Assembly: GCA_049322915.1 (NCBI GenBank)
Contig: JBMOPW010000035.1
Span: forward strand, 171,629-235,628
DNA from: Candidatus Zhuqueibacterota bacterium
Lineage (GTDB): Bacteria; Zhuqueibacterota; Zhuqueibacteria; Thermofontimicrobiales; Thermofontimicrobiaceae
Direction of reading: 5' to 3'
DNA length: 64,000 nt
Below the pieces are notes generated by a model. That model was given only the letters and a program-made list of their open reading frames with translations, had not been told where the DNA came from and searched no databases. Of the stretch, positions 1 through 64,000 are shown one piece after another. The first letter of the stretch is position 1, and each line of letters begins with the position of its first letter. A program made the translations under genes and the position numbers.

Positions 1-1
1 T

Positions 2-856
2 CCCAAATTGCCCTGCGTCGTTGGGTACGAAGTGTCCGGCATAGTAGAAAACGTCGGAGAGAGCGCGGACAAACGGCTGATTGGCAAGCCGGTGCTGGCC
101 TTGACCCGCTTCAACGGCTACTCCGACGTGGTCACCGCCCCGGAAATTCAGGTGGTCGTCAAACCGAATTCGCTTTCGTTCGAACAGGCTGCGGCCATTC
201 CGGTAAATTATCTCACGGCCTGGCAGTTGCTCGTCGCTATGGGCGGATTGAAGAAAGGTGAATCCATTCTCATTCACAATGCCGGCGGCGGCGTTGGCCT
301 GGCTGCGCTGGATATCGCCCGAAAAATTGGCGCCACTACCTTCGGCACTGCCAGTTCTCAAAAACACGACTTTCTGAAAAGTCGCGGACTGGATCATGCC
401 ATCGATTATCGGTCACAGGACTGGACCGAGGAACTCAAACGGCTCACGGACAGAAAAGGCGTCGAACTGATTATCGATCCCATCGGCGGTTCTCATTGGA
501 AAAAAAGCTACAAAGCGTTGCGGCATACCGGACGATTGGGGATATTCGGAATCTCGACGGTCTCCACCTCCTCGCGAAACGGCAAATTGCAGCTACTGAA
601 AATTGTGTTTCAGACATCCAAATTCCATCCGTTCCATTTTATGAACGCCAATCGCGGCGTGTTTGGCGTCAACATCGGTCATCTGTGGCACGAAGGTCCC
701 AAAGTGCGCGGCTGGCTCGATGAGATCATGGCCGGAGTGGATCAGAGCTGGATTCGTCCCCATGTCGATAAAACATTCCCACTGGAACAGGCCGGCGATG
801 CGCATATCTACATCGAGGAGCGCCGCAACATCGGAAAAGTAATTCTTGTGCCTTAA
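2..856 (+). CDS. Medium-chain dehydrogenase/reductase, VAT-1/quinone oxidoreductase-like (5'-truncated by window edge)
   Basis: GYEVSG, AAAIPVNYLTAW, NAGGGVGLA Rossmann motif, C-terminal RRNIGKVIL; frame is open to the window start. Confidence 0.85.
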   Translation, partial: PKLPCVVGYEVSGIVENVGESADKRLIGKPVLALTRFNGYSDVVTAPEIQVVVKPNSLSFEQAAAIPVNYLTAWQLLVAMGGLKKGESILIHNAGGGVGLAALDIARKIGATTFGTASSQKHDFLKSRGLDHAIDYRSQDWTEELKRLTDRKGVELIIDPIGGSHWKKSYKALRHTGRLGIFGISTVSTSSRNGKLQLLKIVFQTSKFHPFHFMNANRGVFGVNIGHLWHEGPKVRGWLDEIMAGVDQSWIRPHVDKTFPLEQAGDAHIYIEERRNIGKVILVP

Positions 857-1121
857 GCGACGACTAACTGAAATCTATCCATTACAATTTCTTTCAACAG
901 AAAACCAGACACGCTCGCGCCGTGATCTGGTCTTTTATATTTCCTCAGAAACCCATCGGAATCGCCGGGTTGCTTTGTGAAATCCGGCAACGGATAACGC
1001 ATTGCCCGACTGACCGCACAGCGCCGACCTTCCATTTCATCGACCTTTCCTGGTTGGCCGCCATTTTCAGATTTGGCAATCCGGCACCTTCTGCTGATTC
1101 CGTGCGCGGCAATAACTCATC

Positions 1122-1150
1122 TTGACTTTTCCGATTAAAATGTGTAAGTT
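1122..1150 (+). promoter_or_regulatory. Sigma70-type promoter
   Basis: TTGACT-N17-TAAGTT with TG extension, upstream of the CDS at 1195. Confidence 0.5.
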
Positions 1151-1194
1151 ACAGCGACATCCGGTTTGGGCAGCATCTCTGTTTTCCTGAATTC

Positions 1195-3477
1195 ATGAAT
1201 AAAATATTTCCACGGAGTTCACTCATGTCTAAACTCCTCCCTATCCTGGCATGGTACATTCTTTTATCGTTCGCCGCAGCTTCCGCCCGGACGACCCAAT
1301 CGAAAATTGACAGCCTTCACTCCGCAGCGGATTCTTTGATGCAGAAAGGGGATTTGGTTCAGGCCAGACATATTTTTGAATCCATCCTGAAACTCGACGA
1401 TAATGGGCTATCGGCTCGGGCCGCGCTGGGAAAAATTGCCTATCGCCTGGAAGAATGGGGAGAGGTCAAAGATCGCTTCGGTGAAATTCTCGACCGCGAT
1501 CCTCAAAATACCGAAGCGATGTACTATCGGGCGATCTCGTACCGCGAGAGCGGGAAGTTCAAAGTGCTGCTTCAACGCAAGCTGGATTGGGATAAATCCG
1601 ATCGTCTGTTCGCACTCGTCATTGAAAGGGACTCCCTGTATCACGATGTATTTCTTCAATACGCCCTGCTGCAACGATACCGCGAGCGTTATGAACAGGC
1701 GATTCTGCTCTGTCACAAACAGATGAAACTGACGCCGGCGCTCATTGAACCGCACGTGGAAATCTTTCGATTTTACCGCTACCTCATTCTGCATCGAAAT
1801 GGGAAGGAATCGCTCGCGTGGCTGGAATCGCAACAGCGCGACGAAGCTGCCTACGCCATCGGTGAGAAGTTGAGACGGGACGGAAAATTGGACCAGGCCG
1901 GGCAGCAACTCCTGTCACTGCTGAACCAGCCGCTGGTCATGCCGCGACAGCCCATTTACCTGGCATTGGCGCGGATTCATTACGAAAAGAAAGCAGCGAG
2001 CGAGGCTGAAAAATATTTCCGGACTGCCGTGGACGAAATCCGCGACAAGGTCGACGCCGCACTGGTTTTCGAAGATATCAAGTATATTTTGAAGGATGAA
2101 GAGCTGTCGGAGTATAAGTCGCTCACCACTCCGAATCACTACAGAGATTTCATCCGCAAGCTTTGGGTGAGCCGCGATCCCACGCCGGCGATGCCCACTA
2201 ACAATCGATTGGCGGAGCACTATCGCCGATTGCTCTATGCTGAAAAGTATTACACCTATGATGGGTTCCGAACCTGGTTCAATAATCCGGATAAACTGAG
2301 CTATCTCGCGTTCAATGCAGTTTATAAATTGAATGAGGAATACAACGACAAGGGCTTTATTTACATCCGGCATGGCACGCGCGACGATTGGGCAGCGACC
2401 CTCGGCGAGGACATCGCGCAGAACGAATCCTGGCTCTACTACCAGACGGAGACCACGCCGCGAATGACCTTTCACTTTTTCCTCGAAAACACGACGCAAT
2501 TCTGGCGTCTCGGCCCGGTCATCATCGATCCGATGATGCTGGAAGATCGTTTCACCTGGGGCAGCATCTATTCCCGCATGGCGCGCGCAGATCCGCTGGA
2601 ACGATTGGCGCTGGAAAATGAAATGGCCGAACAGAGCAAGCAGTCTGTCGCATCGGCGTTGGCCAGCGACAGGCATACATGGGAAGTGAAAATCGAGCCG
2701 CTAACCATCCCCTATTCCGGCGCTACGTTTCGGGGCGAGGATGGCAACACCTTGCTGGAGATTTACTACGGCGTTCCGCTCAACAAGTTGAATTTCAAAA
2801 ACCAGACGGATGACAATCAGATCAAACTGGAAACAGGTTTTTCGCTCCACGATGGCGACTGGAACGAAGTCAGCAAACGCGAGGATGCGCTCTTTGTGCC
2901 CGCCACAAAAACGATGACATTCATTGATGTTCAGCAGATTTCGGTGACGCCGGATTCCTATGCCGTCGCGTTCCATGTCCGGCAGCCGGAAACGAATATC
3001 CTGGGCGGGTGGAAATTTAAAATCCACGCCGACGACTACGCCACAGCCGGGCTGGCCATGAGCGAAATTGAACTCGCGCTGAATATTACGCCGGCCACGG
3101 TACCGACAAAGTTCTCGAAGCACGGGTTGAACGTCACGCCCAATCCTGCCAGTCGGTTTCCGACGGAGAAGCCGATGAATCTCTATTTTGAAATTTACGG
3201 ATTGACGGTGGTTGACCAGCGCAGCGAATTTTCCATTGAATACACGCTCACGCTGTTCAAAAACACCACGCGGAAATTTTTGGGGTTATTCGGTAGAGGC
3301 GGCAAATCGTTCATCACCACAAAAATGGATCGCGAAGGGAGCGGCGAAATGTCGGTCGAATACCTGGCTATCGATACTAACCTCATGGCGGCCGGTGAGT
3401 ATGAGTTGCAGGTGAAGGCGATCGATAAACGCACCGGAGAGTCAGTCGTTCGGTCAAAAAAAGTGACGCTGTTTTAA
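1195..3477 (+). CDS. Secreted TPR-repeat protein with GWxTD-like domain
   Basis: Signal peptide, N-terminal TPR-like helices, W..RDPTP..TNNRLAEHYRRL.YA...DKGFIYIRHG segment, beta-rich C-terminus. Confidence 0.75.
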   Translation: MNKIFPRSSLMSKLLPILAWYILLSFAAASARTTQSKIDSLHSAADSLMQKGDLVQARHIFESILKLDDNGLSARAALGKIAYRLEEWGEVKDRFGEILDRDPQNTEAMYYRAISYRESGKFKVLLQRKLDWDKSDRLFALVIERDSLYHDVFLQYALLQRYRERYEQAILLCHKQMKLTPALIEPHVEIFRFYRYLILHRNGKESLAWLESQQRDEAAYAIGEKLRRDGKLDQAGQQLLSLLNQPLVMPRQPIYLALARIHYEKKAASEAEKYFRTAVDEIRDKVDAALVFEDIKYILKDEELSEYKSLTTPNHYRDFIRKLWVSRDPTPAMPTNNRLAEHYRRLLYAEKYYTYDGFRTWFNNPDKLSYLAFNAVYKLNEEYNDKGFIYIRHGTRDDWAATLGEDIAQNESWLYYQTETTPRMTFHFFLENTTQFWRLGPVIIDPMMLEDRFTWGSIYSRMARADPLERLALENEMAEQSKQSVASALASDRHTWEVKIEPLTIPYSGATFRGEDGNTLLEIYYGVPLNKLNFKNQTDDNQIKLETGFSLHDGDWNEVSKREDALFVPATKTMTFIDVQQISVTPDSYAVAFHVRQPETNILGGWKFKIHADDYATAGLAMSEIELALNITPATVPTKFSKHGLNVTPNPASRFPTEKPMNLYFEIYGLTVVDQRSEFSIEYTLTLFKNTTRKFLGLFGRGGKSFITTKMDREGSGEMSVEYLAIDTNLMAAGEYELQVKAIDKRTGESVVRSKKVTLF

Positions 3478-3483
3478 ATCGAG

Positions 3484-3519
3484 AAAAGCCTCCCGATGAC
3501 AACTGAGCCATCGGGAGGC
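3484..3519. terminator. Intrinsic terminator between convergent genes
   Basis: GCCTCCCGATG(3488-3498)/CATCGGGAGGC(3509-3519) perfect 11-bp stem; AAAA flank gives a U-tract on the minus strand. Confidence 0.8.
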
Positions 3520-3535
3520 CTAATTTCTTCAATGA

Positions 3536-5020
3536 CTACTTCCCCAACTCCGCCTTCAGCTTGTCTGCCGTGGCCCGCGACTTCTGCGCCCAGTCATGGG
3601 AGAATTCCGTGAGTATTTTCGCGACCTCTTCCGGATGGTATGTGTAAACTTTCCGCGCTTTGATGTCACATTTGCTCTGCTCTTTGAATCCATTCTTTTC
3701 GAATTCATTCCATTTCTTCTGAACAGCCCGAATCGCCTGGCTATAGTTATCATCCACCATGTCTGTCAACGTCACGAACGACCAAAATGCATGCAGCTGT
3801 GTTTTGTCATGGATATTCGCCGGCGGATTGAAATGCTGGTCCAGCGCAGAACGATAGTCGCCAAAGGCATATCCTTCAGGCGTCTCGCTCATGCCAAGAT
3901 ACCACGGCACGAAGGCCTGCGTGTCCGGGCGATGCTGCGCCAGCCAGATCACCGCACCGACCTGCACCGGCATCCAACTGCGAAGCTGTGCCACGAAACC
4001 GTACTGGGTGAAGCTCGCGCATATCGTCGACGGATTCAAATCGTACGGAGAGCCCAGTGTGTAGCCATTGGTTTTGTCAAGTTCAGTGCCCACGCAATGA
4101 TCCCGCAGGACGCGCATTAAATCCTGAACTGTCAGCTTTTCCTTAGGCGCCAGTGAAAACGGAAACTCTGCATCAACCGGATAATCTGTCCCTGCTGCCA
4201 GATTCACACCGCGCCACATCCGGTAGACATTGCCGGGATTGATCAAATTCTCGGGACTGGAGTATGCGCGCGCAAAGTGGAAAGCGCCGTCAGTCTCCGG
4301 CCGATACCATTGCTGCGCGATGGCATAGTCGATGAGATCCGCAGCGCCCAGATAATTCATGGTGTCCGACAAATCCACGTGGCCGATGGTGTAATAATTG
4401 GGAAGCACGGCGACATGGTCGTCCGGCACGCGCCGGGCTACCCAGTGCGTCCCGTTCACCGCCGAAAGCATCCAGCCTTCGTTGGCATCGGCGATGACAT
4501 ACGTCCGACCGGACGATGCATAGCCATACCTTTTGATGAGCGCGCCTCCGATTTTCACCCCTTCCCGGGCCGTCCGCGCGCGCTCAGCGATTAACCTCCG
4601 CAGCCAGTACGCGATGCCGCCATCCTTCAGCATCGCATTCTTCTCCCGGGACGCGCAGGCATCCGATGCGATCACCACGCCCCACTCGTTGGCATAACTA
4701 TCGGAAAACTCCATGCCCGGCATTTCAAACCAGAGGTAGCTGTAGGTCACTTTCACCTGAGGGATGGCTGCCCCGGCGCCCAGGTTCACCACTTCGCCAT
4801 CGGCATGTTCGAGCCGCGGCACTCTATAATAATTGACCAATTGCACACCGCCATCATCTTCGTTATGGGCAAAAAGCACGCTTCCATCGGCAGAGGCCTT
4901 CTTGCCAACCAGGATCGAAAAACAGTTAAACTCATTTTCTCCCGTCGATTGGGCCCATGCCATTCCCGCGCTGATGAGATAAAAAACAAGTGCGATACGC
5001 GCCAGTCGATTCGATTTCAT
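3536..5020 (-). CDS. Peptidase C69 family (dipeptidase, Ntn-hydrolase)
   Basis: Signal peptide followed by CFSILVGKKASADGSVLFAHNED; NEWGV; ERARTAREGV. Confidence 0.9.
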   Translation of the reverse strand: MKSNRLARIALVFYLISAGMAWAQSTGENEFNCFSILVGKKASADGSVLFAHNEDDGGVQLVNYYRVPRLEHADGEVVNLGAGAAIPQVKVTYSYLWFEMPGMEFSDSYANEWGVVIASDACASREKNAMLKDGGIAYWLRRLIAERARTAREGVKIGGALIKRYGYASSGRTYVIADANEGWMLSAVNGTHWVARRVPDDHVAVLPNYYTIGHVDLSDTMNYLGAADLIDYAIAQQWYRPETDGAFHFARAYSSPENLINPGNVYRMWRGVNLAAGTDYPVDAEFPFSLAPKEKLTVQDLMRVLRDHCVGTELDKTNGYTLGSPYDLNPSTICASFTQYGFVAQLRSWMPVQVGAVIWLAQHRPDTQAFVPWYLGMSETPEGYAFGDYRSALDQHFNPPANIHDKTQLHAFWSFVTLTDMVDDNYSQAIRAVQKKWNEFEKNGFKEQSKCDIKARKVYTYHPEEVAKILTEFSHDWAQKSRATADKLKAELGK

Positions 5021-5072
5021 TCGGTTTTCCTTTCAATTTGTTTTTGAACGGACTCGCTGCTACGATGTGCTT

Positions 5073-5101
5073 ACTTTACTAAAATTAAATGAAAAGGTCA
5101 A
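5073..5101 (-). promoter_or_regulatory. Sigma70-type promoter for the C69 gene
   Basis: Minus strand TTGACC-N17-TAAAGT. Confidence 0.5.
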
Positions 5102-5204
5102 TTGATTTTTTCATTTTGCAGCCTTCCCCCGGGTTTCCACGGCACATCGCCCGCTTTGCCCCATCGACTTGCCCGCGATGGAACCAACAAATATGCCCAG
5201 ACTA

Positions 5205-5238
5205 AAAATCCCGAACCAGCCGCCTGATTCGGGATTTT
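5205..5238 (-). terminator. Intrinsic terminator after pfk
   Basis: AAAATCCCGAA ... TTCGGGATTTT inverted repeat just past the stop codon. Confidence 0.75.
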
Positions 5239-5265
5239 GAAATTCAACTCGATGTGAAACGCGGA

Positions 5266-6468
5266 TTAATCGCTGGCCATGATGAACAAGGGCTTGGATT
5301 CAAAGCTCTTGTAATATGGGCGCAGCCGATCGGTGCTGTAGTATTTCTCCACGTCCACGACTTTTTTATAGCTGGTCACCACTTCGATGGGCGCGTTATC
5401 ATAACGACCATTGTTCAAAATGGTGAGTCGGCCGGAGACACCTTCCATAATTAAATCCAGCGCCAAATTGCCATAGGCCATGGGGACGATGGAATCAATC
5501 GCGTCCGGATCGCCGCAGCGGACCAGATAGCCCAACCGCTGGTTGATCACGTTGATGCGCGTGCCTTTGTTGAATTTAGCAGTCAGATCTTTCAATTGGT
5601 CCGAAATCAAGTCGCCGATGCCGCCCAATTTTTTGTGCCCATACGCGTCAGTTTCCTGACCCTGAAATACCATGTCGCCGCCTTCGAACATGGCGCCTTC
5701 GGATACCAGCACCACAGAATAATGGCTGGGATTGGTGAAGCGGTCTTCGACCAGCAACTCTGTCAATCGTTCCATGCTGAATTTGAATTCCGGGATGACG
5801 CAACGATTCGCCGCGCCGGCCATCGTCGGCAGCAAAGCTGTGAACCCGGCGTAACGGCCAAAGACTTCAATGACCAGAATTCGCTCGTGAGAACCAGCCG
5901 AAGTTCTGAGACTGTGGGTCATCTCGATTGTCCGCGTCACGCACGTGCTGAAGCCGATGCAGTAATCGGTGCCGGCTACGTCATTGTCCATCGTCTTGGG
6001 AATGGCGATCACTTTCACGCCTTCCTTATGGAGCCTCGCGCCGTAGCTCAACGTATCGTCGCCGCCAATGGGAATGAGATAATCAATGCCCAGGAAGCCC
6101 AGATTTTTCAACACTTCCGGGGTTAAATCATTGGTATCATTGTTGTATTTGCTGCGCAGGAATTCCGGGACCCGCGATTTGGGCACCGCGCTCGGCCGCG
6201 TTCTGGATGTGTGCAAAAAAGTCCCGCCGGTTCGGCCAACTTTGTTGACGATTTCCTCGGTCAGGTGAATGAAATTCTCTTTATTATCAGCGTCTTTTTC
6301 AGGGACGATTTCAACCATGCCTGCCCAACCACGACGGATACCAATGACCTCATACCCTTCGCGAATGGCGCGAATGGTGACAGCACGGATGGCTGGGTTC
6401 AACCCGGGAACATCACCACCGCCGGTTAATATGGCAATTCTTCCTTTTTTCACATTGATGTTAGCCAT
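5266..6468 (-). CDS. pfkA: 6-phosphofructokinase (PfkA family), probably PPi-dependent
   Basis: TGGGDVPGLN, GGTFLHTSR, GGDDT, PKTMDND, EVFGR, LGYLVR motifs. Confidence 0.9.
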   Translation of the reverse strand: MANINVKKGRIAILTGGGDVPGLNPAIRAVTIRAIREGYEVIGIRRGWAGMVEIVPEKDADNKENFIHLTEEIVNKVGRTGGTFLHTSRTRPSAVPKSRVPEFLRSKYNNDTNDLTPEVLKNLGFLGIDYLIPIGGDDTLSYGARLHKEGVKVIAIPKTMDNDVAGTDYCIGFSTCVTRTIEMTHSLRTSAGSHERILVIEVFGRYAGFTALLPTMAGAANRCVIPEFKFSMERLTELLVEDRFTNPSHYSVVLVSEGAMFEGGDMVFQGQETDAYGHKKLGGIGDLISDQLKDLTAKFNKGTRINVINQRLGYLVRCGDPDAIDSIVPMAYGNLALDLIMEGVSGRLTILNNGRYDNAPIEVVTSYKKVVDVEKYYSTDRLRPYYKSFESKPLFIMASD

Positions 6469-6599
6469 GTTGATTACTCCATTTAAATGATTCGTTGTTT
6501 ATTTCGGTATCGAAAACGGTTAAATTTCCCTTCCTGGTTCGCACAGCCTCTGGGCTGTCTTTCACGCCCGGGGGTATGAGAATAATTTTTTAAAGCGCA

Positions 6600-6628
6600 A
6601 ATATAACTTATTTAAAAGATATAGTCAA
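6600..6628 (-). promoter_or_regulatory. Sigma70-type promoter for pfk
   Basis: Minus strand TTGACT-N17-TATATT. Confidence 0.6.
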
Positions 6629-6833
6629 TATTTTTTTCCACTTTCCCATCCTAAATTCTAAATGTTACTTAAAATTATCATTCACTCGACACGCCTGCAT
6701 TTCATCCCAATTATTGCTGCGCGTTAAAACGGAAGCGCGGTCACACAGCAGGATATTCGGCCATTCATACTATGTCCGGCAACAATCGGCCCCCGGCTCC
6801 CCAGATTTTTTTAAATTACAAAAATGAATACTC

Positions 6834-6862
6834 TTGATTTTTCAGGGTTATATATGTATATT
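6834..6862 (+). promoter_or_regulatory. Sigma70-type promoter for the S41 protease
   Basis: TTGATT-N17-TATATT. Confidence 0.55.
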
Positions 6863-6923
6863 GTCCATCAGTTGACGGATGTAATCGCCTGTACTAAAAC
6901 CGACTTTCAGAAAGGAGCTTCGC

Positions 6924-9900
6924 ATGAGGCGTGGTTTGTTGATTCTGTTCATTATTGTTTCTACTCTCTCCTGTTTCTCCCTGCTTTTTGCCAATGAAAA
7001 ACTGATCGGCGCCCGATTTCCGGCAATCTCCCCGGAGGGCGACGTCATCGCCTTTTCCTACATGGGCGATTTATGGACGGTCCCGGTCACCGGCGGCAAA
7101 GCCACCCAAATCACCAACCATTCAGCCTACGAACGGGAACCCATCTGGTCCCCGGATGGAAAATGGATCGCGTTCACCTCGGATCGAATGGGGAATAATG
7201 ATGTTTATCTGATGAGCGCGGCTGGCGGCACAGCCAGGCAACTGACATTTCACAGCGGGAACGATGTGGCCACGGACTTCTCCCCGGACGGGAAATGGGT
7301 CATTTTCTCCTCGGATCGCACCTCGATGATCAGCATTTTCAAAATAAGCCTTGCCGGCGGGAATGCCCTCCCCATGCTGGACACCTATTGGAGCTGGCCC
7401 CACAAGGCGAAAATGCATCCGAATGGAAAGACAATTCTTTTCTCACTGGGCATGGAAAATGGTTCCTGGTGGCGACGCGGATATCGCGGCAGCAACAGCG
7501 CCAAAATCTGGAAGTTCATCCCGGGCACTCGTGACGCGCAATTGGTTGTGTCCGAAAAAAGTAATTGCTTCTGGCCAAATTGGGGGCCGGACGGCAAGAC
7601 CATCTATTTCGTCACTGATAAAAATCATAACACTAAAAATATCTGGACTGCTTCCGAGGCCGGCGCCGGGATGAAACCGGTGACTGAATTCAAGGGCAAC
7701 GATGTGAAATGGCTATCCGTGGCCAAAAAAGCCCCGGTCGCGGTCTATGAGCGGGACTTCAGCATCTGGCACACTGACCTGGTCACGGGCAAATCCCGCG
7801 TCATTCCCATAGACGCTCCGGCAGAGACCAAAGACAATGCCAGCTTCTTCGCTGAAAATGATGCGGTATCCGAATTCCAGCTTTCACCGGACGGGAAAAA
7901 AATTGCGGCCGTGGTTCGCGGCGATATTTTCGTGCTCGGCCATGAAGGCGGCTATGCCCGCAACGTGACCGAATCGCCCTGGCGGGAAAAAGATGTCATC
8001 TGGGACAAGGACAGCAAAAACCTCATTTATGTCTGCGATGCGAATGCCAATCCGGACTTGTACTCTATCTCCGCGCTGGGCGGGCGCAAGCCAACTCAGT
8101 TGACCCACAGCGACCTGGATGAACTCGCACCCAAACTTTCACCAGATGGCAATTGGATTGCCTATTATTGCGGCAAACGCCAAATTCGCCTCATTCAGCC
8201 GGATGGGAAAAAAGATCAACTGGTCCTCGAAGGTGATTTCGGCGGTCGCTTTGCTTCGGATTTCTCATGGTCGCCGGACAGCCGCTTTCTGGCCATCGTT
8301 GACCAGAGCCAGGCCAATGACGATATTCTGGCTGTCAATATCGAGACCAAAGAAAAACATCCGCTCACGAATACCGCTTACGACGAATCGTCTCCGGCCT
8401 GGTCGCCGAATGGCAAATTTCTGTTATTCACTTCCAATCGCTACGGCCACAGTTTTCCGGAATTCACCGGCAAATCGGACGTGTACCAGGTTTATTTCGA
8501 GCCGCAAAAACCGGAATTCGATGAAGACACGTTCGAGAAGCTCTTCGTGAAGAAAGCGGAAGAGAAAAAGGATGAAGCCGATAAAAAAGATGCAAAGAAG
8601 CCGGATGAAAAGAAGGAAGCGCTGAAGATCGTTTTCAAACTGGAAGACCTGGACATTCAGACAGAGAATGTCACGAACACGCTGGGCAACGATCACACCT
8701 TCATCCTTTCGCCCAAGGATACCAGCACTGTCTACTTCGTCTCCAATATCGACGGCAAAAACCATCTCTGGCAGACCAGTTTGAAGAAGAAGGAACGCGG
8801 AAAATTCGAACCGTTCATGGCCGGTGTGACCAATCCCGGTAATTTGCAATTCGACAAAAAAGGCGCACGGCTCTACTACCAAAGTCAGGGAAAAATCGGC
8901 TACATTGAGGGGACCCAAAATTCCAGCGTCTCGTTCACGACCAAAATCAAAGTCGACAAAACCGCGGACTACGAGCAAATGCTGGCCGAGTTGTATTACA
9001 CCCTGCAACATTATTATTACGATACCAATCACCACAACGTGAACTGGACGGAATTGTACGAACAGTTCCGGCCTGTGCTGCAACAGGTTCGCGAGGATGC
9101 AGATTTTTATGACTACGCCAATGAGATGATCGGATTTTTGAATTCCTCTCACACCGGCATCCGCGGGCCGGGTCGGGGCAAAATCGAGGAACCCAGCGCG
9201 CACATCGGTGCGGATTGGGATTTCGCTGAGGACAAAATCACTTTTCAACGCATTCTGAAAAACGGCCCGATCTACAGCCATCGGGATAGCGTGGCAGTCG
9301 GCGACGAACTGACTGCCATCAATGGCGAGCCCGTCTCGCCCGATAAAAATATCTGGCAGCGCTTGAACGGAAACAACGGCAAGCGCGTCAGGCTCACAGT
9401 GAATAGCCGGAAATTAGACAAAGCCATCGAGATTGCCATTGAACCGATTTCTGCCTGGGAAGAGCGGGACCTTCGCCAGGAGGAGTGGGTGAAAAGCCGG
9501 CAGGCGATTGTCAAACAGAAGACCAGCGATGAAGTCGCCTACATCCACATGAGCGCCATGGGCTACGGCGATCTAGAGCGGTTTTTGATGGAGTTGGAGC
9601 GAGATGCGGTTCCGCGAAAAGGCCTCATTTTGGATCTGCGCTACAATTTTGGCGGCAATGTCCACGACCGCGTCTTGCAGGCGCTCACCAAACCGGTGTA
9701 CGCCAAATGGCGGATTCGCGGTCTGTCGGAAACGCCCCAATCCACGTTTGGATTCGAACATCGGCCGGCCGTGCTACTCACCAATGAAGTGACGTTGAGC
9801 GATGGCGAAATGACCGCCAACGGTTTCAAAACATTGCAGCGAGGCCCCATCGTTGGCAACACAACATACGGCTGGTTGATTTTCACGACCAGCGCGGGAT

Positions 9901-10085
9901 TGATGAATGGCGGTTATTTCCGATTGCCCTTCTGGGGATGCTACACCCTGGATGGCGTTGATCTGGAGACTGGCGGCGGCGTCACGCCGGATATTCTGGT
10001 CATCAACGATCTGAAGGATGATCTCAACGACCGGGACCCGCAATTGGACCGGGCCATCGGGAAAATGATGGAACTGGTGAAATAG
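6924..10085 (+). CDS. Tricorn-like S41 protease (PD40/WD40-like propellers, PDZ, S41 catalytic domain)
   Basis: Many WSPDG/FSPDG repeats, YIHMSAM, LILDLRYNFGG, TLSDGE catalytic Ser, GVTPDI; RBS AAGGAG. Confidence 0.92.
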   Translation: MRRGLLILFIIVSTLSCFSLLFANEKLIGARFPAISPEGDVIAFSYMGDLWTVPVTGGKATQITNHSAYEREPIWSPDGKWIAFTSDRMGNNDVYLMSAAGGTARQLTFHSGNDVATDFSPDGKWVIFSSDRTSMISIFKISLAGGNALPMLDTYWSWPHKAKMHPNGKTILFSLGMENGSWWRRGYRGSNSAKIWKFIPGTRDAQLVVSEKSNCFWPNWGPDGKTIYFVTDKNHNTKNIWTASEAGAGMKPVTEFKGNDVKWLSVAKKAPVAVYERDFSIWHTDLVTGKSRVIPIDAPAETKDNASFFAENDAVSEFQLSPDGKKIAAVVRGDIFVLGHEGGYARNVTESPWREKDVIWDKDSKNLIYVCDANANPDLYSISALGGRKPTQLTHSDLDELAPKLSPDGNWIAYYCGKRQIRLIQPDGKKDQLVLEGDFGGRFASDFSWSPDSRFLAIVDQSQANDDILAVNIETKEKHPLTNTAYDESSPAWSPNGKFLLFTSNRYGHSFPEFTGKSDVYQVYFEPQKPEFDEDTFEKLFVKKAEEKKDEADKKDAKKPDEKKEALKIVFKLEDLDIQTENVTNTLGNDHTFILSPKDTSTVYFVSNIDGKNHLWQTSLKKKERGKFEPFMAGVTNPGNLQFDKKGARLYYQSQGKIGYIEGTQNSSVSFTTKIKVDKTADYEQMLAELYYTLQHYYYDTNHHNVNWTELYEQFRPVLQQVREDADFYDYANEMIGFLNSSHTGIRGPGRGKIEEPSAHIGADWDFAEDKITFQRILKNGPIYSHRDSVAVGDELTAINGEPVSPDKNIWQRLNGNNGKRVRLTVNSRKLDKAIEIAIEPISAWEERDLRQEEWVKSRQAIVKQKTSDEVAYIHMSAMGYGDLERFLMELERDAVPRKGLILDLRYNFGGNVHDRVLQALTKPVYAKWRIRGLSETPQSTFGFEHRPAVLLTNEVTLSDGEMTANGFKTLQRGPIVGNTTYGWLIFTTSAGLMNGGYFRLPFWGCYTLDGVDLETGGGVTPDILVINDLKDDLNDRDPQLDRAIGKMMELVK

Positions 10086-10106
10086 CTGATATTCGCTTCG
10101 ATTGCC

Positions 10107-10149
10107 GGCGCGGACAGTCCGGTTGACCGTCGCGCCTGTTCTCTTTTTC
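10107..10149 (+). terminator. Possible intrinsic terminator
   Basis: GGCGCG...CGCGCC GC-rich hairpin followed by a T-rich tract. Confidence 0.5.
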
Positions 10150-10187
10150 ATGCCGAAGCGACCACATTTCGAACTGAGGAGGGAAAT

Positions 10188-11075
10188 TTGTCCGTAGAAA
10201 AACAGCCCATATCACCTGAGCTGGTCAATCAATTGATCATCTATCAAAAGGCAGAAATTACAGCGCATCATATTTACGCCAGGCTCGCTAACCGAACCCG
10301 GGACACTCAGAATCGCAAGCTGCTGAAATCCATTGCCAGCGATGAGTTGAAACATTACCGCATTCTGAAAAATCACACAGGGAAAGACGTCGGGCCGGAC
10401 CGGGCGAAAATCTTCCTGTTCGTCTGGCTCTCGCGTTTGCTTGGACTTACCTTTGGGCTGAAGCTGCTGGAAAAAGCCGAGGAGCAGGATCAGATGAATT
10501 ACCTGGGAGTCGAGCACCTGTTCCATGAAATGAAGCAGGTGCTCTTGGACGAGGAATCCCACGAACTGGAATTGCTCAATCTGATCAACGAGGAAAGCCT
10601 GTCCTATGTCGGGTCCATCGTGCTGGGCCTCAACGACGCGCTGGTGGAACTGACCGGCACCCTGGCCGGACTGACCTTTGCCTTTCAAAACACCCGGCTC
10701 ATCGCGCTTTCGGGCCTCATCACCGGCATTGCCGCCTCGCTATCCATGGCTGTTTCCGATTATCTCTCCAAGCGGGCCGAGGGCGGCGAGAAGAACGCGC
10801 TGAAGTCAGCCATCTACACCGGAATCGCCTACATCATCACCGTGGCGCTGCTGATTTCGCCGTACCTGTTCACTCAGAATTATTTTATCTGCCTGATCAT
10901 TGTGCTGAGTATCGCCGTGCTCATCATCCTGGCGTTCAACTTTTATCTCTCTGTGGCAAAAGACTATCCCTTCGCCAGACGCTTCTGGGAGATGGTCGCA
11001 CTGAGTCTGGGCGTTGCTGCGATTTCGTTCGGGATTGGCTACCTGCTGCGCGTCACCGTGGGAATTGATATCTGA
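10188..11075 (+). CDS. Ferritin/rubrerythrin-like domain fused to VIT1/CCC1 metal transporter
   Basis: ExxH motifs (DELKH, EESH), GSIVLGLNDALVE, SLSMAVSDYLS, ~5 TM helices; TTG start after GAGGAGG. Confidence 0.88.
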   Translation: MSVEKQPISPELVNQLIIYQKAEITAHHIYARLANRTRDTQNRKLLKSIASDELKHYRILKNHTGKDVGPDRAKIFLFVWLSRLLGLTFGLKLLEKAEEQDQMNYLGVEHLFHEMKQVLLDEESHELELLNLINEESLSYVGSIVLGLNDALVELTGTLAGLTFAFQNTRLIALSGLITGIAASLSMAVSDYLSKRAEGGEKNALKSAIYTGIAYIITVALLISPYLFTQNYFICLIIVLSIAVLIILAFNFYLSVAKDYPFARRFWEMVALSLGVAAISFGIGYLLRVTVGIDI

Positions 11076-11100
11076 GACGCGTGCGCGTAGCTGTGCAATG

Positions 11101-11425
11101 GTTCCGGGTTCAGCGTTCCCGGTTGGGGTTTTGGATCTGGTTGCGCGAAACATTTTTTATACTCAAATAGTCCATCATCAACTGTACGTTATCGTTAACC
11201 TTGAACCCTGAACGATGAACCTGTGAACGGTTGCGTGTACGCCGACCTTTCCAATTTAGTAACAATTGAAAAATGAAGTGAGTATTCAGCCACAAAGCTT
11301 TAACTGCTCAGGTTCTGGGTTTAAAGGTTCCTGGTTCAGGGTTAAAAAGAATATTCAAAATATAAATAACGAGAGGATTCTAACCTTGAACTTGGAACTC
11401 TGAACCAGCTAACCGGAGTCGTTAC
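11101..11425. repeat. Two pairs of inverted heptamer tandem arrays (GTTCNNG / AACNNTG)
   Basis: GTTCCGG-GTTCAGC-GTTCCCG (11101) vs AACCTTG-AACCCTG-AACGATG (11197); GGTTCTG..GGTTCAG-GGTT (11311) vs AACCTTG-AACTTGG-AACTCTG (11382). Confidence 0.75.
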
Positions 11426-11562
11426 ACATTGGTTGAAAAAAATTTATTGAATATCGCATTATAAGATTGAGTGAGAACATGGACGTCTTCAGTAACTTCG
11501 TAACCTGGTACCCTTGCGGCAATAATACATACCTCAACAGTAAAAAGTAAGTGAGGAGTCGA

Positions 11563-12546
11563 ATGAAACCTGTCAAACTGGGAATCATTGGCTGCGGCAT
11601 TGCGGCCAGGGAGTTGCATTGGCCGGCGCTGCAAAAGCTGAAGGACACGTTTGAAATCACCGCAGTCTGTAATCACACCGAGGCCAAGGCGAAAAGCTTT
11701 TCCGAACTGGTTGGCGGAGCGCCTTACGTACTGGATTATCGCGCCATGCTGCAAAACCCCGACGTGGAAGCCGTCGATATCATCCTGCCCATTCATCTGA
11801 ATTTTGAGGTGACGCGCGCAGCGCTGGACGCCGGCAAACATGTGCTCGTTGAGAAACCACTGGCCGCGCAACTGGCTCAGGCTAAAAAAATGGTCGCCGA
11901 TGAAAAAAATTACCCTCAGGTTAAAATGGTGGCGGAGAATTTCCGCTATCGATCCACATTCTTCAGGGTGAAAGAAATGCTGGCCAGCGGCGCCATTGGC
12001 AACCCATATTTCGTCTTCTGGAATGTCTGCTTCAAAGTCGACGAGCGGAACAAATACACCCACACTGCCTGGCGCATTCACCATCAGTATCCCGGCGGCT
12101 TTCTCACCGACGGCGGCGTGCACAACATCGCAGCCCTGCGATTCTGGTTCGGCGACATTATCTCCGGCCACGCCGTGACCAGAAGCGTCAACCGCGCCAT
12201 CGGCGAGTTGGACACGATGAGCCTGCAATTCCGAACCCAATCGAATATGACCGGCGTGCTCAACCTTTTCTTCAGCGCGAACGGGCATTTTGAAAATCGG
12301 ATCATCATTCTGGGCGCTTCCGGCAGCCTCATCATTGAGTCCAATACAATCAGGCTCAAACGCACCGGCGCCAACGATCTGGTTGAGACCATCGCCGATG
12401 ACGGAGGCTACATGGCCGAATTCGAGGATTTCTATGCAGCCATCAGGACCGGCCGCCTGCCGCTCAGCACATTTTCCGAAGCGTATCGCGATCTGGAAAT
12501 TATATTGACAGCGCTGGAATCATCGGCGCAGGACAGGAAATTTTAA
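11563..12546 (+). CDS. Gfo/Idh/MocA family oxidoreductase
   Basis: GIIGCGIA, GKHVLVEKP, GGFLTDGGVH; ATG after GAGGAG. Confidence 0.92.
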   Translation: MKPVKLGIIGCGIAARELHWPALQKLKDTFEITAVCNHTEAKAKSFSELVGGAPYVLDYRAMLQNPDVEAVDIILPIHLNFEVTRAALDAGKHVLVEKPLAAQLAQAKKMVADEKNYPQVKMVAENFRYRSTFFRVKEMLASGAIGNPYFVFWNVCFKVDERNKYTHTAWRIHHQYPGGFLTDGGVHNIAALRFWFGDIISGHAVTRSVNRAIGELDTMSLQFRTQSNMTGVLNLFFSANGHFENRIIILGASGSLIIESNTIRLKRTGANDLVETIADDGGYMAEFEDFYAAIRTGRLPLSTFSEAYRDLEIILTALESSAQDRKF

Positions 12547-12603
12547 TTCTAACGAATGTGCCCCGCCGGGCTCGGGACCCTCACTTTTCAGGAAAGGACA
12601 ATT

Positions 12604-12879
12604 ATGGAAAAAATAAAAATCGAACATCATCCTGATGCAAAACAACTTGAAGAAATGGGAGTGTTTCAATGGCCGATCTGGGAGAAAGAAGCGTCGGAAT
12701 TTCCCTGGTTTTATGACGAACCGGAAGTGTGCTATTTTTTAGACGGGGATGTCACGGTGACGCCGGTCGACGGCGCACCGGTAACATTTGGAAAAGGCGA
12801 TCTTGTCAGATTCCCGCGGGGACTTTCCTGCACCTGGAAAATCAGGAAAGACGTGAGGAAGCATTATCAATTTGGTTAG
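12604..12879 (+). CDS. Cupin protein (DUF861/EutQ-like)
   Basis: WPIWEKE, EVCYFLDG, GKGDLVRFPRG..CTW...VRKHY. Confidence 0.85.
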   Translation: MEKIKIEHHPDAKQLEEMGVFQWPIWEKEASEFPWFYDEPEVCYFLDGDVTVTPVDGAPVTFGKGDLVRFPRGLSCTWKIRKDVRKHYQFG

Positions 12880-13050
12880 CAGCGCTTGTTCAAAACGCGC
12901 TGCTGATTCGTCGCGCTTTTCAAGCAGCGTTGCGAGCCAAACCGACTTTGGAGCAACGACACATCGCCATTGTTCCTTGAACGCGGACTCTCTTCGAAAA
13001 CACACATACATCCGCTCCGATCATGCTATTTCATCGCGAAAGGAAATTTC

Positions 13051-13683
13051 ATGTCTCAGAAACTCTGCCCCAAAATTATCATTGAAGGCACCCGACTCAC
13101 ATTCAAAACAGAGATAGCGTTTGCCCTGAACGAGCATCCCCGAATCGTCGGGCCGCGCAAATATCGCTACCACTCCCCCCTTGTTTCGGCGGAGTGGTGC
13201 GCATTCACCAATTTTCCCTGGGGCCGCGGACTCATTAACTTTGAACCGCACGAAGAAGCGAAGGCCATGGAAACCTATGCCACCTGGATTCGCCTGTTCG
13301 AACTGCTGAAATACTACTCGTGGATCGTGGATCGCTTCCATATTTCCACGCGTATGTACCAACTGCAGGCCCACGGTAAAAACTATGACTTCACCTGGCT
13401 GGAGCAGCGACTCCACGCTCTGGGCTTTGTCCTCATCTTTTGCACCCGCACCCCGGAATCATTTCATCAGGCCCGCGCCGAACGACTCAAAGTCTCTGGC
13501 AAGCCGTCCCAATACGACGATCTGAACATCTTCATCGAAGAGCAGAAATTACTGCGCCAGTTGGTGAGCCAGACCATCCTGCCGTGCTTCGAACTGGATA
13601 TTTCGGACAATAGCGTGCCCGACGCCGTTGACCGCATTGCCGAATGGATGGAACAAACCGGCGCTCTTTACGCGCGGGACTGA
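13051..13683 (+). CDS. Hypothetical protein, thymidylate-kinase-like P-loop fold
   Basis: IIIEGTRLTFKT and WIVDRFHIS motifs; RBS AAGGA. Confidence 0.6.
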   Translation: MSQKLCPKIIIEGTRLTFKTEIAFALNEHPRIVGPRKYRYHSPLVSAEWCAFTNFPWGRGLINFEPHEEAKAMETYATWIRLFELLKYYSWIVDRFHISTRMYQLQAHGKNYDFTWLEQRLHALGFVLIFCTRTPESFHQARAERLKVSGKPSQYDDLNIFIEEQKLLRQLVSQTILPCFELDISDNSVPDAVDRIAEWMEQTGALYARD

Positions 13684-14129
13684 AATGTCAGGGTTTGTTA
13701 AATTTATCCTTGCATAAACCAGTTTTTTTTCCGATATTAAGCCTCAAATCTCAGTCCGCTCGTTTGAAAAGAGAACAGTTGAATAGCCATGGATTCCGAA
13801 CTCGGGACGAACTGGCTACACGCTGGCCAACATAATGCTCAGTCCAAAAGCGCTAGCCGGCACTGGTATTCATTCGATTCGCGCAACAGAGAGCATTCGC
13901 GGTCTGTGCCTGCCCTGCCATTTTTCAGTAACATCGTGCATCTGTTGAAATGAAATGCCGGGACAGCGCCAAATTTGGCGTGAGCACGTCAGACAGAAAC
14001 GCCACGGATTGGTCAGCCCGACTGGCTCACGGATCCGACTTTCCAAAAGCGTTGCTGAACGGTTCCCAGACCAGTCACAAAATCAATACCCTTTGTTGAT
14101 AGTGACATTCACAAAACAAGGAGGGAGCG

Positions 14130-16757
14130 ATGGTAAAAATTTTAAAACTGTTTCTGATAATTTTTTTATTAGGGAGGGTGAACTGCATGAATCAAGGCCC
14201 GGATTATAAAAACACCTCGTTATCGCTGGAGAGGCGCGTCGATGATCTCATCAGCCGGATGACATTGGAAGAAAAAGTATCGCAAATGAAATACAACGCG
14301 CCGGCCATCGACAGGCTGGAAATTCCAGAGTACAACTGGTGGAGCGAATGTCTGCATGGCGTGGCTCGCGCCGGTATTGCCACTGTTTTTCCCCAGTCCA
14401 TCGGGTTGGCAGCGACGTGGAATACCGATCTGATGCTGCAGGTAGCGACTGTCACTTCCACGGAGGCGCGCGCCAAATACCACGAATTCGTCCGTAACAA
14501 TGAACGCGGCATTTACCAGGGACTCACGTTCTGGTCGCCCAACGTCAACATTTTTCGCGATCCCCGCTGGGGTCGTGGACAGGAGACGTACGGCGAGGAT
14601 CCCTTCCTCACAGCGCGGATGGGAGTCGCGTTCGTAAAAGGCTTGCAGGGCGATGATCCCAGATACCTCAAATTGGTGGCGACTCCGAAGCATTACGCCG
14701 TGCACAGCGGGCCGGAGCCGGATCGCCATACCTTCAATGCCGTCACCAGCGAGCAGGATCTGCACGAAACCTATCTGCCGGCCTTCAAAGCCACTGTCGT
14801 TGAAGCGAAGGCGTTCTCCGTGATGGGTGCCTACAACCGCTACATGGGCGAATCCTGCTGCGCCAGCGATAAATTGCTCCAGAAAATTTTGCGGGATGAA
14901 TGGGGATTCGATGGCTACGTTGTTTCGGACTGCGGCGCTATTTATGATATTTACGCCCGTCACAACATCGTGAAAACTCCGCAGGAGGCGGTTGCGCTGG
15001 CAGTGAAACGCGGCTGCGAACTCAATTGCGGGAACGAATACCCCCATCTGGTTGAAGCAGTGCAACAAGGCTTGATCAGTGAGAAAGACATCGACGTGGC
15101 TGTGAAGCGGTTATTCACTGCCCGCTTCCGTCTGGGCATGTTCGACCCGGACGACATGGTGCCCTATGCCCGCATTCCCTACGAAAAAAATGACTGCCCG
15201 GAGCACAGCCAGTTGGCGCTCAAAGCAGCGCAGGAATCCATTGTTCTGTTGAAGAACGATGACAATATTCTGCCGTTGAGAAAGGACATCAAATCCATTG
15301 CGGTCATTGGGCCCAACGCCAAAGAGGTGGAGGTGATGTCAGGCAATTATAATGGCACACCATCGCACCCGGTCACCGCGCTGGACGGCATCAAAGCGAA
15401 AGTATCGTCGGCGACAAAGGTCGGCTTTGCAAAGGGATGCGAACTGGTCTATCCGGCGACTGTGCCTTTGCGCACCATCCCGGCATCGGCGTTGAAACCA
15501 CCAAAAGGATATGAATCGCAGAAAGGGTTGCGCGGCGAATATTTCAATAACAGGAATCTCGAGGGTCAACCGGATACAATTAAATACGATCAGGCACTCG
15601 ACTATGTCTGGCGCGAAGATCCGCCAGCGCCAGGGATTAACAAAGACAATTATTCTGTCCGCTGGACAGGCGTTCTGATTCCGCCCGTTTCCGGGGAGTA
15701 CACCATCGGCGTTACCGGCGATGATGGCATCCGGCTTTACATCGACGAGACGCTTCTGTTTGAAGACTGGACAGATCACGCCCCGACCACCATCAAGAAA
15801 GACATCACGTTGAAAAAAGGTCAACGGTACTCGATAAAAATTGAATATTATGAAAATGCCGGCGGCGCCACCATCAAGCTGGGCTGGATTAAGCCCAATG
15901 ATTTGAAAGACTACTACAAAGCGCTTGACGACGATTTCCAGGCAGCAGTGAAATTAGCGGCACAATCGGACGTCGTGGTCTTTGTAGGCGGAATTTCCCC
16001 GCGGCTTGAAGGCGAAGAAATGAACGTGGATGCCAAAGGCTTCTCCGGCGGCGATCGAACCGATATCAACTTGCCCGACTTTCAGGAGCGACTATTGCAA
16101 GCGCTGCACCAGACCGGCCAACCGGTGGTTCTGGTTTTGATGAACGGCAGTGCGCTGGCAGTGAACTGGGCAGATAAAAATATTCCGGCCATCGTCGAAG
16201 CGTGGTATCCGGGACAGGCTGGTGGAACAGCCATCGCGGATGTGCTCTTTGGCGACTACAACCCGGCCGGCAGGCTGCCGGTGACCTTTTACAAATCCGT
16301 GGACCAGCTCCCGCCTTTCGATGATTATAACATGGCCAATCGAACTTATCGCTATTTCACCGGCTCGCCGCTGTATTCGTTCGGATTTGGCCTGAGTTAC
16401 ACGACATTCCACTACAGCGAATTGAAACTCTCGGCCGAAACAATCGAGCGCGATGAACAATTCACCATCTCTGTCGACGTGGAAAATAGCGGTGAAATCG
16501 CTGGCGATGAAGTCGTGCAGCTTTACGTGACCGATAAAGAATGCAGCATGCCCACGCCACTCAAATCGCTGAAGGGATTCCAGCGGTTGTATCTGAAGCC
16601 CGGCGAGAAGAAGAAAGTGACGTTCACACTTGACGCAGAACAGCTCGCCTGCTACGATGAGCGTCAGGGCTGGATGGTGGAACCGGGCGAATTCGAGATC
16701 ATGGTGGGCGGCAATTCCAATACTGGCAAAAAAGCGATAATCACCATTGTCAAATAA
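14130..16757 (+). CDS. GH3 beta-glycosidase (xylosidase/glucosidase) with PA14 insert and Fn3-like C-terminal domain
   Basis: RDPRWGRGQETYGED, PKHY, VSDCGAI nucleophile, GDDGIRL (PA14), AWYPGQAGG, FGFGLSYT. Confidence 0.95.
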   Translation: MVKILKLFLIIFLLGRVNCMNQGPDYKNTSLSLERRVDDLISRMTLEEKVSQMKYNAPAIDRLEIPEYNWWSECLHGVARAGIATVFPQSIGLAATWNTDLMLQVATVTSTEARAKYHEFVRNNERGIYQGLTFWSPNVNIFRDPRWGRGQETYGEDPFLTARMGVAFVKGLQGDDPRYLKLVATPKHYAVHSGPEPDRHTFNAVTSEQDLHETYLPAFKATVVEAKAFSVMGAYNRYMGESCCASDKLLQKILRDEWGFDGYVVSDCGAIYDIYARHNIVKTPQEAVALAVKRGCELNCGNEYPHLVEAVQQGLISEKDIDVAVKRLFTARFRLGMFDPDDMVPYARIPYEKNDCPEHSQLALKAAQESIVLLKNDDNILPLRKDIKSIAVIGPNAKEVEVMSGNYNGTPSHPVTALDGIKAKVSSATKVGFAKGCELVYPATVPLRTIPASALKPPKGYESQKGLRGEYFNNRNLEGQPDTIKYDQALDYVWREDPPAPGINKDNYSVRWTGVLIPPVSGEYTIGVTGDDGIRLYIDETLLFEDWTDHAPTTIKKDITLKKGQRYSIKIEYYENAGGATIKLGWIKPNDLKDYYKALDDDFQAAVKLAAQSDVVVFVGGISPRLEGEEMNVDAKGFSGGDRTDINLPDFQERLLQALHQTGQPVVLVLMNGSALAVNWADKNIPAIVEAWYPGQAGGTAIADVLFGDYNPAGRLPVTFYKSVDQLPPFDDYNMANRTYRYFTGSPLYSFGFGLSYTTFHYSELKLSAETIERDEQFTISVDVENSGEIAGDEVVQLYVTDKECSMPTPLKSLKGFQRLYLKPGEKKKVTFTLDAEQLACYDERQGWMVEPGEFEIMVGGNSNTGKKAIITIVK

Positions 16758-16877
16758 TTGATGATTCGCACCTGGTGTGCGAACAAACTTACTGCGGTTC
16801 CATGGCTGGAATCGGTTCATCCCTTTTCAGCCGTGGACACGCGGTTGTCCGGCATTTGTCTCAGAAAAGGACTTGAA

Positions 16878-19391
16878 ATGAAACGACTCTGTTCGTTATT
16901 GGCAATTCACCTGTTCATTTTTTCACTTTCTCAAATCGTGTCATTCGCCCAGGAAAACGTGGTGACCCTGGCCACCTGTTCGATCACCCAAACCGCTCCG
17001 ACTTACAGCCAGCCACTGTTCAGCGTTGATGCGATTGAAGAAATGCTCGTCACCGGCCAATGGGTTGCGCCGACGGAAGAAATGAATCATGGCGTTGATA
17101 CAGATTCATCCCTGCACTGGATTCCGAAATCAATCGATGAACGCGGCTGGTTCAACGACGATGCCTTGCACGGCGGGTACGCCTTTTTTTCTGTGGACAT
17201 GGATACGGATCAAATCGTTCTGCTGGAAGGAATGGGGCACGATATGGTTTACATCAACGGTGTGCCTCACGGCGGGAATCGTTACCAGAACAAAGAACAG
17301 TTCGAACTGTGGGAGCCCAATTTCAATTTTTCACTCATTCCCGTGCATCTGAACCAGGGCAAAAATGAACTTGTCTTCCAGTGCTCGCGCGGACGGCTGA
17401 AAGTGAAATTACACCACATCGGGGAAAGCATTCTTTTCAACAGTAAAGACAGGACATTGCCCGACCTCATGGCTGGCGAATCGATTGACACGTGGGGTGC
17501 GATTGTTGTGGTCAATGCCACCCACCATCCGCTGAAAAATTATCTCCTCGCCTGCTCATTAGAAAATGGCCTTTTCGGAGAGACGCCTGTGCCAATCATT
17601 CAGCCCATGAGCACTCGCAAGATCGGTTTCCGAATTCAGGGAAAGGCGTCGGCCGAACCCGGCGAAGAAAAAGTCGAACTGAAACTATTCAATCCCAACA
17701 ATTCAGACAAAACCACATCGGCGCGCTGCACCCTTTCGTTGAATCGGGTATCGCCCTTGCAAACGCACAAACGCACCTTCATCAGCAGCATCGACGGCAG
17801 TGTTCAGTATTTTGCAGTGAATCCGGCCCGGGCTGCCGGGAGTGAACCGGCCGCGCTGTTCCTTTCAGCGCATGGCGCGTCCGTGGAAGCCATTAACCAG
17901 GCGAATGCGTACGAAGGAAAATCGTGGGGACATATTGTTGCACCGACGAATCGCCGTCCATTTGGGTTCAACTGGGAAGACTGGGGTCGCCTGGACGCTA
18001 TGGAAGTGCTGGGCATCGCCGCGGAGACGCTGCAAATTGATCCGGCGCGGATCTATTTAACCGGTCATTCCATGGGCGGACACGGCGCATGGCATCTGGG
18101 CGTGACTTTCCCGGATCAATTCGCCGCCATCGGCCCCAGCGCCGGATGGATCAGCTTCTGGTCCTATCGCATTCGCGAAAGTCTGACGCCAATTTCTCCC
18201 ATGACCAAAATGCTCAATCGCGCCACGTCGCCCAGCAATACCTTTGCTTTGGCGGAAAATTTAAAACCCATTGGCGTGTACATCCTTCACGGCGCCGTGG
18301 ACGACAATGTTCCGGCAGACCAGGCCCGGCAGATGAGCGACAGCCTGAGCACATTTCACAAGGATTTCATTTATCACGAGGAGCCTGGCGTCAGCCACTG
18401 GTGGGACAACTCCGACGAGCCCGGCACAGATTGCGTGGATTGGGCACCGATGTTTGACTTTTTTGCCCATCATGCGCGGCCGCAAAATGACATGGTTCGA
18501 GAGATTGAATTTATAACCGCCAATCCCGGCATTTCAGCCAAAAATTACTGGCTGACAATCGAAGCCCAACAGAGGCAGTTGGAATTCAGTTCCGCCCGAA
18601 TTCAGCTCTACCCGGGCAAACGGCAATTCATCGGCACGACTTCGAACATCGCCCGAATGACGCTGGATGTGTCATTCCTCGAACCGAATCGATCAGTCGC
18701 CGTGAATCTGGACGGACAGGACATCGCGACGATCGCGTGGCCGGCGCAATCGAAAAAAATTGTGCTGGTGAACCGGGCGAATGCCTGGAGCGTCAGCGCC
18801 GAATCGAGCCGTTCCGAAAAAGGACCGCATCGCTATGGCACATTCAAGGATGCGTTCAAAAATCGCTTCGTTTTTGTCTACTCCACCCAGGGCGCAGAAG
18901 CGGAGAATCAGTGGGCATTCAACAAAGCCCGATTTGACGCGGAACAGTTCTGGTATCAGGGCAATGGCTCCGTGGATATTTTATCTGATATGGAATTCGA
19001 TCCGGCTCAGGACACAGATCGGAATGTCATTCTCTACGGCAACGCAACGACCAATGCAGCCTGGAACAAGGTGCTGGACAAATCAGAGGTCGAGATGAGC
19101 GCCGGCCGCATGAAACTCGGCGACCATGTTTTCAAAGGGGATGACGTGGCCTGTCTGATGATTCGTCCCCGAAAAGGGAGCGACATCGCCAGCGTGGGAA
19201 TCGTCGGCGGCACAGGGATCAAAGGGATGAAGCTCACCAATGCGCGACGGTATTTGTTCCCGGGATATGCCTTCCCGGACTGCGTCATTTTTTCAACCGA
19301 TATTTTCGAAAAGAGAATCGATGGCGTGCTGGCCGCCGGATTTTTTGGCCTGGACTGGAGCGTGAAGAATGGAGATTTTGTAGCCCGTTAG
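16878..19391 (+). CDS. Secreted multidomain alpha/beta hydrolase (S9/esterase-like)
   Basis: Signal peptide, HGA, RIYLTGHSMGG nucleophile elbow, LHGAVDDNV, SHWW. Confidence 0.8.
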   Translation: MKRLCSLLAIHLFIFSLSQIVSFAQENVVTLATCSITQTAPTYSQPLFSVDAIEEMLVTGQWVAPTEEMNHGVDTDSSLHWIPKSIDERGWFNDDALHGGYAFFSVDMDTDQIVLLEGMGHDMVYINGVPHGGNRYQNKEQFELWEPNFNFSLIPVHLNQGKNELVFQCSRGRLKVKLHHIGESILFNSKDRTLPDLMAGESIDTWGAIVVVNATHHPLKNYLLACSLENGLFGETPVPIIQPMSTRKIGFRIQGKASAEPGEEKVELKLFNPNNSDKTTSARCTLSLNRVSPLQTHKRTFISSIDGSVQYFAVNPARAAGSEPAALFLSAHGASVEAINQANAYEGKSWGHIVAPTNRRPFGFNWEDWGRLDAMEVLGIAAETLQIDPARIYLTGHSMGGHGAWHLGVTFPDQFAAIGPSAGWISFWSYRIRESLTPISPMTKMLNRATSPSNTFALAENLKPIGVYILHGAVDDNVPADQARQMSDSLSTFHKDFIYHEEPGVSHWWDNSDEPGTDCVDWAPMFDFFAHHARPQNDMVREIEFITANPGISAKNYWLTIEAQQRQLEFSSARIQLYPGKRQFIGTTSNIARMTLDVSFLEPNRSVAVNLDGQDIATIAWPAQSKKIVLVNRANAWSVSAESSRSEKGPHRYGTFKDAFKNRFVFVYSTQGAEAENQWAFNKARFDAEQFWYQGNGSVDILSDMEFDPAQDTDRNVILYGNATTNAAWNKVLDKSEVEMSAGRMKLGDHVFKGDDVACLMIRPRKGSDIASVGIVGGTGIKGMKLTNARRYLFPGYAFPDCVIFSTDIFEKRIDGVLAAGFFGLDWSVKNGDFVAR

Positions 19392-19493
19392 CGAATCGGT
19401 CCGGCGTGCGCCCACTATCGGAGATAGAAGATGTGCAAATCAAGGTGAGCGACGCTGACAAGGCGTAGAACATAAGATTTTCGGAGAATTCCA

Positions 19494-19904
19494 ATGAACG
19501 CAGAAGATACTCGATGGATACAGCGATACAAGCATTTTGAAAAGGCATTGAGCCAATTAAAGAAATTCATCGAGAAAGGCGAGTTGAATGACCTCGAAAA
19601 ACAGGGATTAATCCAGGCGTTTGAATATACTTATGAATTAGCCTGGAATACGATGAAAGATTATTTCGAAGATCAGGGTGAGACCGGCATTTACGGCAGT
19701 CGTGATGCCTTTCGCCTGGCATTCAGACGAGGGTTGATTGGAGATGGGAAAACATGGATGAATATGATTCAGAGCAGAACTCTAACGACCCATACGTACA
19801 ACGAAGATATTGCCGAAGAAGTATGCGCCGATATTGTAAAGAAATATTACCCCGAATTCGTTGCGATCAGAGACAAATTGTATAAAATTATAGACAAGGA
19901 CTAA
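19494..19904 (+). CDS. HEPN protein, HI0074-family nucleotidyltransferase substrate-binding subunit
   Basis: GLIQAFEYTYELAW and RTLTTHTY (RX4HXY) motif. Confidence 0.9.
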   Translation: MNAEDTRWIQRYKHFEKALSQLKKFIEKGELNDLEKQGLIQAFEYTYELAWNTMKDYFEDQGETGIYGSRDAFRLAFRRGLIGDGKTWMNMIQSRTLTTHTYNEDIAEEVCADIVKKYYPEFVAIRDKLYKIIDKD

Positions 19905-19906
19905 GC

Positions 19907-20236
19907 ATGTCCCGTTTTGGGCTTGAGGAAAGCGATATCCGGGCCATCTGTGGCGTGTTAGCCAACTACCCGCAGGTAGAACAAGCCGTGCTCTATGGCT
20001 CACGTGCCAAAGGTAACTATAAAAATGGCTCTGATATTGATTTGACACTGCGCGGTGGGGCTGACCTAACGCTGACCGTGCTGTACCAGATCATGAACGA
20101 AATAGACGATCTGCTCCTGCCGTACATGATCGATCTGTCACTCTTCAGCCAGCTCCACGATTCAGATGTGCTTGACCACATTCAGCGCGCAGGAGTGGCG
20201 TTTTATGAAAAAGCAGCCATGAAAAATCATGTCTGA
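19907..20236 (+). CDS. Minimal nucleotidyltransferase (MNT) antitoxin
   Basis: LYGSRAKGNYKNGSDIDL (GSX10DXD), LPYMIDL. Confidence 0.9.
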   Translation: MSRFGLEESDIRAICGVLANYPQVEQAVLYGSRAKGNYKNGSDIDLTLRGGADLTLTVLYQIMNEIDDLLLPYMIDLSLFSQLHDSDVLDHIQRAGVAFYEKAAMKNHV

Positions 20237-20473
20237 CCAATTTCTGCATCAATGACTCGACGGCGCGACCGGCAAGGGTTTAGTGGGGCATAATCATCGT
20301 CTGATATTGAAACGAAAATCAATGCAGTGTTGCACGAGTTCTCTTGCATGTTATGGACAATGTAATCATACGCTTGAAATACATTCATTTTCTGAAACAC
20401 AATTTTTACTGCGGAGTCCCTCATGTTCGAATTTCAGCCTTTCATTCAAAGTCATTCTGAGGAGTCTTGGTAT

Positions 20474-22441
20474 ATGCTCAAATTCGTTTCCCTTCTATCC
20501 GTTTTCTGCGCGTTCCTCGTGCTCACAATCACGACCGAGGGAACGGCCAGAAGTTTCGATGTGTTTTCTCCTGATAAAAAAATACAGCTCCGAATTCAGG
20601 TGGGCGATATCATTACCTATTCGCTGTTTCACGCCAACGAGGAATTGATCCGCAACTCCCCCATTTCCATGACAATCGGCCAGGGCAACGTGTTGGGCTT
20701 ACAGCCGCGTGTGGAGGATGTTCAACGGCGCACTTTGAATGAGACGCTCAAGCCGGTCGTCCCGGTGAAGAGCAAATCCATCGTGAATCATTACAATGAA
20801 TTGGTGATTCATTTCCAGGGTGGCTTCGCGCTCCACTTCAGGGCTTACAACGATGGCGTAGCCTATCGCTTTCAGACCGACTTCGACCATGAGATTCAGG
20901 TGATGGCCGAGCAGGTTGTCTTCAACTTCAATGCGGACCATTCTCTGTACTTTCCGGAGGAGGAAAGCTTCTTTTCGCATTCGGAACGGCTGTACATTTA
21001 CCAGCCCATCAGTCAGGTCACGCCCCAAAAAATGTCCTGCCTGCCGGCGCTGGTGGATTTGAGCTCCGGCCGAAAAATGGCGATCACCGAATCCGACCTC
21101 TACGATTATCCAGGCATGTACCTCACCGGCATGGAGAATTCCCCCACCTCGCTCTGCGGCAAATTTCCCTATTTTCCGGTCGAGGTGGACCAGAAAAACG
21201 ACCGCGATCTCCCGGTCACCAAGCGCGCCGACTACCTTGCGCGCACAGCCGGCGCACGCCTGTTTCCGTGGCGCGTCCTTATCCTGGCTGAAAAAGATGG
21301 CGACCTGCTGACCAATCAGACTGTCTACACATTGGCGCGGCCCCTTCAGTTGGATGACACGTCCTGGATTAAACCGGGCAAAGTTGCCTGGGATTGGTGG
21401 AACTGGACGAATCTGTACGGCGTCGACTTCGAAGCTGGCATCAACACCGAGACCTACAAGTACTACATCGATTTTGCCTCGCGCTACAGCATTGAATACA
21501 TTATCCTGGATGAAGGATGGTATCAATTGGGAAATCTCCTGGCCGTTGTCCCGGAAGTCAATATCGAAGAAATTGTCAGGCACGGCAACGAAAAGAATGT
21601 CGGCGTGATTCTCTGGGTGATCTGGAAGACATTGGACGACCAACTCACCGAAGCGCTGGATCAATTCCAGGCGTGGGGAATTAAAGGCATCAAAGTCGAT
21701 TTCATGCAGCGCGACGACCAGTGGATGGTCAATTATTACGAGCGGATCGCTCGCGAGGCTGCAAAGCGGCATTTGCTGGTTGATTTTCACGGGAGTTACA
21801 AGCCAACCGGGCTGGATCGCGCCTATCCCAACGTGGTCACGCGCGAGGGCGTCAAGGGTCTGGAGAATTACAAATGGAGCGACCAGCCTTCCCTGGATCA
21901 CAATGTCACGCTGCCGTTCATTCGCATGCTGGCCGGGCCCATGGATTATACGCCGGGCGCCATGCTGAACGCGACCCGGGATCATTTCAAGCCAGTGTTC
22001 CAGCGGCCCATGAGTCTGGGCACGCGCTGCCATCAACTGGCCATGTACGTTGTGTTCGAAAGTCCGCTGCAAATGCTGGCGGACAGTCCGTCCAACTATC
22101 TCCGCGAGACGGAATGCATGGAATTCCTTTCGCGCGTTCCCACAACCTGGGATAAAACGCTGGCGCTGGAGACCAGCGTGGGCCAGTTTATCCTGCTGGC
22201 GCGACAGCACGGAGAAGACTGGTATATCGGCGCCATGACCAATTGGACGCCGCGGGATTTAACTGTGAATCTCTCGTTTCTGGGCGATGGAGATTTCACT
22301 GCGGAAATGTATCAGGACGGCGTCAATGCGGTACGCGCGCCAATCGATTATAAACGGATGACAAAACAGGTGAGCGCGAAAGATCAACTCACTATTCATC
22401 TTGCGCCCGGCGGAGGCTGGGTTGCCCGGCTTCACCGCTGA
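20474..22441 (+). CDS. GH97 glycoside hydrolase (retaining-type signature)
   Basis: SWIKPGK, ILDEGW, GIKVDFM, REGVKGLE, GPMDYTPG, LAPGGG. Confidence 0.95.
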   Translation: MLKFVSLLSVFCAFLVLTITTEGTARSFDVFSPDKKIQLRIQVGDIITYSLFHANEELIRNSPISMTIGQGNVLGLQPRVEDVQRRTLNETLKPVVPVKSKSIVNHYNELVIHFQGGFALHFRAYNDGVAYRFQTDFDHEIQVMAEQVVFNFNADHSLYFPEEESFFSHSERLYIYQPISQVTPQKMSCLPALVDLSSGRKMAITESDLYDYPGMYLTGMENSPTSLCGKFPYFPVEVDQKNDRDLPVTKRADYLARTAGARLFPWRVLILAEKDGDLLTNQTVYTLARPLQLDDTSWIKPGKVAWDWWNWTNLYGVDFEAGINTETYKYYIDFASRYSIEYIILDEGWYQLGNLLAVVPEVNIEEIVRHGNEKNVGVILWVIWKTLDDQLTEALDQFQAWGIKGIKVDFMQRDDQWMVNYYERIAREAAKRHLLVDFHGSYKPTGLDRAYPNVVTREGVKGLENYKWSDQPSLDHNVTLPFIRMLAGPMDYTPGAMLNATRDHFKPVFQRPMSLGTRCHQLAMYVVFESPLQMLADSPSNYLRETECMEFLSRVPTTWDKTLALETSVGQFILLARQHGEDWYIGAMTNWTPRDLTVNLSFLGDGDFTAEMYQDGVNAVRAPIDYKRMTKQVSAKDQLTIHLAPGGGWVARLHR

Positions 22442-22590
22442 GCATGGCCAACCCTGCTTCAGCATTGAACAGGATTCGAAAAAAGCGCAGTGATTTTGTT
22501 TTTGAAAATGACAATTTCTGGTTGCCGGTCTTCAAGTTACCAGTGCTTGAAAATGCACGGCACATTCATCTTTGACAGGAAAGGGAAACG

Positions 22591-24999
22591 ATGGAAAAGG
22601 TATTGTTCATTTTAGCAATTGCAATTTTTGTGCTGACCTGCACTTCCAGTCACGATAAATTTTTGCAGATAAAGCAGGTGCCTTTCACGGATGTGAAATT
22701 TGAGGATACGTTCTGGAAACCGCGGCTGGAAACCAATCGCACAGTCACCGTTCCTTATGATTTTAAAAAGTGCGAGGAGACCGGGCGAATCGATAATTTT
22801 GCCAAAGCCGGCGGGTTGATGGAGGGGAAATTCGAAGGTATCCGCTACAACGACTCCGACGTCTTTAAAGTCGTTGAGGGCGCTTCCTACTCGCTGCTGC
22901 TGCATCCGGATACTGAACTGGAAAAATATCTGGATGACCTCATCTTCAAAATTGCAGCCGCCCAGGAAGATGATGGCTATTTGTATACCAACCGCACGAT
23001 TGATCCCAAAAATCCGGCGCGCGCAGCCGGTGAAACGCGATGGTCGTATCTCAACCACAGTCATGAACTTTATAATGTGGGACACATGTACGAAGCTGCT
23101 GTGGCCCATTTCCAGGCTACCAGCAAACGCACGCTGCTGGATGTTGCCATTAAAAATGCGGATCTCATCGACAGCGTGTTCGGCCCGGGCAAACGCCACG
23201 ATCCGCCGGGCCATCAGGAAATTGAAATCGGCCTAGTGAAACTGTACAAAGTGACAGGGGAAAAAAGGTATCTCAATCTCGCCAAGTTTTTCCTCGACCA
23301 GCGCGGCCGCTACATCAATCGAGAGCCGTACACTTCCGGCGCAGGCGCGGAATACACGCAGGATCACACGCCGGTGGTTGAACAGGACGAGGCGGTGGGA
23401 CACGCGGTGCGGGCAGGCTACATGTATTCGGGCATGGCCGATGTTGCCGCGCTGACAGGCGACACCAACTACATCGCTGCCATCGATAAAATTTGGGCGA
23501 ATGTCGTTTCGAAAAAGCTGTACATCACCGGGGGCATCGGCGCCAGACATGATGGCGAAGCGTTCGGCGATAATTATGAACTGCCCAATCGCACGGCTTA
23601 CAACGAAACATGCGCGGCCATCGCCAACATAATGTGGAACCTTCGGCTATTTCTGCTCCACGGGGATGCGAAATATATTGACGTCATGGAACGCACGCTC
23701 TACAACGGATTTTTGTCCGGCGTGGGCATGAGCGGTAACGAGTTTTTCTATCCCAATCCACTCGAATCGATTGGGAATCACAAACGCAGCCCCTGGTTCG
23801 ACTGCGCCTGCTGCCCGGTCAATGTCGTTCGCTTTCTGCCATCGCTGCCGGGGTATGTTTACGGCCAGATGGATGATATCATTTACATCAACCTGTACAT
23901 ACCCGGCCAGGCGTCGATCCAGTTGCTGGGTAATTCGATTCAACTGAAGCAGGAATCCAATTATCCGTGGGACGGGAATATCAAAATCACTGTGGAGCCG
24001 GCGACTGCGGCGGATTTTTCGCTTTACGTGCGCATCCCCGGCTGGGCGCTGAGTCGGCCGGTGCCGAGTGATTTGTATCGTTATGCGGACAATGCGAACG
24101 GGGAGATCGCGTTGAGCGTCAATGGCGCGCCAGTGAAACTGGCTATTCACAAAGGCTACGCCCGAATTCACCGGACGTGGAACAAGAACGATCGGGTCGA
24201 GCTGACTCTGGCCATGCCCATCCGCAAAGTCCTCAGCCATACCGCTGTCAAGGATGATAGTGGCAAGCTCTCGCTCGAACGCGGCCCCATCGTCTTCTGC
24301 GCCGAGTGGCCGGATAATGGCGGTCACGCACTCAATTTGCTCATGCCGGAAAATACCGAATTGCGCGCCGAGCACAAACCGGATCTGCTCAACGGCGTCA
24401 CTGTGCTCACCGGACAGGTATTCGGTTTGTACGGCGAAAAGGACAACGTGCAGAAAAAGCAGCAGGAATTCCTGGCCATTCCCTATTATGCCTGGGCGCA
24501 CCGCGGACAGGGCGAAATGGCGGTTTGGTTGCCGTACCTGGAATCCGTTGCAAAGCCGCTGATTCCCCAGACGCCAGGCGTCAAAGCCAAGGCAAGCACG
24601 TCGCACACGTGGATGACAGACAGCGAAAAAGCGCTGAATGACGGAATCGACCCGGAGCGCTCCAACGACGTCTCCATCCCGCGATTCACGTGGTGGGATC
24701 ATAAAGGAACACTGGAATGGGTGCAGTACGATTTCGAAAAAGTTGAAAAAATTTCCGAGACCGCTGTCTATTGGTTCGACGATAGCGGCTCCGGCGGTTG
24801 CCGCACGCCCCAATCCTGGCGGCTGCTCTTCCAATCTGGCCGGGAATGGAAAGAAGTGACCAATGCCAGCGGTTTCGGCGTGGCGAAAGACCGGTACAAT
24901 CGGGCGACATTTGACCCCATCGAGACAAAGGCCGTGCGACTCGAAGTCAGGCTTCAACCGGAGTTCTCCGCCGGCGTTCTGGAATGGCGCGTGAAATGA
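22591..24999 (+). CDS. GH127 beta-L-arabinofuranosidase-like enzyme with C-terminal discoidin-like domain
   Basis: HELYNVGH, GHQEIE, GHAVR, YNETCAA, CACCP Zn/Cys motif. Confidence 0.92.
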   Translation: MEKVLFILAIAIFVLTCTSSHDKFLQIKQVPFTDVKFEDTFWKPRLETNRTVTVPYDFKKCEETGRIDNFAKAGGLMEGKFEGIRYNDSDVFKVVEGASYSLLLHPDTELEKYLDDLIFKIAAAQEDDGYLYTNRTIDPKNPARAAGETRWSYLNHSHELYNVGHMYEAAVAHFQATSKRTLLDVAIKNADLIDSVFGPGKRHDPPGHQEIEIGLVKLYKVTGEKRYLNLAKFFLDQRGRYINREPYTSGAGAEYTQDHTPVVEQDEAVGHAVRAGYMYSGMADVAALTGDTNYIAAIDKIWANVVSKKLYITGGIGARHDGEAFGDNYELPNRTAYNETCAAIANIMWNLRLFLLHGDAKYIDVMERTLYNGFLSGVGMSGNEFFYPNPLESIGNHKRSPWFDCACCPVNVVRFLPSLPGYVYGQMDDIIYINLYIPGQASIQLLGNSIQLKQESNYPWDGNIKITVEPATAADFSLYVRIPGWALSRPVPSDLYRYADNANGEIALSVNGAPVKLAIHKGYARIHRTWNKNDRVELTLAMPIRKVLSHTAVKDDSGKLSLERGPIVFCAEWPDNGGHALNLLMPENTELRAEHKPDLLNGVTVLTGQVFGLYGEKDNVQKKQQEFLAIPYYAWAHRGQGEMAVWLPYLESVAKPLIPQTPGVKAKASTSHTWMTDSEKALNDGIDPERSNDVSIPRFTWWDHKGTLEWVQYDFEKVEKISETAVYWFDDSGSGGCRTPQSWRLLFQSGREWKEVTNASGFGVAKDRYNRATFDPIETKAVRLEVRLQPEFSAGVLEWRVK

Positions 25000-25025
25000 T
25001 GCTCGCGTTTCTTTCAAAAAAAATC

Positions 25026-25152
25026 GTAACTACTCAGCTATGCTTGCTTTAAAAGCCGCTGAAGCGGTTGTTGCTGATTCGTTCGTGTTAGAGACACCAC
25101 AATAAATTGCGGTGCTGGAACAATTGAGTCATCACCATGCTTCAGCATGGTG
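25026..25152. repeat. REP-like hairpin cluster
   Basis: CCGC-TGAA-GCGG (25056), CACCACAA-TAAA-TTGCGGTG (25095), CACCATGC-TTCA-GCATGGTG (25133). Confidence 0.6.
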
Positions 25153-25191
25153 TACGTTTTCCGATGTAAGGCAATGCATTTAAGGGCCGGT

Positions 25192-27495
25192 ATGAAAACT
25201 CAATTTGGCGTCATTCTCATTTTCTCATTCATGATCAATCCATCATGGGCAGGTGAACACATGAATTCACATTCGAGCACTGGATATAATGTCATTCCCA
25301 AACCGGCTGAGCTAAAGCCGGGAGAGGGCGTCTTCAGACTCGATCCGAAGACGCGGATCATTGTGAATAGCAGCAGCGAGCCGATTACAGCCATCGCCTC
25401 GTTTCTCAAAGATAAAATCAAAGCTGGTGCCGGATTCGACCCGAATCTGGAAATAGCAGCAGTTACGCCACAAGATGACAATTTCATCTACATGACACTC
25501 GAAAAGAAATCCACCTTTGGCCAGGAGGGGTACGAACTGAATGTCACGCCGCGTTCTGTCATCCTCACTGCCGGCGATCCGGCCGGCATATTTTCCGGCG
25601 TGCAAACGCTTCGGCAACTGCTGCCGCCGGAAATCGAGCGAGCGGACAGCGTCGCTTCGACCATCGACTGGATCATCCCGTGCGTTCATATTTCGGATGC
25701 GCCTCGTTTCACCTGGCGCGGCATGTTGCTGGATTGCGGCCGGCATTTTATGACCAAAGATTTTGTCAAGCGCACCATTGATTTGTTGGCCTATTACAAG
25801 ATGAACCGCTTCCATTGGCATTTGACCGAAGATCAGGGTTGGCGCATTGAAATTAAAAAATATCCCAGGCTCACTGAAATCGGCGCCTGGCGCGATGGTG
25901 AGGATGGAACTCGCTACGGCGGTTTCTATACGCAGGACGAGATTCGCGACGTTGTGGAATATGCCCGCAGCCGTTTTGTGACAGTCATCCCGGAAATTGA
26001 AATGCCGGGACATTCTGTGGCGGCTCTGGCTTCCTACCCGGAATTGTCCTGCACCGGCGGCCCGTTCGAGGTGGAAACCCAGTGGGGCGTGCACAAGGAT
26101 GTCTATTGCGCCGGCAACGAAGCGGTGTTCGCCTTTTTAGAGGATGTCCTCTCCGAAGTGGTGGAGCTGTTCCCGGCGTCGTATATCCATATCGGCGGGG
26201 ACGAGTGCCCGAAGGATCGCTGGGAGAATTGCCCCAAATGCCAGGCTCGCATCAAAACGGAGGGGCTGAAGGATGAGCACGAATTGCAGAGCTATTTCAT
26301 CCAACGCATCGAGAAATTTTTGCTGACCAAAGAGCGGCGCATCATCGGTTGGGATGAAATTCTGGAAGGCGGACTTGCCCCGGGAGCGACAGTGCAATCG
26401 TGGCGAGGTGTGGAAGGCGCCATTGCCGCTGCCAAATCAGGCCACGACGCCATCGTTTCTCCGACGAGCCATGCTTATTTCGATTATCCAATCACCACCA
26501 CCGACCTGCGCCGCGTCTATTCCTTCGAGCCGATCCCGCCCGAATTGACGGAGGAGAAAAGTCGCCGCCATATCCTGGGTGGTGAGTGCAATGTCTGGAC
26601 AGAGCGCGCTCCACAGCCGCTGGTGGATCAGAAAGTGTTTCCGCGATTGCTGGCCATGTCTGAGACGCTCTGGTCGCCAGCAGGAGGAAAGGAATTTCGG
26701 GAATTTCATGGCCGCGTTCGTCGCCATTACAACCAACTAAATTTCATGGGCGTCGATTACGGCGCGGAATCTCACCCCATCACCGTCATTCCCACGCTGG
26801 ACCGGGCAGCGCGCCAGTTCACGGTTGCGTTCGAGCCCGGTGAACAGCAACTCATCATCCACTACTCCACCGATGGGAGCGTCCCGACCCTTTCCTCGCC
26901 GCAGTACACAGCGCCGCTGAAACTGAACGCGACCTGTCTTCTGAAGGCTGCCGCGTTCCGGGATGGCGCGCCCTACGGCGAAGCCGTTGAAAAAGCGCTC
27001 CTTTTTCATGGGGCGCTCGGCAGGACAGTCGTTCTCACCAGTCCCTACAGCTACAAATACACCGCCGGCGGCGCGCATGCGCTGACAGACGGCGTCACTG
27101 GCTCTGTGGATTTCCGCGACGGATTCTGGCAGGGATTCGAGCAGGACGACTTCGAGGCTGTTGTCGATTTGGGCAAGGTGAGCACTGTGACGGACATAAA
27201 AACCAGATTCCTGCAAAACTCAGGCTCATGGATTTTTCTTCCGACATCGGTTGAATTTTCCATCTCATCGGACGGGAATCATTTCCATCCTGTGAAGACG
27301 TTCGCGCATTCCATTTCACAGAAAAAGCAGGATGGGCTCATTCAGGACTTTGAAATTGCAGGCATGAACCTGACAGGTCGCTACGTGAAAATCTACGCCA
27401 GGAACGTTGGCGCGTGCCCGGCCTGGCATCCCGGCGCTGACGGCAAAGCCTGGATTTTCGTCGATGAAATTATCATCAATCAGGAACAATCGTGA
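25192..27495 (+). CDS. GH20 beta-N-acetylhexosaminidase with C-terminal chitobiase-associated and F5/8-like domains
   Basis: RGMLLDCGRHF, FHWHLTEDQGWR, PEIEMPGH, HIGGDE catalytic pair; start codon uncertain. Confidence 0.95.
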   Translation: MKTQFGVILIFSFMINPSWAGEHMNSHSSTGYNVIPKPAELKPGEGVFRLDPKTRIIVNSSSEPITAIASFLKDKIKAGAGFDPNLEIAAVTPQDDNFIYMTLEKKSTFGQEGYELNVTPRSVILTAGDPAGIFSGVQTLRQLLPPEIERADSVASTIDWIIPCVHISDAPRFTWRGMLLDCGRHFMTKDFVKRTIDLLAYYKMNRFHWHLTEDQGWRIEIKKYPRLTEIGAWRDGEDGTRYGGFYTQDEIRDVVEYARSRFVTVIPEIEMPGHSVAALASYPELSCTGGPFEVETQWGVHKDVYCAGNEAVFAFLEDVLSEVVELFPASYIHIGGDECPKDRWENCPKCQARIKTEGLKDEHELQSYFIQRIEKFLLTKERRIIGWDEILEGGLAPGATVQSWRGVEGAIAAAKSGHDAIVSPTSHAYFDYPITTTDLRRVYSFEPIPPELTEEKSRRHILGGECNVWTERAPQPLVDQKVFPRLLAMSETLWSPAGGKEFREFHGRVRRHYNQLNFMGVDYGAESHPITVIPTLDRAARQFTVAFEPGEQQLIIHYSTDGSVPTLSSPQYTAPLKLNATCLLKAAAFRDGAPYGEAVEKALLFHGALGRTVVLTSPYSYKYTAGGAHALTDGVTGSVDFRDGFWQGFEQDDFEAVVDLGKVSTVTDIKTRFLQNSGSWIFLPTSVEFSISSDGNHFHPVKTFAHSISQKKQDGLIQDFEIAGMNLTGRYVKIYARNVGACPAWHPGADGKAWIFVDEIIINQEQS

Positions 27496-27593
27496 CGCCA
27501 GGACTGGCATAAATAGCCGCTGTTGCTGGCTGGGGAAATGAATGAACTTTGCGCATTGGAGGAGCATTGGCCGAGTCGAATCACGAACCGCAG

Positions 27594-28309
27594 ATGAGCC
27601 TGTCCCTGAAGAAACCGATTCTGATTTTAAAGACAGGCCGCACCTTTCCCGAAATTCAATCGGTTCGAGGGGATTTTGAAGAATGGATTATGCGCGGCGC
27701 AGGACTCGGCCCCGAACATTTTGTCATCGTTGACGTCTCTGCCGGCGAGCCGCTGCCGACGCACTTCGAATTTTCAGGAATCATCATACCCGGTTCCCAC
27801 GCGATGGTCACAGACAAACTGGACTGGAGCGAGCGTTCCGCCCAATGGATTCCACAGGCGGTCGCGCGCAAAATCCCCACGCGTTGGGCGGCAAAGTTGA
27901 TTACAATCCCAAAGGAATCGAATTCGGCACGGCGCTGATCCATTTAACCCGACAGGCGCACAGCGACCCGCTATTTTCAGAGCTGCCGGTTGAAGTCTCA
28001 TTTCAGGTTTCCCATTCGCAGTCTGCGCTGGAATTGCCGCCGGGCGCTGAACTGCTTGCTTTTAATGAGGTGGAACCGCACCATGGATTTCGCTACGGCG
28101 ATCGCGTGTGGGGCGTCCAGTTTCATCCGGAGTTTGACGCAGATCTCATGCGCCGCCATTTGATCGCGGTGGCGGATCGACTCAGAGCGGCGGGCAAAAA
28201 CGTGGAGGCGCTGATCAGGGATTGCACAGAGTCGCCCCATGGCTCGGCTTTGCTCAGGCAATTCATTTCGATTGTCCGGAAATGTCAGGACGATGCAGCG
28301 GCATCCTGA
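27594..28309 (+). pseudogene. Class I glutamine amidotransferase with internal deletion and frameshift
   Basis: N-half (ILKTG, IIPGSHAMVT...KIP) and C-half (HALGGKV...VQFHPEF) are in different frames joined at ~27878; the LGICYGHQLLA catalytic-Cys segment is absent. Confidence 0.85.
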
Positions 28310-28469
28310 ACCGCGACGCGCGATTGAACGCCGAATGCACCAGGGGCAAAAAAATCCACTCGCGGCGACATGCGCAGCCATTTCATTTCTGATGTGAGAT
28401 GTCTTTATTCTTTTTAATTTTTTGCAAATAACTCGTACCGTTCCATCCCACTACAACCAGGAGTTCTAT

Positions 28470-30260
28470 ATGCAATTGTATCCCATTGACTGGGCTATTG
28501 TCATTTCCTACTTCGTTTTTTCTCTCGTCATTGGACTCGCTGTCGCGCGAAAAGCCGGTTCCAGCTCAGCGGAATTCTTTCTCTCAGGGCGTAACATGCC
28601 CTGGTGGCTATTAGGAATTTCCATGGTCGCCACGACCTTTTCCACGGACACGCCCAATCTTGTCACCGACATGGTGCGGCAAAATGGCGTGGCCGGCAAC
28701 TGGGCCTGGTGGGCGTTCCTTTTGACGGGCATGCTCACCGTCTTCGTGTACGCTAAATTGTGGCGTCGATCCGGGGTGCTCACTGATCTCGAATTTTACG
28801 AGTTGCGCTACAGCGGAAAAGCGGCCGCTTTTCTCCGGGGATTTCGTGCGCTTTATCTGGGGGTATTTTTCAACATCCTCATCATGGCTTCGGTCTCGCT
28901 GGCCATGATAAAAATCGGCGGCGTGCTACTGGATCTAAGCCCGGTCAAAACCCTGCTCATCGCCCTGTTCATCACCATGATTTACAGCGCCATCGGCGGA
29001 TTGAGCGGTGTGCTGTATACGGATTTCTTCCAATTCATCATCGCGATGATCGGTTCCATCGGCGCTGCAATGATCGTTCTGAAGCTGCCGGCGATCAATG
29101 GACTGGAAAACCTCCTGTCGAACCCGGCAGTTGTGCCTAAATTGAATCTTTTGCCGGACTTCACAAATACCGACGCGCTCATCACCCTGCTCGTCATCCC
29201 TCTGGCCGTGCAATGGTGGAGCGTCTGGTATCCGGGGTCCGAGCCTGGCGGCGGCGGATATATCGCCCAACGCATGCTGTCTGCCAGGGACGAAAAACAC
29301 GCAATCGGCGCCACCCTCCTGTTCAATGCGGCGCATTACGCATTGCGCCCCTGGCCCTGGATCATTGTGGCGTTGAGTTCGATGATTATATTCCCGGACC
29401 TGGAATCGCTCAGGACGGCCTTCCCTAAAGTCGATCCCGGCGTGATCAGACATGATTTGGCCTATCCGGCCATGCTGACTTTCATGCCGCGCGGGTTTCT
29501 GGGATTGATCGTGGCTTCGCTCATCGCTGCGTTCATGTCCACGATTTCAACCCATCTGAATTGGGGCTCTTCCTATATAGTCAATGATTTTTATAAGCGC
29601 TTCATCAATCCGACTGCGCAAGAAAAAACGCTGGTATTCATCGGCCGTATTTCAACGGTCGTGCTGGTGATCTTCACAGGATTTTTAGCCCTGCTGCTCA
29701 GCAATGCCTTGCAGGCGTTTCAAATTTTGTTGCAAATCGGCGCAGGCACCGGCCTGCTATTCATCCTCCGATGGTTCTGGTGGCGGATCAATCCGTACAG
29801 CGAATTGACAGCAATGATCGTTTCATTTGTCATCGCCATTTACTTTCAAATCATCCACCCGCACACCGGACTGCCTGCCACCTCAGCGCACATCCAGTTG
29901 GTGATCGGAGTCGCCGTCACGACTATCGCCTGGATTACAGCGACGCTGCTCACGCCGCCATCGGATGCAAAAACACTGCGCTCATTTTACCGACTGGTGC
30001 TACCGGGAGGCCCTGGCTGGAAACGTATCGTCGCACAGGCCGTGCAGGATAACGATCCCATTGCGCCAGGTAAAAAGGGCTGGGATGTTCCTATGGGCAT
30101 GTTGGCAATGGTGTTCGCTTGCTTTGCAGTCTACAGCGCGCTGTTTGCAACTGGCTACTGGATTTACGACCAACCCGGGCCAGCAGCTATTTTGACCGCT
30201 ATAGGAATTATAGCAATTATTATTTTGATAATACTTTGGCGAAAAATGCAGACAGAATAG
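28470..30260 (+). CDS. Sodium:solute symporter (SSS family)
   Basis: FFLSGRNMPWW, SMVATTF, GGLSGVLYTDFFQ, QRMLSA, AAFMST; ~14 TM helices. Confidence 0.93.
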   Translation: MQLYPIDWAIVISYFVFSLVIGLAVARKAGSSSAEFFLSGRNMPWWLLGISMVATTFSTDTPNLVTDMVRQNGVAGNWAWWAFLLTGMLTVFVYAKLWRRSGVLTDLEFYELRYSGKAAAFLRGFRALYLGVFFNILIMASVSLAMIKIGGVLLDLSPVKTLLIALFITMIYSAIGGLSGVLYTDFFQFIIAMIGSIGAAMIVLKLPAINGLENLLSNPAVVPKLNLLPDFTNTDALITLLVIPLAVQWWSVWYPGSEPGGGGYIAQRMLSARDEKHAIGATLLFNAAHYALRPWPWIIVALSSMIIFPDLESLRTAFPKVDPGVIRHDLAYPAMLTFMPRGFLGLIVASLIAAFMSTISTHLNWGSSYIVNDFYKRFINPTAQEKTLVFIGRISTVVLVIFTGFLALLLSNALQAFQILLQIGAGTGLLFILRWFWWRINPYSELTAMIVSFVIAIYFQIIHPHTGLPATSAHIQLVIGVAVTTIAWITATLLTPPSDAKTLRSFYRLVLPGGPGWKRIVAQAVQDNDPIAPGKKGWDVPMGMLAMVFACFAVYSALFATGYWIYDQPGPAAILTAIGIIAIIILIILWRKMQTE

Positions 30261-30323
30261 TGGCATCCACCAATTACGGCAAGAAATAGTCTCTCAATTA
30301 ATGAACCTAAAAGAAGCGACTCA

Positions 30324-30458
30324 CTGTTAGCTTTCAGCGTTCAGCGACATGAAAAACAGCATGTTCAGATGGAATCACCCCATCATCGAAATAGTGAAAC
30401 CTTGCAAATGTTACTATTTATAGTTTTTGAAAAAGCTGAATGCTGTTCGCTGATCGCT
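30324..30458. repeat. Inverted heptamer tandem arrays
   Basis: CTGTTAG-CTTTCAG-CGTTCAG vs GCTGAAT-GCTGTTC-GCTGATC. Confidence 0.6.
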
Positions 30459-30482
30459 CCATTCAGGATGAAATAAAAAATC

Positions 30483-31214
30483 ATGGCAAAGAAAAACTAC
30501 TACGTTGTCTTTATTGGACGGAGCCCTGGCATTTATAAAGAATGGTTCGGCGAAAAGGGCGCTGAGGCGCAAATCACCGGATTTTCCGGCGCGCGATACA
30601 AGGGCTTTGCGACCTTAGGCGAAGCCAAACAGGCGCTGAATCAATTCAAGAAGACGAATGTAATGACGCCTGCAAAAAAGCCACCGGTGCAATACGAACC
30701 GCTTATTCCGCAGCCCGAGCCGGGGCGGCGTCACATTTTAATGTATACTGATGGCGGGTGTATCGGCAATCCCGGGCCAGGCGGGTACGGCGTGGTCATT
30801 ATGAACGGCGAAAAGAAACGAGAAATCTCCGGCGGCTTTCGGCACACGACAAACAACCGCATGGAATTATCAGCGTGTATTCTTGGCTTGCAGGCGTTGA
30901 AAACCGCTTCGAACGTCATGCTGCACAGCGACTCGAGATACGTGGTTTACGGAATGACCAAAGGCTGGGCGCAACGCTGGCGGAGCCGAAATTGGATGCG
31001 CACGAAAATCGAGCCGGCCGAGAATGCCGATCTCTGGGCTCAACTGCTCCAATTGTGCGAGAGACATCGCGTCCAATTTGTCTGGGTGAAAGGACATGCC
31101 GGGCATCCGGAAAACGAACGATGCGATGAACTGGCGACCAGGGCGGCTCGTCAGCCTGACCTGCCGGCAGATGTCGCCTTTGAATCCGGCCAGACCATCC
31201 TTAACAACTGCTAG
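30483..31214 (+). CDS. rnhA: Ribonuclease HI with N-terminal viroplasmin-like hybrid-binding domain
   Basis: YYVV..GR.PGIY..W; YTDGGCIGNPGPGG, TTNNRMEL, WVKGHAG, NERCDELA. Confidence 0.95.
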   Translation: MAKKNYYVVFIGRSPGIYKEWFGEKGAEAQITGFSGARYKGFATLGEAKQALNQFKKTNVMTPAKKPPVQYEPLIPQPEPGRRHILMYTDGGCIGNPGPGGYGVVIMNGEKKREISGGFRHTTNNRMELSACILGLQALKTASNVMLHSDSRYVVYGMTKGWAQRWRSRNWMRTKIEPAENADLWAQLLQLCERHRVQFVWVKGHAGHPENERCDELATRAARQPDLPADVAFESGQTILNNC

Positions 31215-31604
31215 CTCTCCCGGCCTTTTCACATTTTGAACTTAACTGCAAATACTTCATCTTCCGACAAATGGCCCGGTTGAGTCAGATCGGGCCTGTC
31301 CGAATCCTCCGCCATTCAGCAGCGTCAGCCGTCCGGGCAATCGAGTAACCAGGCTGAATGAATCCGAGCATGGTTCGCTTGTTGAGAGACGCACCAAATA
31401 TTTTTCCAGCCGGGAAAAAGTGACTTCTTCAGCGCCTGGCGCCCACTTTGAATTGAGAAAAAATTTCTCTGTAAAGGCGAATGTTGCCTGAATTGTTGTA
31501 AGCCAAAAAACGCGACCCGGCATCCTCAATTTTTACCTATTTAATAATCCGCTAATTTTCAAAAGATTAAACCATTCCATTTTTATAACAGGCAATCGTG
31601 GATT

Positions 31605-31620
31605 CTGGTATAAGAATTGC
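31605..31620 (+). promoter_or_regulatory. Sigma54 (-24/-12) promoter
   Basis: CTGGTATAAGAATTGC: GG(31607-8)-N10-GC(31619-20) with TTGC. Confidence 0.55.
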
Positions 31621-31710
31621 GCTGGATAAAATCATGGCATAGTCTGCGATGCGATGTACGTGATAAATCGAGATGAGAGAGAAAAAGAAAAACATGTAGG
31701 GAGAGTTGAA

Positions 31711-32241
31711 ATGGAGTATATAGTATTTCGAATTTTGAGGCTGATGGACCGGGAAATTTCCGTTTATCAGAAACTATTTTCATGTGCAGACACACAAAAC
31801 AAACTTATTTTGGATGATGATCTTGTCGATCTGATGGTCATTATGGTCAAGCAGAAAGAATTGATCGATCAGGTGACCCTGATTGAGAACGAAATCACGG
31901 AGGAAGTGAACGAACTTGGCCGGACGCTATCCGACTCAGGCTCTGCCCAGACCAGCTTTGCCATGAGCGATATATTTGGTCTGCTGCAAAAAAAGCATAG
32001 CAAGCTCACTGAATTGCTGAAAGACAAATGCAATATTTTGAACCTGCTCATCGATCGCATCAATTTTTTAAATTCGCAGAACATCGAATCCCTTCAGCAA
32101 TGCCAGAATACCTCGCACAGCGATTCGTGGAAAGGCTTGCAATTCAGCAACGGACAGGAGTTCTCGGAGGAGCTCATCAATTTTGATATGGACTTCATCA
32201 ATACCAACGAAACCGTACTGGAGAAACTGCGTCCGCAATAA
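31711..32241 (+). CDS. FlgN-like flagellar export chaperone (orphan)
   Basis: All-helical pattern: E..VYQKL....Q..LI..DDL..L....KQ..L.......E ... I..LN..N...L; alternative start at 31654. Confidence 0.55.
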   Translation: MEYIVFRILRLMDREISVYQKLFSCADTQNKLILDDDLVDLMVIMVKQKELIDQVTLIENEITEEVNELGRTLSDSGSAQTSFAMSDIFGLLQKKHSKLTELLKDKCNILNLLIDRINFLNSQNIESLQQCQNTSHSDSWKGLQFSNGQEFSEELINFDMDFINTNETVLEKLRPQ

Positions 32242-32265
32242 TAATCCCGATATTCTTAGTGCTAC

Positions 32266-32306
32266 AAAAAAGGCGAGAATTGCATTTGCGTTCTCGCCTT
32301 TTTTTT
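32266..32306. terminator. Bidirectional intrinsic terminator
   Basis: AAAAAAGGCGAGAA ... TTCTCGCCTTTTTTTT between convergent genes. Confidence 0.9.
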
Positions 32307-32326
32307 ACTTCATCAATTTGAAAAAA

Positions 32327-34642
32327 CTACTTCAGGAGAAGCATTTTCATTGTCTTCGAATAATCGCCAGCTTCGATTCGGTAGAAGTAAATACCACCGG
32401 ATACATTGCGACCGGTGTAGTCTTTGGCATCCCAGGAAACGGAGTAATTGCCAGCGACTTTGTATCCATTCACCAGGGTGGCAACTTCCTGTCCCAGCAT
32501 GTTATAAACTCTCACCGTAACCATCGAGAATTTCGGGATCGAATAGGTGATCATCGTGGTCGGGTTGAACGGGTTGGGATAGTTCTGACCCAGCGAATAG
32601 TTTTCCGGCCGAACCGTGCCGGTAATTAAATCATCAACCGCCAATTTAATCGGGGGTTCTTCCACATCGAGCGGTGGGTCTTCCGTGAATGTATCTGTCG
32701 GGAATACCCATGCATTTGGGAATGTACCATCCACGTTGGGTTCGATATAGCGAGTGCGATACCGGCCGAAATCAAATCCGCCGCCTTCGACGATATCACC
32801 ATACTTAAACGCATATTCCATACCGTAAATCGTTGGGCCGTGAATCTGGAACGAACCAGTGTAAATGAGGTCGCCATCCGGATCGGTGAATTCAGCAAGC
32901 GTATCGGCGTAAGGGACATATCCCTGGCCGACTGCCCAATGGGGATCTTGCGGCTGAATTTTCACTGTATCTGTGGCAGGATTGAACGGTACGGCAAGAG
33001 TCAATGCCGGATTCATGTCGACATTGAATGTCAGGGTGATAACCTGTCCTAAAGGAATCACACCGCCATGAGGAATATCGTTCATGTATGAAATCGGAGC
33101 TTCCTGATTGGGAGTGCCCGCAAATTTCAGGAATCGGTTACCACCGCCCTGGGTGTAAGGCACTTCATAACCCCAGTCAGCTTCCTTCCATTTTGATGTA
33201 TCGGCGTAATTGATGTAGTATTTGTAATACACATTGTCACCAACAATTCCTTTGTTGGTCATGATGCGTTCGTACATCATTGTGCCGGGGAATCGTTCCA
33301 GGTAATCGCCAGAAGCCCAGCCATTAAAGCCGCCGCGGATCATCAAGGAATCCAGGTTACGATCGAAGAATCCAGCGTTTTCCCAGACTTCCATATCGAC
33401 GGTGAACAGGATGGCGCCTTCTTTGGTCACGCCACTGAATTCATCATCGCGATCGAAATAAACCGGGTCCAGTGTTGTATTAACACCAGGATTGGCCAAT
33501 TCGCGGTTGGGATCGCCTTCCCACATGTCTGTGCCATCGGCTTTGTGAATCACGTACTTGTAGTAGAGAGTCGGTTCTGTACCAACGTTAGCAGCGACAG
33601 AATAGATGCTATCTGCATCAGCATCGAGTAATTCATCGGCATTGCCAGCCCAGCCGTTGAAATTGCCGCGAATAACGATGATATCCGAACCGGGGACGAA
33701 TACTTCTTCGCGCATTTTAATGCTCATGTCGCACTGGAACGTGACAAACACATCGCCGGGAGGAGTATACTGATCGTCGCGATCAAAGAAAACCACGGGC
33801 AGTGTCTGGGTTCCGCTATTGGCGAATTCGCGATTGGGATCGCTTTCCCACACATCGCTGCCATCGGCTTTGTGAATCACATGTTTATAGTAAATCGTCG
33901 CTTCCATTGTGCCGACATTGAAGGTGCCGGTGTAAATGGTGTCAGCATTGGCATCAGTCAACTGCTCATTGTTGCCGCCCCAGCCGTTGAAATTACCGCG
34001 AACAACCACGATATCTCCAGCCGGATCGAATGACGCTTCGCGCTGTTTGATGCTCATGTCGCACTGGAACGTTACCATATTGCCGACGCCAACCACATTG
34101 ATCGGATTCGCCAGATTGACGGCGTAATACGTTGGGTCTGTGAAATCCAGAGCCGCATTGGTGACAAAGTAACCAATGTTGTAATCGCCGGATGTATTGC
34201 CGACGGTAAAATCAACGTAAAGATCAGCATAGCCTGTATCCAGAGCCGCGGCAAACGGTTGAGAGGACTGGTAGACAACCCAGTTCATTCCGGCCGGCGC
34301 CGGATAGCGTACGTTCAACGAGTCGGTCCAGTAATCGACCTGGCCGCCCGGATCGTTATCCGCGCTATCCGGATGCAGGAATGTGCAAAAATCCGGACCG
34401 TAATCGCCTGAGAAAAATACTGAATCTACAACCCAGCCGGTGGGAATTAACAATCCGACGATGCCGTAGTGCGCATTCGCGTCTATACCCTCTGTACGAA
34501 CTTCGAGGTAGGTCTGAATCTTGTCGCCACCATTGGCAGTCGTTGCCTGATCGATGCTTAAGATCGTAAAGCAACCGCTAATCAACGGGAGCAGCATTAC
34601 GAGACTCAGCAAACCCAGTAATTTAGTAGTGTTGAGCTTCAT
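32327..34642 (-). CDS. Secreted protein with tandem CBM20-like (starch-binding-type) domains and T9SS type A/FlgD-Ig-like C-terminal domain
   Basis: Repeated VTFQCDM..RGNFNGW..YYK.VI..WE..PNR modules; C-terminal YSLGQNYPNPFNPTT...SGGIYFYRI...KMLLLK. Confidence 0.75.
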   Translation of the reverse strand: MKLNTTKLLGLLSLVMLLPLISGCFTILSIDQATTANGGDKIQTYLEVRTEGIDANAHYGIVGLLIPTGWVVDSVFFSGDYGPDFCTFLHPDSADNDPGGQVDYWTDSLNVRYPAPAGMNWVVYQSSQPFAAALDTGYADLYVDFTVGNTSGDYNIGYFVTNAALDFTDPTYYAVNLANPINVVGVGNMVTFQCDMSIKQREASFDPAGDIVVVRGNFNGWGGNNEQLTDANADTIYTGTFNVGTMEATIYYKHVIHKADGSDVWESDPNREFANSGTQTLPVVFFDRDDQYTPPGDVFVTFQCDMSIKMREEVFVPGSDIIVIRGNFNGWAGNADELLDADADSIYSVAANVGTEPTLYYKYVIHKADGTDMWEGDPNRELANPGVNTTLDPVYFDRDDEFSGVTKEGAILFTVDMEVWENAGFFDRNLDSLMIRGGFNGWASGDYLERFPGTMMYERIMTNKGIVGDNVYYKYYINYADTSKWKEADWGYEVPYTQGGGNRFLKFAGTPNQEAPISYMNDIPHGGVIPLGQVITLTFNVDMNPALTLAVPFNPATDTVKIQPQDPHWAVGQGYVPYADTLAEFTDPDGDLIYTGSFQIHGPTIYGMEYAFKYGDIVEGGGFDFGRYRTRYIEPNVDGTFPNAWVFPTDTFTEDPPLDVEEPPIKLAVDDLITGTVRPENYSLGQNYPNPFNPTTMITYSIPKFSMVTVRVYNMLGQEVATLVNGYKVAGNYSVSWDAKDYTGRNVSGGIYFYRIEAGDYSKTMKMLLLK
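33440..34075 (-). repeat. Intragenic ~330-nt domain duplication
   Basis: Identical 22-mer TGCTCATGTCGCACTGGAACGT at 33721 and 34051, plus further matching blocks. Confidence 0.85.
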
Positions 34643-34728
34643 CAATTTCCTCCAGATTTAGTTAATTGTGTAACGGTTATTGGCAATAAACTTTGTTACA
34701 GCAACACTCCAGTTTTTAGAAATGAAAT

Positions 34729-34798
34729 CACCTCCTTTGAACAACCTGAATTGCGTCAAAGTTTCATGTATTCGTTGTTTTGAGCACCACCTCCTTTG
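34729..34798 (-). promoter_or_regulatory. Two tandem strong Shine-Dalgarno-like motifs in an untranslated region
   Basis: CAAAGGAGGTG on the minus strand at 34788-34798 and 34729-34739, with no properly spaced ATG. Confidence 0.6.
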
Positions 34799-35140
34799 GA
34801 GCATTAAATTCATATTTCTGAAATAAACGATCTCTGCCGCTTCCGAGTCTGTTCGAACAAGGATACCTGGTACAGAATGATTGATCTTTCAACAACGGCC
34901 GTGGTCGCGCCTAATCGCCTGTGCCCATCACTTTCTTCCATGAACGCGATGTCAGATTTCAGTATCTTTCCGGCACAGCTCGCGATTAGCGCTGTCAGCG
35001 ATGCTGCATTCAGCGCTAACAGTGTTCGATGCGCTTCGAGAAAATCGACAGGGCAAGCGACAATTCATCATGGTGACCCGGTTGGTCAGCCGTCACTGAT
35101 TGAAAAGCGGTTAACGGCCGACCGATATTCTCAAACCAGG

Positions 35141-36172
35141 CTAAAACTTCACTGCCACAGTGAATTGGTGGATATCATTCAAATGAACAAATTGCTCATA
35201 AGCGTAATCAATTTTCAAACGCCTTCCGCCATCCATAAAATAATTAAAACCAATGCCAACTCCATACTTTTCTTCGCGGTCTTTCATTCCCAGCGATTTA
35301 ATGCCTCCGCGAAACGACACAATGTTCCGAAGCGTCGAATATTCGCCGCCGACATTGATCGACTCGGTATTATCATTGGGATGCAGGCCATCCACAGCCA
35401 GGACCAGCCGATTGAAATCCGTATCGATGATATCTTTGGAAACGCCGATGCGCATGGTCAGCGGCAGATCGAATTTATCGGTGGCAAGATAGGCATTGAC
35501 GCTTTCATTATTGCCGGCCTGGCCGCCGGCAATGTCTTTCTGCACCAATAAATCATCTCCCAAAATTTGCATCTTTTGGCCAAAATTGGAAATGCTCGCG
35601 CCGAGTTTCAATCCCTGGAAAGGCGTCACGAACAGCGTGCCAATATCCAGAGCGATACCACTGGCATTGGTATTCCAGATATTCTCGGTGATGTATTTTG
35701 CTGTTGCGCCAATGGAAAAATTATCCGTCAGGTTGCGGGCGAACGTCAAGCCGGCGACAAAGCTCGCGGCGGAGAACGTTTCCCCGGTGCCCTCCGGATC
35801 GTATTCTGTGGTGATATCCATTTCATCCATGGTCATGGCGGTGAAACTCAAGCCAACGGTTCCGGCATTGCCCATGGAAATGGCCAGTCCGACGAAATCG
35901 AATCGGATATCTGCCAACCAGTTGGAATGCATGAACACAAATTCGTTTCGGTCCAATCGCGCAATGCCGGACGGGTTCCAGTAAAGCGCTGTGGCATCAT
36001 CGGCGACCGAAACAAATGCGCCGCCCATACCGAGCGCACGGGATCCGACCGGGATGCTGAGCACCTTTGCCGCCGTTGTCCCAATTTTCGTGACTTCCTG
36101 ACTTTGAGCCGAAATCGATACAAGGAAAAGTACCAGCAGGCTCACAGCAACGCTTAATGTATATTTTCTCAC
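35141..36172 (-). CDS. PorV/PorQ (UPF0164) family outer-membrane beta-barrel, module 2
   Basis: L.IPVGSRALGMGGAFVS.ADDATALYWNPSG, alternating beta pattern, terminal Phe; GTG start. Confidence 0.88.
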   Translation of the reverse strand: MRKYTLSVAVSLLVLFLVSISAQSQEVTKIGTTAAKVLSIPVGSRALGMGGAFVSVADDATALYWNPSGIARLDRNEFVFMHSNWLADIRFDFVGLAISMGNAGTVGLSFTAMTMDEMDITTEYDPEGTGETFSAASFVAGLTFARNLTDNFSIGATAKYITENIWNTNASGIALDIGTLFVTPFQGLKLGASISNFGQKMQILGDDLLVQKDIAGGQAGNNESVNAYLATDKFDLPLTMRIGVSKDIIDTDFNRLVLAVDGLHPNDNTESINVGGEYSTLRNIVSFRGGIKSLGMKDREEKYGVGIGFNYFMDGGRRLKIDYAYEQFVHLNDIHQFTVAVKF

Positions 36173-36187
36173 AGCGACTCTCCTGTT

Positions 36188-39100
36188 TTATTTGATGATT
36201 GCAAATTTCCCGATCTTTTCTCCGATACCCGGGGCGTCCACATGAAAGATGTAAACGCCATAGGCCAATGTCAGATTATCCCGCGTCAGGACATCCCATT
36301 CTGCGGATCCATTATCCATGAGACTGTGGTGGTCGATGGTATCCACCAACTCGCCATTCACCGTGAAAATGCGGATGGTACAATCTTTGGGCAGATGATT
36401 GAAATGAATGGAGCGCGGCCCGCGACCGGTCGTGAAAAAATTGCGAGGTTCCCAGATCGCGGCTGCCACATAGGGATTGGGCACGACTTTGATTCGGTCC
36501 AGATCATTCGCTGCTTGCTTGACATCGATTTTAGCGCTATCGGTTGTGAATTCAAAAATCACATTGGAGAGGAACGGCTTGGTCACAAACAAGTCGGCAA
36601 CATCGCCGCTTTGTGGATTTCGATGCAGCGTATCATAAACCACCTTGAAGCGCCAGCTCGGAGCCAGGTCAACGACAGCATTCTTTTCCATGAAAACGAT
36701 CACGTCCGTTTCCAGATACGACGCCGAAAACACGCCGTCATTGCCATCCGTTTCCCAGAATGCGAAAGCCACATTTGCCGAATCGGTCGTGTTGTACACT
36801 GTAAAATTCACTGGCCGCGGCTGCAGTTCAACCCCACGTCGAATGTATAAATACACCGAGGTGTCCATGCCAACGTCGCCGAAGGTGATCCGATAGTCGG
36901 CCGGGTTGGGGAAACCAATCCAGAAACCGGCCTGAAATGGGATCAGTGAGAGCGGGAAAACGTCATCATCGTTCCATTTGGAGAGCGACTGGTTGATCGC
37001 AATTTCGTCCTCGTTCTCCAGAATCAGTCTGAAACCATCGGTCATTGGGACTTCGTCGCTGCTCTTGAGTTTTTTGCATTGCCAGATGAGCGTATCCACC
37101 CCGCCCTGGCCTTCGTACGTCACATCGAACAGTGAAAAGTCCAGCGTCGTCAGCGTGTCGGTGTCGGTCAATTCTTTTCCTTCGATGAGCGTATCCCGGA
37201 ACGTGATGCGGTAGGTATGATTATCAGGAATTATTCGAGCGTCCACAATATCATAAGTGATAATGCCGGTCGTATTGCCAATGATCGGCTTTTCCAGATT
37301 CATCAATTGCGGAGCAACGTACCCGGCGGATACCGCATTGGGCACCACGCGCGCGACATTGCTTCCCATTTTCACCTCGCCGGTCGTTTCCACCGTAATG
37401 GGAATCGGCGTTTCGCTCGGCGGTATTTCAGCCCAAGCTGCTTCGCGGTCATAGGCGGTGACAGCGTAATAATACGCCTGGCCATTGATCACATCGGTAT
37501 CCACCCAGGAATGACGCAGGCCGGTATCATCGCCCATGTCAAAATGGGCGCCGTTGATGCTCAGCGAATCCAGCCCTTTGATGCCATTGGCCAGGTCAAA
37601 TTGCGCCACTGGCCGATAGTAGGTATAATTGCCGTCCGCATCGGTGATGGAGTAGGCATCTTCAAACGCCGGGTCTGTGGCTTTGTAAATGCGGTACCCC
37701 TCGAAGTCGTAGCCTTCAGCGCCAATGTCCGACATGAATTTATCAAACGAGAGTTCAGATTTGCTATCCCAGTACAGGGTCACTTTGTTGTTCCCGGGTA
37801 TTGCCGTCAGCGTCGGGATGAGCGGCGCCGTGGCAAAGGTATAGTCGAGATCGTATGTCTTCTGGGACATATTTCTATTTCGCATGGCGTCGTCACTGTC
37901 CTGGCCCAAATTGACCGCCATGGACACACGCTCGCGCTGGCCTGCTTTCAGCGGAAAAAAGCCAGACGAGACGAACAGGTCAAACTCGCCGGTGTAATCG
38001 ACGGTGGGATCCCAGAATTTTCCCGGCGTCATCCATCGGCGCCAGGTATTATCATCCTGTTCCGTGTGAAAATCGCCTGCCGGCTGATACTGCACATTGG
38101 TCACGCCCAGTTGATCCGATTCAGACACGTCGGTTTTATCGATGTTCGGTTCCCCGGGCAAATCAGTGCCGGCCCCGCTGGTCGGTGCGCCATCGCTCTG
38201 CCCTTTGTCCACGGTCAGGATATCGCCATCCAGGCCCACATCATCATTGAATAAATCCCAGTCGCCGTCATCGTCGATAAAGTTTTCCCGGGATTCATCG
38301 ATCATTTCATCAATTCCTTCATCAATGAACTCGTCGACTGCATTGTTGCCGTCGTTGTCTTTGCCATCGGCGTAGCGTTTCCCCAAATCCTCGGCGCCGA
38401 CATTGTACAGCGTAATTCCATTGCCAGCCGTATAACGCCCGCCACTGCCAGCCGCCGCGTCAATCATTGCCTGGGTGATCACCGGACTATTCGCTTCCCC
38501 ATTGCCATTATTATCGATCCAGTCGCGATAGCCACTGCCCACATCGGAATTATCTTCATCGTACAAGCCGTTTGAATTATCATCTTTCCCATTGTCGACA
38601 GTTTCGCCGGCGATCATCTCGGAAGTGATCGTCGGACTGTCACTCTCCCCGTCGCCATCATTATCGATATGATCACGATACCCAACTCCCACCTGCGCGC
38701 CAAACGCGATGTGCGTTTGGTTTTCGTCGATCAATCCATTTTGATTGTCATCTATCTGATTCGTCGCATCTTCGTCGAAAATCATTGTCTCGGTGACTAT
38801 GGGGCTATTTTCCTCGCCATCACCATCGTTGTCAATGCCGTCGATGGCGTTGCCCGGCGTCTCCAGGAAGGATGTGGCAGCAACGCCCACCGGGTCGTCT
38901 CCGAAGGCGGTATTGCCCTGATTCGGCGGAGAATCGGTGCACCAGGCTACATCGTTGAGCAAATCGAAATCCGAATGATCATCCATATTGTCGCCATCAC
39001 CGCCGACAAGGTCGAATACGAACAACGTCACCGCTGCTTTATCCAGGTCTTTGGTCCCATCGTTTTTAATATCGTAAAGGACAAAAACCACATCGTTCAC

Positions 39101-39757
39101 CAGAATTTGAGACCACTGGAGCACACGTACATCCACCAACAGACCCAGACCGCGGCGGGTCAAATCCGTTGTATCCGGATAATACTCATACCGGTCATAC
39201 GTGTCATCGGATATTTTATAATAGAGCTCGTAGTCCGCCTTGAACTGGTTCTTTCCGAAATAACCGTTCCACGAACCAGTCCAACCCGGATCCTCTTCAT
39301 CGCCCATTTTATCGGGCCAGGTATCGGGCCAGGTTTTACGATCTTCGCCGGAAGCGGCCAGCGTTGTCAGAGCGATGTCATCGGAATTGGGATTGCAATA
39401 CTCTTTGATCGGTTCCATTTGCCACGACTCGCCGGTATTGCTGCTCCGCGAATGGACAGCGGTGATGGGACGAATGGTGCCGTTTTCCAGCATCACCTCC
39501 GCGCCAATCATCAATCCGGTCTGAGCCAGATAGTGCTTGCCTGTATTTTTTGGCCATTCATAGGGAATGCCATCGCCGGGCTTGGTTCTGCCGGTCGTGC
39601 CGTTGTTCCAGATGGTCGTTCGGACAAGATTCCCGGCGATATCGGTCGTCCTTCGGTAACTGGAACTGCCGCGTTCATCGCTTGGCACATGCTGGGCAAA
39701 GACGGGCAAAGTCCAGATGAGAAAAAACATCACGAGAAAAATGCGCTTTACAGCCAT
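36188..39757 (-). CDS. Large secreted acidic protein with DxxDNDGDG repeats, Fn3-like domain and T9SS-like CTD, module 2
   Basis: Signal peptide; ~7 D-x-D-N/D-G repeats; PTLTAIPGNNKVTLYWD; IKVVPNPY...GVYIFHV...GKFAIIK. Confidence 0.75.
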   Translation of the reverse strand: MAVKRIFLVMFFLIWTLPVFAQHVPSDERGSSSYRRTTDIAGNLVRTTIWNNGTTGRTKPGDGIPYEWPKNTGKHYLAQTGLMIGAEVMLENGTIRPITAVHSRSSNTGESWQMEPIKEYCNPNSDDIALTTLAASGEDRKTWPDTWPDKMGDEEDPGWTGSWNGYFGKNQFKADYELYYKISDDTYDRYEYYPDTTDLTRRGLGLLVDVRVLQWSQILVNDVVFVLYDIKNDGTKDLDKAAVTLFVFDLVGGDGDNMDDHSDFDLLNDVAWCTDSPPNQGNTAFGDDPVGVAATSFLETPGNAIDGIDNDGDGEENSPIVTETMIFDEDATNQIDDNQNGLIDENQTHIAFGAQVGVGYRDHIDNDGDGESDSPTITSEMIAGETVDNGKDDNSNGLYDEDNSDVGSGYRDWIDNNGNGEANSPVITQAMIDAAAGSGGRYTAGNGITLYNVGAEDLGKRYADGKDNDGNNAVDEFIDEGIDEMIDESRENFIDDDGDWDLFNDDVGLDGDILTVDKGQSDGAPTSGAGTDLPGEPNIDKTDVSESDQLGVTNVQYQPAGDFHTEQDDNTWRRWMTPGKFWDPTVDYTGEFDLFVSSGFFPLKAGQRERVSMAVNLGQDSDDAMRNRNMSQKTYDLDYTFATAPLIPTLTAIPGNNKVTLYWDSKSELSFDKFMSDIGAEGYDFEGYRIYKATDPAFEDAYSITDADGNYTYYRPVAQFDLANGIKGLDSLSINGAHFDMGDDTGLRHSWVDTDVINGQAYYYAVTAYDREAAWAEIPPSETPIPITVETTGEVKMGSNVARVVPNAVSAGYVAPQLMNLEKPIIGNTTGIITYDIVDARIIPDNHTYRITFRDTLIEGKELTDTDTLTTLDFSLFDVTYEGQGGVDTLIWQCKKLKSSDEVPMTDGFRLILENEDEIAINQSLSKWNDDDVFPLSLIPFQAGFWIGFPNPADYRITFGDVGMDTSVYLYIRRGVELQPRPVNFTVYNTTDSANVAFAFWETDGNDGVFSASYLETDVIVFMEKNAVVDLAPSWRFKVVYDTLHRNPQSGDVADLFVTKPFLSNVIFEFTTDSAKIDVKQAANDLDRIKVVPNPYVAAAIWEPRNFFTTGRGPRSIHFNHLPKDCTIRIFTVNGELVDTIDHHSLMDNGSAEWDVLTRDNLTLAYGVYIFHVDAPGIGEKIGKFAIIK

Positions 39758-39781
39758 ATCGTTTCTCCTGTTAATTCCAGA

Positions 39782-42544
39782 TTATAAATTTGACAAATCA
39801 ATTTCCAGCCCGATCTGAATCTCGCGCGGCGCAGAATAGAAATGCGGGTACACCAGGTATTCGTCGACGGTATTGACGCGAATGCCCTCAGTCTCAACCA
39901 CATTGGCAGCTTCCAGCGTGTTGTTCGCGCGGCCGGTATCGCCGAAAACGTTGATCTCATTTTTTCTATCCAACAAATTGAAAATATTGGCAAATAAAAT
40001 CGCCTTTACATTCCTGAATCTGATGCTTTTATGGAATTTCAAATCAAAGGTCATGGTGACCGGCTTTCGCCGACTATTCGCTTGCAAACCGGTCGATAAA
40101 TTCTGTCCCTGCCGGGAAGCAACGCTGATGGAAGGCGAATACGGGAACGCCGAGCCGTACCGGCCAAGCAGACTGAATCCACCCCACGGTGCAGCAAAGG
40201 AGAACGCGCCGTTGAGGGTATGCGTCTGATCCCAATCCAGAGGGATGATCATTTTTGTCGGTTCAGCCTGGGATTGCAGAGCGTAAAACTCTTCGTTGGG
40301 GTCGGAGTTGCTGCCTTCGGCAACCTGGTAGGTATAGTCGACATTCATCGAGAAATCATTCACCGGGCGCATGTCAAAGGCAAGAGTCACGCCACGGACA
40401 TTGGCGTAATCTTTATTGATATAATTCGAATAAGCCACGCCTGGGATGTATGTCTCAATGGCAACGCTGGTCGTCACCCAGTTGCGCACATCGCGATAGA
40501 ACCCGGTCAGATCGATGGCTATCTGATCGCTGATCTGCTGCTGCAAGCCAATTTCGTACATGACTGTCTTTTGGGGCTTCAGATCCGCATTGCCAAAAGG
40601 TCCCTGGATACCAGTCGAGGACGACACTTTGTAGCCGGGGTTGGCGTACAGGTAGAGGAAATTCGGGATTTGTAAAAAATGGCCGTACGAGAAATGAATC
40701 GTGCCGCGATCGGTGATAGGATAGGCAATGCCGAATCGCGGGCTCACCTGATATTTGGGCTCCACATCGCGGTACCAGTAACTAAGCCGGTCGTCGAAAG
40801 TCGTCAAATTGCCCGGCAGGTCCAGCAGAGAATCCGGCAGCGCAGGATTGTGGTAAATATTCTCAGGCTTGAAAGGATTGTAAATATTGGGGTCTGACGG
40901 ATCGTTCAGCACCTTGCCGTTGGCGTTGAAATAGTCGAACCGCATGCCGATATTGACGATCATGCTCTTGTACTCGATTTTATCCTGAAAGTAAAGCGAC
41001 AGTTCGACCGGCCGTCGCGTGTACATATTGTGATTCGGCGTATTGATGTCCAGAATGTCCGGCTCAAACGGTGTAATTTCCCGGCCCGATGCGTCTCGCT
41101 TGGCCACCAGTGTGTAATCATCCAGGAACAATTCGTGAAGGCGCCCTTCCAGACCGGCTTTCACCTGATGCAACTGATTTAACTGCACGGTATAATCCAG
41201 CTTACCGACCCAGGTGTTCGTGTTCCGTTTGAAATGATGCAGATTGGTGCCCTGATCCAGGAAAGCGTACGCCGGGACGATCATCGAATCCGGATGGACA
41301 TAACGCGTATCCGTCGAGTTTTCGTAGAGATATTCATTGAACCGCTTATAATAATTGGACACGTTCACCGTGTAGAACGACCGCTCGCTGAGGGCGTGGG
41401 TGAAGAGAAGCGAAAGATTGTAACCATCTTCAAATTTTTCCACGTCGCCGGTGGGATTCCACTTGAAACCATGATTATAGTCTCTGTAATTCATCTGGCT
41501 GCCCAGCGCGCCAATGCTGAGTTTCATCGTCGGGGTGAGCTTCGCCGTCAATTTGGCCTGAGCCGAAAGCTTTTGATCGAAATCCATGGCCACTGGTTCA
41601 AAATCACCGGCAGAGCCGTCCGGCAAAAATCTATTTTGGCCGTACAGCCAGCCGTCACTGAAATTATACCGCGTGGTCGCGAAGAAATTGATATTCTTTG
41701 CAAAGGGCAGAGGGCCGTCCATGCTGGCTTGCGCATTATAATTCGCAAATGGATTGACATCATCGATATTATAGAAAATATCGTTATTGCCACTCACGAA
41801 GTCACCGCTATAGCCGGAGAGATTCAGATGATAATTGCTGCCGCCCTCTTTGGTCACAATATTGACGATGCCGGACATGGCCTGGCCGTATTCGGCGTTG
41901 AACGTCCCGCTGATGACCTGCAATTCCTGCACTGATTCGTTCTCCACCTGCACCGAAATCGATCCGTCGTAGACGTCGGTGACTGAAATACCATCCACCC
42001 AGTAGGCCACCTCAGAAGAGCGACCGCCGCGAATGTGAATGCCGCCGTCGCGATCCACGGTGACGCCGGATTGCAGCGCCAACACTTCGGAGACTTCCTG
42101 GACCGGGAGATTTTCGATCTGCTCCGCATCCACGTGCGCTTCGGCGGATGTGAGGTCTTTGGTCACCATGGGCCGTTCAGCAATCACAACCACTTCTTTG
42201 CCCAGTTCCAGCACCTCCGTGGAAAGCTGAAAATCCAACGTCGTTGTCAGATCGATGGACACTTTCACATTGGTCAATGTCGATTTCTCGTAGCCTATCA
42301 TCGAAGCAGTCACTGTGTATTTTCCCGGGGGGATATTCAGGATCACATAGTATCCGTTCATATCCGCGGCAGCGCCCATTGTTGTCCCTTCGATCAGGAT
42401 ATTCACGCCGGGAAGCAATTCGCCGCTCTGCGCATCCCGGACAATCCCGGAGATTTTGCCGGTGGTCCCGGCAAAACCGGGCTGGCTCACCAGCACGATG
42501 AAAACGAGCAATAACAGAGTTACTCCTGAACTATGCATTCTCAT
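39782..42544 (-). CDS. TonB-dependent receptor, module 2
   Basis: N-terminal carboxypeptidase-regulatory-like domain (GKISG.VRDA..GE.LPG), plug HIRGGR, SGTFNAEYGQAMSGIVNIVTKEG, SPRFG, NLLDR. Confidence 0.92.
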   Translation of the reverse strand: MRMHSSGVTLLLLVFIVLVSQPGFAGTTGKISGIVRDAQSGELLPGVNILIEGTTMGAAADMNGYYVILNIPPGKYTVTASMIGYEKSTLTNVKVSIDLTTTLDFQLSTEVLELGKEVVVIAERPMVTKDLTSAEAHVDAEQIENLPVQEVSEVLALQSGVTVDRDGGIHIRGGRSSEVAYWVDGISVTDVYDGSISVQVENESVQELQVISGTFNAEYGQAMSGIVNIVTKEGGSNYHLNLSGYSGDFVSGNNDIFYNIDDVNPFANYNAQASMDGPLPFAKNINFFATTRYNFSDGWLYGQNRFLPDGSAGDFEPVAMDFDQKLSAQAKLTAKLTPTMKLSIGALGSQMNYRDYNHGFKWNPTGDVEKFEDGYNLSLLFTHALSERSFYTVNVSNYYKRFNEYLYENSTDTRYVHPDSMIVPAYAFLDQGTNLHHFKRNTNTWVGKLDYTVQLNQLHQVKAGLEGRLHELFLDDYTLVAKRDASGREITPFEPDILDINTPNHNMYTRRPVELSLYFQDKIEYKSMIVNIGMRFDYFNANGKVLNDPSDPNIYNPFKPENIYHNPALPDSLLDLPGNLTTFDDRLSYWYRDVEPKYQVSPRFGIAYPITDRGTIHFSYGHFLQIPNFLYLYANPGYKVSSSTGIQGPFGNADLKPQKTVMYEIGLQQQISDQIAIDLTGFYRDVRNWVTTSVAIETYIPGVAYSNYINKDYANVRGVTLAFDMRPVNDFSMNVDYTYQVAEGSNSDPNEEFYALQSQAEPTKMIIPLDWDQTHTLNGAFSFAAPWGGFSLLGRYGSAFPYSPSISVASRQGQNLSTGLQANSRRKPVTMTFDLKFHKSIRFRNVKAILFANIFNLLDRKNEINVFGDTGRANNTLEAANVVETEGIRVNTVDEYLVYPHFYSAPREIQIGLEIDLSNL

Positions 42545-42562
42545 GAATTGCTACCTCCTGTT

Positions 42563-44308
42563 TTATTGAAAAACATGCCATCGTAATTTTTCGTTTTGTA
42601 TTTCAATATTCGCTTCCTGTCGCATGGTTTGAATGGTATTGTGCAATCGAATTTTACGCCATTTCCAGAGAATTTCATTTTCAATCTGGTGACGCGCCTC
42701 TTCGAAAGTCTTTGGCCGTTGACCCTCTACGGCGATCAATTGAATGAACGAGTAATTGCCGAGAATTTTCAGCGGCCCGATAATTTGCCCCGGTTGCATG
42801 GAAAAAATTGTATCGGCCAATGCCCCGTACCGGGTTCGAGGCGCCATGCCTAATTCACCGCCGCTTTCTCGCGCCCATTCCCGGATGGAATATTTTTTGG
42901 CCAAATCTGAAAACCGCTCTCCGTTTGCCAAACGAGTTGAAAGGTCTTTTGCCGATTCTTCATCTGCAACTAAAATTTCCCTGACATTGGCTGATGCCTG
43001 AAATGAATAATCGCCTGGATTTTTGTCGTACACTTCCCTGGCAGCGACTTCCGTCACCGTTGCTGTATCGGAAAACATTTTCACCATCTGGCCGACGATA
43101 TACCCGTCGATGGCGTGATCAATTTCGGCTTGCGTCTCTTTGTCCTTCGCCCATTGGCTTTGCTGTGCCTGGTGAAGCAGTTCTTCCCGAACTACGAGAC
43201 CGGTAATAAATTTTTTCAAATCATCAGCGGTTCGAATTCTGCGCTGCTGCCGCTGGCTGGTGTATTTCGCCTTTTCTAAAAACTGCGCAACCGTCCAAAA
43301 TCCGTTTTGGGAGGTCATCAGCGTCTCATCCATAATCTCGCCCATCAAATCCGGCGCGAACACATTCCCGATGTCAGCTTGTAACGAATCAGGGGCCGAT
43401 CCTTCCAAACGTGCAGCCATGAATTGCAGGATTTTTTCATTGAATTTCAAATCCAAATCACGGGATATTTTGCTGCCAAATTCCTGGGCCGCGGTTATTG
43501 CCTTTTCGCGCTTTAGAATTTTGGTGATGGCCGGTTTCGCATCGAGAAATTCCTGCTCGCTCACGAACGGCTTGAAAAACCGATCCTCCACGTTGATGAT
43601 GCTGTAGCCATATTTGGTTTTGACCGGTCGAGAAATTTCGCCAACCTTAAGCGCAAAGGCCGCCTGCTCGAAAGCCGGCTCCATTTCATCCTTGCCGACA
43701 TAGCCTAAATAGCCGCCAGTGGCCGCCAACGTCGAATCCTGAAATGTCAGCCGGGCCAGTTCCTCGAACCGGGCGCCATTTTGAAGCTGCCGGTACAACT
43801 CGTTGGCCTCCTCCTCTGTTGCGGCGTACAAATGCCGCGCGCTCACCTTCTGTGTGTAGTAGCGGAAGCCGCGCCGCAGTTCATTCTCCGCGACCGAGAC
43901 TGTGTCGTAAAACGCTTTCCTGCGGAATGTATTCAGGTAAAATTGATTTCGAATGCTCTCTGCTTTTTGTTTAAAAAGCGACGAATCGTCCAATCCGCTG
44001 TCATAAAAATTTTGAATAAGCAGCCGCTCGCCGATCATCTGATCGAGGAGATTTTCGCGCGTCTGCAAATTATCCTTGATGCCGGTCATTCGCGTAAAAT
44101 ATTCCAGCCGTTCAGCGAATTCGCTCACGCGGATAAATTCGTCATTGACCCGTGCGAAATATTCCTCATTGGAATTTTTGCCGCATTGGATCAGAGATAA
44201 TAAAAGTAAAACCAAGACAGACCAGCGATTGAAAAATCGGTACAATTCTTTGGTCCCTGATATCAGTGTTGATAAAGAAAATAAAACTACTCCCCGAAAC
44301 AGTCTCAT
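42563..44308 (-). CDS. Parvulin-type peptidyl-prolyl isomerase (SurA/PrsA-like, two PPIase domains), probable lipoprotein
   Basis: ARHL, FEELAR, GGYLGY, FEQAAF.L.VGEISRPVKT.YGY; second domain LAKKYS..GGELG; ATGA overlap with the GH13 stop. Confidence 0.88.
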   Translation of the reverse strand: MRLFRGVVLFSLSTLISGTKELYRFFNRWSVLVLLLLSLIQCGKNSNEEYFARVNDEFIRVSEFAERLEYFTRMTGIKDNLQTRENLLDQMIGERLLIQNFYDSGLDDSSLFKQKAESIRNQFYLNTFRRKAFYDTVSVAENELRRGFRYYTQKVSARHLYAATEEEANELYRQLQNGARFEELARLTFQDSTLAATGGYLGYVGKDEMEPAFEQAAFALKVGEISRPVKTKYGYSIINVEDRFFKPFVSEQEFLDAKPAITKILKREKAITAAQEFGSKISRDLDLKFNEKILQFMAARLEGSAPDSLQADIGNVFAPDLMGEIMDETLMTSQNGFWTVAQFLEKAKYTSQRQQRRIRTADDLKKFITGLVVREELLHQAQQSQWAKDKETQAEIDHAIDGYIVGQMVKMFSDTATVTEVAAREVYDKNPGDYSFQASANVREILVADEESAKDLSTRLANGERFSDLAKKYSIREWARESGGELGMAPRTRYGALADTIFSMQPGQIIGPLKILGNYSFIQLIAVEGQRPKTFEEARHQIENEILWKWRKIRLHNTIQTMRQEANIEIQNEKLRWHVFQ

Positions 44309-46176
44309 CGCAACCTCAAATTCAGGCAAGCCAATTTCGTCTCCAGACCGGGGATTAAAATAAGCCCGGCTTTGCAGTCGACCTTCAATTCAATTTTGCC
44401 ATCGATGACCAGAAAACGGTCCCCGCTCAGCAAGTCCATCCATTGTTTCCCGGCCGCATCCAATTGCAGCGGCTGAATTCGCTCGGAGCTATTCACCACC
44501 ACAATGACTTTCTGCTCATCATAATTTCGTTCGAACGCATACATCGATTTTTCATCATCAACCACGAGGGACTGAAAATCACCCAGCATCAGCGCCGGGT
44601 GCTCTTTTCGAATGCGGATCAACTCTTTATAATAATGAAAAAGATCGGGATTGAATTCATTTTTATCCCTCGGACGAACCGCGCCAAACGGATGGCTGAC
44701 TTCATCGTCGTATTTCATATCAGCCCAGAGCATGGGCTTTCGCTCGTCCGGGTCGCTGGCGCCCCACATGCCGGCTTCATCGCCGTAATAAATCATGGGC
44801 GCGCCCGCGTACGTCATTTGGAACAGCGCGATGAGCTTCTGGATTTTTATCTCATCGGCCCGCGGCTTGCGAACGTTGTAATTTTCGTTGGCGTTCAGCG
44901 TATTTTTGTGCCCGTAAATCCGGTCCGGATTTACAATCATGGAAGGCAGCCGGTCCGTATCGTGACTGTCCATCAAATTCTGCAACACATAGTTGGCTTC
45001 GAACGGGTAATCGGTTCTGACCCGGGCCAGTTCCTGATCGAATTGTGTGACCGATATTCGATTTTCCTGATCAATGAAAAATTTGGTGACCGCCGCGGCA
45101 AAACGATAATTCATCACCGCGTCGAACATATCGCCCTGGAGCCAGTCCGCGGCGTTGAACATTTTTTCCGGCCATTTCTCCCACCAGACTTCGCCGGTCA
45201 AATAGGCCTCCGGATTGATTGAGCGAACCAGCTTGCGGAATTTCACCCAGGACGCGCGGGTCACTTTTTCGGCCACATCCAGGCGCCAGCCATCGATGCC
45301 ATCCGAAGGATCGCCGTCGCCGTTGGGGTCCATCCATCGTTTAATCGAAGCTTCCATGTACGCCCACGGCTCTGCTGCAAAGCCATCGCTTCCTTCGCGA
45401 ATCTCCGGCATGCCTTTCACACCGGCCCAGCATTCGTAATCGAATTCATCATCTTCAGTGTCAGGGTTGTCCCAGGACTTCACAGCGAACCATTCCCTGA
45501 ATCTGGATTTCTGTTGATTCATCTTCAGATCAGCGAAAGCGAAAAAGTTGACGCCAACATGGTTGAACACACCATCGATGATCACGCGGATATTTCGTTC
45601 GTGACACTGTTTGATCAATTCAAGGAAAAGCTTGTCGGCGGCAGTCCACTGCCAGGTCGAAGGATCGGCGGGATTTTCGTTTTCGAAGAGAATTTTATCG
45701 CCGGCAGGATCCGGGCCAAAATTATCTTCGATGTGGTGATAAAATGTGCCATCGTACTTGTGAAGCGATGGCGACTCAAACAGCGGGTTGAAATAGATGG
45801 CGTTGATCCCCAATTCGTGCAGGTAATCGAGCTTGTCGATCACGCCCTGCAAATCGCCGCCACATCGCCGGCGCTGGGCGTGATAGTAGAATCCTTTATC
45901 ATCCTGCTCCCACGGTTGAAGCTGATACCAGTCCGCAGTCCAGGGTGAAGTCTGAATTTCGCGCATGTCGCCGAACGGCCAGGATCCGATGATATCCTCC
46001 AGTCCGGGATCATTGGCCGGGTCGCCATTGCGGAACCGTTCCGGAAAAATCTGATACCACACGGCCTTTTTGGCCCACTCCGGCGCCTGGTAATTGATCC
46101 GGGTTTCCTGGCGACAGTTCAGGCAGAGCAGTCCTGCCATGAGCAGAATAATGAATTGGATTTTCCATCTATTCAT
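44305..46176 (-). CDS. GH13 alpha-amylase/neopullulanase-cyclomaltodextrinase-like enzyme
   Basis: YQIFPERF.NGD, DGVFNH, DGWRLDVA, GEVW, SHD catalytic triad, YYGDEAGM; N-terminal signal ending in Cys. Confidence 0.95.
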   Translation of the reverse strand: MNRWKIQFIILLMAGLLCLNCRQETRINYQAPEWAKKAVWYQIFPERFRNGDPANDPGLEDIIGSWPFGDMREIQTSPWTADWYQLQPWEQDDKGFYYHAQRRRCGGDLQGVIDKLDYLHELGINAIYFNPLFESPSLHKYDGTFYHHIEDNFGPDPAGDKILFENENPADPSTWQWTAADKLFLELIKQCHERNIRVIIDGVFNHVGVNFFAFADLKMNQQKSRFREWFAVKSWDNPDTEDDEFDYECWAGVKGMPEIREGSDGFAAEPWAYMEASIKRWMDPNGDGDPSDGIDGWRLDVAEKVTRASWVKFRKLVRSINPEAYLTGEVWWEKWPEKMFNAADWLQGDMFDAVMNYRFAAAVTKFFIDQENRISVTQFDQELARVRTDYPFEANYVLQNLMDSHDTDRLPSMIVNPDRIYGHKNTLNANENYNVRKPRADEIKIQKLIALFQMTYAGAPMIYYGDEAGMWGASDPDERKPMLWADMKYDDEVSHPFGAVRPRDKNEFNPDLFHYYKELIRIRKEHPALMLGDFQSLVVDDEKSMYAFERNYDEQKVIVVVNSSERIQPLQLDAAGKQWMDLLSGDRFLVIDGKIELKVDCKAGLILIPGLETKLACLNLRLR

Positions 46177-46288
46177 AGCTGAATCCTTCACCCTGTATTC
46201 GCGGTAAATTTTCTTTCAAATAGTTGGCTTGGTAACATTGCGCACTGCCCAAAGCGACCACCCTTGTTTTGCCACTGCTTCCGTCCGA

Positions 46289-47308
46289 TTAAAATTCCAG
46301 CGCAACGGTGAATTGCTGAATTTCGCTCAGCACGCCAAAGTCCTGGTACGCGTAATTCAATTTGATCCGGAGCCCGCTGATGAGCGAATAGTAAAATCCG
46401 GCGCCCATGGCGATCCCTTCCTCAGAATCTTCGGCGAATAGCGTCTTGTAGCCTGCGCTCAAAGAGAACATATTCCTGAACAGATACATGCCGCCCAGGT
46501 TGATGAATTCGACATCGTCATTGGGATGGAGCGCGTCCACAGCGATGATCAAATTGCTGTCGCCCATGCCTTTGAGCACATCCATGGACATGCCAACACG
46601 GAAGAGCAATGGTAAATCGTACGCTTCCGTCTTCAGTTCGGCATTGATATTCTCATTGTTGCCGGCAATGATGGGATTGGTATCCACCTGCAGAATCAGG
46701 TCGCGACCGCTCATCCGCATTTTCGTGCCAAAATTGGAAATGTTCATTCCAATCCTGAGTCCATTGAACTGCGTGATGAACTGGGTTCCCACATCAAAGG
46801 CAAGGCCGGAAGCGGATGAATTGTAAATGAATTCATGGATGTATTTCACATTGCCGCCGATATTGAATCGATCGGTCAAACGCCGGGCATAGGTTAAATT
46901 GAACGCATACGCTCCGGCGGAAAATAACTCGCCGTTACCATCAGGATACTCCACGGTAGTGCGTTCCATATCATCCATCGTGAGGAACGTTGCGCCGGCA
47001 CCGATGGTTCCGAAAGAAAGCGGCACCACAATTCCAGCGAAATTGAAACTCATATCGGCAATCCAGCGATTGTGCGTGAACACAGCCTCGTTGTTATCCA
47101 CATTGGCAATGCCAGAAGGATTCCAATACATGGCGGTCGCATCGTCCGCCGAAGAGACGTAGGCGCTGCCCATGCCAATCGCCCGTGCGCCGACATCGAT
47201 ATTGAGAAAACCAGCCGCGGTCGTGCCGACTTTAGTCACCTGGCTGAATCCCTGAACAGGTATTCCGAAAATCAATATCATTAAAGCCAGAAAAAATATC
47301 TTCTTCAT
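46289..47308 (-). CDS. PorV/PorQ (UPF0164) family outer-membrane beta-barrel, module 1
   Basis: FLNIDVGARAIGMG, ADDATAMYWNPSG, terminal Phe; paralog of 35141-36172. Confidence 0.88.
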   Translation of the reverse strand: MKKIFFLALMILIFGIPVQGFSQVTKVGTTAAGFLNIDVGARAIGMGSAYVSSADDATAMYWNPSGIANVDNNEAVFTHNRWIADMSFNFAGIVVPLSFGTIGAGATFLTMDDMERTTVEYPDGNGELFSAGAYAFNLTYARRLTDRFNIGGNVKYIHEFIYNSSASGLAFDVGTQFITQFNGLRIGMNISNFGTKMRMSGRDLILQVDTNPIIAGNNENINAELKTEAYDLPLLFRVGMSMDVLKGMGDSNLIIAVDALHPNDDVEFINLGGMYLFRNMFSLSAGYKTLFAEDSEEGIAMGAGFYYSLISGLRIKLNYAYQDFGVLSEIQQFTVALEF

Positions 47309-47328
47309 TGCTCAGCTCCTGTTATGCG

Positions 47329-50300
47329 TTATTTAATAACACCGAATTTTCCAATTTTTTGACCGTGTTTTCCAGCGTCCACATGGTAGACATAAACGCC
47401 ATAGGCGATATCCAACTCATCTTTTGTGAGCATGTCCCAGATTTCCGTGCCGTTCCAGATATTCATATGGTCGCCGGAGGTGATGGAATTGTGTTCAATG
47501 ACGTCCACCAATTGCCCGCGGACATTGAAAATCTTTATCGTGCACTGTGGCGGCAGATGGATGAAATGCAAATGCCTGGGGCCGTGACCGCTGGAATAAG
47601 GATTGAGCGGTTCCCAACTGTTGGTTACAATGTAAGGATTGGGCACAACTTTGATATCCTCCATTTGCGCAGCAACCAGATTGTCATCAATGGATTCTTT
47701 AAGCGATGTAAATTCCAGCACCATCGAAGATAGAAACGGTTTTTTGAGAATGATAGTCGCTGTATCGCCGGCGGCCGGAGCGTTCAACCGTTCATCGAAA
47801 ACAGTCTTGAATTCCCAGGTGACAATCAGCGAATCGTTCTCATTTTTCTCCATGAGGATGATTAAATCCTGGTTGTTGTAATCAGATGAAAAAACGCCGT
47901 CATTCCCGTGCGTTTCCCAGAAAGCAAAGTCGATGTATTTTTCGCTGGAGAGATTGTAGATTTTAAAGTTGACCGGCTTCGGCTGCAGTTGGACGGTTCT
48001 CACTTTGAGATAGGTCGAAGTGTCCGTCCCGACTTCATCGAAAATGACCCTGTAATCCGACGGAAGCATGGTTCCGGTGATGAATCCGTATTTGAACACT
48101 TTGAAGCCGATTGTGAACAGGCTGTCCCGGCTCCATGAGCTTTTCGTCCGATCGATTTCGATGAACCTGGCGTTGTTCACAAAAAGCTGAAATCCGTCGA
48201 TGATGGGCTGCTCGTCGTAAATGCTCAGCCTGCGGCTGCGATCGATCAACGTATCGATTTGTCCTTCCTCTTCCATCGTCACGTCTGCCAGCGTCCAGCA
48301 TTTCGTGGACAGCGTATCGCCTTCGGCAAGGCTGCCCACCTTGATGCTGTCTTCGAAGGTGACTCGGTAGCGGTGGTTCTCTTTTATCTGCGCCGGATCA
48401 ATGATGTGGTATGTAAATTCGCCGGAGGGTTTCAATTGGCTCACCGCACTAATCGTATCCAGATCAGCCGCAACAAAGCCAGCCGCCGGAGCCTCTGGCC
48501 GAACGATCTGCACGTTGCGGCTTCTGTCGATACCGCCTGAGGCGTCCACTGAAATTTGAATGCCGCATTCGGTCGGCGGGATTTGCTTGTCCGGCTTGGG
48601 ATCGCCGTGATCGTACGCTGTGAGCGCGTAATAATAGGTGTAGCCATTTTTCACATTGGTATCAACGAAGCTGTGTTTCAAGCCGGTGTTCGAGCCCAGA
48701 TAAAATTGAACTCCCTTCACCGGCACCACCTGATAATCTGTAGTTGAGTTATCCACGTTTGTATGCGTATAAATGAAGCCATCGTATTCATTGTTCAAAT
48801 CGTACTGGACGATGGGTTCCATGAACGTCTCGGAACCGAAGGCATCGGTGATTTCCACCATGTCCCGGAATTGCGTGTCCGTGGAGCGATAGAGCCGGTA
48901 GCCTTCGAAATCATAGCCGGTGATCGGATCAAACGATTCTTCAGCCAGATCATCCCAGTACAAAGTCACTCTATTATTTCCCGGAACCGCCACCAGCGTT
49001 GGTGTGTACGGCGCCTGAGCGAAATTGTAGTTTTCATTATAGGCCTTGGAGACCCATTCCTTGTTGCGATAGAGGTCGCTATTAGCATCGTAGCGGGGGC
49101 CATCGCCGAAGATCATGGCGATGGAGAATCGCTCCGTCTGCCCCACTTTCATCGGGAAATAGCCGGAGCCAAATTGGAAATCGGCGTCGGCATTTTCGAT
49201 GGAGGCGTTGAGGTAGCCCGGCTTCATGTAGCGCCATATCTTGACATCATCGTGCAGCGGAACAGCGTCGAACGGTTTGAAGAAATAGAAGCTGGTCAAA
49301 CCGATCATGTCGGTTTCATCAATATCGGTCTTGTCCACCCGTGGTTCCCCGGGCAGATTGGTGCCAGCGCCGGATGTGGGCATTCCATCGCCCTCTCCTG
49401 TATCGCCTGTGCCGGCTTTACCATCCAGCCCAACGTCATCGGCGAGAATATCCCAGTCGTTGTCGTTATCGATCTCATCATCGCGACGTTCGTCGATCAA
49501 AGGATTGCCCATACCGCCGCCGGCAATATAGTCCTTGTAAGGCAAATCGACGTACAGGTAAACGTGCGTCGTATCAGGGGCAGTACCGATGGTGGCGCCG
49601 TTGCTTTCATCGATAATCCCGTTCAAATTGTTGTCGATATTATCGTGAGCAATCTCACGCACTGTCTGTCCCGGATTCACTGTCACAACTTTGCCGTTGT
49701 ACGTATAGGTCACGCCCTGTTCCGGCATAGTGGTGACCGTTCGTTCGTAGCTGTCGTAATCAATTAAAACGACCTGGTCGCCCACGCTGATGATTTTCGC
49801 ATCGAACATATCTTCAGAAATTGTGGGACCGCCGAAAGCGCCTCCATCCCCGTCATTATCGATACCGTCATAGGGATTTCCCGGGCTTTCCAGAAATGCG
49901 TAGCCGAGAACACCCACCGGGCCCCATCCGCCCTGTCCGATAGCAGGCTCAAAGTCCCATGTGAACGCCAGATCCTCAACCAGGTCGTAATCAGCGCAAT
50001 CATCATTAAAATCCCCCTGGTTGGTTCTGGTATTGCCCATCATATTTCCGATCATCATGCCGAACACCATTTTATCGTAATTCGTGGTGCCGATATTGGT
50101 GATATCGTAGAGCCAGAACAGCGCATCTTCCACCAGTGCATTGGACCACTGGAACCCGCGCACCGTGGCTCTCAGGCCCAGGCCGCGGCGCAGCGTATCT
50201 GTGCTGTCCGGGTAGAATGGGTATTCCGCGTCCTGATAATCGTCCATCACGTAATAGCTCTCCTGATCGGCATTAAATACATCCTTGCCAAAATAGCCAT

Positions 50301-50829
50301 TCCAGGCGCCTGGCCAACCGGGATCGACCATGTCCTCCAATTTGTCCGGCCATGAAGCGGGCCAGGTCATGCGGTATTTCGTGCTGGCGTTGAGGTCGGT
50401 CATGGCGACATCCTCGCTATCCGGATTGGCATAACCGGGCAGAGGCATCCAGGTGTACCATTCGCCATTGGGGCCAATTTCACCGCGGCGCGCGGAACCA
50501 CTGCCTTTTTGCGGGCCGTCCGGCGTAATCACAATGGGCAGGCCCTTGACGCCGATGGAATCGATGAATGTCCCCACGATGGTACAGGCGTCGCCGACGT
50601 AAATATGGCCGGTATTCTTCGGCCATTCTCCACCAAAGTCATTGGGGCTGTCTTCTTTTCTTCCAAAAAAGCCGGTGTTGTAAAACGTGGTCTTAATCTG
50701 GTTGCCGGAATGCAGTCCGCTGCGCACCTCCCGTACATCGCCATGCGTTGTAATCTGTCCCAGGGCGAACTCGAGGACGAACAAAGTGCAATATATAGTC
50801 GTCAATGTAATTGTTGACAATTTTCTCAT
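47329..50829 (-). CDS. Large secreted acidic protein with DxxDNDGDG repeats, Fn3-like domain and T9SS-like CTD, module 1
   Basis: Paralog of 36188-39757 (EWPKNTG, WPDK..DPGW.G.WNGYFGK, PTSGAGT.LPGEP); IKVVPNPY...GKFGVIK. Confidence 0.75.
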   Translation of the reverse strand: MRKLSTITLTTIYCTLFVLEFALGQITTHGDVREVRSGLHSGNQIKTTFYNTGFFGRKEDSPNDFGGEWPKNTGHIYVGDACTIVGTFIDSIGVKGLPIVITPDGPQKGSGSARRGEIGPNGEWYTWMPLPGYANPDSEDVAMTDLNASTKYRMTWPASWPDKLEDMVDPGWPGAWNGYFGKDVFNADQESYYVMDDYQDAEYPFYPDSTDTLRRGLGLRATVRGFQWSNALVEDALFWLYDITNIGTTNYDKMVFGMMIGNMMGNTRTNQGDFNDDCADYDLVEDLAFTWDFEPAIGQGGWGPVGVLGYAFLESPGNPYDGIDNDGDGGAFGGPTISEDMFDAKIISVGDQVVLIDYDSYERTVTTMPEQGVTYTYNGKVVTVNPGQTVREIAHDNIDNNLNGIIDESNGATIGTAPDTTHVYLYVDLPYKDYIAGGGMGNPLIDERRDDEIDNDNDWDILADDVGLDGKAGTGDTGEGDGMPTSGAGTNLPGEPRVDKTDIDETDMIGLTSFYFFKPFDAVPLHDDVKIWRYMKPGYLNASIENADADFQFGSGYFPMKVGQTERFSIAMIFGDGPRYDANSDLYRNKEWVSKAYNENYNFAQAPYTPTLVAVPGNNRVTLYWDDLAEESFDPITGYDFEGYRLYRSTDTQFRDMVEITDAFGSETFMEPIVQYDLNNEYDGFIYTHTNVDNSTTDYQVVPVKGVQFYLGSNTGLKHSFVDTNVKNGYTYYYALTAYDHGDPKPDKQIPPTECGIQISVDASGGIDRSRNVQIVRPEAPAAGFVAADLDTISAVSQLKPSGEFTYHIIDPAQIKENHRYRVTFEDSIKVGSLAEGDTLSTKCWTLADVTMEEEGQIDTLIDRSRRLSIYDEQPIIDGFQLFVNNARFIEIDRTKSSWSRDSLFTIGFKVFKYGFITGTMLPSDYRVIFDEVGTDTSTYLKVRTVQLQPKPVNFKIYNLSSEKYIDFAFWETHGNDGVFSSDYNNQDLIILMEKNENDSLIVTWEFKTVFDERLNAPAAGDTATIILKKPFLSSMVLEFTSLKESIDDNLVAAQMEDIKVVPNPYIVTNSWEPLNPYSSGHGPRHLHFIHLPPQCTIKIFNVRGQLVDVIEHNSITSGDHMNIWNGTEIWDMLTKDELDIAYGVYVYHVDAGKHGQKIGKFGVIK

Positions 50830-50883
50830 ACTTCTTCCTCAAATTTATTGATTCCAATTTCGGTTGACAATTGATCGTTACGG

Positions 50884-53697
50884 TTAGAAATTCACTGCGA
50901 CGCCGAACTGAATCTGTCTCGGCTCGGTATACCATTCCGGGTGAGAGAAGTATTCTTCCAGCGTCCCCACTCGATTGGGATCCTCAAAAATGCCGACTGA
51001 ATCCAGTGTGTATTCCGGCGATCCGGTATCGGTGTACACCCATGTCGCATTGCGCATATCGAATAAATTGTAGACATTGGCGAACACGGAAAAATTCAAT
51101 CCTGAAATTTTCAGATTATAATTCACATACATATCGAATGAATACTGGTCCGGCAGGCGATCGCTGTTCTCGCGCAGTTCGTTGTAAGTCCCGCCGCCGG
51201 TGACGGTTCCTTTGGGGAATCGGGGCGTGTAGGGCAAACCGCTCCAATAACGTCCCAGGAAGGAAACGCGCCAGCCAGCCGTGCCAATGCTCACGGTGCC
51301 GTTCAAGGTGTGGCGACGATCCCAGCTCAGCGGAATGAGCTGTCGCCGCGGTTCCTGTTTTCCCTGTTCTGCATTGTACGCATCAGTGGGATTGGAGTAG
51401 CTGCCTTCGGTGATCATGAAGGAATAATCCACCGAGGCTGAAAAATAATTGGAGTAGCGCTTGTTCAACGCCAGTGTGAATCCGCGCACATTGGAATAAT
51501 CTTTATTTTCGAATTTCGAATATTTGACAGTGCCATAGGTTGAAATCAGCGGACTCGTTCCAACCCAGTCGCGGACGTCGCGGTAGAACATGGTGATGTC
51601 AATACCGACGTTCTCGGTCACCTGCTGCTGCAAGCCAATTTCGTACATCACCGTTTTCTGAGGTTTCAAATCCGAATTGCCAATCACGCTGGCGCCCTCA
51701 GCCTCGGTCACTTTGAAATCCGGGCTTGAGTACAGAAAATCGAACAGCGGTATCTGGAAAAAGTGACCATAGGAAAAATGAATCACACCGCGCTCGGTGA
51801 TGGGATAGGCGATGCCCAGCCGCGGGCTGAATTTGGATTTTGCCGAAGCGTCTTTATACCAGAAACTGCGACGTTCTTCCAGAGGAATGATATTCGACGG
51901 ATTATCGAGCTGGTCTTCGGGCAAATCCGGATTCACATAATAATGCTCTTCAAGAAGCGGAACATAGACATTGGGATCCATCGGATCGGCAAGCACCTGG
52001 CCGTCCGGGTCGAAATAATCGAAGCGCAGGCCGATGTTCACGATCATATCTTTCAATTCAATTTTATCCTGCACGTAAGCGGCAATTTCAACCGGCTTGT
52101 GATTGTAGAGATTGTGATAAGGCGTAGTAATCGATGGAACATAGGGTTCGAACGGGATGATCTCCGTATTGCCTTCCCGTTTCGGTTGAATATTGTACCA
52201 TTCCAGATTCAAATCGTGCTGGCGGAACTCCACGCCGGTTTTTATCTGATGTTCCCGATTCACCTGACTCACCAGATCGAATTTGCCAATCAGATACGAC
52301 GTGCTTCTGAAAAAATGATCCATCTTTGTACCGGCGTGATTGAAGCTGTACGACACCGGGTTGCGCAACGAATCAGGATGAACATACCCGGGCGGGCTGT
52401 CCGGATCTATGATATATCTTGTGCCGGTCGTATCTGTCGGATCGATAATATAGTCCACAGACTGAAGTGGATTTTCATATACATATTGTTCGTAATCAGT
52501 GTAGAATTTGGTGAATTTCAATTCATAAAAAGTCTTTGGCGAGAGAACATGGTTGAGGGTAACGATGTGCGTGTTGCCGGATTCGAATTTTTGATAATCG
52601 CCATCCGGAACGTATTTGAAACCGCTGTCGTAGGATCGAAATTCATTGGAATTCCAGAAAACGCCATAGCTCAATTTTATCATCGGCGACAGGCTGTACG
52701 ACAATTTTCCCTGGGTGCTTATCTTCTGAAACGGATTCAGGGCCACCCATTCATTTGTCGAAGCGTAGCCTGATGGAGCGAATTGCTTTCGGCCATAGAA
52801 CCAGCCTTCATTATCGAAATAGCGCACCATAGAGAAGAAATTCAGCTTGTTGTTGAAAAATGGCACCGGGCCGCTCAACGTCCCCTGGATATTGTACAGA
52901 GACAACGGATTGATTTTATCGATCCGGCTGAACAATTCGGAATCGTCACTGACATAGTCCCCCATGTAAAATCGCGCTTCACCAGTGTAGTCCGAACCGC
53001 CCTCTTTGGTCACGATATTGATGATGCCGGACATGGCCTGGCCGTATTCTGCGTTGAATGTGCCGCTCACCACCTGCAATTCCTGAATGGACGCGTTTTC
53101 CACTTCAACGCCCATATCGCCGGAATAAACATCCGTTGCGGCGATGCCATCGATCCAGAACGCGACTTCGCCGGAGCGCCCGCCGCGCACATGCAAGCCG
53201 CCCAACGGGTCCTTCACCAGACCGGCCTGCAATTCCAGCACATCGCCCATTTCCTGCACCGGTAAATTTTGAATTTCCTCAGCTCCTACAGCGGACAGCG
53301 AGGATGTCATATCCGGCTGGATAATTTCGCGCTCCGCCACAATCGTCACTTCCTCCCCCAGATCCATCACCTGGGTCTGAATTTCGAAATTAATGGTTGT
53401 CGTCAAATCGATGGAGACGCGGACATTCTCAATGCGCCTGGGCTGATAGCCCATCATCGACACTCTGAGCGTGTAAATGCCAGGCGGCACATTCATCACG
53501 ATATAATGCCCGTCAACATCCGTTGCCGCGCCCATCATGGTTCCATCGAGAATGATGTTGGCGCCGGGGAGTGTCATACCACTTTCAGCGTCTTTCACCA
53601 CGCCGGAAATCTTGCCGGTGGTGCCGGCATTCAAGGAACCCAAAAAACCAAAAGCAAGACACAAGACCATTGCTATTGATTTTACAAAGAATCTCAT
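50884..53697 (-). CDS. TonB-dependent receptor, module 1
   Basis: Same architecture as 39782-42544; SGTFNAEYGQAMSGIINIVTKEGG; terminal Phe; ATG after AAGGGG. Confidence 0.92.
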   Translation of the reverse strand: MRFFVKSIAMVLCLAFGFLGSLNAGTTGKISGVVKDAESGMTLPGANIILDGTMMGAATDVDGHYIVMNVPPGIYTLRVSMMGYQPRRIENVRVSIDLTTTINFEIQTQVMDLGEEVTIVAEREIIQPDMTSSLSAVGAEEIQNLPVQEMGDVLELQAGLVKDPLGGLHVRGGRSGEVAFWIDGIAATDVYSGDMGVEVENASIQELQVVSGTFNAEYGQAMSGIINIVTKEGGSDYTGEARFYMGDYVSDDSELFSRIDKINPLSLYNIQGTLSGPVPFFNNKLNFFSMVRYFDNEGWFYGRKQFAPSGYASTNEWVALNPFQKISTQGKLSYSLSPMIKLSYGVFWNSNEFRSYDSGFKYVPDGDYQKFESGNTHIVTLNHVLSPKTFYELKFTKFYTDYEQYVYENPLQSVDYIIDPTDTTGTRYIIDPDSPPGYVHPDSLRNPVSYSFNHAGTKMDHFFRSTSYLIGKFDLVSQVNREHQIKTGVEFRQHDLNLEWYNIQPKREGNTEIIPFEPYVPSITTPYHNLYNHKPVEIAAYVQDKIELKDMIVNIGLRFDYFDPDGQVLADPMDPNVYVPLLEEHYYVNPDLPEDQLDNPSNIIPLEERRSFWYKDASAKSKFSPRLGIAYPITERGVIHFSYGHFFQIPLFDFLYSSPDFKVTEAEGASVIGNSDLKPQKTVMYEIGLQQQVTENVGIDITMFYRDVRDWVGTSPLISTYGTVKYSKFENKDYSNVRGFTLALNKRYSNYFSASVDYSFMITEGSYSNPTDAYNAEQGKQEPRRQLIPLSWDRRHTLNGTVSIGTAGWRVSFLGRYWSGLPYTPRFPKGTVTGGGTYNELRENSDRLPDQYSFDMYVNYNLKISGLNFSVFANVYNLFDMRNATWVYTDTGSPEYTLDSVGIFEDPNRVGTLEEYFSHPEWYTEPRQIQFGVAVNF

Positions 53698-54000
53698 ACG
53701 CATTCCCCTTCTTAAAAAATCAACCACGTGTAAATGGATTAAGTGATTCGGCGACACTATGAATAACCAGTTGAAATTTCAGCACCTGTATTATTATTGG
53801 CCATACGCGTTATGGCCCGTCGCGACCGTCCACGACCGACTTTCACCAACGGAGAAAATGAATCGAAATCAGAATTCACCCGGCAGTTGTCCAATAGGCG
53901 AGCGCCCTGTTGGACCACCTGTCACTTTATCACAGAAGCAGCGCATGCAGCCGGATTGCCCGGCTATCTTTCGCCACTTCTGACCAGACGCCGGGTCATT

Positions 54001-55104
54001 CTAAGAATGAAACACAGGCGCCGGAAGTGGCTCTTCCCCTTTCTTTCCCTTCGAACTCTCTTTCCTCGTTGAAACGGATCCGCAGGTATCGCGGATGATG
54101 AGCTGGGTGTGAAAGAGCTTTTTAATGATCTTTTCAGAACTTTCAGGATTCTGGATTTTCTCGATGAGCCGATCCACAGCGAGCATCCCCATTTCAAACA
54201 TGGGCTGTTTCATCGTCGTCAAGCCCAGGTACTCCGATAGCTCGATCCCGTCGAAGCCAACAATAGCAATATCGTCCGGGATTTGCAAGCCACGCTCGCG
54301 TACAGCCTTCACTGCGCCGGCGGCCTGAATATCGCTGGAGATGAAAACCGCCGTCGGCCTGTTCTCTTTCAGATTCAGCAATTGCAGCATGGCTTCGTAG
54401 CCGGCGACCTTATTGAAGCCATGATTGTGATTCAGTTCTTTATTATCGGTTTGAAGCACTGTTATCACGCGCTCGTGAACGAATGGAATGTTGTTCTCCG
54501 CCAGCGCCGATTTGAATCCATCCAACCGAATTTTAGCCGGTACGCTATTCAAATTACCGTTGATCATGCCAATTCGGGTATGCCCCAGATCGATGAGATG
54601 CCGCGTGGCAATGAAGGCACCTTCGCGGTTTTCAATGGCAATGGAGTCCACTCTTTCGTGGAAGCTATCGACTAACACGATGGGAAATTTGGATTGAGTG
54701 AATTTTTTCACGTAGTCTTCAGAAATAGGCATGGAGACGAGCAAGACGCCATCGACTTTCCGCTCGCGCAGGGTCCGTTTCAGCACATCTGTTTCTTTTT
54801 CCATCTGCACGACGCTGTATAAAATCAGATCGAAACCATGACGATTCAGCGCCTGTTGAATACCATTAATTAATTCCAAATAAAAATAGCCGGTAAAGGA
54901 TGGGACGATGCAGGCCAAGCTGTTGGTGCGTTTGCGCGCCAATCCCTGCGCCATGGCATGGGGTTGATACTTCAGGTCTTTGATTACTTTGAGAACCTTT
55001 TCACGGGTTTTGGGAGAGATTTGAGGACTGTTATTGAGGACGCGAGATACGGTTCCAATTCCGACTCCCGCTCTCCTGGCGACATCATAAATTGTTACCG
55101 GCAT
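54001..55104 (-). CDS. LacI family transcriptional regulator
   Basis: TIYDVARRAGVGIGTVSRVLN HTH, YQP..MAQGL hinge, IPDDIAIVGFD, LTTM.QP. Confidence 0.97.
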   Translation of the reverse strand: MPVTIYDVARRAGVGIGTVSRVLNNSPQISPKTREKVLKVIKDLKYQPHAMAQGLARKRTNSLACIVPSFTGYFYLELINGIQQALNRHGFDLILYSVVQMEKETDVLKRTLRERKVDGVLLVSMPISEDYVKKFTQSKFPIVLVDSFHERVDSIAIENREGAFIATRHLIDLGHTRIGMINGNLNSVPAKIRLDGFKSALAENNIPFVHERVITVLQTDNKELNHNHGFNKVAGYEAMLQLLNLKENRPTAVFISSDIQAAGAVKAVRERGLQIPDDIAIVGFDGIELSEYLGLTTMKQPMFEMGMLAVDRLIEKIQNPESSEKIIKKLFHTQLIIRDTCGSVSTRKESSKGKKGEEPLPAPVFHS

Positions 55105-55123
55105 TTAAGTTATTCCCAATCTA

Positions 55124-55137
55124 TGGAAGCCCTTCCA
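55124..55137. promoter_or_regulatory. LacI-type operator palindrome
   Basis: TGGAAG-CC-CTTCCA between the promoter and the lacI start. Confidence 0.75.
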
Positions 55138-55149
55138 ATTTTTGTTCTT

Positions 55150-55178
55150 AGTATACAAATTTTTTTTCTATTTGTCAA
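55150..55178 (-). promoter_or_regulatory. Near-consensus sigma70 promoter heading the locus
   Basis: Minus strand TTGACA-N17-TATACT. Confidence 0.8.
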
Positions 55179-55361
55179 GTCTTTTTTCAATTTATGTATG
55201 AGAAAAGTTAAGCACTTGACGATTAGAAAATATGGTGAGGGAAAAGGGAGATAAAACTGTGGATGGTTCAACCGAAACGAAGGGAGAAAGGGATTTGCAC
55301 TGTTTTGTGAAATGCCAGGTCATCTCTATTGCACCGCGGGCTGGAGCCGATGCCGGCGGAC

Positions 55362-56312
55362 TCAATCATCCAGAAGGGACAGAAAATGAAACAGCGCATG
55401 AAAATGGTCGACGTGGTCGGGCGCAGTATTGCCGGCGAACGCTGCAACCTGAAAACGGTTGAGAATCGTCTCGCTCACCTGCTGCATCCCCAGCGGCCCC
55501 CATGTTAACAGCGGCGTTCGTTTCAACTGCAAGGCGTCGATCAGATAGTCGGCGGTCTCGGTCGTGCTGGCATAGGTGCCGGGAAAAATCTCGGAGTGGG
55601 TCACAATGAACCGCTTCGCGCCCTCTGCTGCCAACTGCGCGAATTTCACAAAATGATCGAGTTTGGCGGTATTCAGTGATCCGCCATCTGCAAGGGGAGT
55701 CCTGTCCGGGATGTAATCGGTGTGCAATCCGTCCAGGAGAACGATGCCATCGATTCGCGCCACGTTCTCCGGGCGACGGATAATGGCCCGCACTGCGCCA
55801 CAGCCGGCGCTGAATGAACTGAGGTTGATTTTTTCTAAATTGCGGAATGAAGTCAGCTCGTTTCTCAGGCTGGCTTCGACCGAGGCGATCAATTCATCAA
55901 AAGCCTTTTCGGATGAAAACGGGATTTCATAGGCCGAAGAACCTGAGCCCAGATTCATGTTGGCCAAAACAAAGGGGTGATTTTGCTGCGACACAGCATG
56001 CCGGGCCACGTAACTTGCGCCATGAAAATGCACCAGCAAGCGTAGCTGGGGCTCAGCGATCCATTTCTCCGGGATGAAAATTTCAATGGTTTTTCCGGCA
56101 AAGGCAGGCAATGAAATGGAACGCCCGGGATTGTTTTGGTTCGGAATACGTTCATGCTGGCGAATGCGCTCCGTCATCGGAGATGGATACTGGGGAAGCA
56201 TCGGAGGTTTCGGGCGCAGGGACGCGCAATTGACGGTGAGAAGGGCGCCTGCCACGATCGGACAGAGGAAATAACTGAACTTCTTGTTCATACCCACACG
56301 ATTTTTCGGCAT
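55362..56312 (-). CDS. Hypothetical exported alpha/beta-hydrolase-fold protein
   Basis: LLVHFHG, SFSAG elbow, LLDGLH, C-terminal DH..H; signal peptide with Cys. Confidence 0.6.
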   Translation of the reverse strand: MPKNRVGMNKKFSYFLCPIVAGALLTVNCASLRPKPPMLPQYPSPMTERIRQHERIPNQNNPGRSISLPAFAGKTIEIFIPEKWIAEPQLRLLVHFHGASYVARHAVSQQNHPFVLANMNLGSGSSAYEIPFSSEKAFDELIASVEASLRNELTSFRNLEKINLSSFSAGCGAVRAIIRRPENVARIDGIVLLDGLHTDYIPDRTPLADGGSLNTAKLDHFVKFAQLAAEGAKRFIVTHSEIFPGTYASTTETADYLIDALQLKRTPLLTWGPLGMQQVSETILNRFQVAAFAGNTAPDHVDHFHALFHFLSLLDD

Positions 56313-56371
56313 ATTTTTTTTCTATCCAACAGCTATCATGTGCAGGAGCGATTCCACGCGCAGCGCCTGCA

Positions 56372-58129
56372 TCACTTTGGGAATCCAATCATTTCCACAT
56401 TCTTGTCACCGGACAATTCCAGCGACCGCAATAATTTTTCATTGATCCAAATCGGGAATTTCTCACGCATGGGCTGCACAATGCCATCGGTGGCGACCCG
56501 AATTTTGTCATTCCAGATGTCCTGTCGCACTTGCGATTGGACGTGCTCGAATGCGATGCGCTGCGGCAGCACTTTTTCCACGAGTTGAAAAATGCGATAT
56601 TGTCCACCGAACGCGATGGGCGCGGTGAATTGTCCCACATTCACTTTTTCGATATGATGAACCAGATCCGGATTTTCGATGCGGCTGATGGCGCCCAATT
56701 CTCCGCCGTTCCGGGCAGACTGTTCGCGAATGGAGTGCTGCTGAACCAGCGAACTAAAATCCGCGCCAGTCAACAGTTTTTGATAAATTTTCTGAGCCTC
56801 GTCCAGCCCGGCGACCACAATTTCTTTGATCCGGTATTTTGCCGGGGAGGAATATTTTTCAGCGAATTGATGATACTGACTCACCAGTTCGTCATCAGAA
56901 ATGCGGATGGATTCCACAAGGTCGAGCCGGACTAAATTGGCCAGCAGTTTCGCTTTCTCCTGCGCAAGCTGCCCGGCTGCCCAGGGCTGTTCTTCCAGAC
57001 CCAATCGCCGGGCTTCCTCAGCTAAAAAGTCATTGCGCACCATGACAGCCAGTTCTTCTGCGAAACTCAAATGACTCGCTAAATCGGGCCGGTCCTGAGG
57101 CAGCGTCTCCGCCATCTTCTCAAAGAATTGCTGGATAGTCCAACTGCCGCCCTCAAATTCAACGAGCACATCCTGGCTGTGATTTTCAATTTCGTGCTGA
57201 ACCGAACGTACTTCTTCATCGCTGATCAGCGGCAATTCCGAAGGCAACCGGGAGTCGGTCGCTTTCTTGATCCGCCGCGCCGCCCGCACTAAAAAATTAA
57301 TGGCCTCCGCCTTTGCCACGACCTGTTTGGGCGTCATGAATTCCTTGACATAGTCCCGGGCCAATGCCTCCTGTTTTCTTTTCACCACAATCCGTTCAAG
57401 AGACTGCCGGCGCTGTTGAAATTCATTTTCAGTGACAATGGGCGAACTGATTCGATCTTCCACTTGGATGAGATGGAATCCCCATTTTGTAGCGACCGGC
57501 CGGGATATCTCTCCCACAGCCAATTGATACGCTGCTTCTTCGAACGCCTCATCCATGTCGCCAAATGAAAAATAGCCAATATCGCCGCCGTTCCTGGCCA
57601 GCGTTGAATCGCGGAATAAATCTTTACTCAACTGCTGAAATGTGGCGCCCTGGTGCAATAACTTCAGGAGAGAATCGGCCTGCTGTCTGGTTTTAACGAA
57701 CAAATGCCGCGCCCGTATTTTTGCTCTGGATTTGAGGAAGGCATCCCGCAGGTCAGCTTCGGTCACTGCGGCGTTTTGCGCCACCCGGGTTCTGTAGAGC
57801 TGCTGCACGAGGATAGTTTTGGAGACGGCGCGAATCTGGTTGATGATGCGCGGATCGCTGTCGTAGTGATGCTGGAGCCCGTATTCAGCCAACAGGTAAT
57901 TTTCAATCATCTTGTCCAGGTGAATGCGCCGGGTTTCGCTGGTTCGCGAGACAATGCCCGGTCTGGGGCTCAGTTCATAATCTTCGATAAATTCATCCAC
58001 TGAAATACGATGCTCACCGACCGTCGCCAGAGTGTTTTTCTCAGATGATCGCTGGCAGGCAAGCATCAGGAGCATCGCCATAACTGTGCACGCAGCCAGT
58101 CGCTGCATGATACCGAATGTGAGGTGCAT
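56372..58129 (-). CDS. Parvulin-type peptidyl-prolyl isomerase lipoprotein (paralog of 42563-44308)
   Basis: MLAC lipobox, ARHL, DSTLARNGGDIGY, FEEAAY.L.VGEISRPVATKWGFHLI, second GGELG domain. Confidence 0.88.
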   Translation of the reverse strand: MHLTFGIMQRLAACTVMAMLLMLACQRSSEKNTLATVGEHRISVDEFIEDYELSPRPGIVSRTSETRRIHLDKMIENYLLAEYGLQHHYDSDPRIINQIRAVSKTILVQQLYRTRVAQNAAVTEADLRDAFLKSRAKIRARHLFVKTRQQADSLLKLLHQGATFQQLSKDLFRDSTLARNGGDIGYFSFGDMDEAFEEAAYQLAVGEISRPVATKWGFHLIQVEDRISSPIVTENEFQQRRQSLERIVVKRKQEALARDYVKEFMTPKQVVAKAEAINFLVRAARRIKKATDSRLPSELPLISDEEVRSVQHEIENHSQDVLVEFEGGSWTIQQFFEKMAETLPQDRPDLASHLSFAEELAVMVRNDFLAEEARRLGLEEQPWAAGQLAQEKAKLLANLVRLDLVESIRISDDELVSQYHQFAEKYSSPAKYRIKEIVVAGLDEAQKIYQKLLTGADFSSLVQQHSIREQSARNGGELGAISRIENPDLVHHIEKVNVGQFTAPIAFGGQYRIFQLVEKVLPQRIAFEHVQSQVRQDIWNDKIRVATDGIVQPMREKFPIWINEKLLRSLELSGDKNVEMIGFPK

Positions 58130-58137
58130 ACGTGTCC

Positions 58138-58788
58138 CTAACGTTTTGAAAGCAGTTCATCTATCCCCTGCTGTACTTCATCGAAACATTGCTGAATCCC
58201 CAGGTTGAGCCCTTTGACGACGTCCAATGGCGTCTTCTTCGCTACCGCATTTTTTCGCTCCAGCATTTTTTGCCAGATGATCGTTTCAGTTTTCATATCG
58301 ATCAGCTCCACGGCGAGCTTCACATGGGCGAACCACTGATCGGCTTCATCCCACTCCTCCAGCGCAAGGATTGTCCCGCTCATGGTGTAATCCACCACCG
58401 AAAACTGCGGCAGTTCCAGAACCGATGCAAACATGCCGGAAGCCGCCAGATGTTCGACCGCCTTATCGGTCACCATGTCCGCCGGATTTGTGACCCAGAC
58501 ATGATAATGATAATATTTCCCCTCGTACGGCGAATCGCGGTAGACGAGGCGCGCTTCATCGTACAACGGATGCACTTTGAAACGGTTGACGCCCAGGACG
58601 ACATCGTGAGTTGTCCCGGCGCCGGAGCTTTTCATCGCCACGGGATAGTCAATCAGATAAAAATGCATGTCCGGCGCGCTCCCGCCGCATTGGTGCAGAA
58701 AGAGCGCCAGCATCACAACCAGAATTTTACCACTGCGCACCACGGTCTTGTTTCCCTGCCCATTGAAATAGGATCGAAGCATTGTCAT
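58138..58788 (-). CDS. ABC-type transport auxiliary lipoprotein (PqiC-like)
   Basis: Lipobox Cys, FYLI, Y....LVYR, YHYHVW..P; follows the MCE gene. Confidence 0.8.
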   Translation of the reverse strand: MTMLRSYFNGQGNKTVVRSGKILVVMLALFLHQCGGSAPDMHFYLIDYPVAMKSSGAGTTHDVVLGVNRFKVHPLYDEARLVYRDSPYEGKYYHYHVWVTNPADMVTDKAVEHLAASGMFASVLELPQFSVVDYTMSGTILALEEWDEADQWFAHVKLAVELIDMKTETIIWQKMLERKNAVAKKTPLDVVKGLNLGIQQCFDEVQQGIDELLSKR

Positions 58789-59685
58789 CTATTCCACCTT
58801 TCGCTCTTTTGGCGTCGATTTTCGGATCAGACTCCACGGTCGCTCTTTGATCGCCGTAGTGAAGTCATCCAGATTGCGGCTCGTTCGACGTAAATTTTCC
58901 ATGATTTGATCGTAGTTACCATTCTGAGTCATCAGGATCTGATCGACATTCTTCATCGTGTGCTGAAAATCCAGAATGAGTTCCTGGGTGCTGGCCAGAG
59001 TTCCCTCAAGTTGCTGGATGGAACTGGTGATGCTCTGCTGGTTGCTCAGCAGCAACGTATCCAGATTATCGCCAATGCGATTCAGATCTGCCAGAACCGC
59101 ATTCATATTTGCCATCATCGATGAAATCGCCTGCTGGTTATCCGCCAACAGTTGATTCAAATTGAGAAACAACTGATGAATCTGCTGCTGATTTTCCGCG
59201 CCCAATATTTTATTCACACTTTCGATGGTGACGGAAAGCTGCCGGGTGATTTTATCCACGGAATCCGTCAGCATCATCATGGGCAGCATTTCGCGGCATT
59301 GCAGTTTGCTGTTTGCCGGCAGCAGACTGGAATTCATTGTGCCTGTTGTGATTTCGATATAATACTCGCCCATGATGCCGATGGAGGTGATCAGCGCCTC
59401 GGAATCATTTTTGACCGGTATGTTCTCGTCAATTTCGAGGATGAATTCAATCTGGGAATTATTATCCGGGGCAATGTGCACCTGCTTCACGCGACCGACC
59501 TCCATGCCGCCAAAACGAACCAGTGAGCCGACTTCCAGCCCGCTGGTATTTTTGAAGCGCGCGAAATACAGTTTTGGGGATTTGAAAAGATCAAGTCCGG
59601 AAATGATAATCAAAAATGCCAATAATAAAATAATACTGAAAATGACCAGACATCCTGCCTTGATCTCATTTGAGCGATATTCCAT
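58789..59685 (-). CDS. MlaD/MCE family protein with long helical tail
   Basis: N-terminal TM, SGLEVGS.VRFGG.EVGRV, GIMGEYYIEI, C-terminal RPWSLI. Confidence 0.9.
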   Translation of the reverse strand: MEYRSNEIKAGCLVIFSIILLLAFLIIISGLDLFKSPKLYFARFKNTSGLEVGSLVRFGGMEVGRVKQVHIAPDNNSQIEFILEIDENIPVKNDSEALITSIGIMGEYYIEITTGTMNSSLLPANSKLQCREMLPMMMLTDSVDKITRQLSVTIESVNKILGAENQQQIHQLFLNLNQLLADNQQAISSMMANMNAVLADLNRIGDNLDTLLLSNQQSITSSIQQLEGTLASTQELILDFQHTMKNVDQILMTQNGNYDQIMENLRRTSRNLDDFTTAIKERPWSLIRKSTPKERKVE

Positions 59686-59707
59686 GGATGCTAACTCCTG
59701 CTACGTT

Positions 59708-59884
59708 GTGATGGGTAACTGGTGAATGGTTCTAATTGACTGGTGATCGGTGAATGGAATTAGTCAATGGGAATCTTAGAAATTAATTCATGGACTGACG
59801 TTGAAAATCACCGAGTGGTCTGAATGAATTTTCACATCCCCCCTTGACTCCACTCATTTTTATCAATCACCTTTCACCACACAC
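59708..59884. repeat. Inverted heptamer tandem arrays inside the MCE operon
   Basis: GTGATGG-GTAACTG-GTGAATG / TGACTGG-TGATCGG-TGAATGG vs CAATCAC-CTTTCAC-CACACAC. Confidence 0.6.
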
Positions 59885-60693
59885 TATCCCGGTTCCCCGA
59901 CCAGCGAATTTAAATAACTCTCTCTGTCAATTTCTTCCGGATCCGGTTCGCGATTGAAAAATTGCTGCACTTTCGGATTTTCTGAATTCTTCAGTTCGCT
60001 CACCGGCCCCAGCGCAATTATTTTCCCGGCGTCCAACAGCGCAACACGGTCGGCGATGAGATTGACCGATTCCATTTCATGCGTGACCACGACGATGGTC
60101 ATGTGAAACGCCTTTTTCAATTTCAGGATCAAATGATCGATGCCAACGGCGACAATAGGATCCAGCCCGGCCGAAGGCTCATCGCAGAACAGAATATCCG
60201 GGTCCATGGAGATAGCGCGGGCCAGTGCGGCGCGTTTCTTCATTCCTCCTGAGAGCTGCGCCGGGAAAAAGTCCTCGAATCCGCTCAAACCCACCTGATC
60301 CAGTTTCATGCGCGTCATGATTTTTATGGTCGAATCCTCCAGCTTCGTGTGCTCGCGCAGCGGCAGCGCCACGTTGTCGCCGATCGTCATGGAATTGAAC
60401 AGCGCCGCTCCCTGAAACAGCATGCCGATCTTGCGGCGGATGGACAGCATTTGCTCCTCGCTCATGGTGGTGATGTTTTGCCCTTTGATGAAAATCTCGC
60501 CGAAACTGGGCTGCGACAGTCCGATCAGATGCCGGAGCAGGGTACTCTTGCCGCAGCCGGAGCGCCCGAGAATGGTCATGGTTTCTCCTGACATGATCTG
60601 CAAATTAATTCCATCCAGCACTTTGCGCGATCCGTAGTGGGTTTCCAGATTCCTGATTTCGATGATGGGGCTGTCTGATTTCATGACACTCAC
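59884..60693 (-). CDS. mlaF: MlaF-type ABC transporter ATPase
   Basis: GRSGCGKS, LFQGAALF, LSGGMKKR, DEPSAGLDP, VVTH. Confidence 0.9.
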   Translation of the reverse strand: MSVMKSDSPIIEIRNLETHYGSRKVLDGINLQIMSGETMTILGRSGCGKSTLLRHLIGLSQPSFGEIFIKGQNITTMSEEQMLSIRRKIGMLFQGAALFNSMTIGDNVALPLREHTKLEDSTIKIMTRMKLDQVGLSGFEDFFPAQLSGGMKKRAALARAISMDPDILFCDEPSAGLDPIVAVGIDHLILKLKKAFHMTIVVVTHEMESVNLIADRVALLDAGKIIALGPVSELKNSENPKVQQFFNREPDPEEIDRESYLNSLVGEPG

Positions 60694-60780
60694 AATTCTA
60701 AGTTTCGCCTCCCGGCGTCATTGGCTGAAGAAAACCGATTTCCGCAAGCCAAAAATTACTGGCCTGTTCGAAAAATTTTG

Positions 60781-61587
60781 TTACAACGTTGAATAGAAAA
60801 ACATGGTGCACACCAGATCGGCCACGATGATCAAAAATATCGATGTGACCACTGATGTGGTTGTGGCCTTGCCCACGCCCTCGGCGCCGCCTTCCACAAT
60901 AGAACCCTGATAGCTGCCCACTTGCGCAATGATCGCAGCGAAGAACAATGTCTTCACCAGCCCGGTGATCAGATCCTTCATCACCAGGGCCTCCGCAGTT
61001 TGATTGAAATATTGGATGAATGAAATATTCAAATTAGCGACTGCCAGAAAAAATCCGCCCAAAATTCCCACCAGGTCAGCGATGATCGCCAGGCACGGCA
61101 ACACAATGATCAGCGCCAAAAGCCGGGGGACGACCAGAAAACGAACCGGATTGAAGCCCATGGTTTGCAGCGCGTCGATCTCTTCGTTTACTTTCATGGT
61201 GCCAATCTCCGCTGCGATGGCGGAACCGCTGCGCCCGGCCACGATGATCGCAGTGAGCAACGGTCCCAATTCCCGCGTCATGGAAACGCCCACCAGATCC
61301 GCAACGTAAATGGAGGCGCCGAACCGCTCCAGTTGATACGCGGCCTGCATGGCCATGATCAATCCCACAAAAAAGCAAATCACTGCCACGATGGGAATGG
61401 AGTTAAATCCAATGAGCACCATCTGCTGGATGGTGCTCTGCCAGCGAACGCCGCCACGGCCTTTGAACGGCGCCACAAAAGTCCAGTACAGCGCATCCCG
61501 CGTGAGAGCGATGATCCGGGCTGTGTGGCTGATGTATGTCAAAAACATCCTCCCGGTGGAGCCTAACGTGTGTTTGATGATATTCAT
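60781..61587 (-). CDS. mlaE: MlaE-type ABC transporter permease
   Basis: RELGPLLTAIIVAGRSGSAIAAEIGTMKVNEEIDAL, GGAEGVG.ATT. Confidence 0.93.
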   Translation of the reverse strand: MNIIKHTLGSTGRMFLTYISHTARIIALTRDALYWTFVAPFKGRGGVRWQSTIQQMVLIGFNSIPIVAVICFFVGLIMAMQAAYQLERFGASIYVADLVGVSMTRELGPLLTAIIVAGRSGSAIAAEIGTMKVNEEIDALQTMGFNPVRFLVVPRLLALIIVLPCLAIIADLVGILGGFFLAVANLNISFIQYFNQTAEALVMKDLITGLVKTLFFAAIIAQVGSYQGSIVEGGAEGVGKATTTSVVTSIFLIIVADLVCTMFFYSTL

Positions 61588-61707
61588 GTCTCCCTGACTA
61601 TTCTCGATGAACCATTACAACGATGATGCACTGTCTTTGCGTTCCTTCCGCTTCGCGCCCTTTTTGAAGCACGGCGGGACGGACGGCATTTTCAGTGCTG
61701 CAATACC

Positions 61708-62046
61708 TTACCTGGCCAATCCCTCAAGCGCCGTGGCCTCGCTATCGCAAATATCGAACACCTTATCCAGCCGACTCAGTTCGAAGACGTCCCGAATGGC
61801 GTTGCCCAGATTGTACAGCTTCAACCGACCGCCTTTTTTATTGGTCAATTGCAACGCCTCCACCAGCGTGGCCACGCCGGAGCTGTCCATGTAAGTCACA
61901 TCAGCTAAATTCACCAGCAGATTGGGGCTCTTTCTATCTATCAAATTTACGATGTGTTCTCGCACCTGAGGAGAAGAATACAGGTCGACATCTCCGCTGA
62001 TTTGCAGAATGGAAAAATCGCCCTTTTTTGTCACTTCAATTTCCAT
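61708..62046 (-). CDS. STAS-domain anti-sigma antagonist (RsbV/SpoIIAA-like, or MlaB-like)
   Basis: GDVDLYS, V.YMDSSG phospho-Ser motif, VFELSRLD. Confidence 0.9.
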   Translation of the reverse strand: MEIEVTKKGDFSILQISGDVDLYSSPQVREHIVNLIDRKSPNLLVNLADVTYMDSSGVATLVEALQLTNKKGGRLKLYNLGNAIRDVFELSRLDKVFDICDSEATALEGLAR

Positions 62047-62174
62047 GAGACTCCTTGACTGAATTATTCATGAATTATTGAATAGCAATTTTTACCTTTT
62101 AATATTATGATACAGGAAATTTTGATTTACAAAATTTAAATCCCACTCCATTCAGTCAATCTGGTTTCCTCTAA

Positions 62175-62335
62175 CCTGAATTATTCATGAACTTGCTTAG
62201 AATTTGAGTCAACATTCAGATTTTCAATTAGCTAAAGGCTAAGCTATTTTGACACTCAGTTTTTATACGTTTATTCTAAAAAGAGCACCATTCAGGTTAG
62301 CCAGCCTCCTTTAAAAATACTATGAATAATGCAGG
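62175..62335. mobile_element. 161-bp MITE / deleted IS
   Basis: 14-bp TIRs CCTGAATTATTCAT / ATGAATAATGCAGG (1 mismatch) flanked by a CTAA direct repeat (62171-74, 62336-39). Confidence 0.7.
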
Positions 62336-62409
62336 CTAAAAATAGTATGCCTGCCCGGCTACGTATTGATTTATACAATGAAAACAGGCTGGGACTAAAC
62401 CAGACTCGA

Positions 62410-62820
62410 TCACTTTGTAATATATTTAACCAATAACAATAAATTTCCGTGCTCGACCGCAGTATCGTATTGAACGACATCCATCACCGACTTGATCAAG
62501 TGAACGCCCAATCCGCCGGGACGCACATCATCCAATTTGCGCGGTTTAATTTTATCGGGATTGGCCTTCCTGCCAAAGTCCCGCAGCAGAACTTCCAGCC
62601 GATCGTCGTACATCTGAAAGGTTGCCTCGATCACCTCGTCCGAATTTCCGCAGTACGCATGCTTGATGATATTGCTGCACGCCTCGTCCACTGCAAGCGT
62701 GATGTTGTTCGCCTCGTCCTGCGGGAATCCAATTCGCTCGCAGACATGATTCACCGCCAACCGGACGATCCTGAGAAAAATCGGCCGCGCCGGTATTTTT
62801 ATTTCAATCTTTTCAGCCAT
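62410..62820 (-). CDS. RsbW-like anti-sigma Ser kinase (HATPase_c_2)
   Basis: LAVDEACSNIIKHAY N-box, D.G box, GGLG.HLI..VMD. Confidence 0.9.
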   Translation of the reverse strand: MAEKIEIKIPARPIFLRIVRLAVNHVCERIGFPQDEANNITLAVDEACSNIIKHAYCGNSDEVIEATFQMYDDRLEVLLRDFGRKANPDKIKPRKLDDVRPGGLGVHLIKSVMDVVQYDTAVEHGNLLLLVKYITK

Positions 62821-63158
62821 GTGGAAGGTCCTTGTGGGTGACTATTCTCTTCATTTGAACGATGCATCAAAACCTTCTTAACTCTGCTCTCAATCCTGAT
62901 CGTAATCACAATCTAAACCAAAAATAGCAAAACACGAAACCCAAATAACAAGCAAATCTCAACATCAAAATTTCAAAAATCAAACTCGCGCATGGTGATT
63001 TGGATTTGTATCTTCCAAATATCGTGATAGAATATTTTTTGCTCGATAACATCATCAATGTTATTGTGCAAATATAAGGTTATTATTGTACAACACAAAG
63101 AAATATTTTAAGACTATGAATTTTTTTTTCAGTTCATTTTTGATGTACTTTTATTCCA

Positions 63159-63310
63159 TCACTCCGTGGTTTCACACATAAGAACGACAAAATATACTAC
63201 AAATATTTCACCGCTCCGCGGTTTGTCATAATTCAGAATCAGGACAATCCCGTAGGGATGTGATATGGGTAGTCTCCAATCCCACATTTATTGAGAACCC
63301 GGTCAGGGGT
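63159..63310. repeat. GTAG-type REP-like palindrome cluster
   Basis: CTACAAATATTTC-ACCGC-TCC-GCGGT faces ATCCC-GTA-GGGAT-GTGATATGGGTAG; further partial hairpins at 63159 and 63297. Confidence 0.6.
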
Positions 63311-63364
63311 GACATGATTTAATGTATTGGCAGTTTGAAATAATGAATCCTCTTTTAAACGGGA

Positions 63365-63871
63365 TTACAGCCCAATTTTGTGAATAACTCTATCCAAAAT
63401 ACTCTCCAGATCAGTCGGATGATGAGACACATCCCAATTCCATTTGCCAAATCCACCGTGATTGTTAACCGCCTTTACCCATTCTGCAAGGAAAGAACGT
63501 TTGGTTTTATTCTGTTCATTATCCTGTCCCTTTATCTCCAAAATTAAATATTCACCATTAGTTAATTGAATGATAAAGTCAGGATAATATTTTCTGATAA
63601 TTCCTTGAAAATTGTAAAGAATAGCAAAGCCCAAATGGTCGTTTTTTACATACGATTTTACTAATTTCGATTTGTCGAGTGTGTAAGCTTCAGATGCTTC
63701 CCACGTGCTATCTACAACAATGTGATTGATATGCGATTTTTGAGTCCATTCACATGGCTTGCTTGTATACCATGTTCTCATATCACTTGTTGATCTGATT
63801 GGATGTTCACGATCAAAAATTGGAGTTAATTCTTCTGTATTCTCGGCGCGAAGTGAATTCCAGAGATGCTG
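63365..63871 (-). pseudogene. C-terminal fragment of a type III restriction endonuclease (Res; BPTD_3080-like)
   Basis: QHLWNSLRAENTEELTPIFD..PIRSTSDMRTWYT, KSHINH..DSTWE, YVKNDHLGF, YYPDFII..LEIKG (PD-(D/E)xK); in-frame stop at 63932-34 upstream. Confidence 0.8.
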
Positions 63872-64000
63872 AAGGAAATGTATTATATTTCCTGTAAAAA
63901 GTAATTTGAAAATGGCGCAGCACCTATTATATTAAATAAACCCAACTTTAATATTCAAAAAATAGGAGACTACGCCATATGAGAAAGATACAACCTTCAG
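63872..64000 (+). mobile_element. Probable left end of an insertion sequence (IS256-like), ORF begins at 63979
   Basis: Begins where Res homology stops; GGAAATGTATTATATTTCCTGTAAA end motif; AGGAGA RBS then ATG (MRKIQPS...) running off the window. Confidence 0.5.

Follow-up and report, generated by a model that had tools for sequence, protein, structure and literature searches.

Two copies of a widespread three-gene outer-membrane unit, TonB-dependent receptor, large all-beta secreted protein and PorV-like barrel, in a putative alpha-glucan locus of Candidatus Zhuqueibacterota

The stretch of DNA analysed here (in the following, the window; 64,000 nucleotides of contig JBMOPW010000035.1, from an uncultured bacterium of the FCB group) contains two diverged copies of a widespread, uncharacterised three-gene outer-membrane unit, which consists of an importer (a TonB-dependent receptor, TBDR), a large all-beta secreted protein (termed BIG here) and a small barrel that would serve as the private anchor of the latter. 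On balance, we favour the reading that the locus is a LacI-controlled one for alpha-glucans (starch/maltodextrin-type), in the core of which a surface partner on a private barrel feeds the transporter; the unit probably does the job of the SusC/SusD pair of Bacteroides.

Organization of the locus

According to the ORF listing and to Pfam/NCBIfam scans, the locus comprises ten genes on the minus strand, running from 55104 to 32327 in the order lacI, TBDR1, BIG1, PorV-like1, GH13, PPIase, TBDR2, BIG2, PorV-like2 and CBM20/CTD protein, with a terminator at the end:

55150..55178, minus strand: sigma-70-like promoter upstream of lacI (TTGACA, 17 nt, TATACT; 11 of 12 consensus positions, a consensus match only)
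54001..55104, minus strand: LacI-family transcriptional regulator (LacI HTH 3.8e-19, Peripla_BP_3 4.5e-31; below every NCBIfam equivalog cut-off)
50884..53757, minus strand: TBDR1, TonB-dependent receptor (Pfam/NCBIfam, AF2 model, Foldseek)
47329..50829, minus strand: BIG1, secreted all-beta protein of 1166 aa (no Pfam/NCBIfam family)
47332..47652, minus strand: putative C-terminal domain (CTD) of BIG1, residues about 1060-1166 (hhalign, complex prediction, sub-threshold CTD models)
46289..47308, minus strand: PorV-like1, outer-membrane barrel of the PorV/PorQ family (NF033709, 188 bits, cut-off 90)
44305..46191, minus strand: GH13 (Pfam/NCBIfam)
42563..44329, minus strand: PPIase with two parvulin domains (Pfam/NCBIfam)
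39782..42544, minus strand: TBDR2, paralog of TBDR1 (48% identity)
36188..39757, minus strand: BIG2, 1189 aa, paralog of BIG1 (40% identity)
35141..36172, minus strand: PorV-like2, barrel of the PorV/PorQ family (NF033709, 196 bits; 51% identity to PorV-like1)
32327..34645, minus strand: protein of 772 aa with DUF4961, CBM20 and Por_Secre_tail (Pfam/NCBIfam)
32266..32298, minus strand: intrinsic terminator, 8-bp GC-rich stem, 11-nt loop, T6 (read by eye)

The co-oriented run with two modules of TBDR, large protein and PorV, as described in the first-pass annotation, was confirmed by ORFs, Pfam and NCBIfam, and so were the short gaps of 15-54 nt inside the modules (54 and 20 nt in module 1, 24 and 15 nt in module 2, from ORF coordinates). 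Given the identities between TBDRs, BIGs and barrels (48%, 40% and 51%), the modules are diverged paralogs in the same gene order. The terminator, equally confirmed by eye, has its stem at 32298-32291 / 32279-32272 and its T-run at 32271-32266, around 30 nt past the last stop codon; an automated pattern scan passed over it, owing to its 11-nt loop.

The TonB-dependent receptors

TBDR1, 939-957 aa long, is composed of an N-terminal CarboxypepD_reg-like domain, a plug and a barrel of the 22-strand type; the Met at codon 19 (53703) is its probable true start. The SusC/RagA model reaches 72-73 bits on the locus TBDRs (cut-off 368), at N-terminal positions only. The top Foldseek matches of the AF2 model of TBDR1 (pLDDT 85.1) are classical TBDTs; a SusC or RagA chain is found in none of the 47 matches listed, and the structural matches include 8blw_A, 8bmx_A and 9gbc_A, chains of BtuB-BtuG and XusA-XusB.

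The large partner protein

Neither BIG1 nor BIG2 matches a Pfam or NCBIfam family, and no catalytic family emerged from Pfam, NCBIfam or PDB sequence-profile searches. With 3043 clusters at E<=0.001 and 543 at <=1e-30, the family of BIG is a large one, and it lacks a name: every name given to its relatives is 'hypothetical', and none of them carries a Pfam domain. BIG1 starts with a signal helix, followed by a body of beta-supersandwich fold that carries an acidic, DxDxDG-rich insert, by further beta-sandwich domains and by a divergent CTD, and its AF2 model (pLDDT 80.4, pTM 0.73) contains almost no helix past the signal peptide. In VIA-align comparisons, residues about 30-770 superpose on beta-supersandwich domains, the Z scores being 19.5 for 8rf9_A (rmsd 3.7, 270 aligned), 18.9 for dextran dextrinase 9ju0, 18.3 for glucoamylase 1lf6 and 16.7-18.0 for GH94 phosphorylases. 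The modelled body resembles the sugar-handling beta-supersandwich N-domains of glucoamylases and of GH94/GH65 phosphorylases, and BIG may bind glycans. Conservation within the family peaks at about 440-830, and the N-terminal halves vary among paralogs. In 7 of the 25 BIG-type ORFs of this genome, BLASTP similarity to BIG1/2 is confined to the tail; the bodies of these seven differ, such that a supersandwich is not to be assumed for all BIGs.

Concerning the tail, 20 BIG tails were compared by hhalign with 13 canonical T9SS type A CTDs from this genome, which gave a probability of 96.5% (E 7.7e-10, 60 columns), so that, by profile-profile comparison only, the BIG tail appears as a diverged type A CTD. 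In the Pfam/NCBIfam scans of BIG1/2, nothing was found at E<=0.01 with curated CTD models; the sub-threshold matches are CHU_C (0.0016, the best Pfam) and Por_Secre_tail (0.075) for BIG1, and a faint PorZ-tail match for BIG2 (E 0.0074, NCBIfam). The earlier designation 'giant CTD protein' is upheld by the comparison with type A CTDs but at the threshold of no curated CTD model.

The PorV-like barrels and their predicted docking

PorV-like1 exceeds the cut-off of NF033709, whereas it attains 82 bits with the PorQ model (cut-off 220) and 62 bits with the PorV model (cut-off 250); in both barrels of the locus, the PorQ score lies somewhat above the PorV score. The 'dedicated PorV' of the first-pass annotation is accordingly retained as a member of the PorV/PorQ family (NF033709), but not as PorV proper, as both the PorV and the PorQ equivalog cut-offs are failed. 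In a quick tree, one branch (SH-aLRT 93) unites the barrels of 18 triads and 2 partial triads with 1 other, to the exclusion of the canonical PorV and of the best PorQ-like copy.

That the tail of the large protein is held by the neighbouring barrel, as proposed earlier, agrees with the predicted complex of PorV-like1 and BIG1 residues 1030-1166, for which an ipSAE of 0.91 was obtained in each of three runs, compared to 0.00 for the best of three controls (the docking mark used was attained by 116 of 157 solved complexes versus 2 of 215 mismatched pairs). Contact agreement among the runs was at least 92% and partner pLDDT at least 71, and the predicted interface involves BIG1 residues 1060-1069, 1088-1108 and 1135-1166. 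The docking score may echo memorised PorV-cargo structures; the barrel profile matches Flavobacterium johnsoniae PorV in 6h3i and 8gl6-8gln (E 2e-21).

Distribution and conservation of the unit

The triad is a general, conserved module and not a local oddity. This genome contains 18 complete triads and 2 more that are cut by contig ends, and the BIG family is present in 77 of 81 sampled genomes of the phylum as well as in all five genomes taken from other lineages: one isolate of Melioribacter, one MAG of Caldithrix abyssi, and one genome each from Rhodothermales, Stahlbacteria and WOR-3. In 79 foreign loci, surveyed from the best 80 of 588 confirmed BIG relatives, a TBDR lies upstream of BIG in 64/64 cases and a PorV-like barrel downstream in 68/72; the carriers belong to KSB1, Calditrichota, Ignavibacteria/Melioribacter, Rhodothermales and WOR-3. 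That each large protein has its own PorV holds for these 68 cases, but not for the remaining 4/72 (loci L003, L006 and L026, and the second BIG of L011), nor on C26 of this genome, where four tandem BIG genes are followed by one TBDR and no barrel is adjacent. On C7, BIG is displaced from the TBDR-PorV pair.

The linkage of the triad to carbohydrate-active enzymes is likewise found in both settings: The triads of this genome adjoin GH10 (two genes), GH16+GH5+CBM9, GH94+glycoamylase+CBM9, GH38, tricorn/S41 and M20/S51 peptidases, and the foreign ones GH10/GH43/CBM6, GH97 and GH130. Across the 18 triads, the three genes co-diverge (Mantel r 0.83 for TBDR-BIG, 0.87 for TBDR-PorV and 0.82 for BIG-PorV; 0 of 5000 permutations as high as observed). 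Such co-divergence is also expected of any co-duplicated neighbours.

Accessory genes and putative substrate

The GH13 is of the neopullulanase/cyclomaltodextrinase/maltodextrin-glucosidase type and possesses an N-terminal signal sequence. The PPIase is a SurA/PrsA-like double parvulin with a signal sequence ending in Cys, and represents a frequent fourth gene, which occupies the position directly before the TBDR in 35 of 55 foreign loci. The CBM20 protein combines a lipobox-type signal (LISGC), DUF4961, two CBM20 stretches and a T9SS type A CTD of canonical form, and has no catalytic domain. By this domain content, it is a putative non-catalytic starch-binding surface protein, and a CBM20-CTD gene follows the PorV-like gene in 40 of 59 foreign loci.

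The layout of module 2 (PPIase-TBDR-BIG-PorV-CBM20-CTD, to which GH13 and LacI are often added) is found again in other phyla, with Caldithrix abyssi among the carriers, and BIG2 is a member of a cross-phylum alpha-glucan ortholog group. C. abyssi is able to grow on starch (PMC5317091), and the recurring layout is consistent with an alpha-glucan substrate. The nearest relatives of module 1, on the other hand, lie in GH10/GH43, xylan-type loci, such that an alpha-glucan role is not established for both modules; the proposal of starch, glycogen or maltodextrins as substrate fits the layout of module 2.

SusD and secretion genes

No SusD-type Pfam was found in the 10 locus proteins or in the 31 other ORFs of the window that were scanned, and PF07980 yielded 0 matches in this 96%-complete genome and in the family (0/3 genomes). 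Within the phylum, however, PF07980 is present in 32/81 genomes, where SusD co-occurs with the triad; the attribute 'SusD-less' fits this genome and its family but not the phylum, and the triad cannot be seen as a mere substitute for SusD. Concerning the T9SS core, which the first-pass reading presupposed, SprA (893.6 bits), two PorU (869 and 819 bits) and one canonical PorV above cut-off (258 bits), separate from the triad barrels, were found, whereas GldK gave a partial match only (128 bits, cut-off 350); the GldL/GldM/GldN TIGRFAMs had no matches here, but controls were equally silent. CTD-type tails were recognised by BLASTP in 178 ORFs of this genome.

Functional interpretation

According to the reading that we favour, the classical, non-SusC TBDR would import oligomers, and BIG would be its T9SS-exported surface partner. 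The private PorV/PorQ-family barrel would keep the BIG CTD docked, as predicted by the complex model, and BIG would thereby remain at the surface although it has no lipid anchor, a retention like that in PorQ-PorZ and PorV-PorU. BIG may then catch substrate or hand it to the adjoining TBDR, as SusD does for SusC and BtuG/XusB for their transporters; the CBM20/CTD protein would provide additional starch binding at the surface, the exported GH13 would trim oligomers, and the PPIase probably aids folding or assembly of the large envelope proteins. While the earlier observation itself is confirmed, the earlier interpretation, a secreted partner for each receptor held by a cognate PorV paralog, is supported in part.

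It is unlikely that BIG and barrel instead form a free-standing binding-protein or adhesin pair (SusE/F-type), co-regulated with the TBDR but outside any TBDR complex. Docking is predicted only for BIG and barrel, gene order varies on C7 and C26, and canonical CBM-bearing T9SS cargo is abundant in the same loci; however, these ordinary CBM-CTD proteins have no private barrel, the TBDR is immediately upstream in all foreign cases and closely spaced here, and its distances track BIG and barrel as tightly as BIG tracks the barrel. We regard as rather improbable that BIG is a surface enzyme of an unrecognised family (glycanase, phosphorylase- or lyase-like, in some paralogs a peptidase) merely anchored by the barrel, with a TBDR importing the products uncoupled. 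The best supersandwich matches are indeed domains of carbohydrate-active enzymes, the most conserved BIG stretch could house an active site, and the locus has no recognisable secreted endo-amylase, its sole GH13 being an oligosaccharide-trimming one and its CBM20 protein lacking a catalytic domain. In the matched enzymes, however, the supersandwich is an accessory N-terminal domain next to a helical catalytic domain, whereas the BIG1 model is nearly helix-free; the searches returned no catalytic family, and one family body beside GH13, GH10, GH16, GH94 and peptidases speaks against a single chemistry.

The same variety of neighbours bears on a role of BIG and barrel in biogenesis or gating of the TBDR, as an extracellular dome or PPIase-assisted assembly platform like BamG with BamH-K: 18 diverged copies beside differing degradative enzymes constitute a substrate-specific pattern and not that of a general assembly machine, and the variable N-terminal halves of the BIG paralogs fit specificity, which renders this role very unlikely. 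It would accommodate the frequent PPIase gene and the BamG NCBIfam matches of the two barrels, which are weak (E 3e-4 and 3e-5) and fall far short of the cut-off; BamG itself is a FadL-type barrel and platform for surface proteins in a complex with two PPIases (PMC12578637).

Comparison with known systems

As a recognised three-gene system, the unit was not found in the literature, where it appears only unrecognised, undiscussed and untested as a unit. The earlier statement that no functional characterisation is known needs a qualification, as the architecture as such is in print: A figure of the Rhodothermus marinus alginate locus draws the layout of TBDR, large protein and PorV unremarked (PMC9530828), a likeness that rests on the drawn layout, with hypA in the place of BIG as candidate homolog. 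A starch operon has been described in Melioribacter roseus in which Mros0761-0759 bear the names 'SusC, SusD and SusE' and the next gene, Mros0758, carries CBM48 (PMC3534657). In the Melioribacter loci retrieved for the present analysis, the genes for TBDR, BIG and PorV-like barrel precede one for a CBM20/CBM48-CTD protein, PF07980 is absent in both Melioribacter genomes searched, and, judged from gene order, Mros0760/0759 are probably BIG and its PorV-like barrel.

With BtuB-BtuG and XusA-XusB of Bacteroides thetaiotaomicron, the unit shares a classical-type TBDT with a dedicated extracellular partner; BtuG and XusB differ from BIG in being lipoproteins of other folds without T9SS tail or third barrel, and the compounds taken up there are a vitamin and a siderophore. 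SprB, a type B CTD cargo, and its SprF-type barrel are encoded by neighbouring genes, and the review PMC10202324 proposes the barrel as cargo anchor. The adjacency of cargo and own-barrel genes resembles this Flavobacterium johnsoniae pair, and so does the best, sub-threshold Pfam of the BIG1 tail (type B CHU_C). Unlike SprB-SprF, however, which lacks a TBDR and whose cargo are gliding adhesins, the barrel here is PorV/PorQ, not PorP/SprF, and the BIG tail is type A by profile.

According to the same review (PMC10202324), PorZ retains its CTD and binds PorQ, the CTD of PorU remains attached to PorV, and CTDs may be shielded by 'cognate PorV-like barrels'. The unit is similar to these Porphyromonas gingivalis pairs in combining a PorV/PorQ-family barrel with a surface protein bearing an uncleaved T9SS CTD, the docking being a predicted one here, and PorZ (5m11) ranks 8 in the whole-chain Foldseek list of BIG, at low TM. 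While PorQ-PorZ and PorV-PorU occur in one copy each as components of the secretion machinery, the present unit is 18-fold, TBDR-linked and situated in catabolic loci.

The general organization is shared with SusC/SusD (RagA/RagB): A TBDR gene, its product with a CarboxypepD_reg-like N-domain, stands beside a dedicated surface-partner gene, accompanied by a regulator, by glycoside hydrolases and by further surface proteins that bind glycans, in many diverged copies per genome, each near different enzymes, peptidases included. There are nevertheless fundamental differences: The SusD family is missing, the TBDR fails the SusC/RagA model and is closest to classical TBDTs, the partner is an all-beta protein of about 1,170 aa, presumably exported by the T9SS and without lipid anchor, and a third gene, that of the barrel, is present in most loci.

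Organization of the locus

The locus consists of one co-oriented run of genes, in which a LacI-family regulator, a GH13 enzyme and a CBM20 protein with a type IX secretion system (T9SS) C-terminal domain (CTD), i.e., a regulator, a glycoside hydrolase and a glycan-binding surface protein, are found together with two triads. Each triad (modules 1 and 2) is composed of a TonB-dependent receptor (TBDR), a large all-beta protein (BIG) and a PorV-like barrel.

Features of the locus in order of transcription, with the basis of each assignment in brackets
55178-55150, minus, promoter match, 11/12 (consensus match)
54001-55104, minus, LacI-family regulator (Pfam, NCBIfam)
50884-53757, minus, TBDR1, CarboxypepD_reg-like domain, plug and TonB barrel (Pfam, NCBIfam)
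47329-50829, minus, BIG1, 1166 aa, without family match (Pfam, NCBIfam)
46289-47308, minus, PorV-like1, PorV/PorQ-family barrel (NF033709, 188.3 bits, cut-off 90)
44305-46191, minus, GH13, maltodextrin-glucosidase/cyclomaltodextrinase type (Pfam, NCBIfam)
42563-44329, minus, PPIase with two parvulin domains (Pfam, NCBIfam)
39782-42544, minus, TBDR2 (Pfam, NCBIfam)
36188-39757, minus, BIG2, 1189 aa (ORF; paralog of BIG1)
35141-36172, minus, PorV-like2, PorV/PorQ-family barrel (NF033709, 195.7 bits, cut-off 90)
32327-34645, minus, protein of 772 aa, DUF4961, stretches of CBM20, T9SS type A tail of canonical form (Pfam, NCBIfam)
32298-32266, minus, hairpin and T-run 3' of the last gene (read by eye)

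The intergenic gaps measure 54 and 20 nt in module 1 and 24 and 15 nt in module 2, and full-length identity between the paralogs amounts to 48% for the TBDRs, 40% for the BIG proteins and 51% for the barrels. Gene order, gaps, the two-fold paralogous module and the terminator, all of them reported in the first-pass annotation, were recovered from the ORFs, the Pfam and NCBIfam searches, the paralog alignments and the hairpin; the latter was overlooked by a pattern scan because its loop comprises 11 nt.

Concerning the ends of the locus, the GTG given as start codon of TBDR1 probably lies too far upstream (53703-53757, minus strand); the alignment with TBDR2 and 30 orthologs starts at a methionine 18 codons inward, followed by a typical signal peptide. 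Just upstream of lacI lies a 316-aa ORF without Pfam match (55365-56312, minus strand), and next to it a second double-parvulin PPIase (56375-58129, minus strand), 28% identical to the PPIase within the locus (BLASTP). It could be the module 1 counterpart of the PPIase preceding TBDR2, in which case the locus would reach 58129.

A convincing palindrome that might serve as LacI operator was sought between lacI and TBDR1, and none was found. The gap of 495 nt between PorV-like2 and the CBM20 gene contains an inverted repeat (TTAGCGCTG / CAGCGCTAA, 34986-35019, arms 16 nt apart), a possible operator or hairpin in the RNA. The CBM20 protein begins with a canonical lipoprotein signal (…LLPLISGC…; 34466-34645, minus strand) and ends with its type A tail, and hence carries two different surface-anchoring signals. 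Elsewhere in the window, a degradative run on the plus strand (14130-30257) encodes a GH3 with PA14, an S9-type hydrolase, a GH97, a GH127, a GH20 and a sodium:solute symporter. Since GH97 is the family of the Bacteroides alpha-glucosidase SusB, this GH97 may complete an alpha-glucan pathway.

Relation to SusC and SusD

The SusC/SusD pair is the textbook model of polymer uptake in Bacteroidota and their relatives, and pipelines for the prediction of polysaccharide utilization loci (PULs) are keyed to this gene pair. The earlier statement that SusD is missing from the locus is confirmed by profile searches: no SusD-type Pfam family is present among the 10 locus proteins and 31 other ORFs of the window, and PF07980 has no match in the 6.25-Mb genome (96.3% complete), the Bacteroides thetaiotaomicron control being positive. 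Neither are the two TBDRs of SusC type. The SusC/RagA model TIGR04056 reaches only 73.2 and 71.9 bits (cut-off 368.25) and covers model positions 2-119 and 2-209 of 981, i.e., the N-terminal domain only, and a search of PDB sequences with the TBDR yielded nothing but plug segments, those of YncD and PqqU. The AF2 model of TBDR1 (pLDDT 85.1, pTM 0.77) has its nearest Foldseek matches among transporters of the classical kind (PqqU, PfeA, Cir, FepA and BtuB, for instance), and the 47 matches listed include neither a SusC nor a RagA chain.

The large protein and its tail

The AF2 model of BIG1 (alignment of 49 sequences; pLDDT 80.4, pTM 0.73) exhibits an N-terminal signal helix and is all-beta thereafter. 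Residues ~30-770 align to beta-supersandwich (galactose-mutarotase-like) domains (VIA-align, 48,161 chains), among them 8rf9_A (Z 19.5, rmsd 3.7, 270 aligned), dextran dextrinase 9ju0 (Z 18.9), bacterial glucoamylase 1lf6 (18.3), glucodextranase 1ulv (18.1) and phosphorylases of GH94 and GH65 (13.8-18.0); aldose epimerases and the periplasmic domain of YidC reach ~12-13. The domains matched by the modelled body are sugar-chain-handling or scaffold domains. Two other identities of BIG can be rejected. In the matched enzymes the supersandwich is accompanied by a helical catalytic domain, which the model does not contain, and a GH15-, GH65- or GH94-type enzyme was rejected on this ground; SusD is helical, and a SusD-like fold was rejected in view of the all-beta model and the missing match to SusD families.

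Other searches with BIG1 yielded little: whole-chain Foldseek found only strings of FN3/Ig-like receptors (TM 0.06-0.10), and the BIG profile gave one chance-level match to PDB sequences (E 0.26). Relatives in the 50%-identity library are numerous (3043 clusters at E<=0.001, 543 at <=1e-30), with source names that are all 'hypothetical protein' and without precomputed Pfam domain; the ESM Atlas neighbours are likewise unnamed. Two stretches are near-invariant in the family and disordered in the model, namely an acidic, DxDxDG-rich loop (~445-510) and an insert in the CTD (~1065-1085). The DNDGDG/DxDxDG runs resemble thrombospondin-type-3 or EF-like calcium-binding loops; Pfam gave nothing for this region beyond a metal-motif match (E 0.041), and calcium-binding repeats are our guess.

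Both large proteins had been described as CTD proteins. This holds at the level of homology, but the curated CTD models remain below threshold: PF18962 and TIGR04183 do not match whole BIG1 or BIG2 at E<=0.01, and the tails alone reach E 0.075 for Por_Secre_tail (13.8 bits, cut-off 27) and E 0.0016 for CHU_C. When the C-terminal 125 residues from 20 proteins of BIG type were compared by hhalign with 13 canonical type A CTDs, all of the same genome, the two profiles matched with a probability of 96.5% (E 7.7e-10, 60 columns), and on account of this match BIG carries a diverged T9SS tail. The start motif PNP(Y/F) is common to both sets, and an insert of ~15-25 residues follows it in the BIG tails only. 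One BIG neighbour cluster in the Atlas (score 0.90) possesses Por_Secre_tail in 61% of its members.

Of the T9SS itself, the genome contains SprA (893.6 bits), two copies of PorU and one PorV (258 bits, cut-off 250; on contig C44), as well as 178 ORFs with a CTD-type tail (BLASTP). GldK gave a partial match only, and the TIGRFAM models for GldL, GldM and GldN found nothing in this genome and were equally silent in the control genomes.

The PorV-like barrels and predicted docking

PorV-like1 and PorV-like2 match NF033709 over their full length and score 62-64 bits against the PorV equivalog model (NF033710, cut-off 250) and 82-96 bits against that of PorQ (NF033711, cut-off 220). They are members of the PorV/PorQ family but equivalogs of neither, slightly nearer to PorQ by score. 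A profile of 32 triad barrels matches the Flavobacterium johnsoniae PorV chains of 6h3i and 8gl6-8gln (E 2e-21). In the genome, 30 matches score above the cut-off of the family model; in a quick tree of 28 family members, 18 triad barrels, two partial ones and one other barrel are situated on one branch (SH-aLRT 93), apart from canonical PorV and the best PorQ-like copy. Some family members are fused to extra domains, the match over cut-off lying within open frames of 641-998 aa.

PorV/PorQ-family matches within long open frames (contig of the genome: positions)
C13:82017-82853
C32:37034-37855
C3:149750-150601
C32:142082-142867
C14:870774-871622

The complex of PorV-like1 (alignment of 32 sequences) with BIG1 residues 1030-1166 was predicted with a score of 0.91 in each of three runs (best of three controls 0.00), which expresses likeness to the PorV-cargo binding mode, not cognate specificity, and may come from such likeness, since solved PorV-cargo complexes exist. 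Among solved complexes, 116 of 157 attain the mark used for this score, as against 2 of 215 pairs that are mismatched. At least 92% of contacts are shared between the runs, with a partner pLDDT of at least 71, and the interface is formed by the tail's first strand (1060-1069), by strands in its middle (1099-1108, 1135-1151) and by its invariant C-terminal end (1157-1166). Docking of the BIG tail on the barrel is predicted, and we regard it as likely.

Triads in the genome

Twenty-five BIG-type ORFs were found (BLASTP of all ORFs), 18 of which belong to complete TBDR-BIG-barrel triads; two are cut by contig ends (C29, C34:268), one is displaced (C7:45554) and four are arranged in tandem (C26:170124-188206; 1000-1044 aa), followed by a TBDR and without adjacent PorV-like gene. 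A distance of 17 kb separates this array from the closest PorV-family genes, one of which, C26:205276, falls together with the barrels of the triads in the quick tree. Seven of the 25 resemble BIG1/2 in the C-terminal tail only (BLASTP), so that the special tail and the barrel are the constant features of the triad, the bodies being variable.

Neighbouring genes differ from copy to copy, a pattern of substrate-specific uptake loci. Those of glycan type include two GH10 with a symporter, GH16 with GH5 and CBM9, GH38, and, under another LacI, GH94 with glycoamylase and CBM9; others are tricorn/S41 peptidase, M20 and S51 peptidases, GDSL esterases and GWxTD proteins. The latter adjoin three triads without CAZyme neighbours.

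GWxTD-domain proteins (triad locus: positions, contig)
L080:14511-16007, C2
L085:14318-15742, C14
L096:6127-7035, C7

Distance matrices of the three genes over the 18 triads correlate (r 0.83, 0.87 and 0.82; 0 of 5000 permutations as high), so that the triads have been inherited and duplicated as a whole, a result to be expected of interacting parts but equally of any closely linked genes.

Triads in other genomes

The best 80 of 588 confirmed BIG relatives in a genome collection represent 79 loci from KSB1, Calditrichota (Caldithrix abyssi included), Ignavibacteria/Melioribacter (one of them an isolate), Rhodothermales, WOR-3 and Stahlbacteria. Where the flank was long enough for a count, a TBDR directly precedes BIG in 64 of 64 cases and a PorV-like gene follows it in 68 of 72 (exceptions: loci L003, L006 and L026 and the second BIG of L011); in 35 of 55 cases a PPIase stands directly before the TBDR, and in 40 of 59 the barrel is followed by a CTD protein of CBM20 type. 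The triad is thus conserved elsewhere, with CAZymes adjacent, and that it constitutes a real and general unit is practically certain. These neighbour counts make module 2 a member of a cross-phylum alpha-glucan locus with the order PPIase-TBDR-BIG-barrel-CBM20-CTD, often with GH13 and LacI.

BIG is present in 77 of 81 sampled genomes of the phylum (62 of 65 of high quality) and in 5 of 5 genomes of other lineages. PF07980 occurs in 32 of the 81 but in none of the 3 that belong to the same family as the window, and one of the 5 genomes from other lineages has SusD. In these groups the triad is thus much more widespread than SusD, yet both can coexist.

A protein of ~495-520 aa without Pfam match recurs beside triads in non-starch loci. 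It is found directly upstream of the TBDR in L063 and L092, after the barrel in L094, and further upstream, with a LacI gene in between, in L008, L035 and L074; the copy of L094 matches the PPIase weakly in BLASTP (52 bits). The protein may be a diverged chaperone that takes the place of the PPIase.

Protein of ~495-520 aa (triad locus: positions)
L008:1999-3492, foreign
L035:2141-3619, foreign
L063:3358-4845, foreign
L074:3414-4901, foreign
L092:14108-15670, own genome
L094:14200-15753, own genome

In full-text searches of the literature, no description of the triad as a unit was found beyond a figure legend on Rhodothermus marinus. The terms PorV, T9SS, type IX and SusD are absent from the main text of the KSB1/Zhuqueibacterota genome papers (PMC9012183, PMC11683472) and of the C. 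abyssi genome paper (PMC5317091). All fetched Melioribacter loci exhibit TBDR, BIG and PorV-like gene followed by a CBM20/CBM48-CTD protein, and PF07980 had no match in the two Melioribacter genomes searched (2/2). For these reasons, the operon of M. roseus is read as a triad, its 'SusD' and 'SusE' most probably being BIG and barrel, named by position.

Proposed mechanism and substrate

While the architecture given in the first-pass annotation is well supported, the mechanism proposed there is plausible. BIG would pass through the inner membrane via Sec and through the outer membrane via the T9SS, keeping its modified CTD docked on the barrel encoded next door. Oligomers would be bound by the supersandwich body, held at the surface, and handed on to the TonB transporter beside it; the CBM20-CTD protein would contribute surface starch binding, the exported GH13 would trim products, and the PPIase, whose signal peptide ends in Cys, may aid folding or assembly. 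Contact between BIG and TBDR as well as sugar binding are inferred from gene order, fold and analogy. As a whole, a T9SS-exported BIG docked on its own barrel and serving the TonB transporter appears fairly probable, and a SusD-like role of BIG, by analogy, is slightly favoured.

Starch-type substrates had been proposed for the locus in its entirety. For module 2, which belongs to the recurrent CBM20/GH13 locus, an alpha-glucan substrate is very likely; for module 1 it is questionable, since BIG1 and its barrel have their nearest relatives in a GH10 locus of the same genome (C34) and in foreign GH10/GH43/CBM6 loci.

A farther-reaching interpretation, which we consider rather doubtful, takes the triad as a three-protein outer-membrane machine of its own and as the main coupling of polymer capture to TonB import in FCB lineages outside Bacteroidia (KSB1, Calditrichota, Ignavibacteria, Rhodothermia, WOR-3 and others). 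The T9SS would deliver a non-lipidated lid or capture protein, the modified CTD of which would never be cleaved but be locked onto a private FadL-type barrel, itself packed against the transporter, with a dedicated parvulin chaperone helping assembly. The CTD insert (W-E-P..N-P...G-x-G-P-R..H-F) and the acidic DxDxDG loop, both invariant and disordered in the model, would contact the transporter. If true, this would constitute a second, independent solution to the SusCD problem and a new use of the T9SS, building transporters besides secreting enzymes and adhesins.

Significance and comparison with known systems

The triad is one form of the theme of TonB transporter plus surface partner, built from T9SS parts, widespread and unnamed. 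It is central to starch-, xylan-, beta-glucan-, mannoside- and peptide-type loci without SusD or SusC-type transporter, its carriers belong to several phyla important in carbon turnover of sediments, hot springs and the subsurface, and the BIG family (~3,000 clusters at 50% identity) has neither name nor Pfam model. Should the docked-BIG reading hold, the glycan-uptake capacity of these lineages would have been systematically missed or mislabelled, as with 'SusD/SusE' of M. roseus, the T9SS would gain a role in assembling import machines, and PorV/PorQ-type barrels would be seen to serve generally as anchors for proteins. Since carriers are available in culture (Melioribacter, Caldithrix abyssi, Rhodothermus marinus), the question is directly testable.

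With the SusC/SusD-type PUL core, the locus has in common the co-localized regulator, glycoside hydrolase and glycan-binding protein, whereas it differs by possessing neither a SusD/RagB lipoprotein nor a SusC/RagA-family transporter. A model for the proposed docking of BIG, with an uncleaved CTD on a barrel, is given by PorZ, which stays on PorQ, and PorU, which stays on PorV, as described in passages of the review PMC10202324, where the authors themselves suggest that cognate PorV-like barrels may shield a CTD from cleavage. A second precedent for a barrel as platform for surface proteins is the FadL-type barrel BamG, according to passages of PMC12578637.
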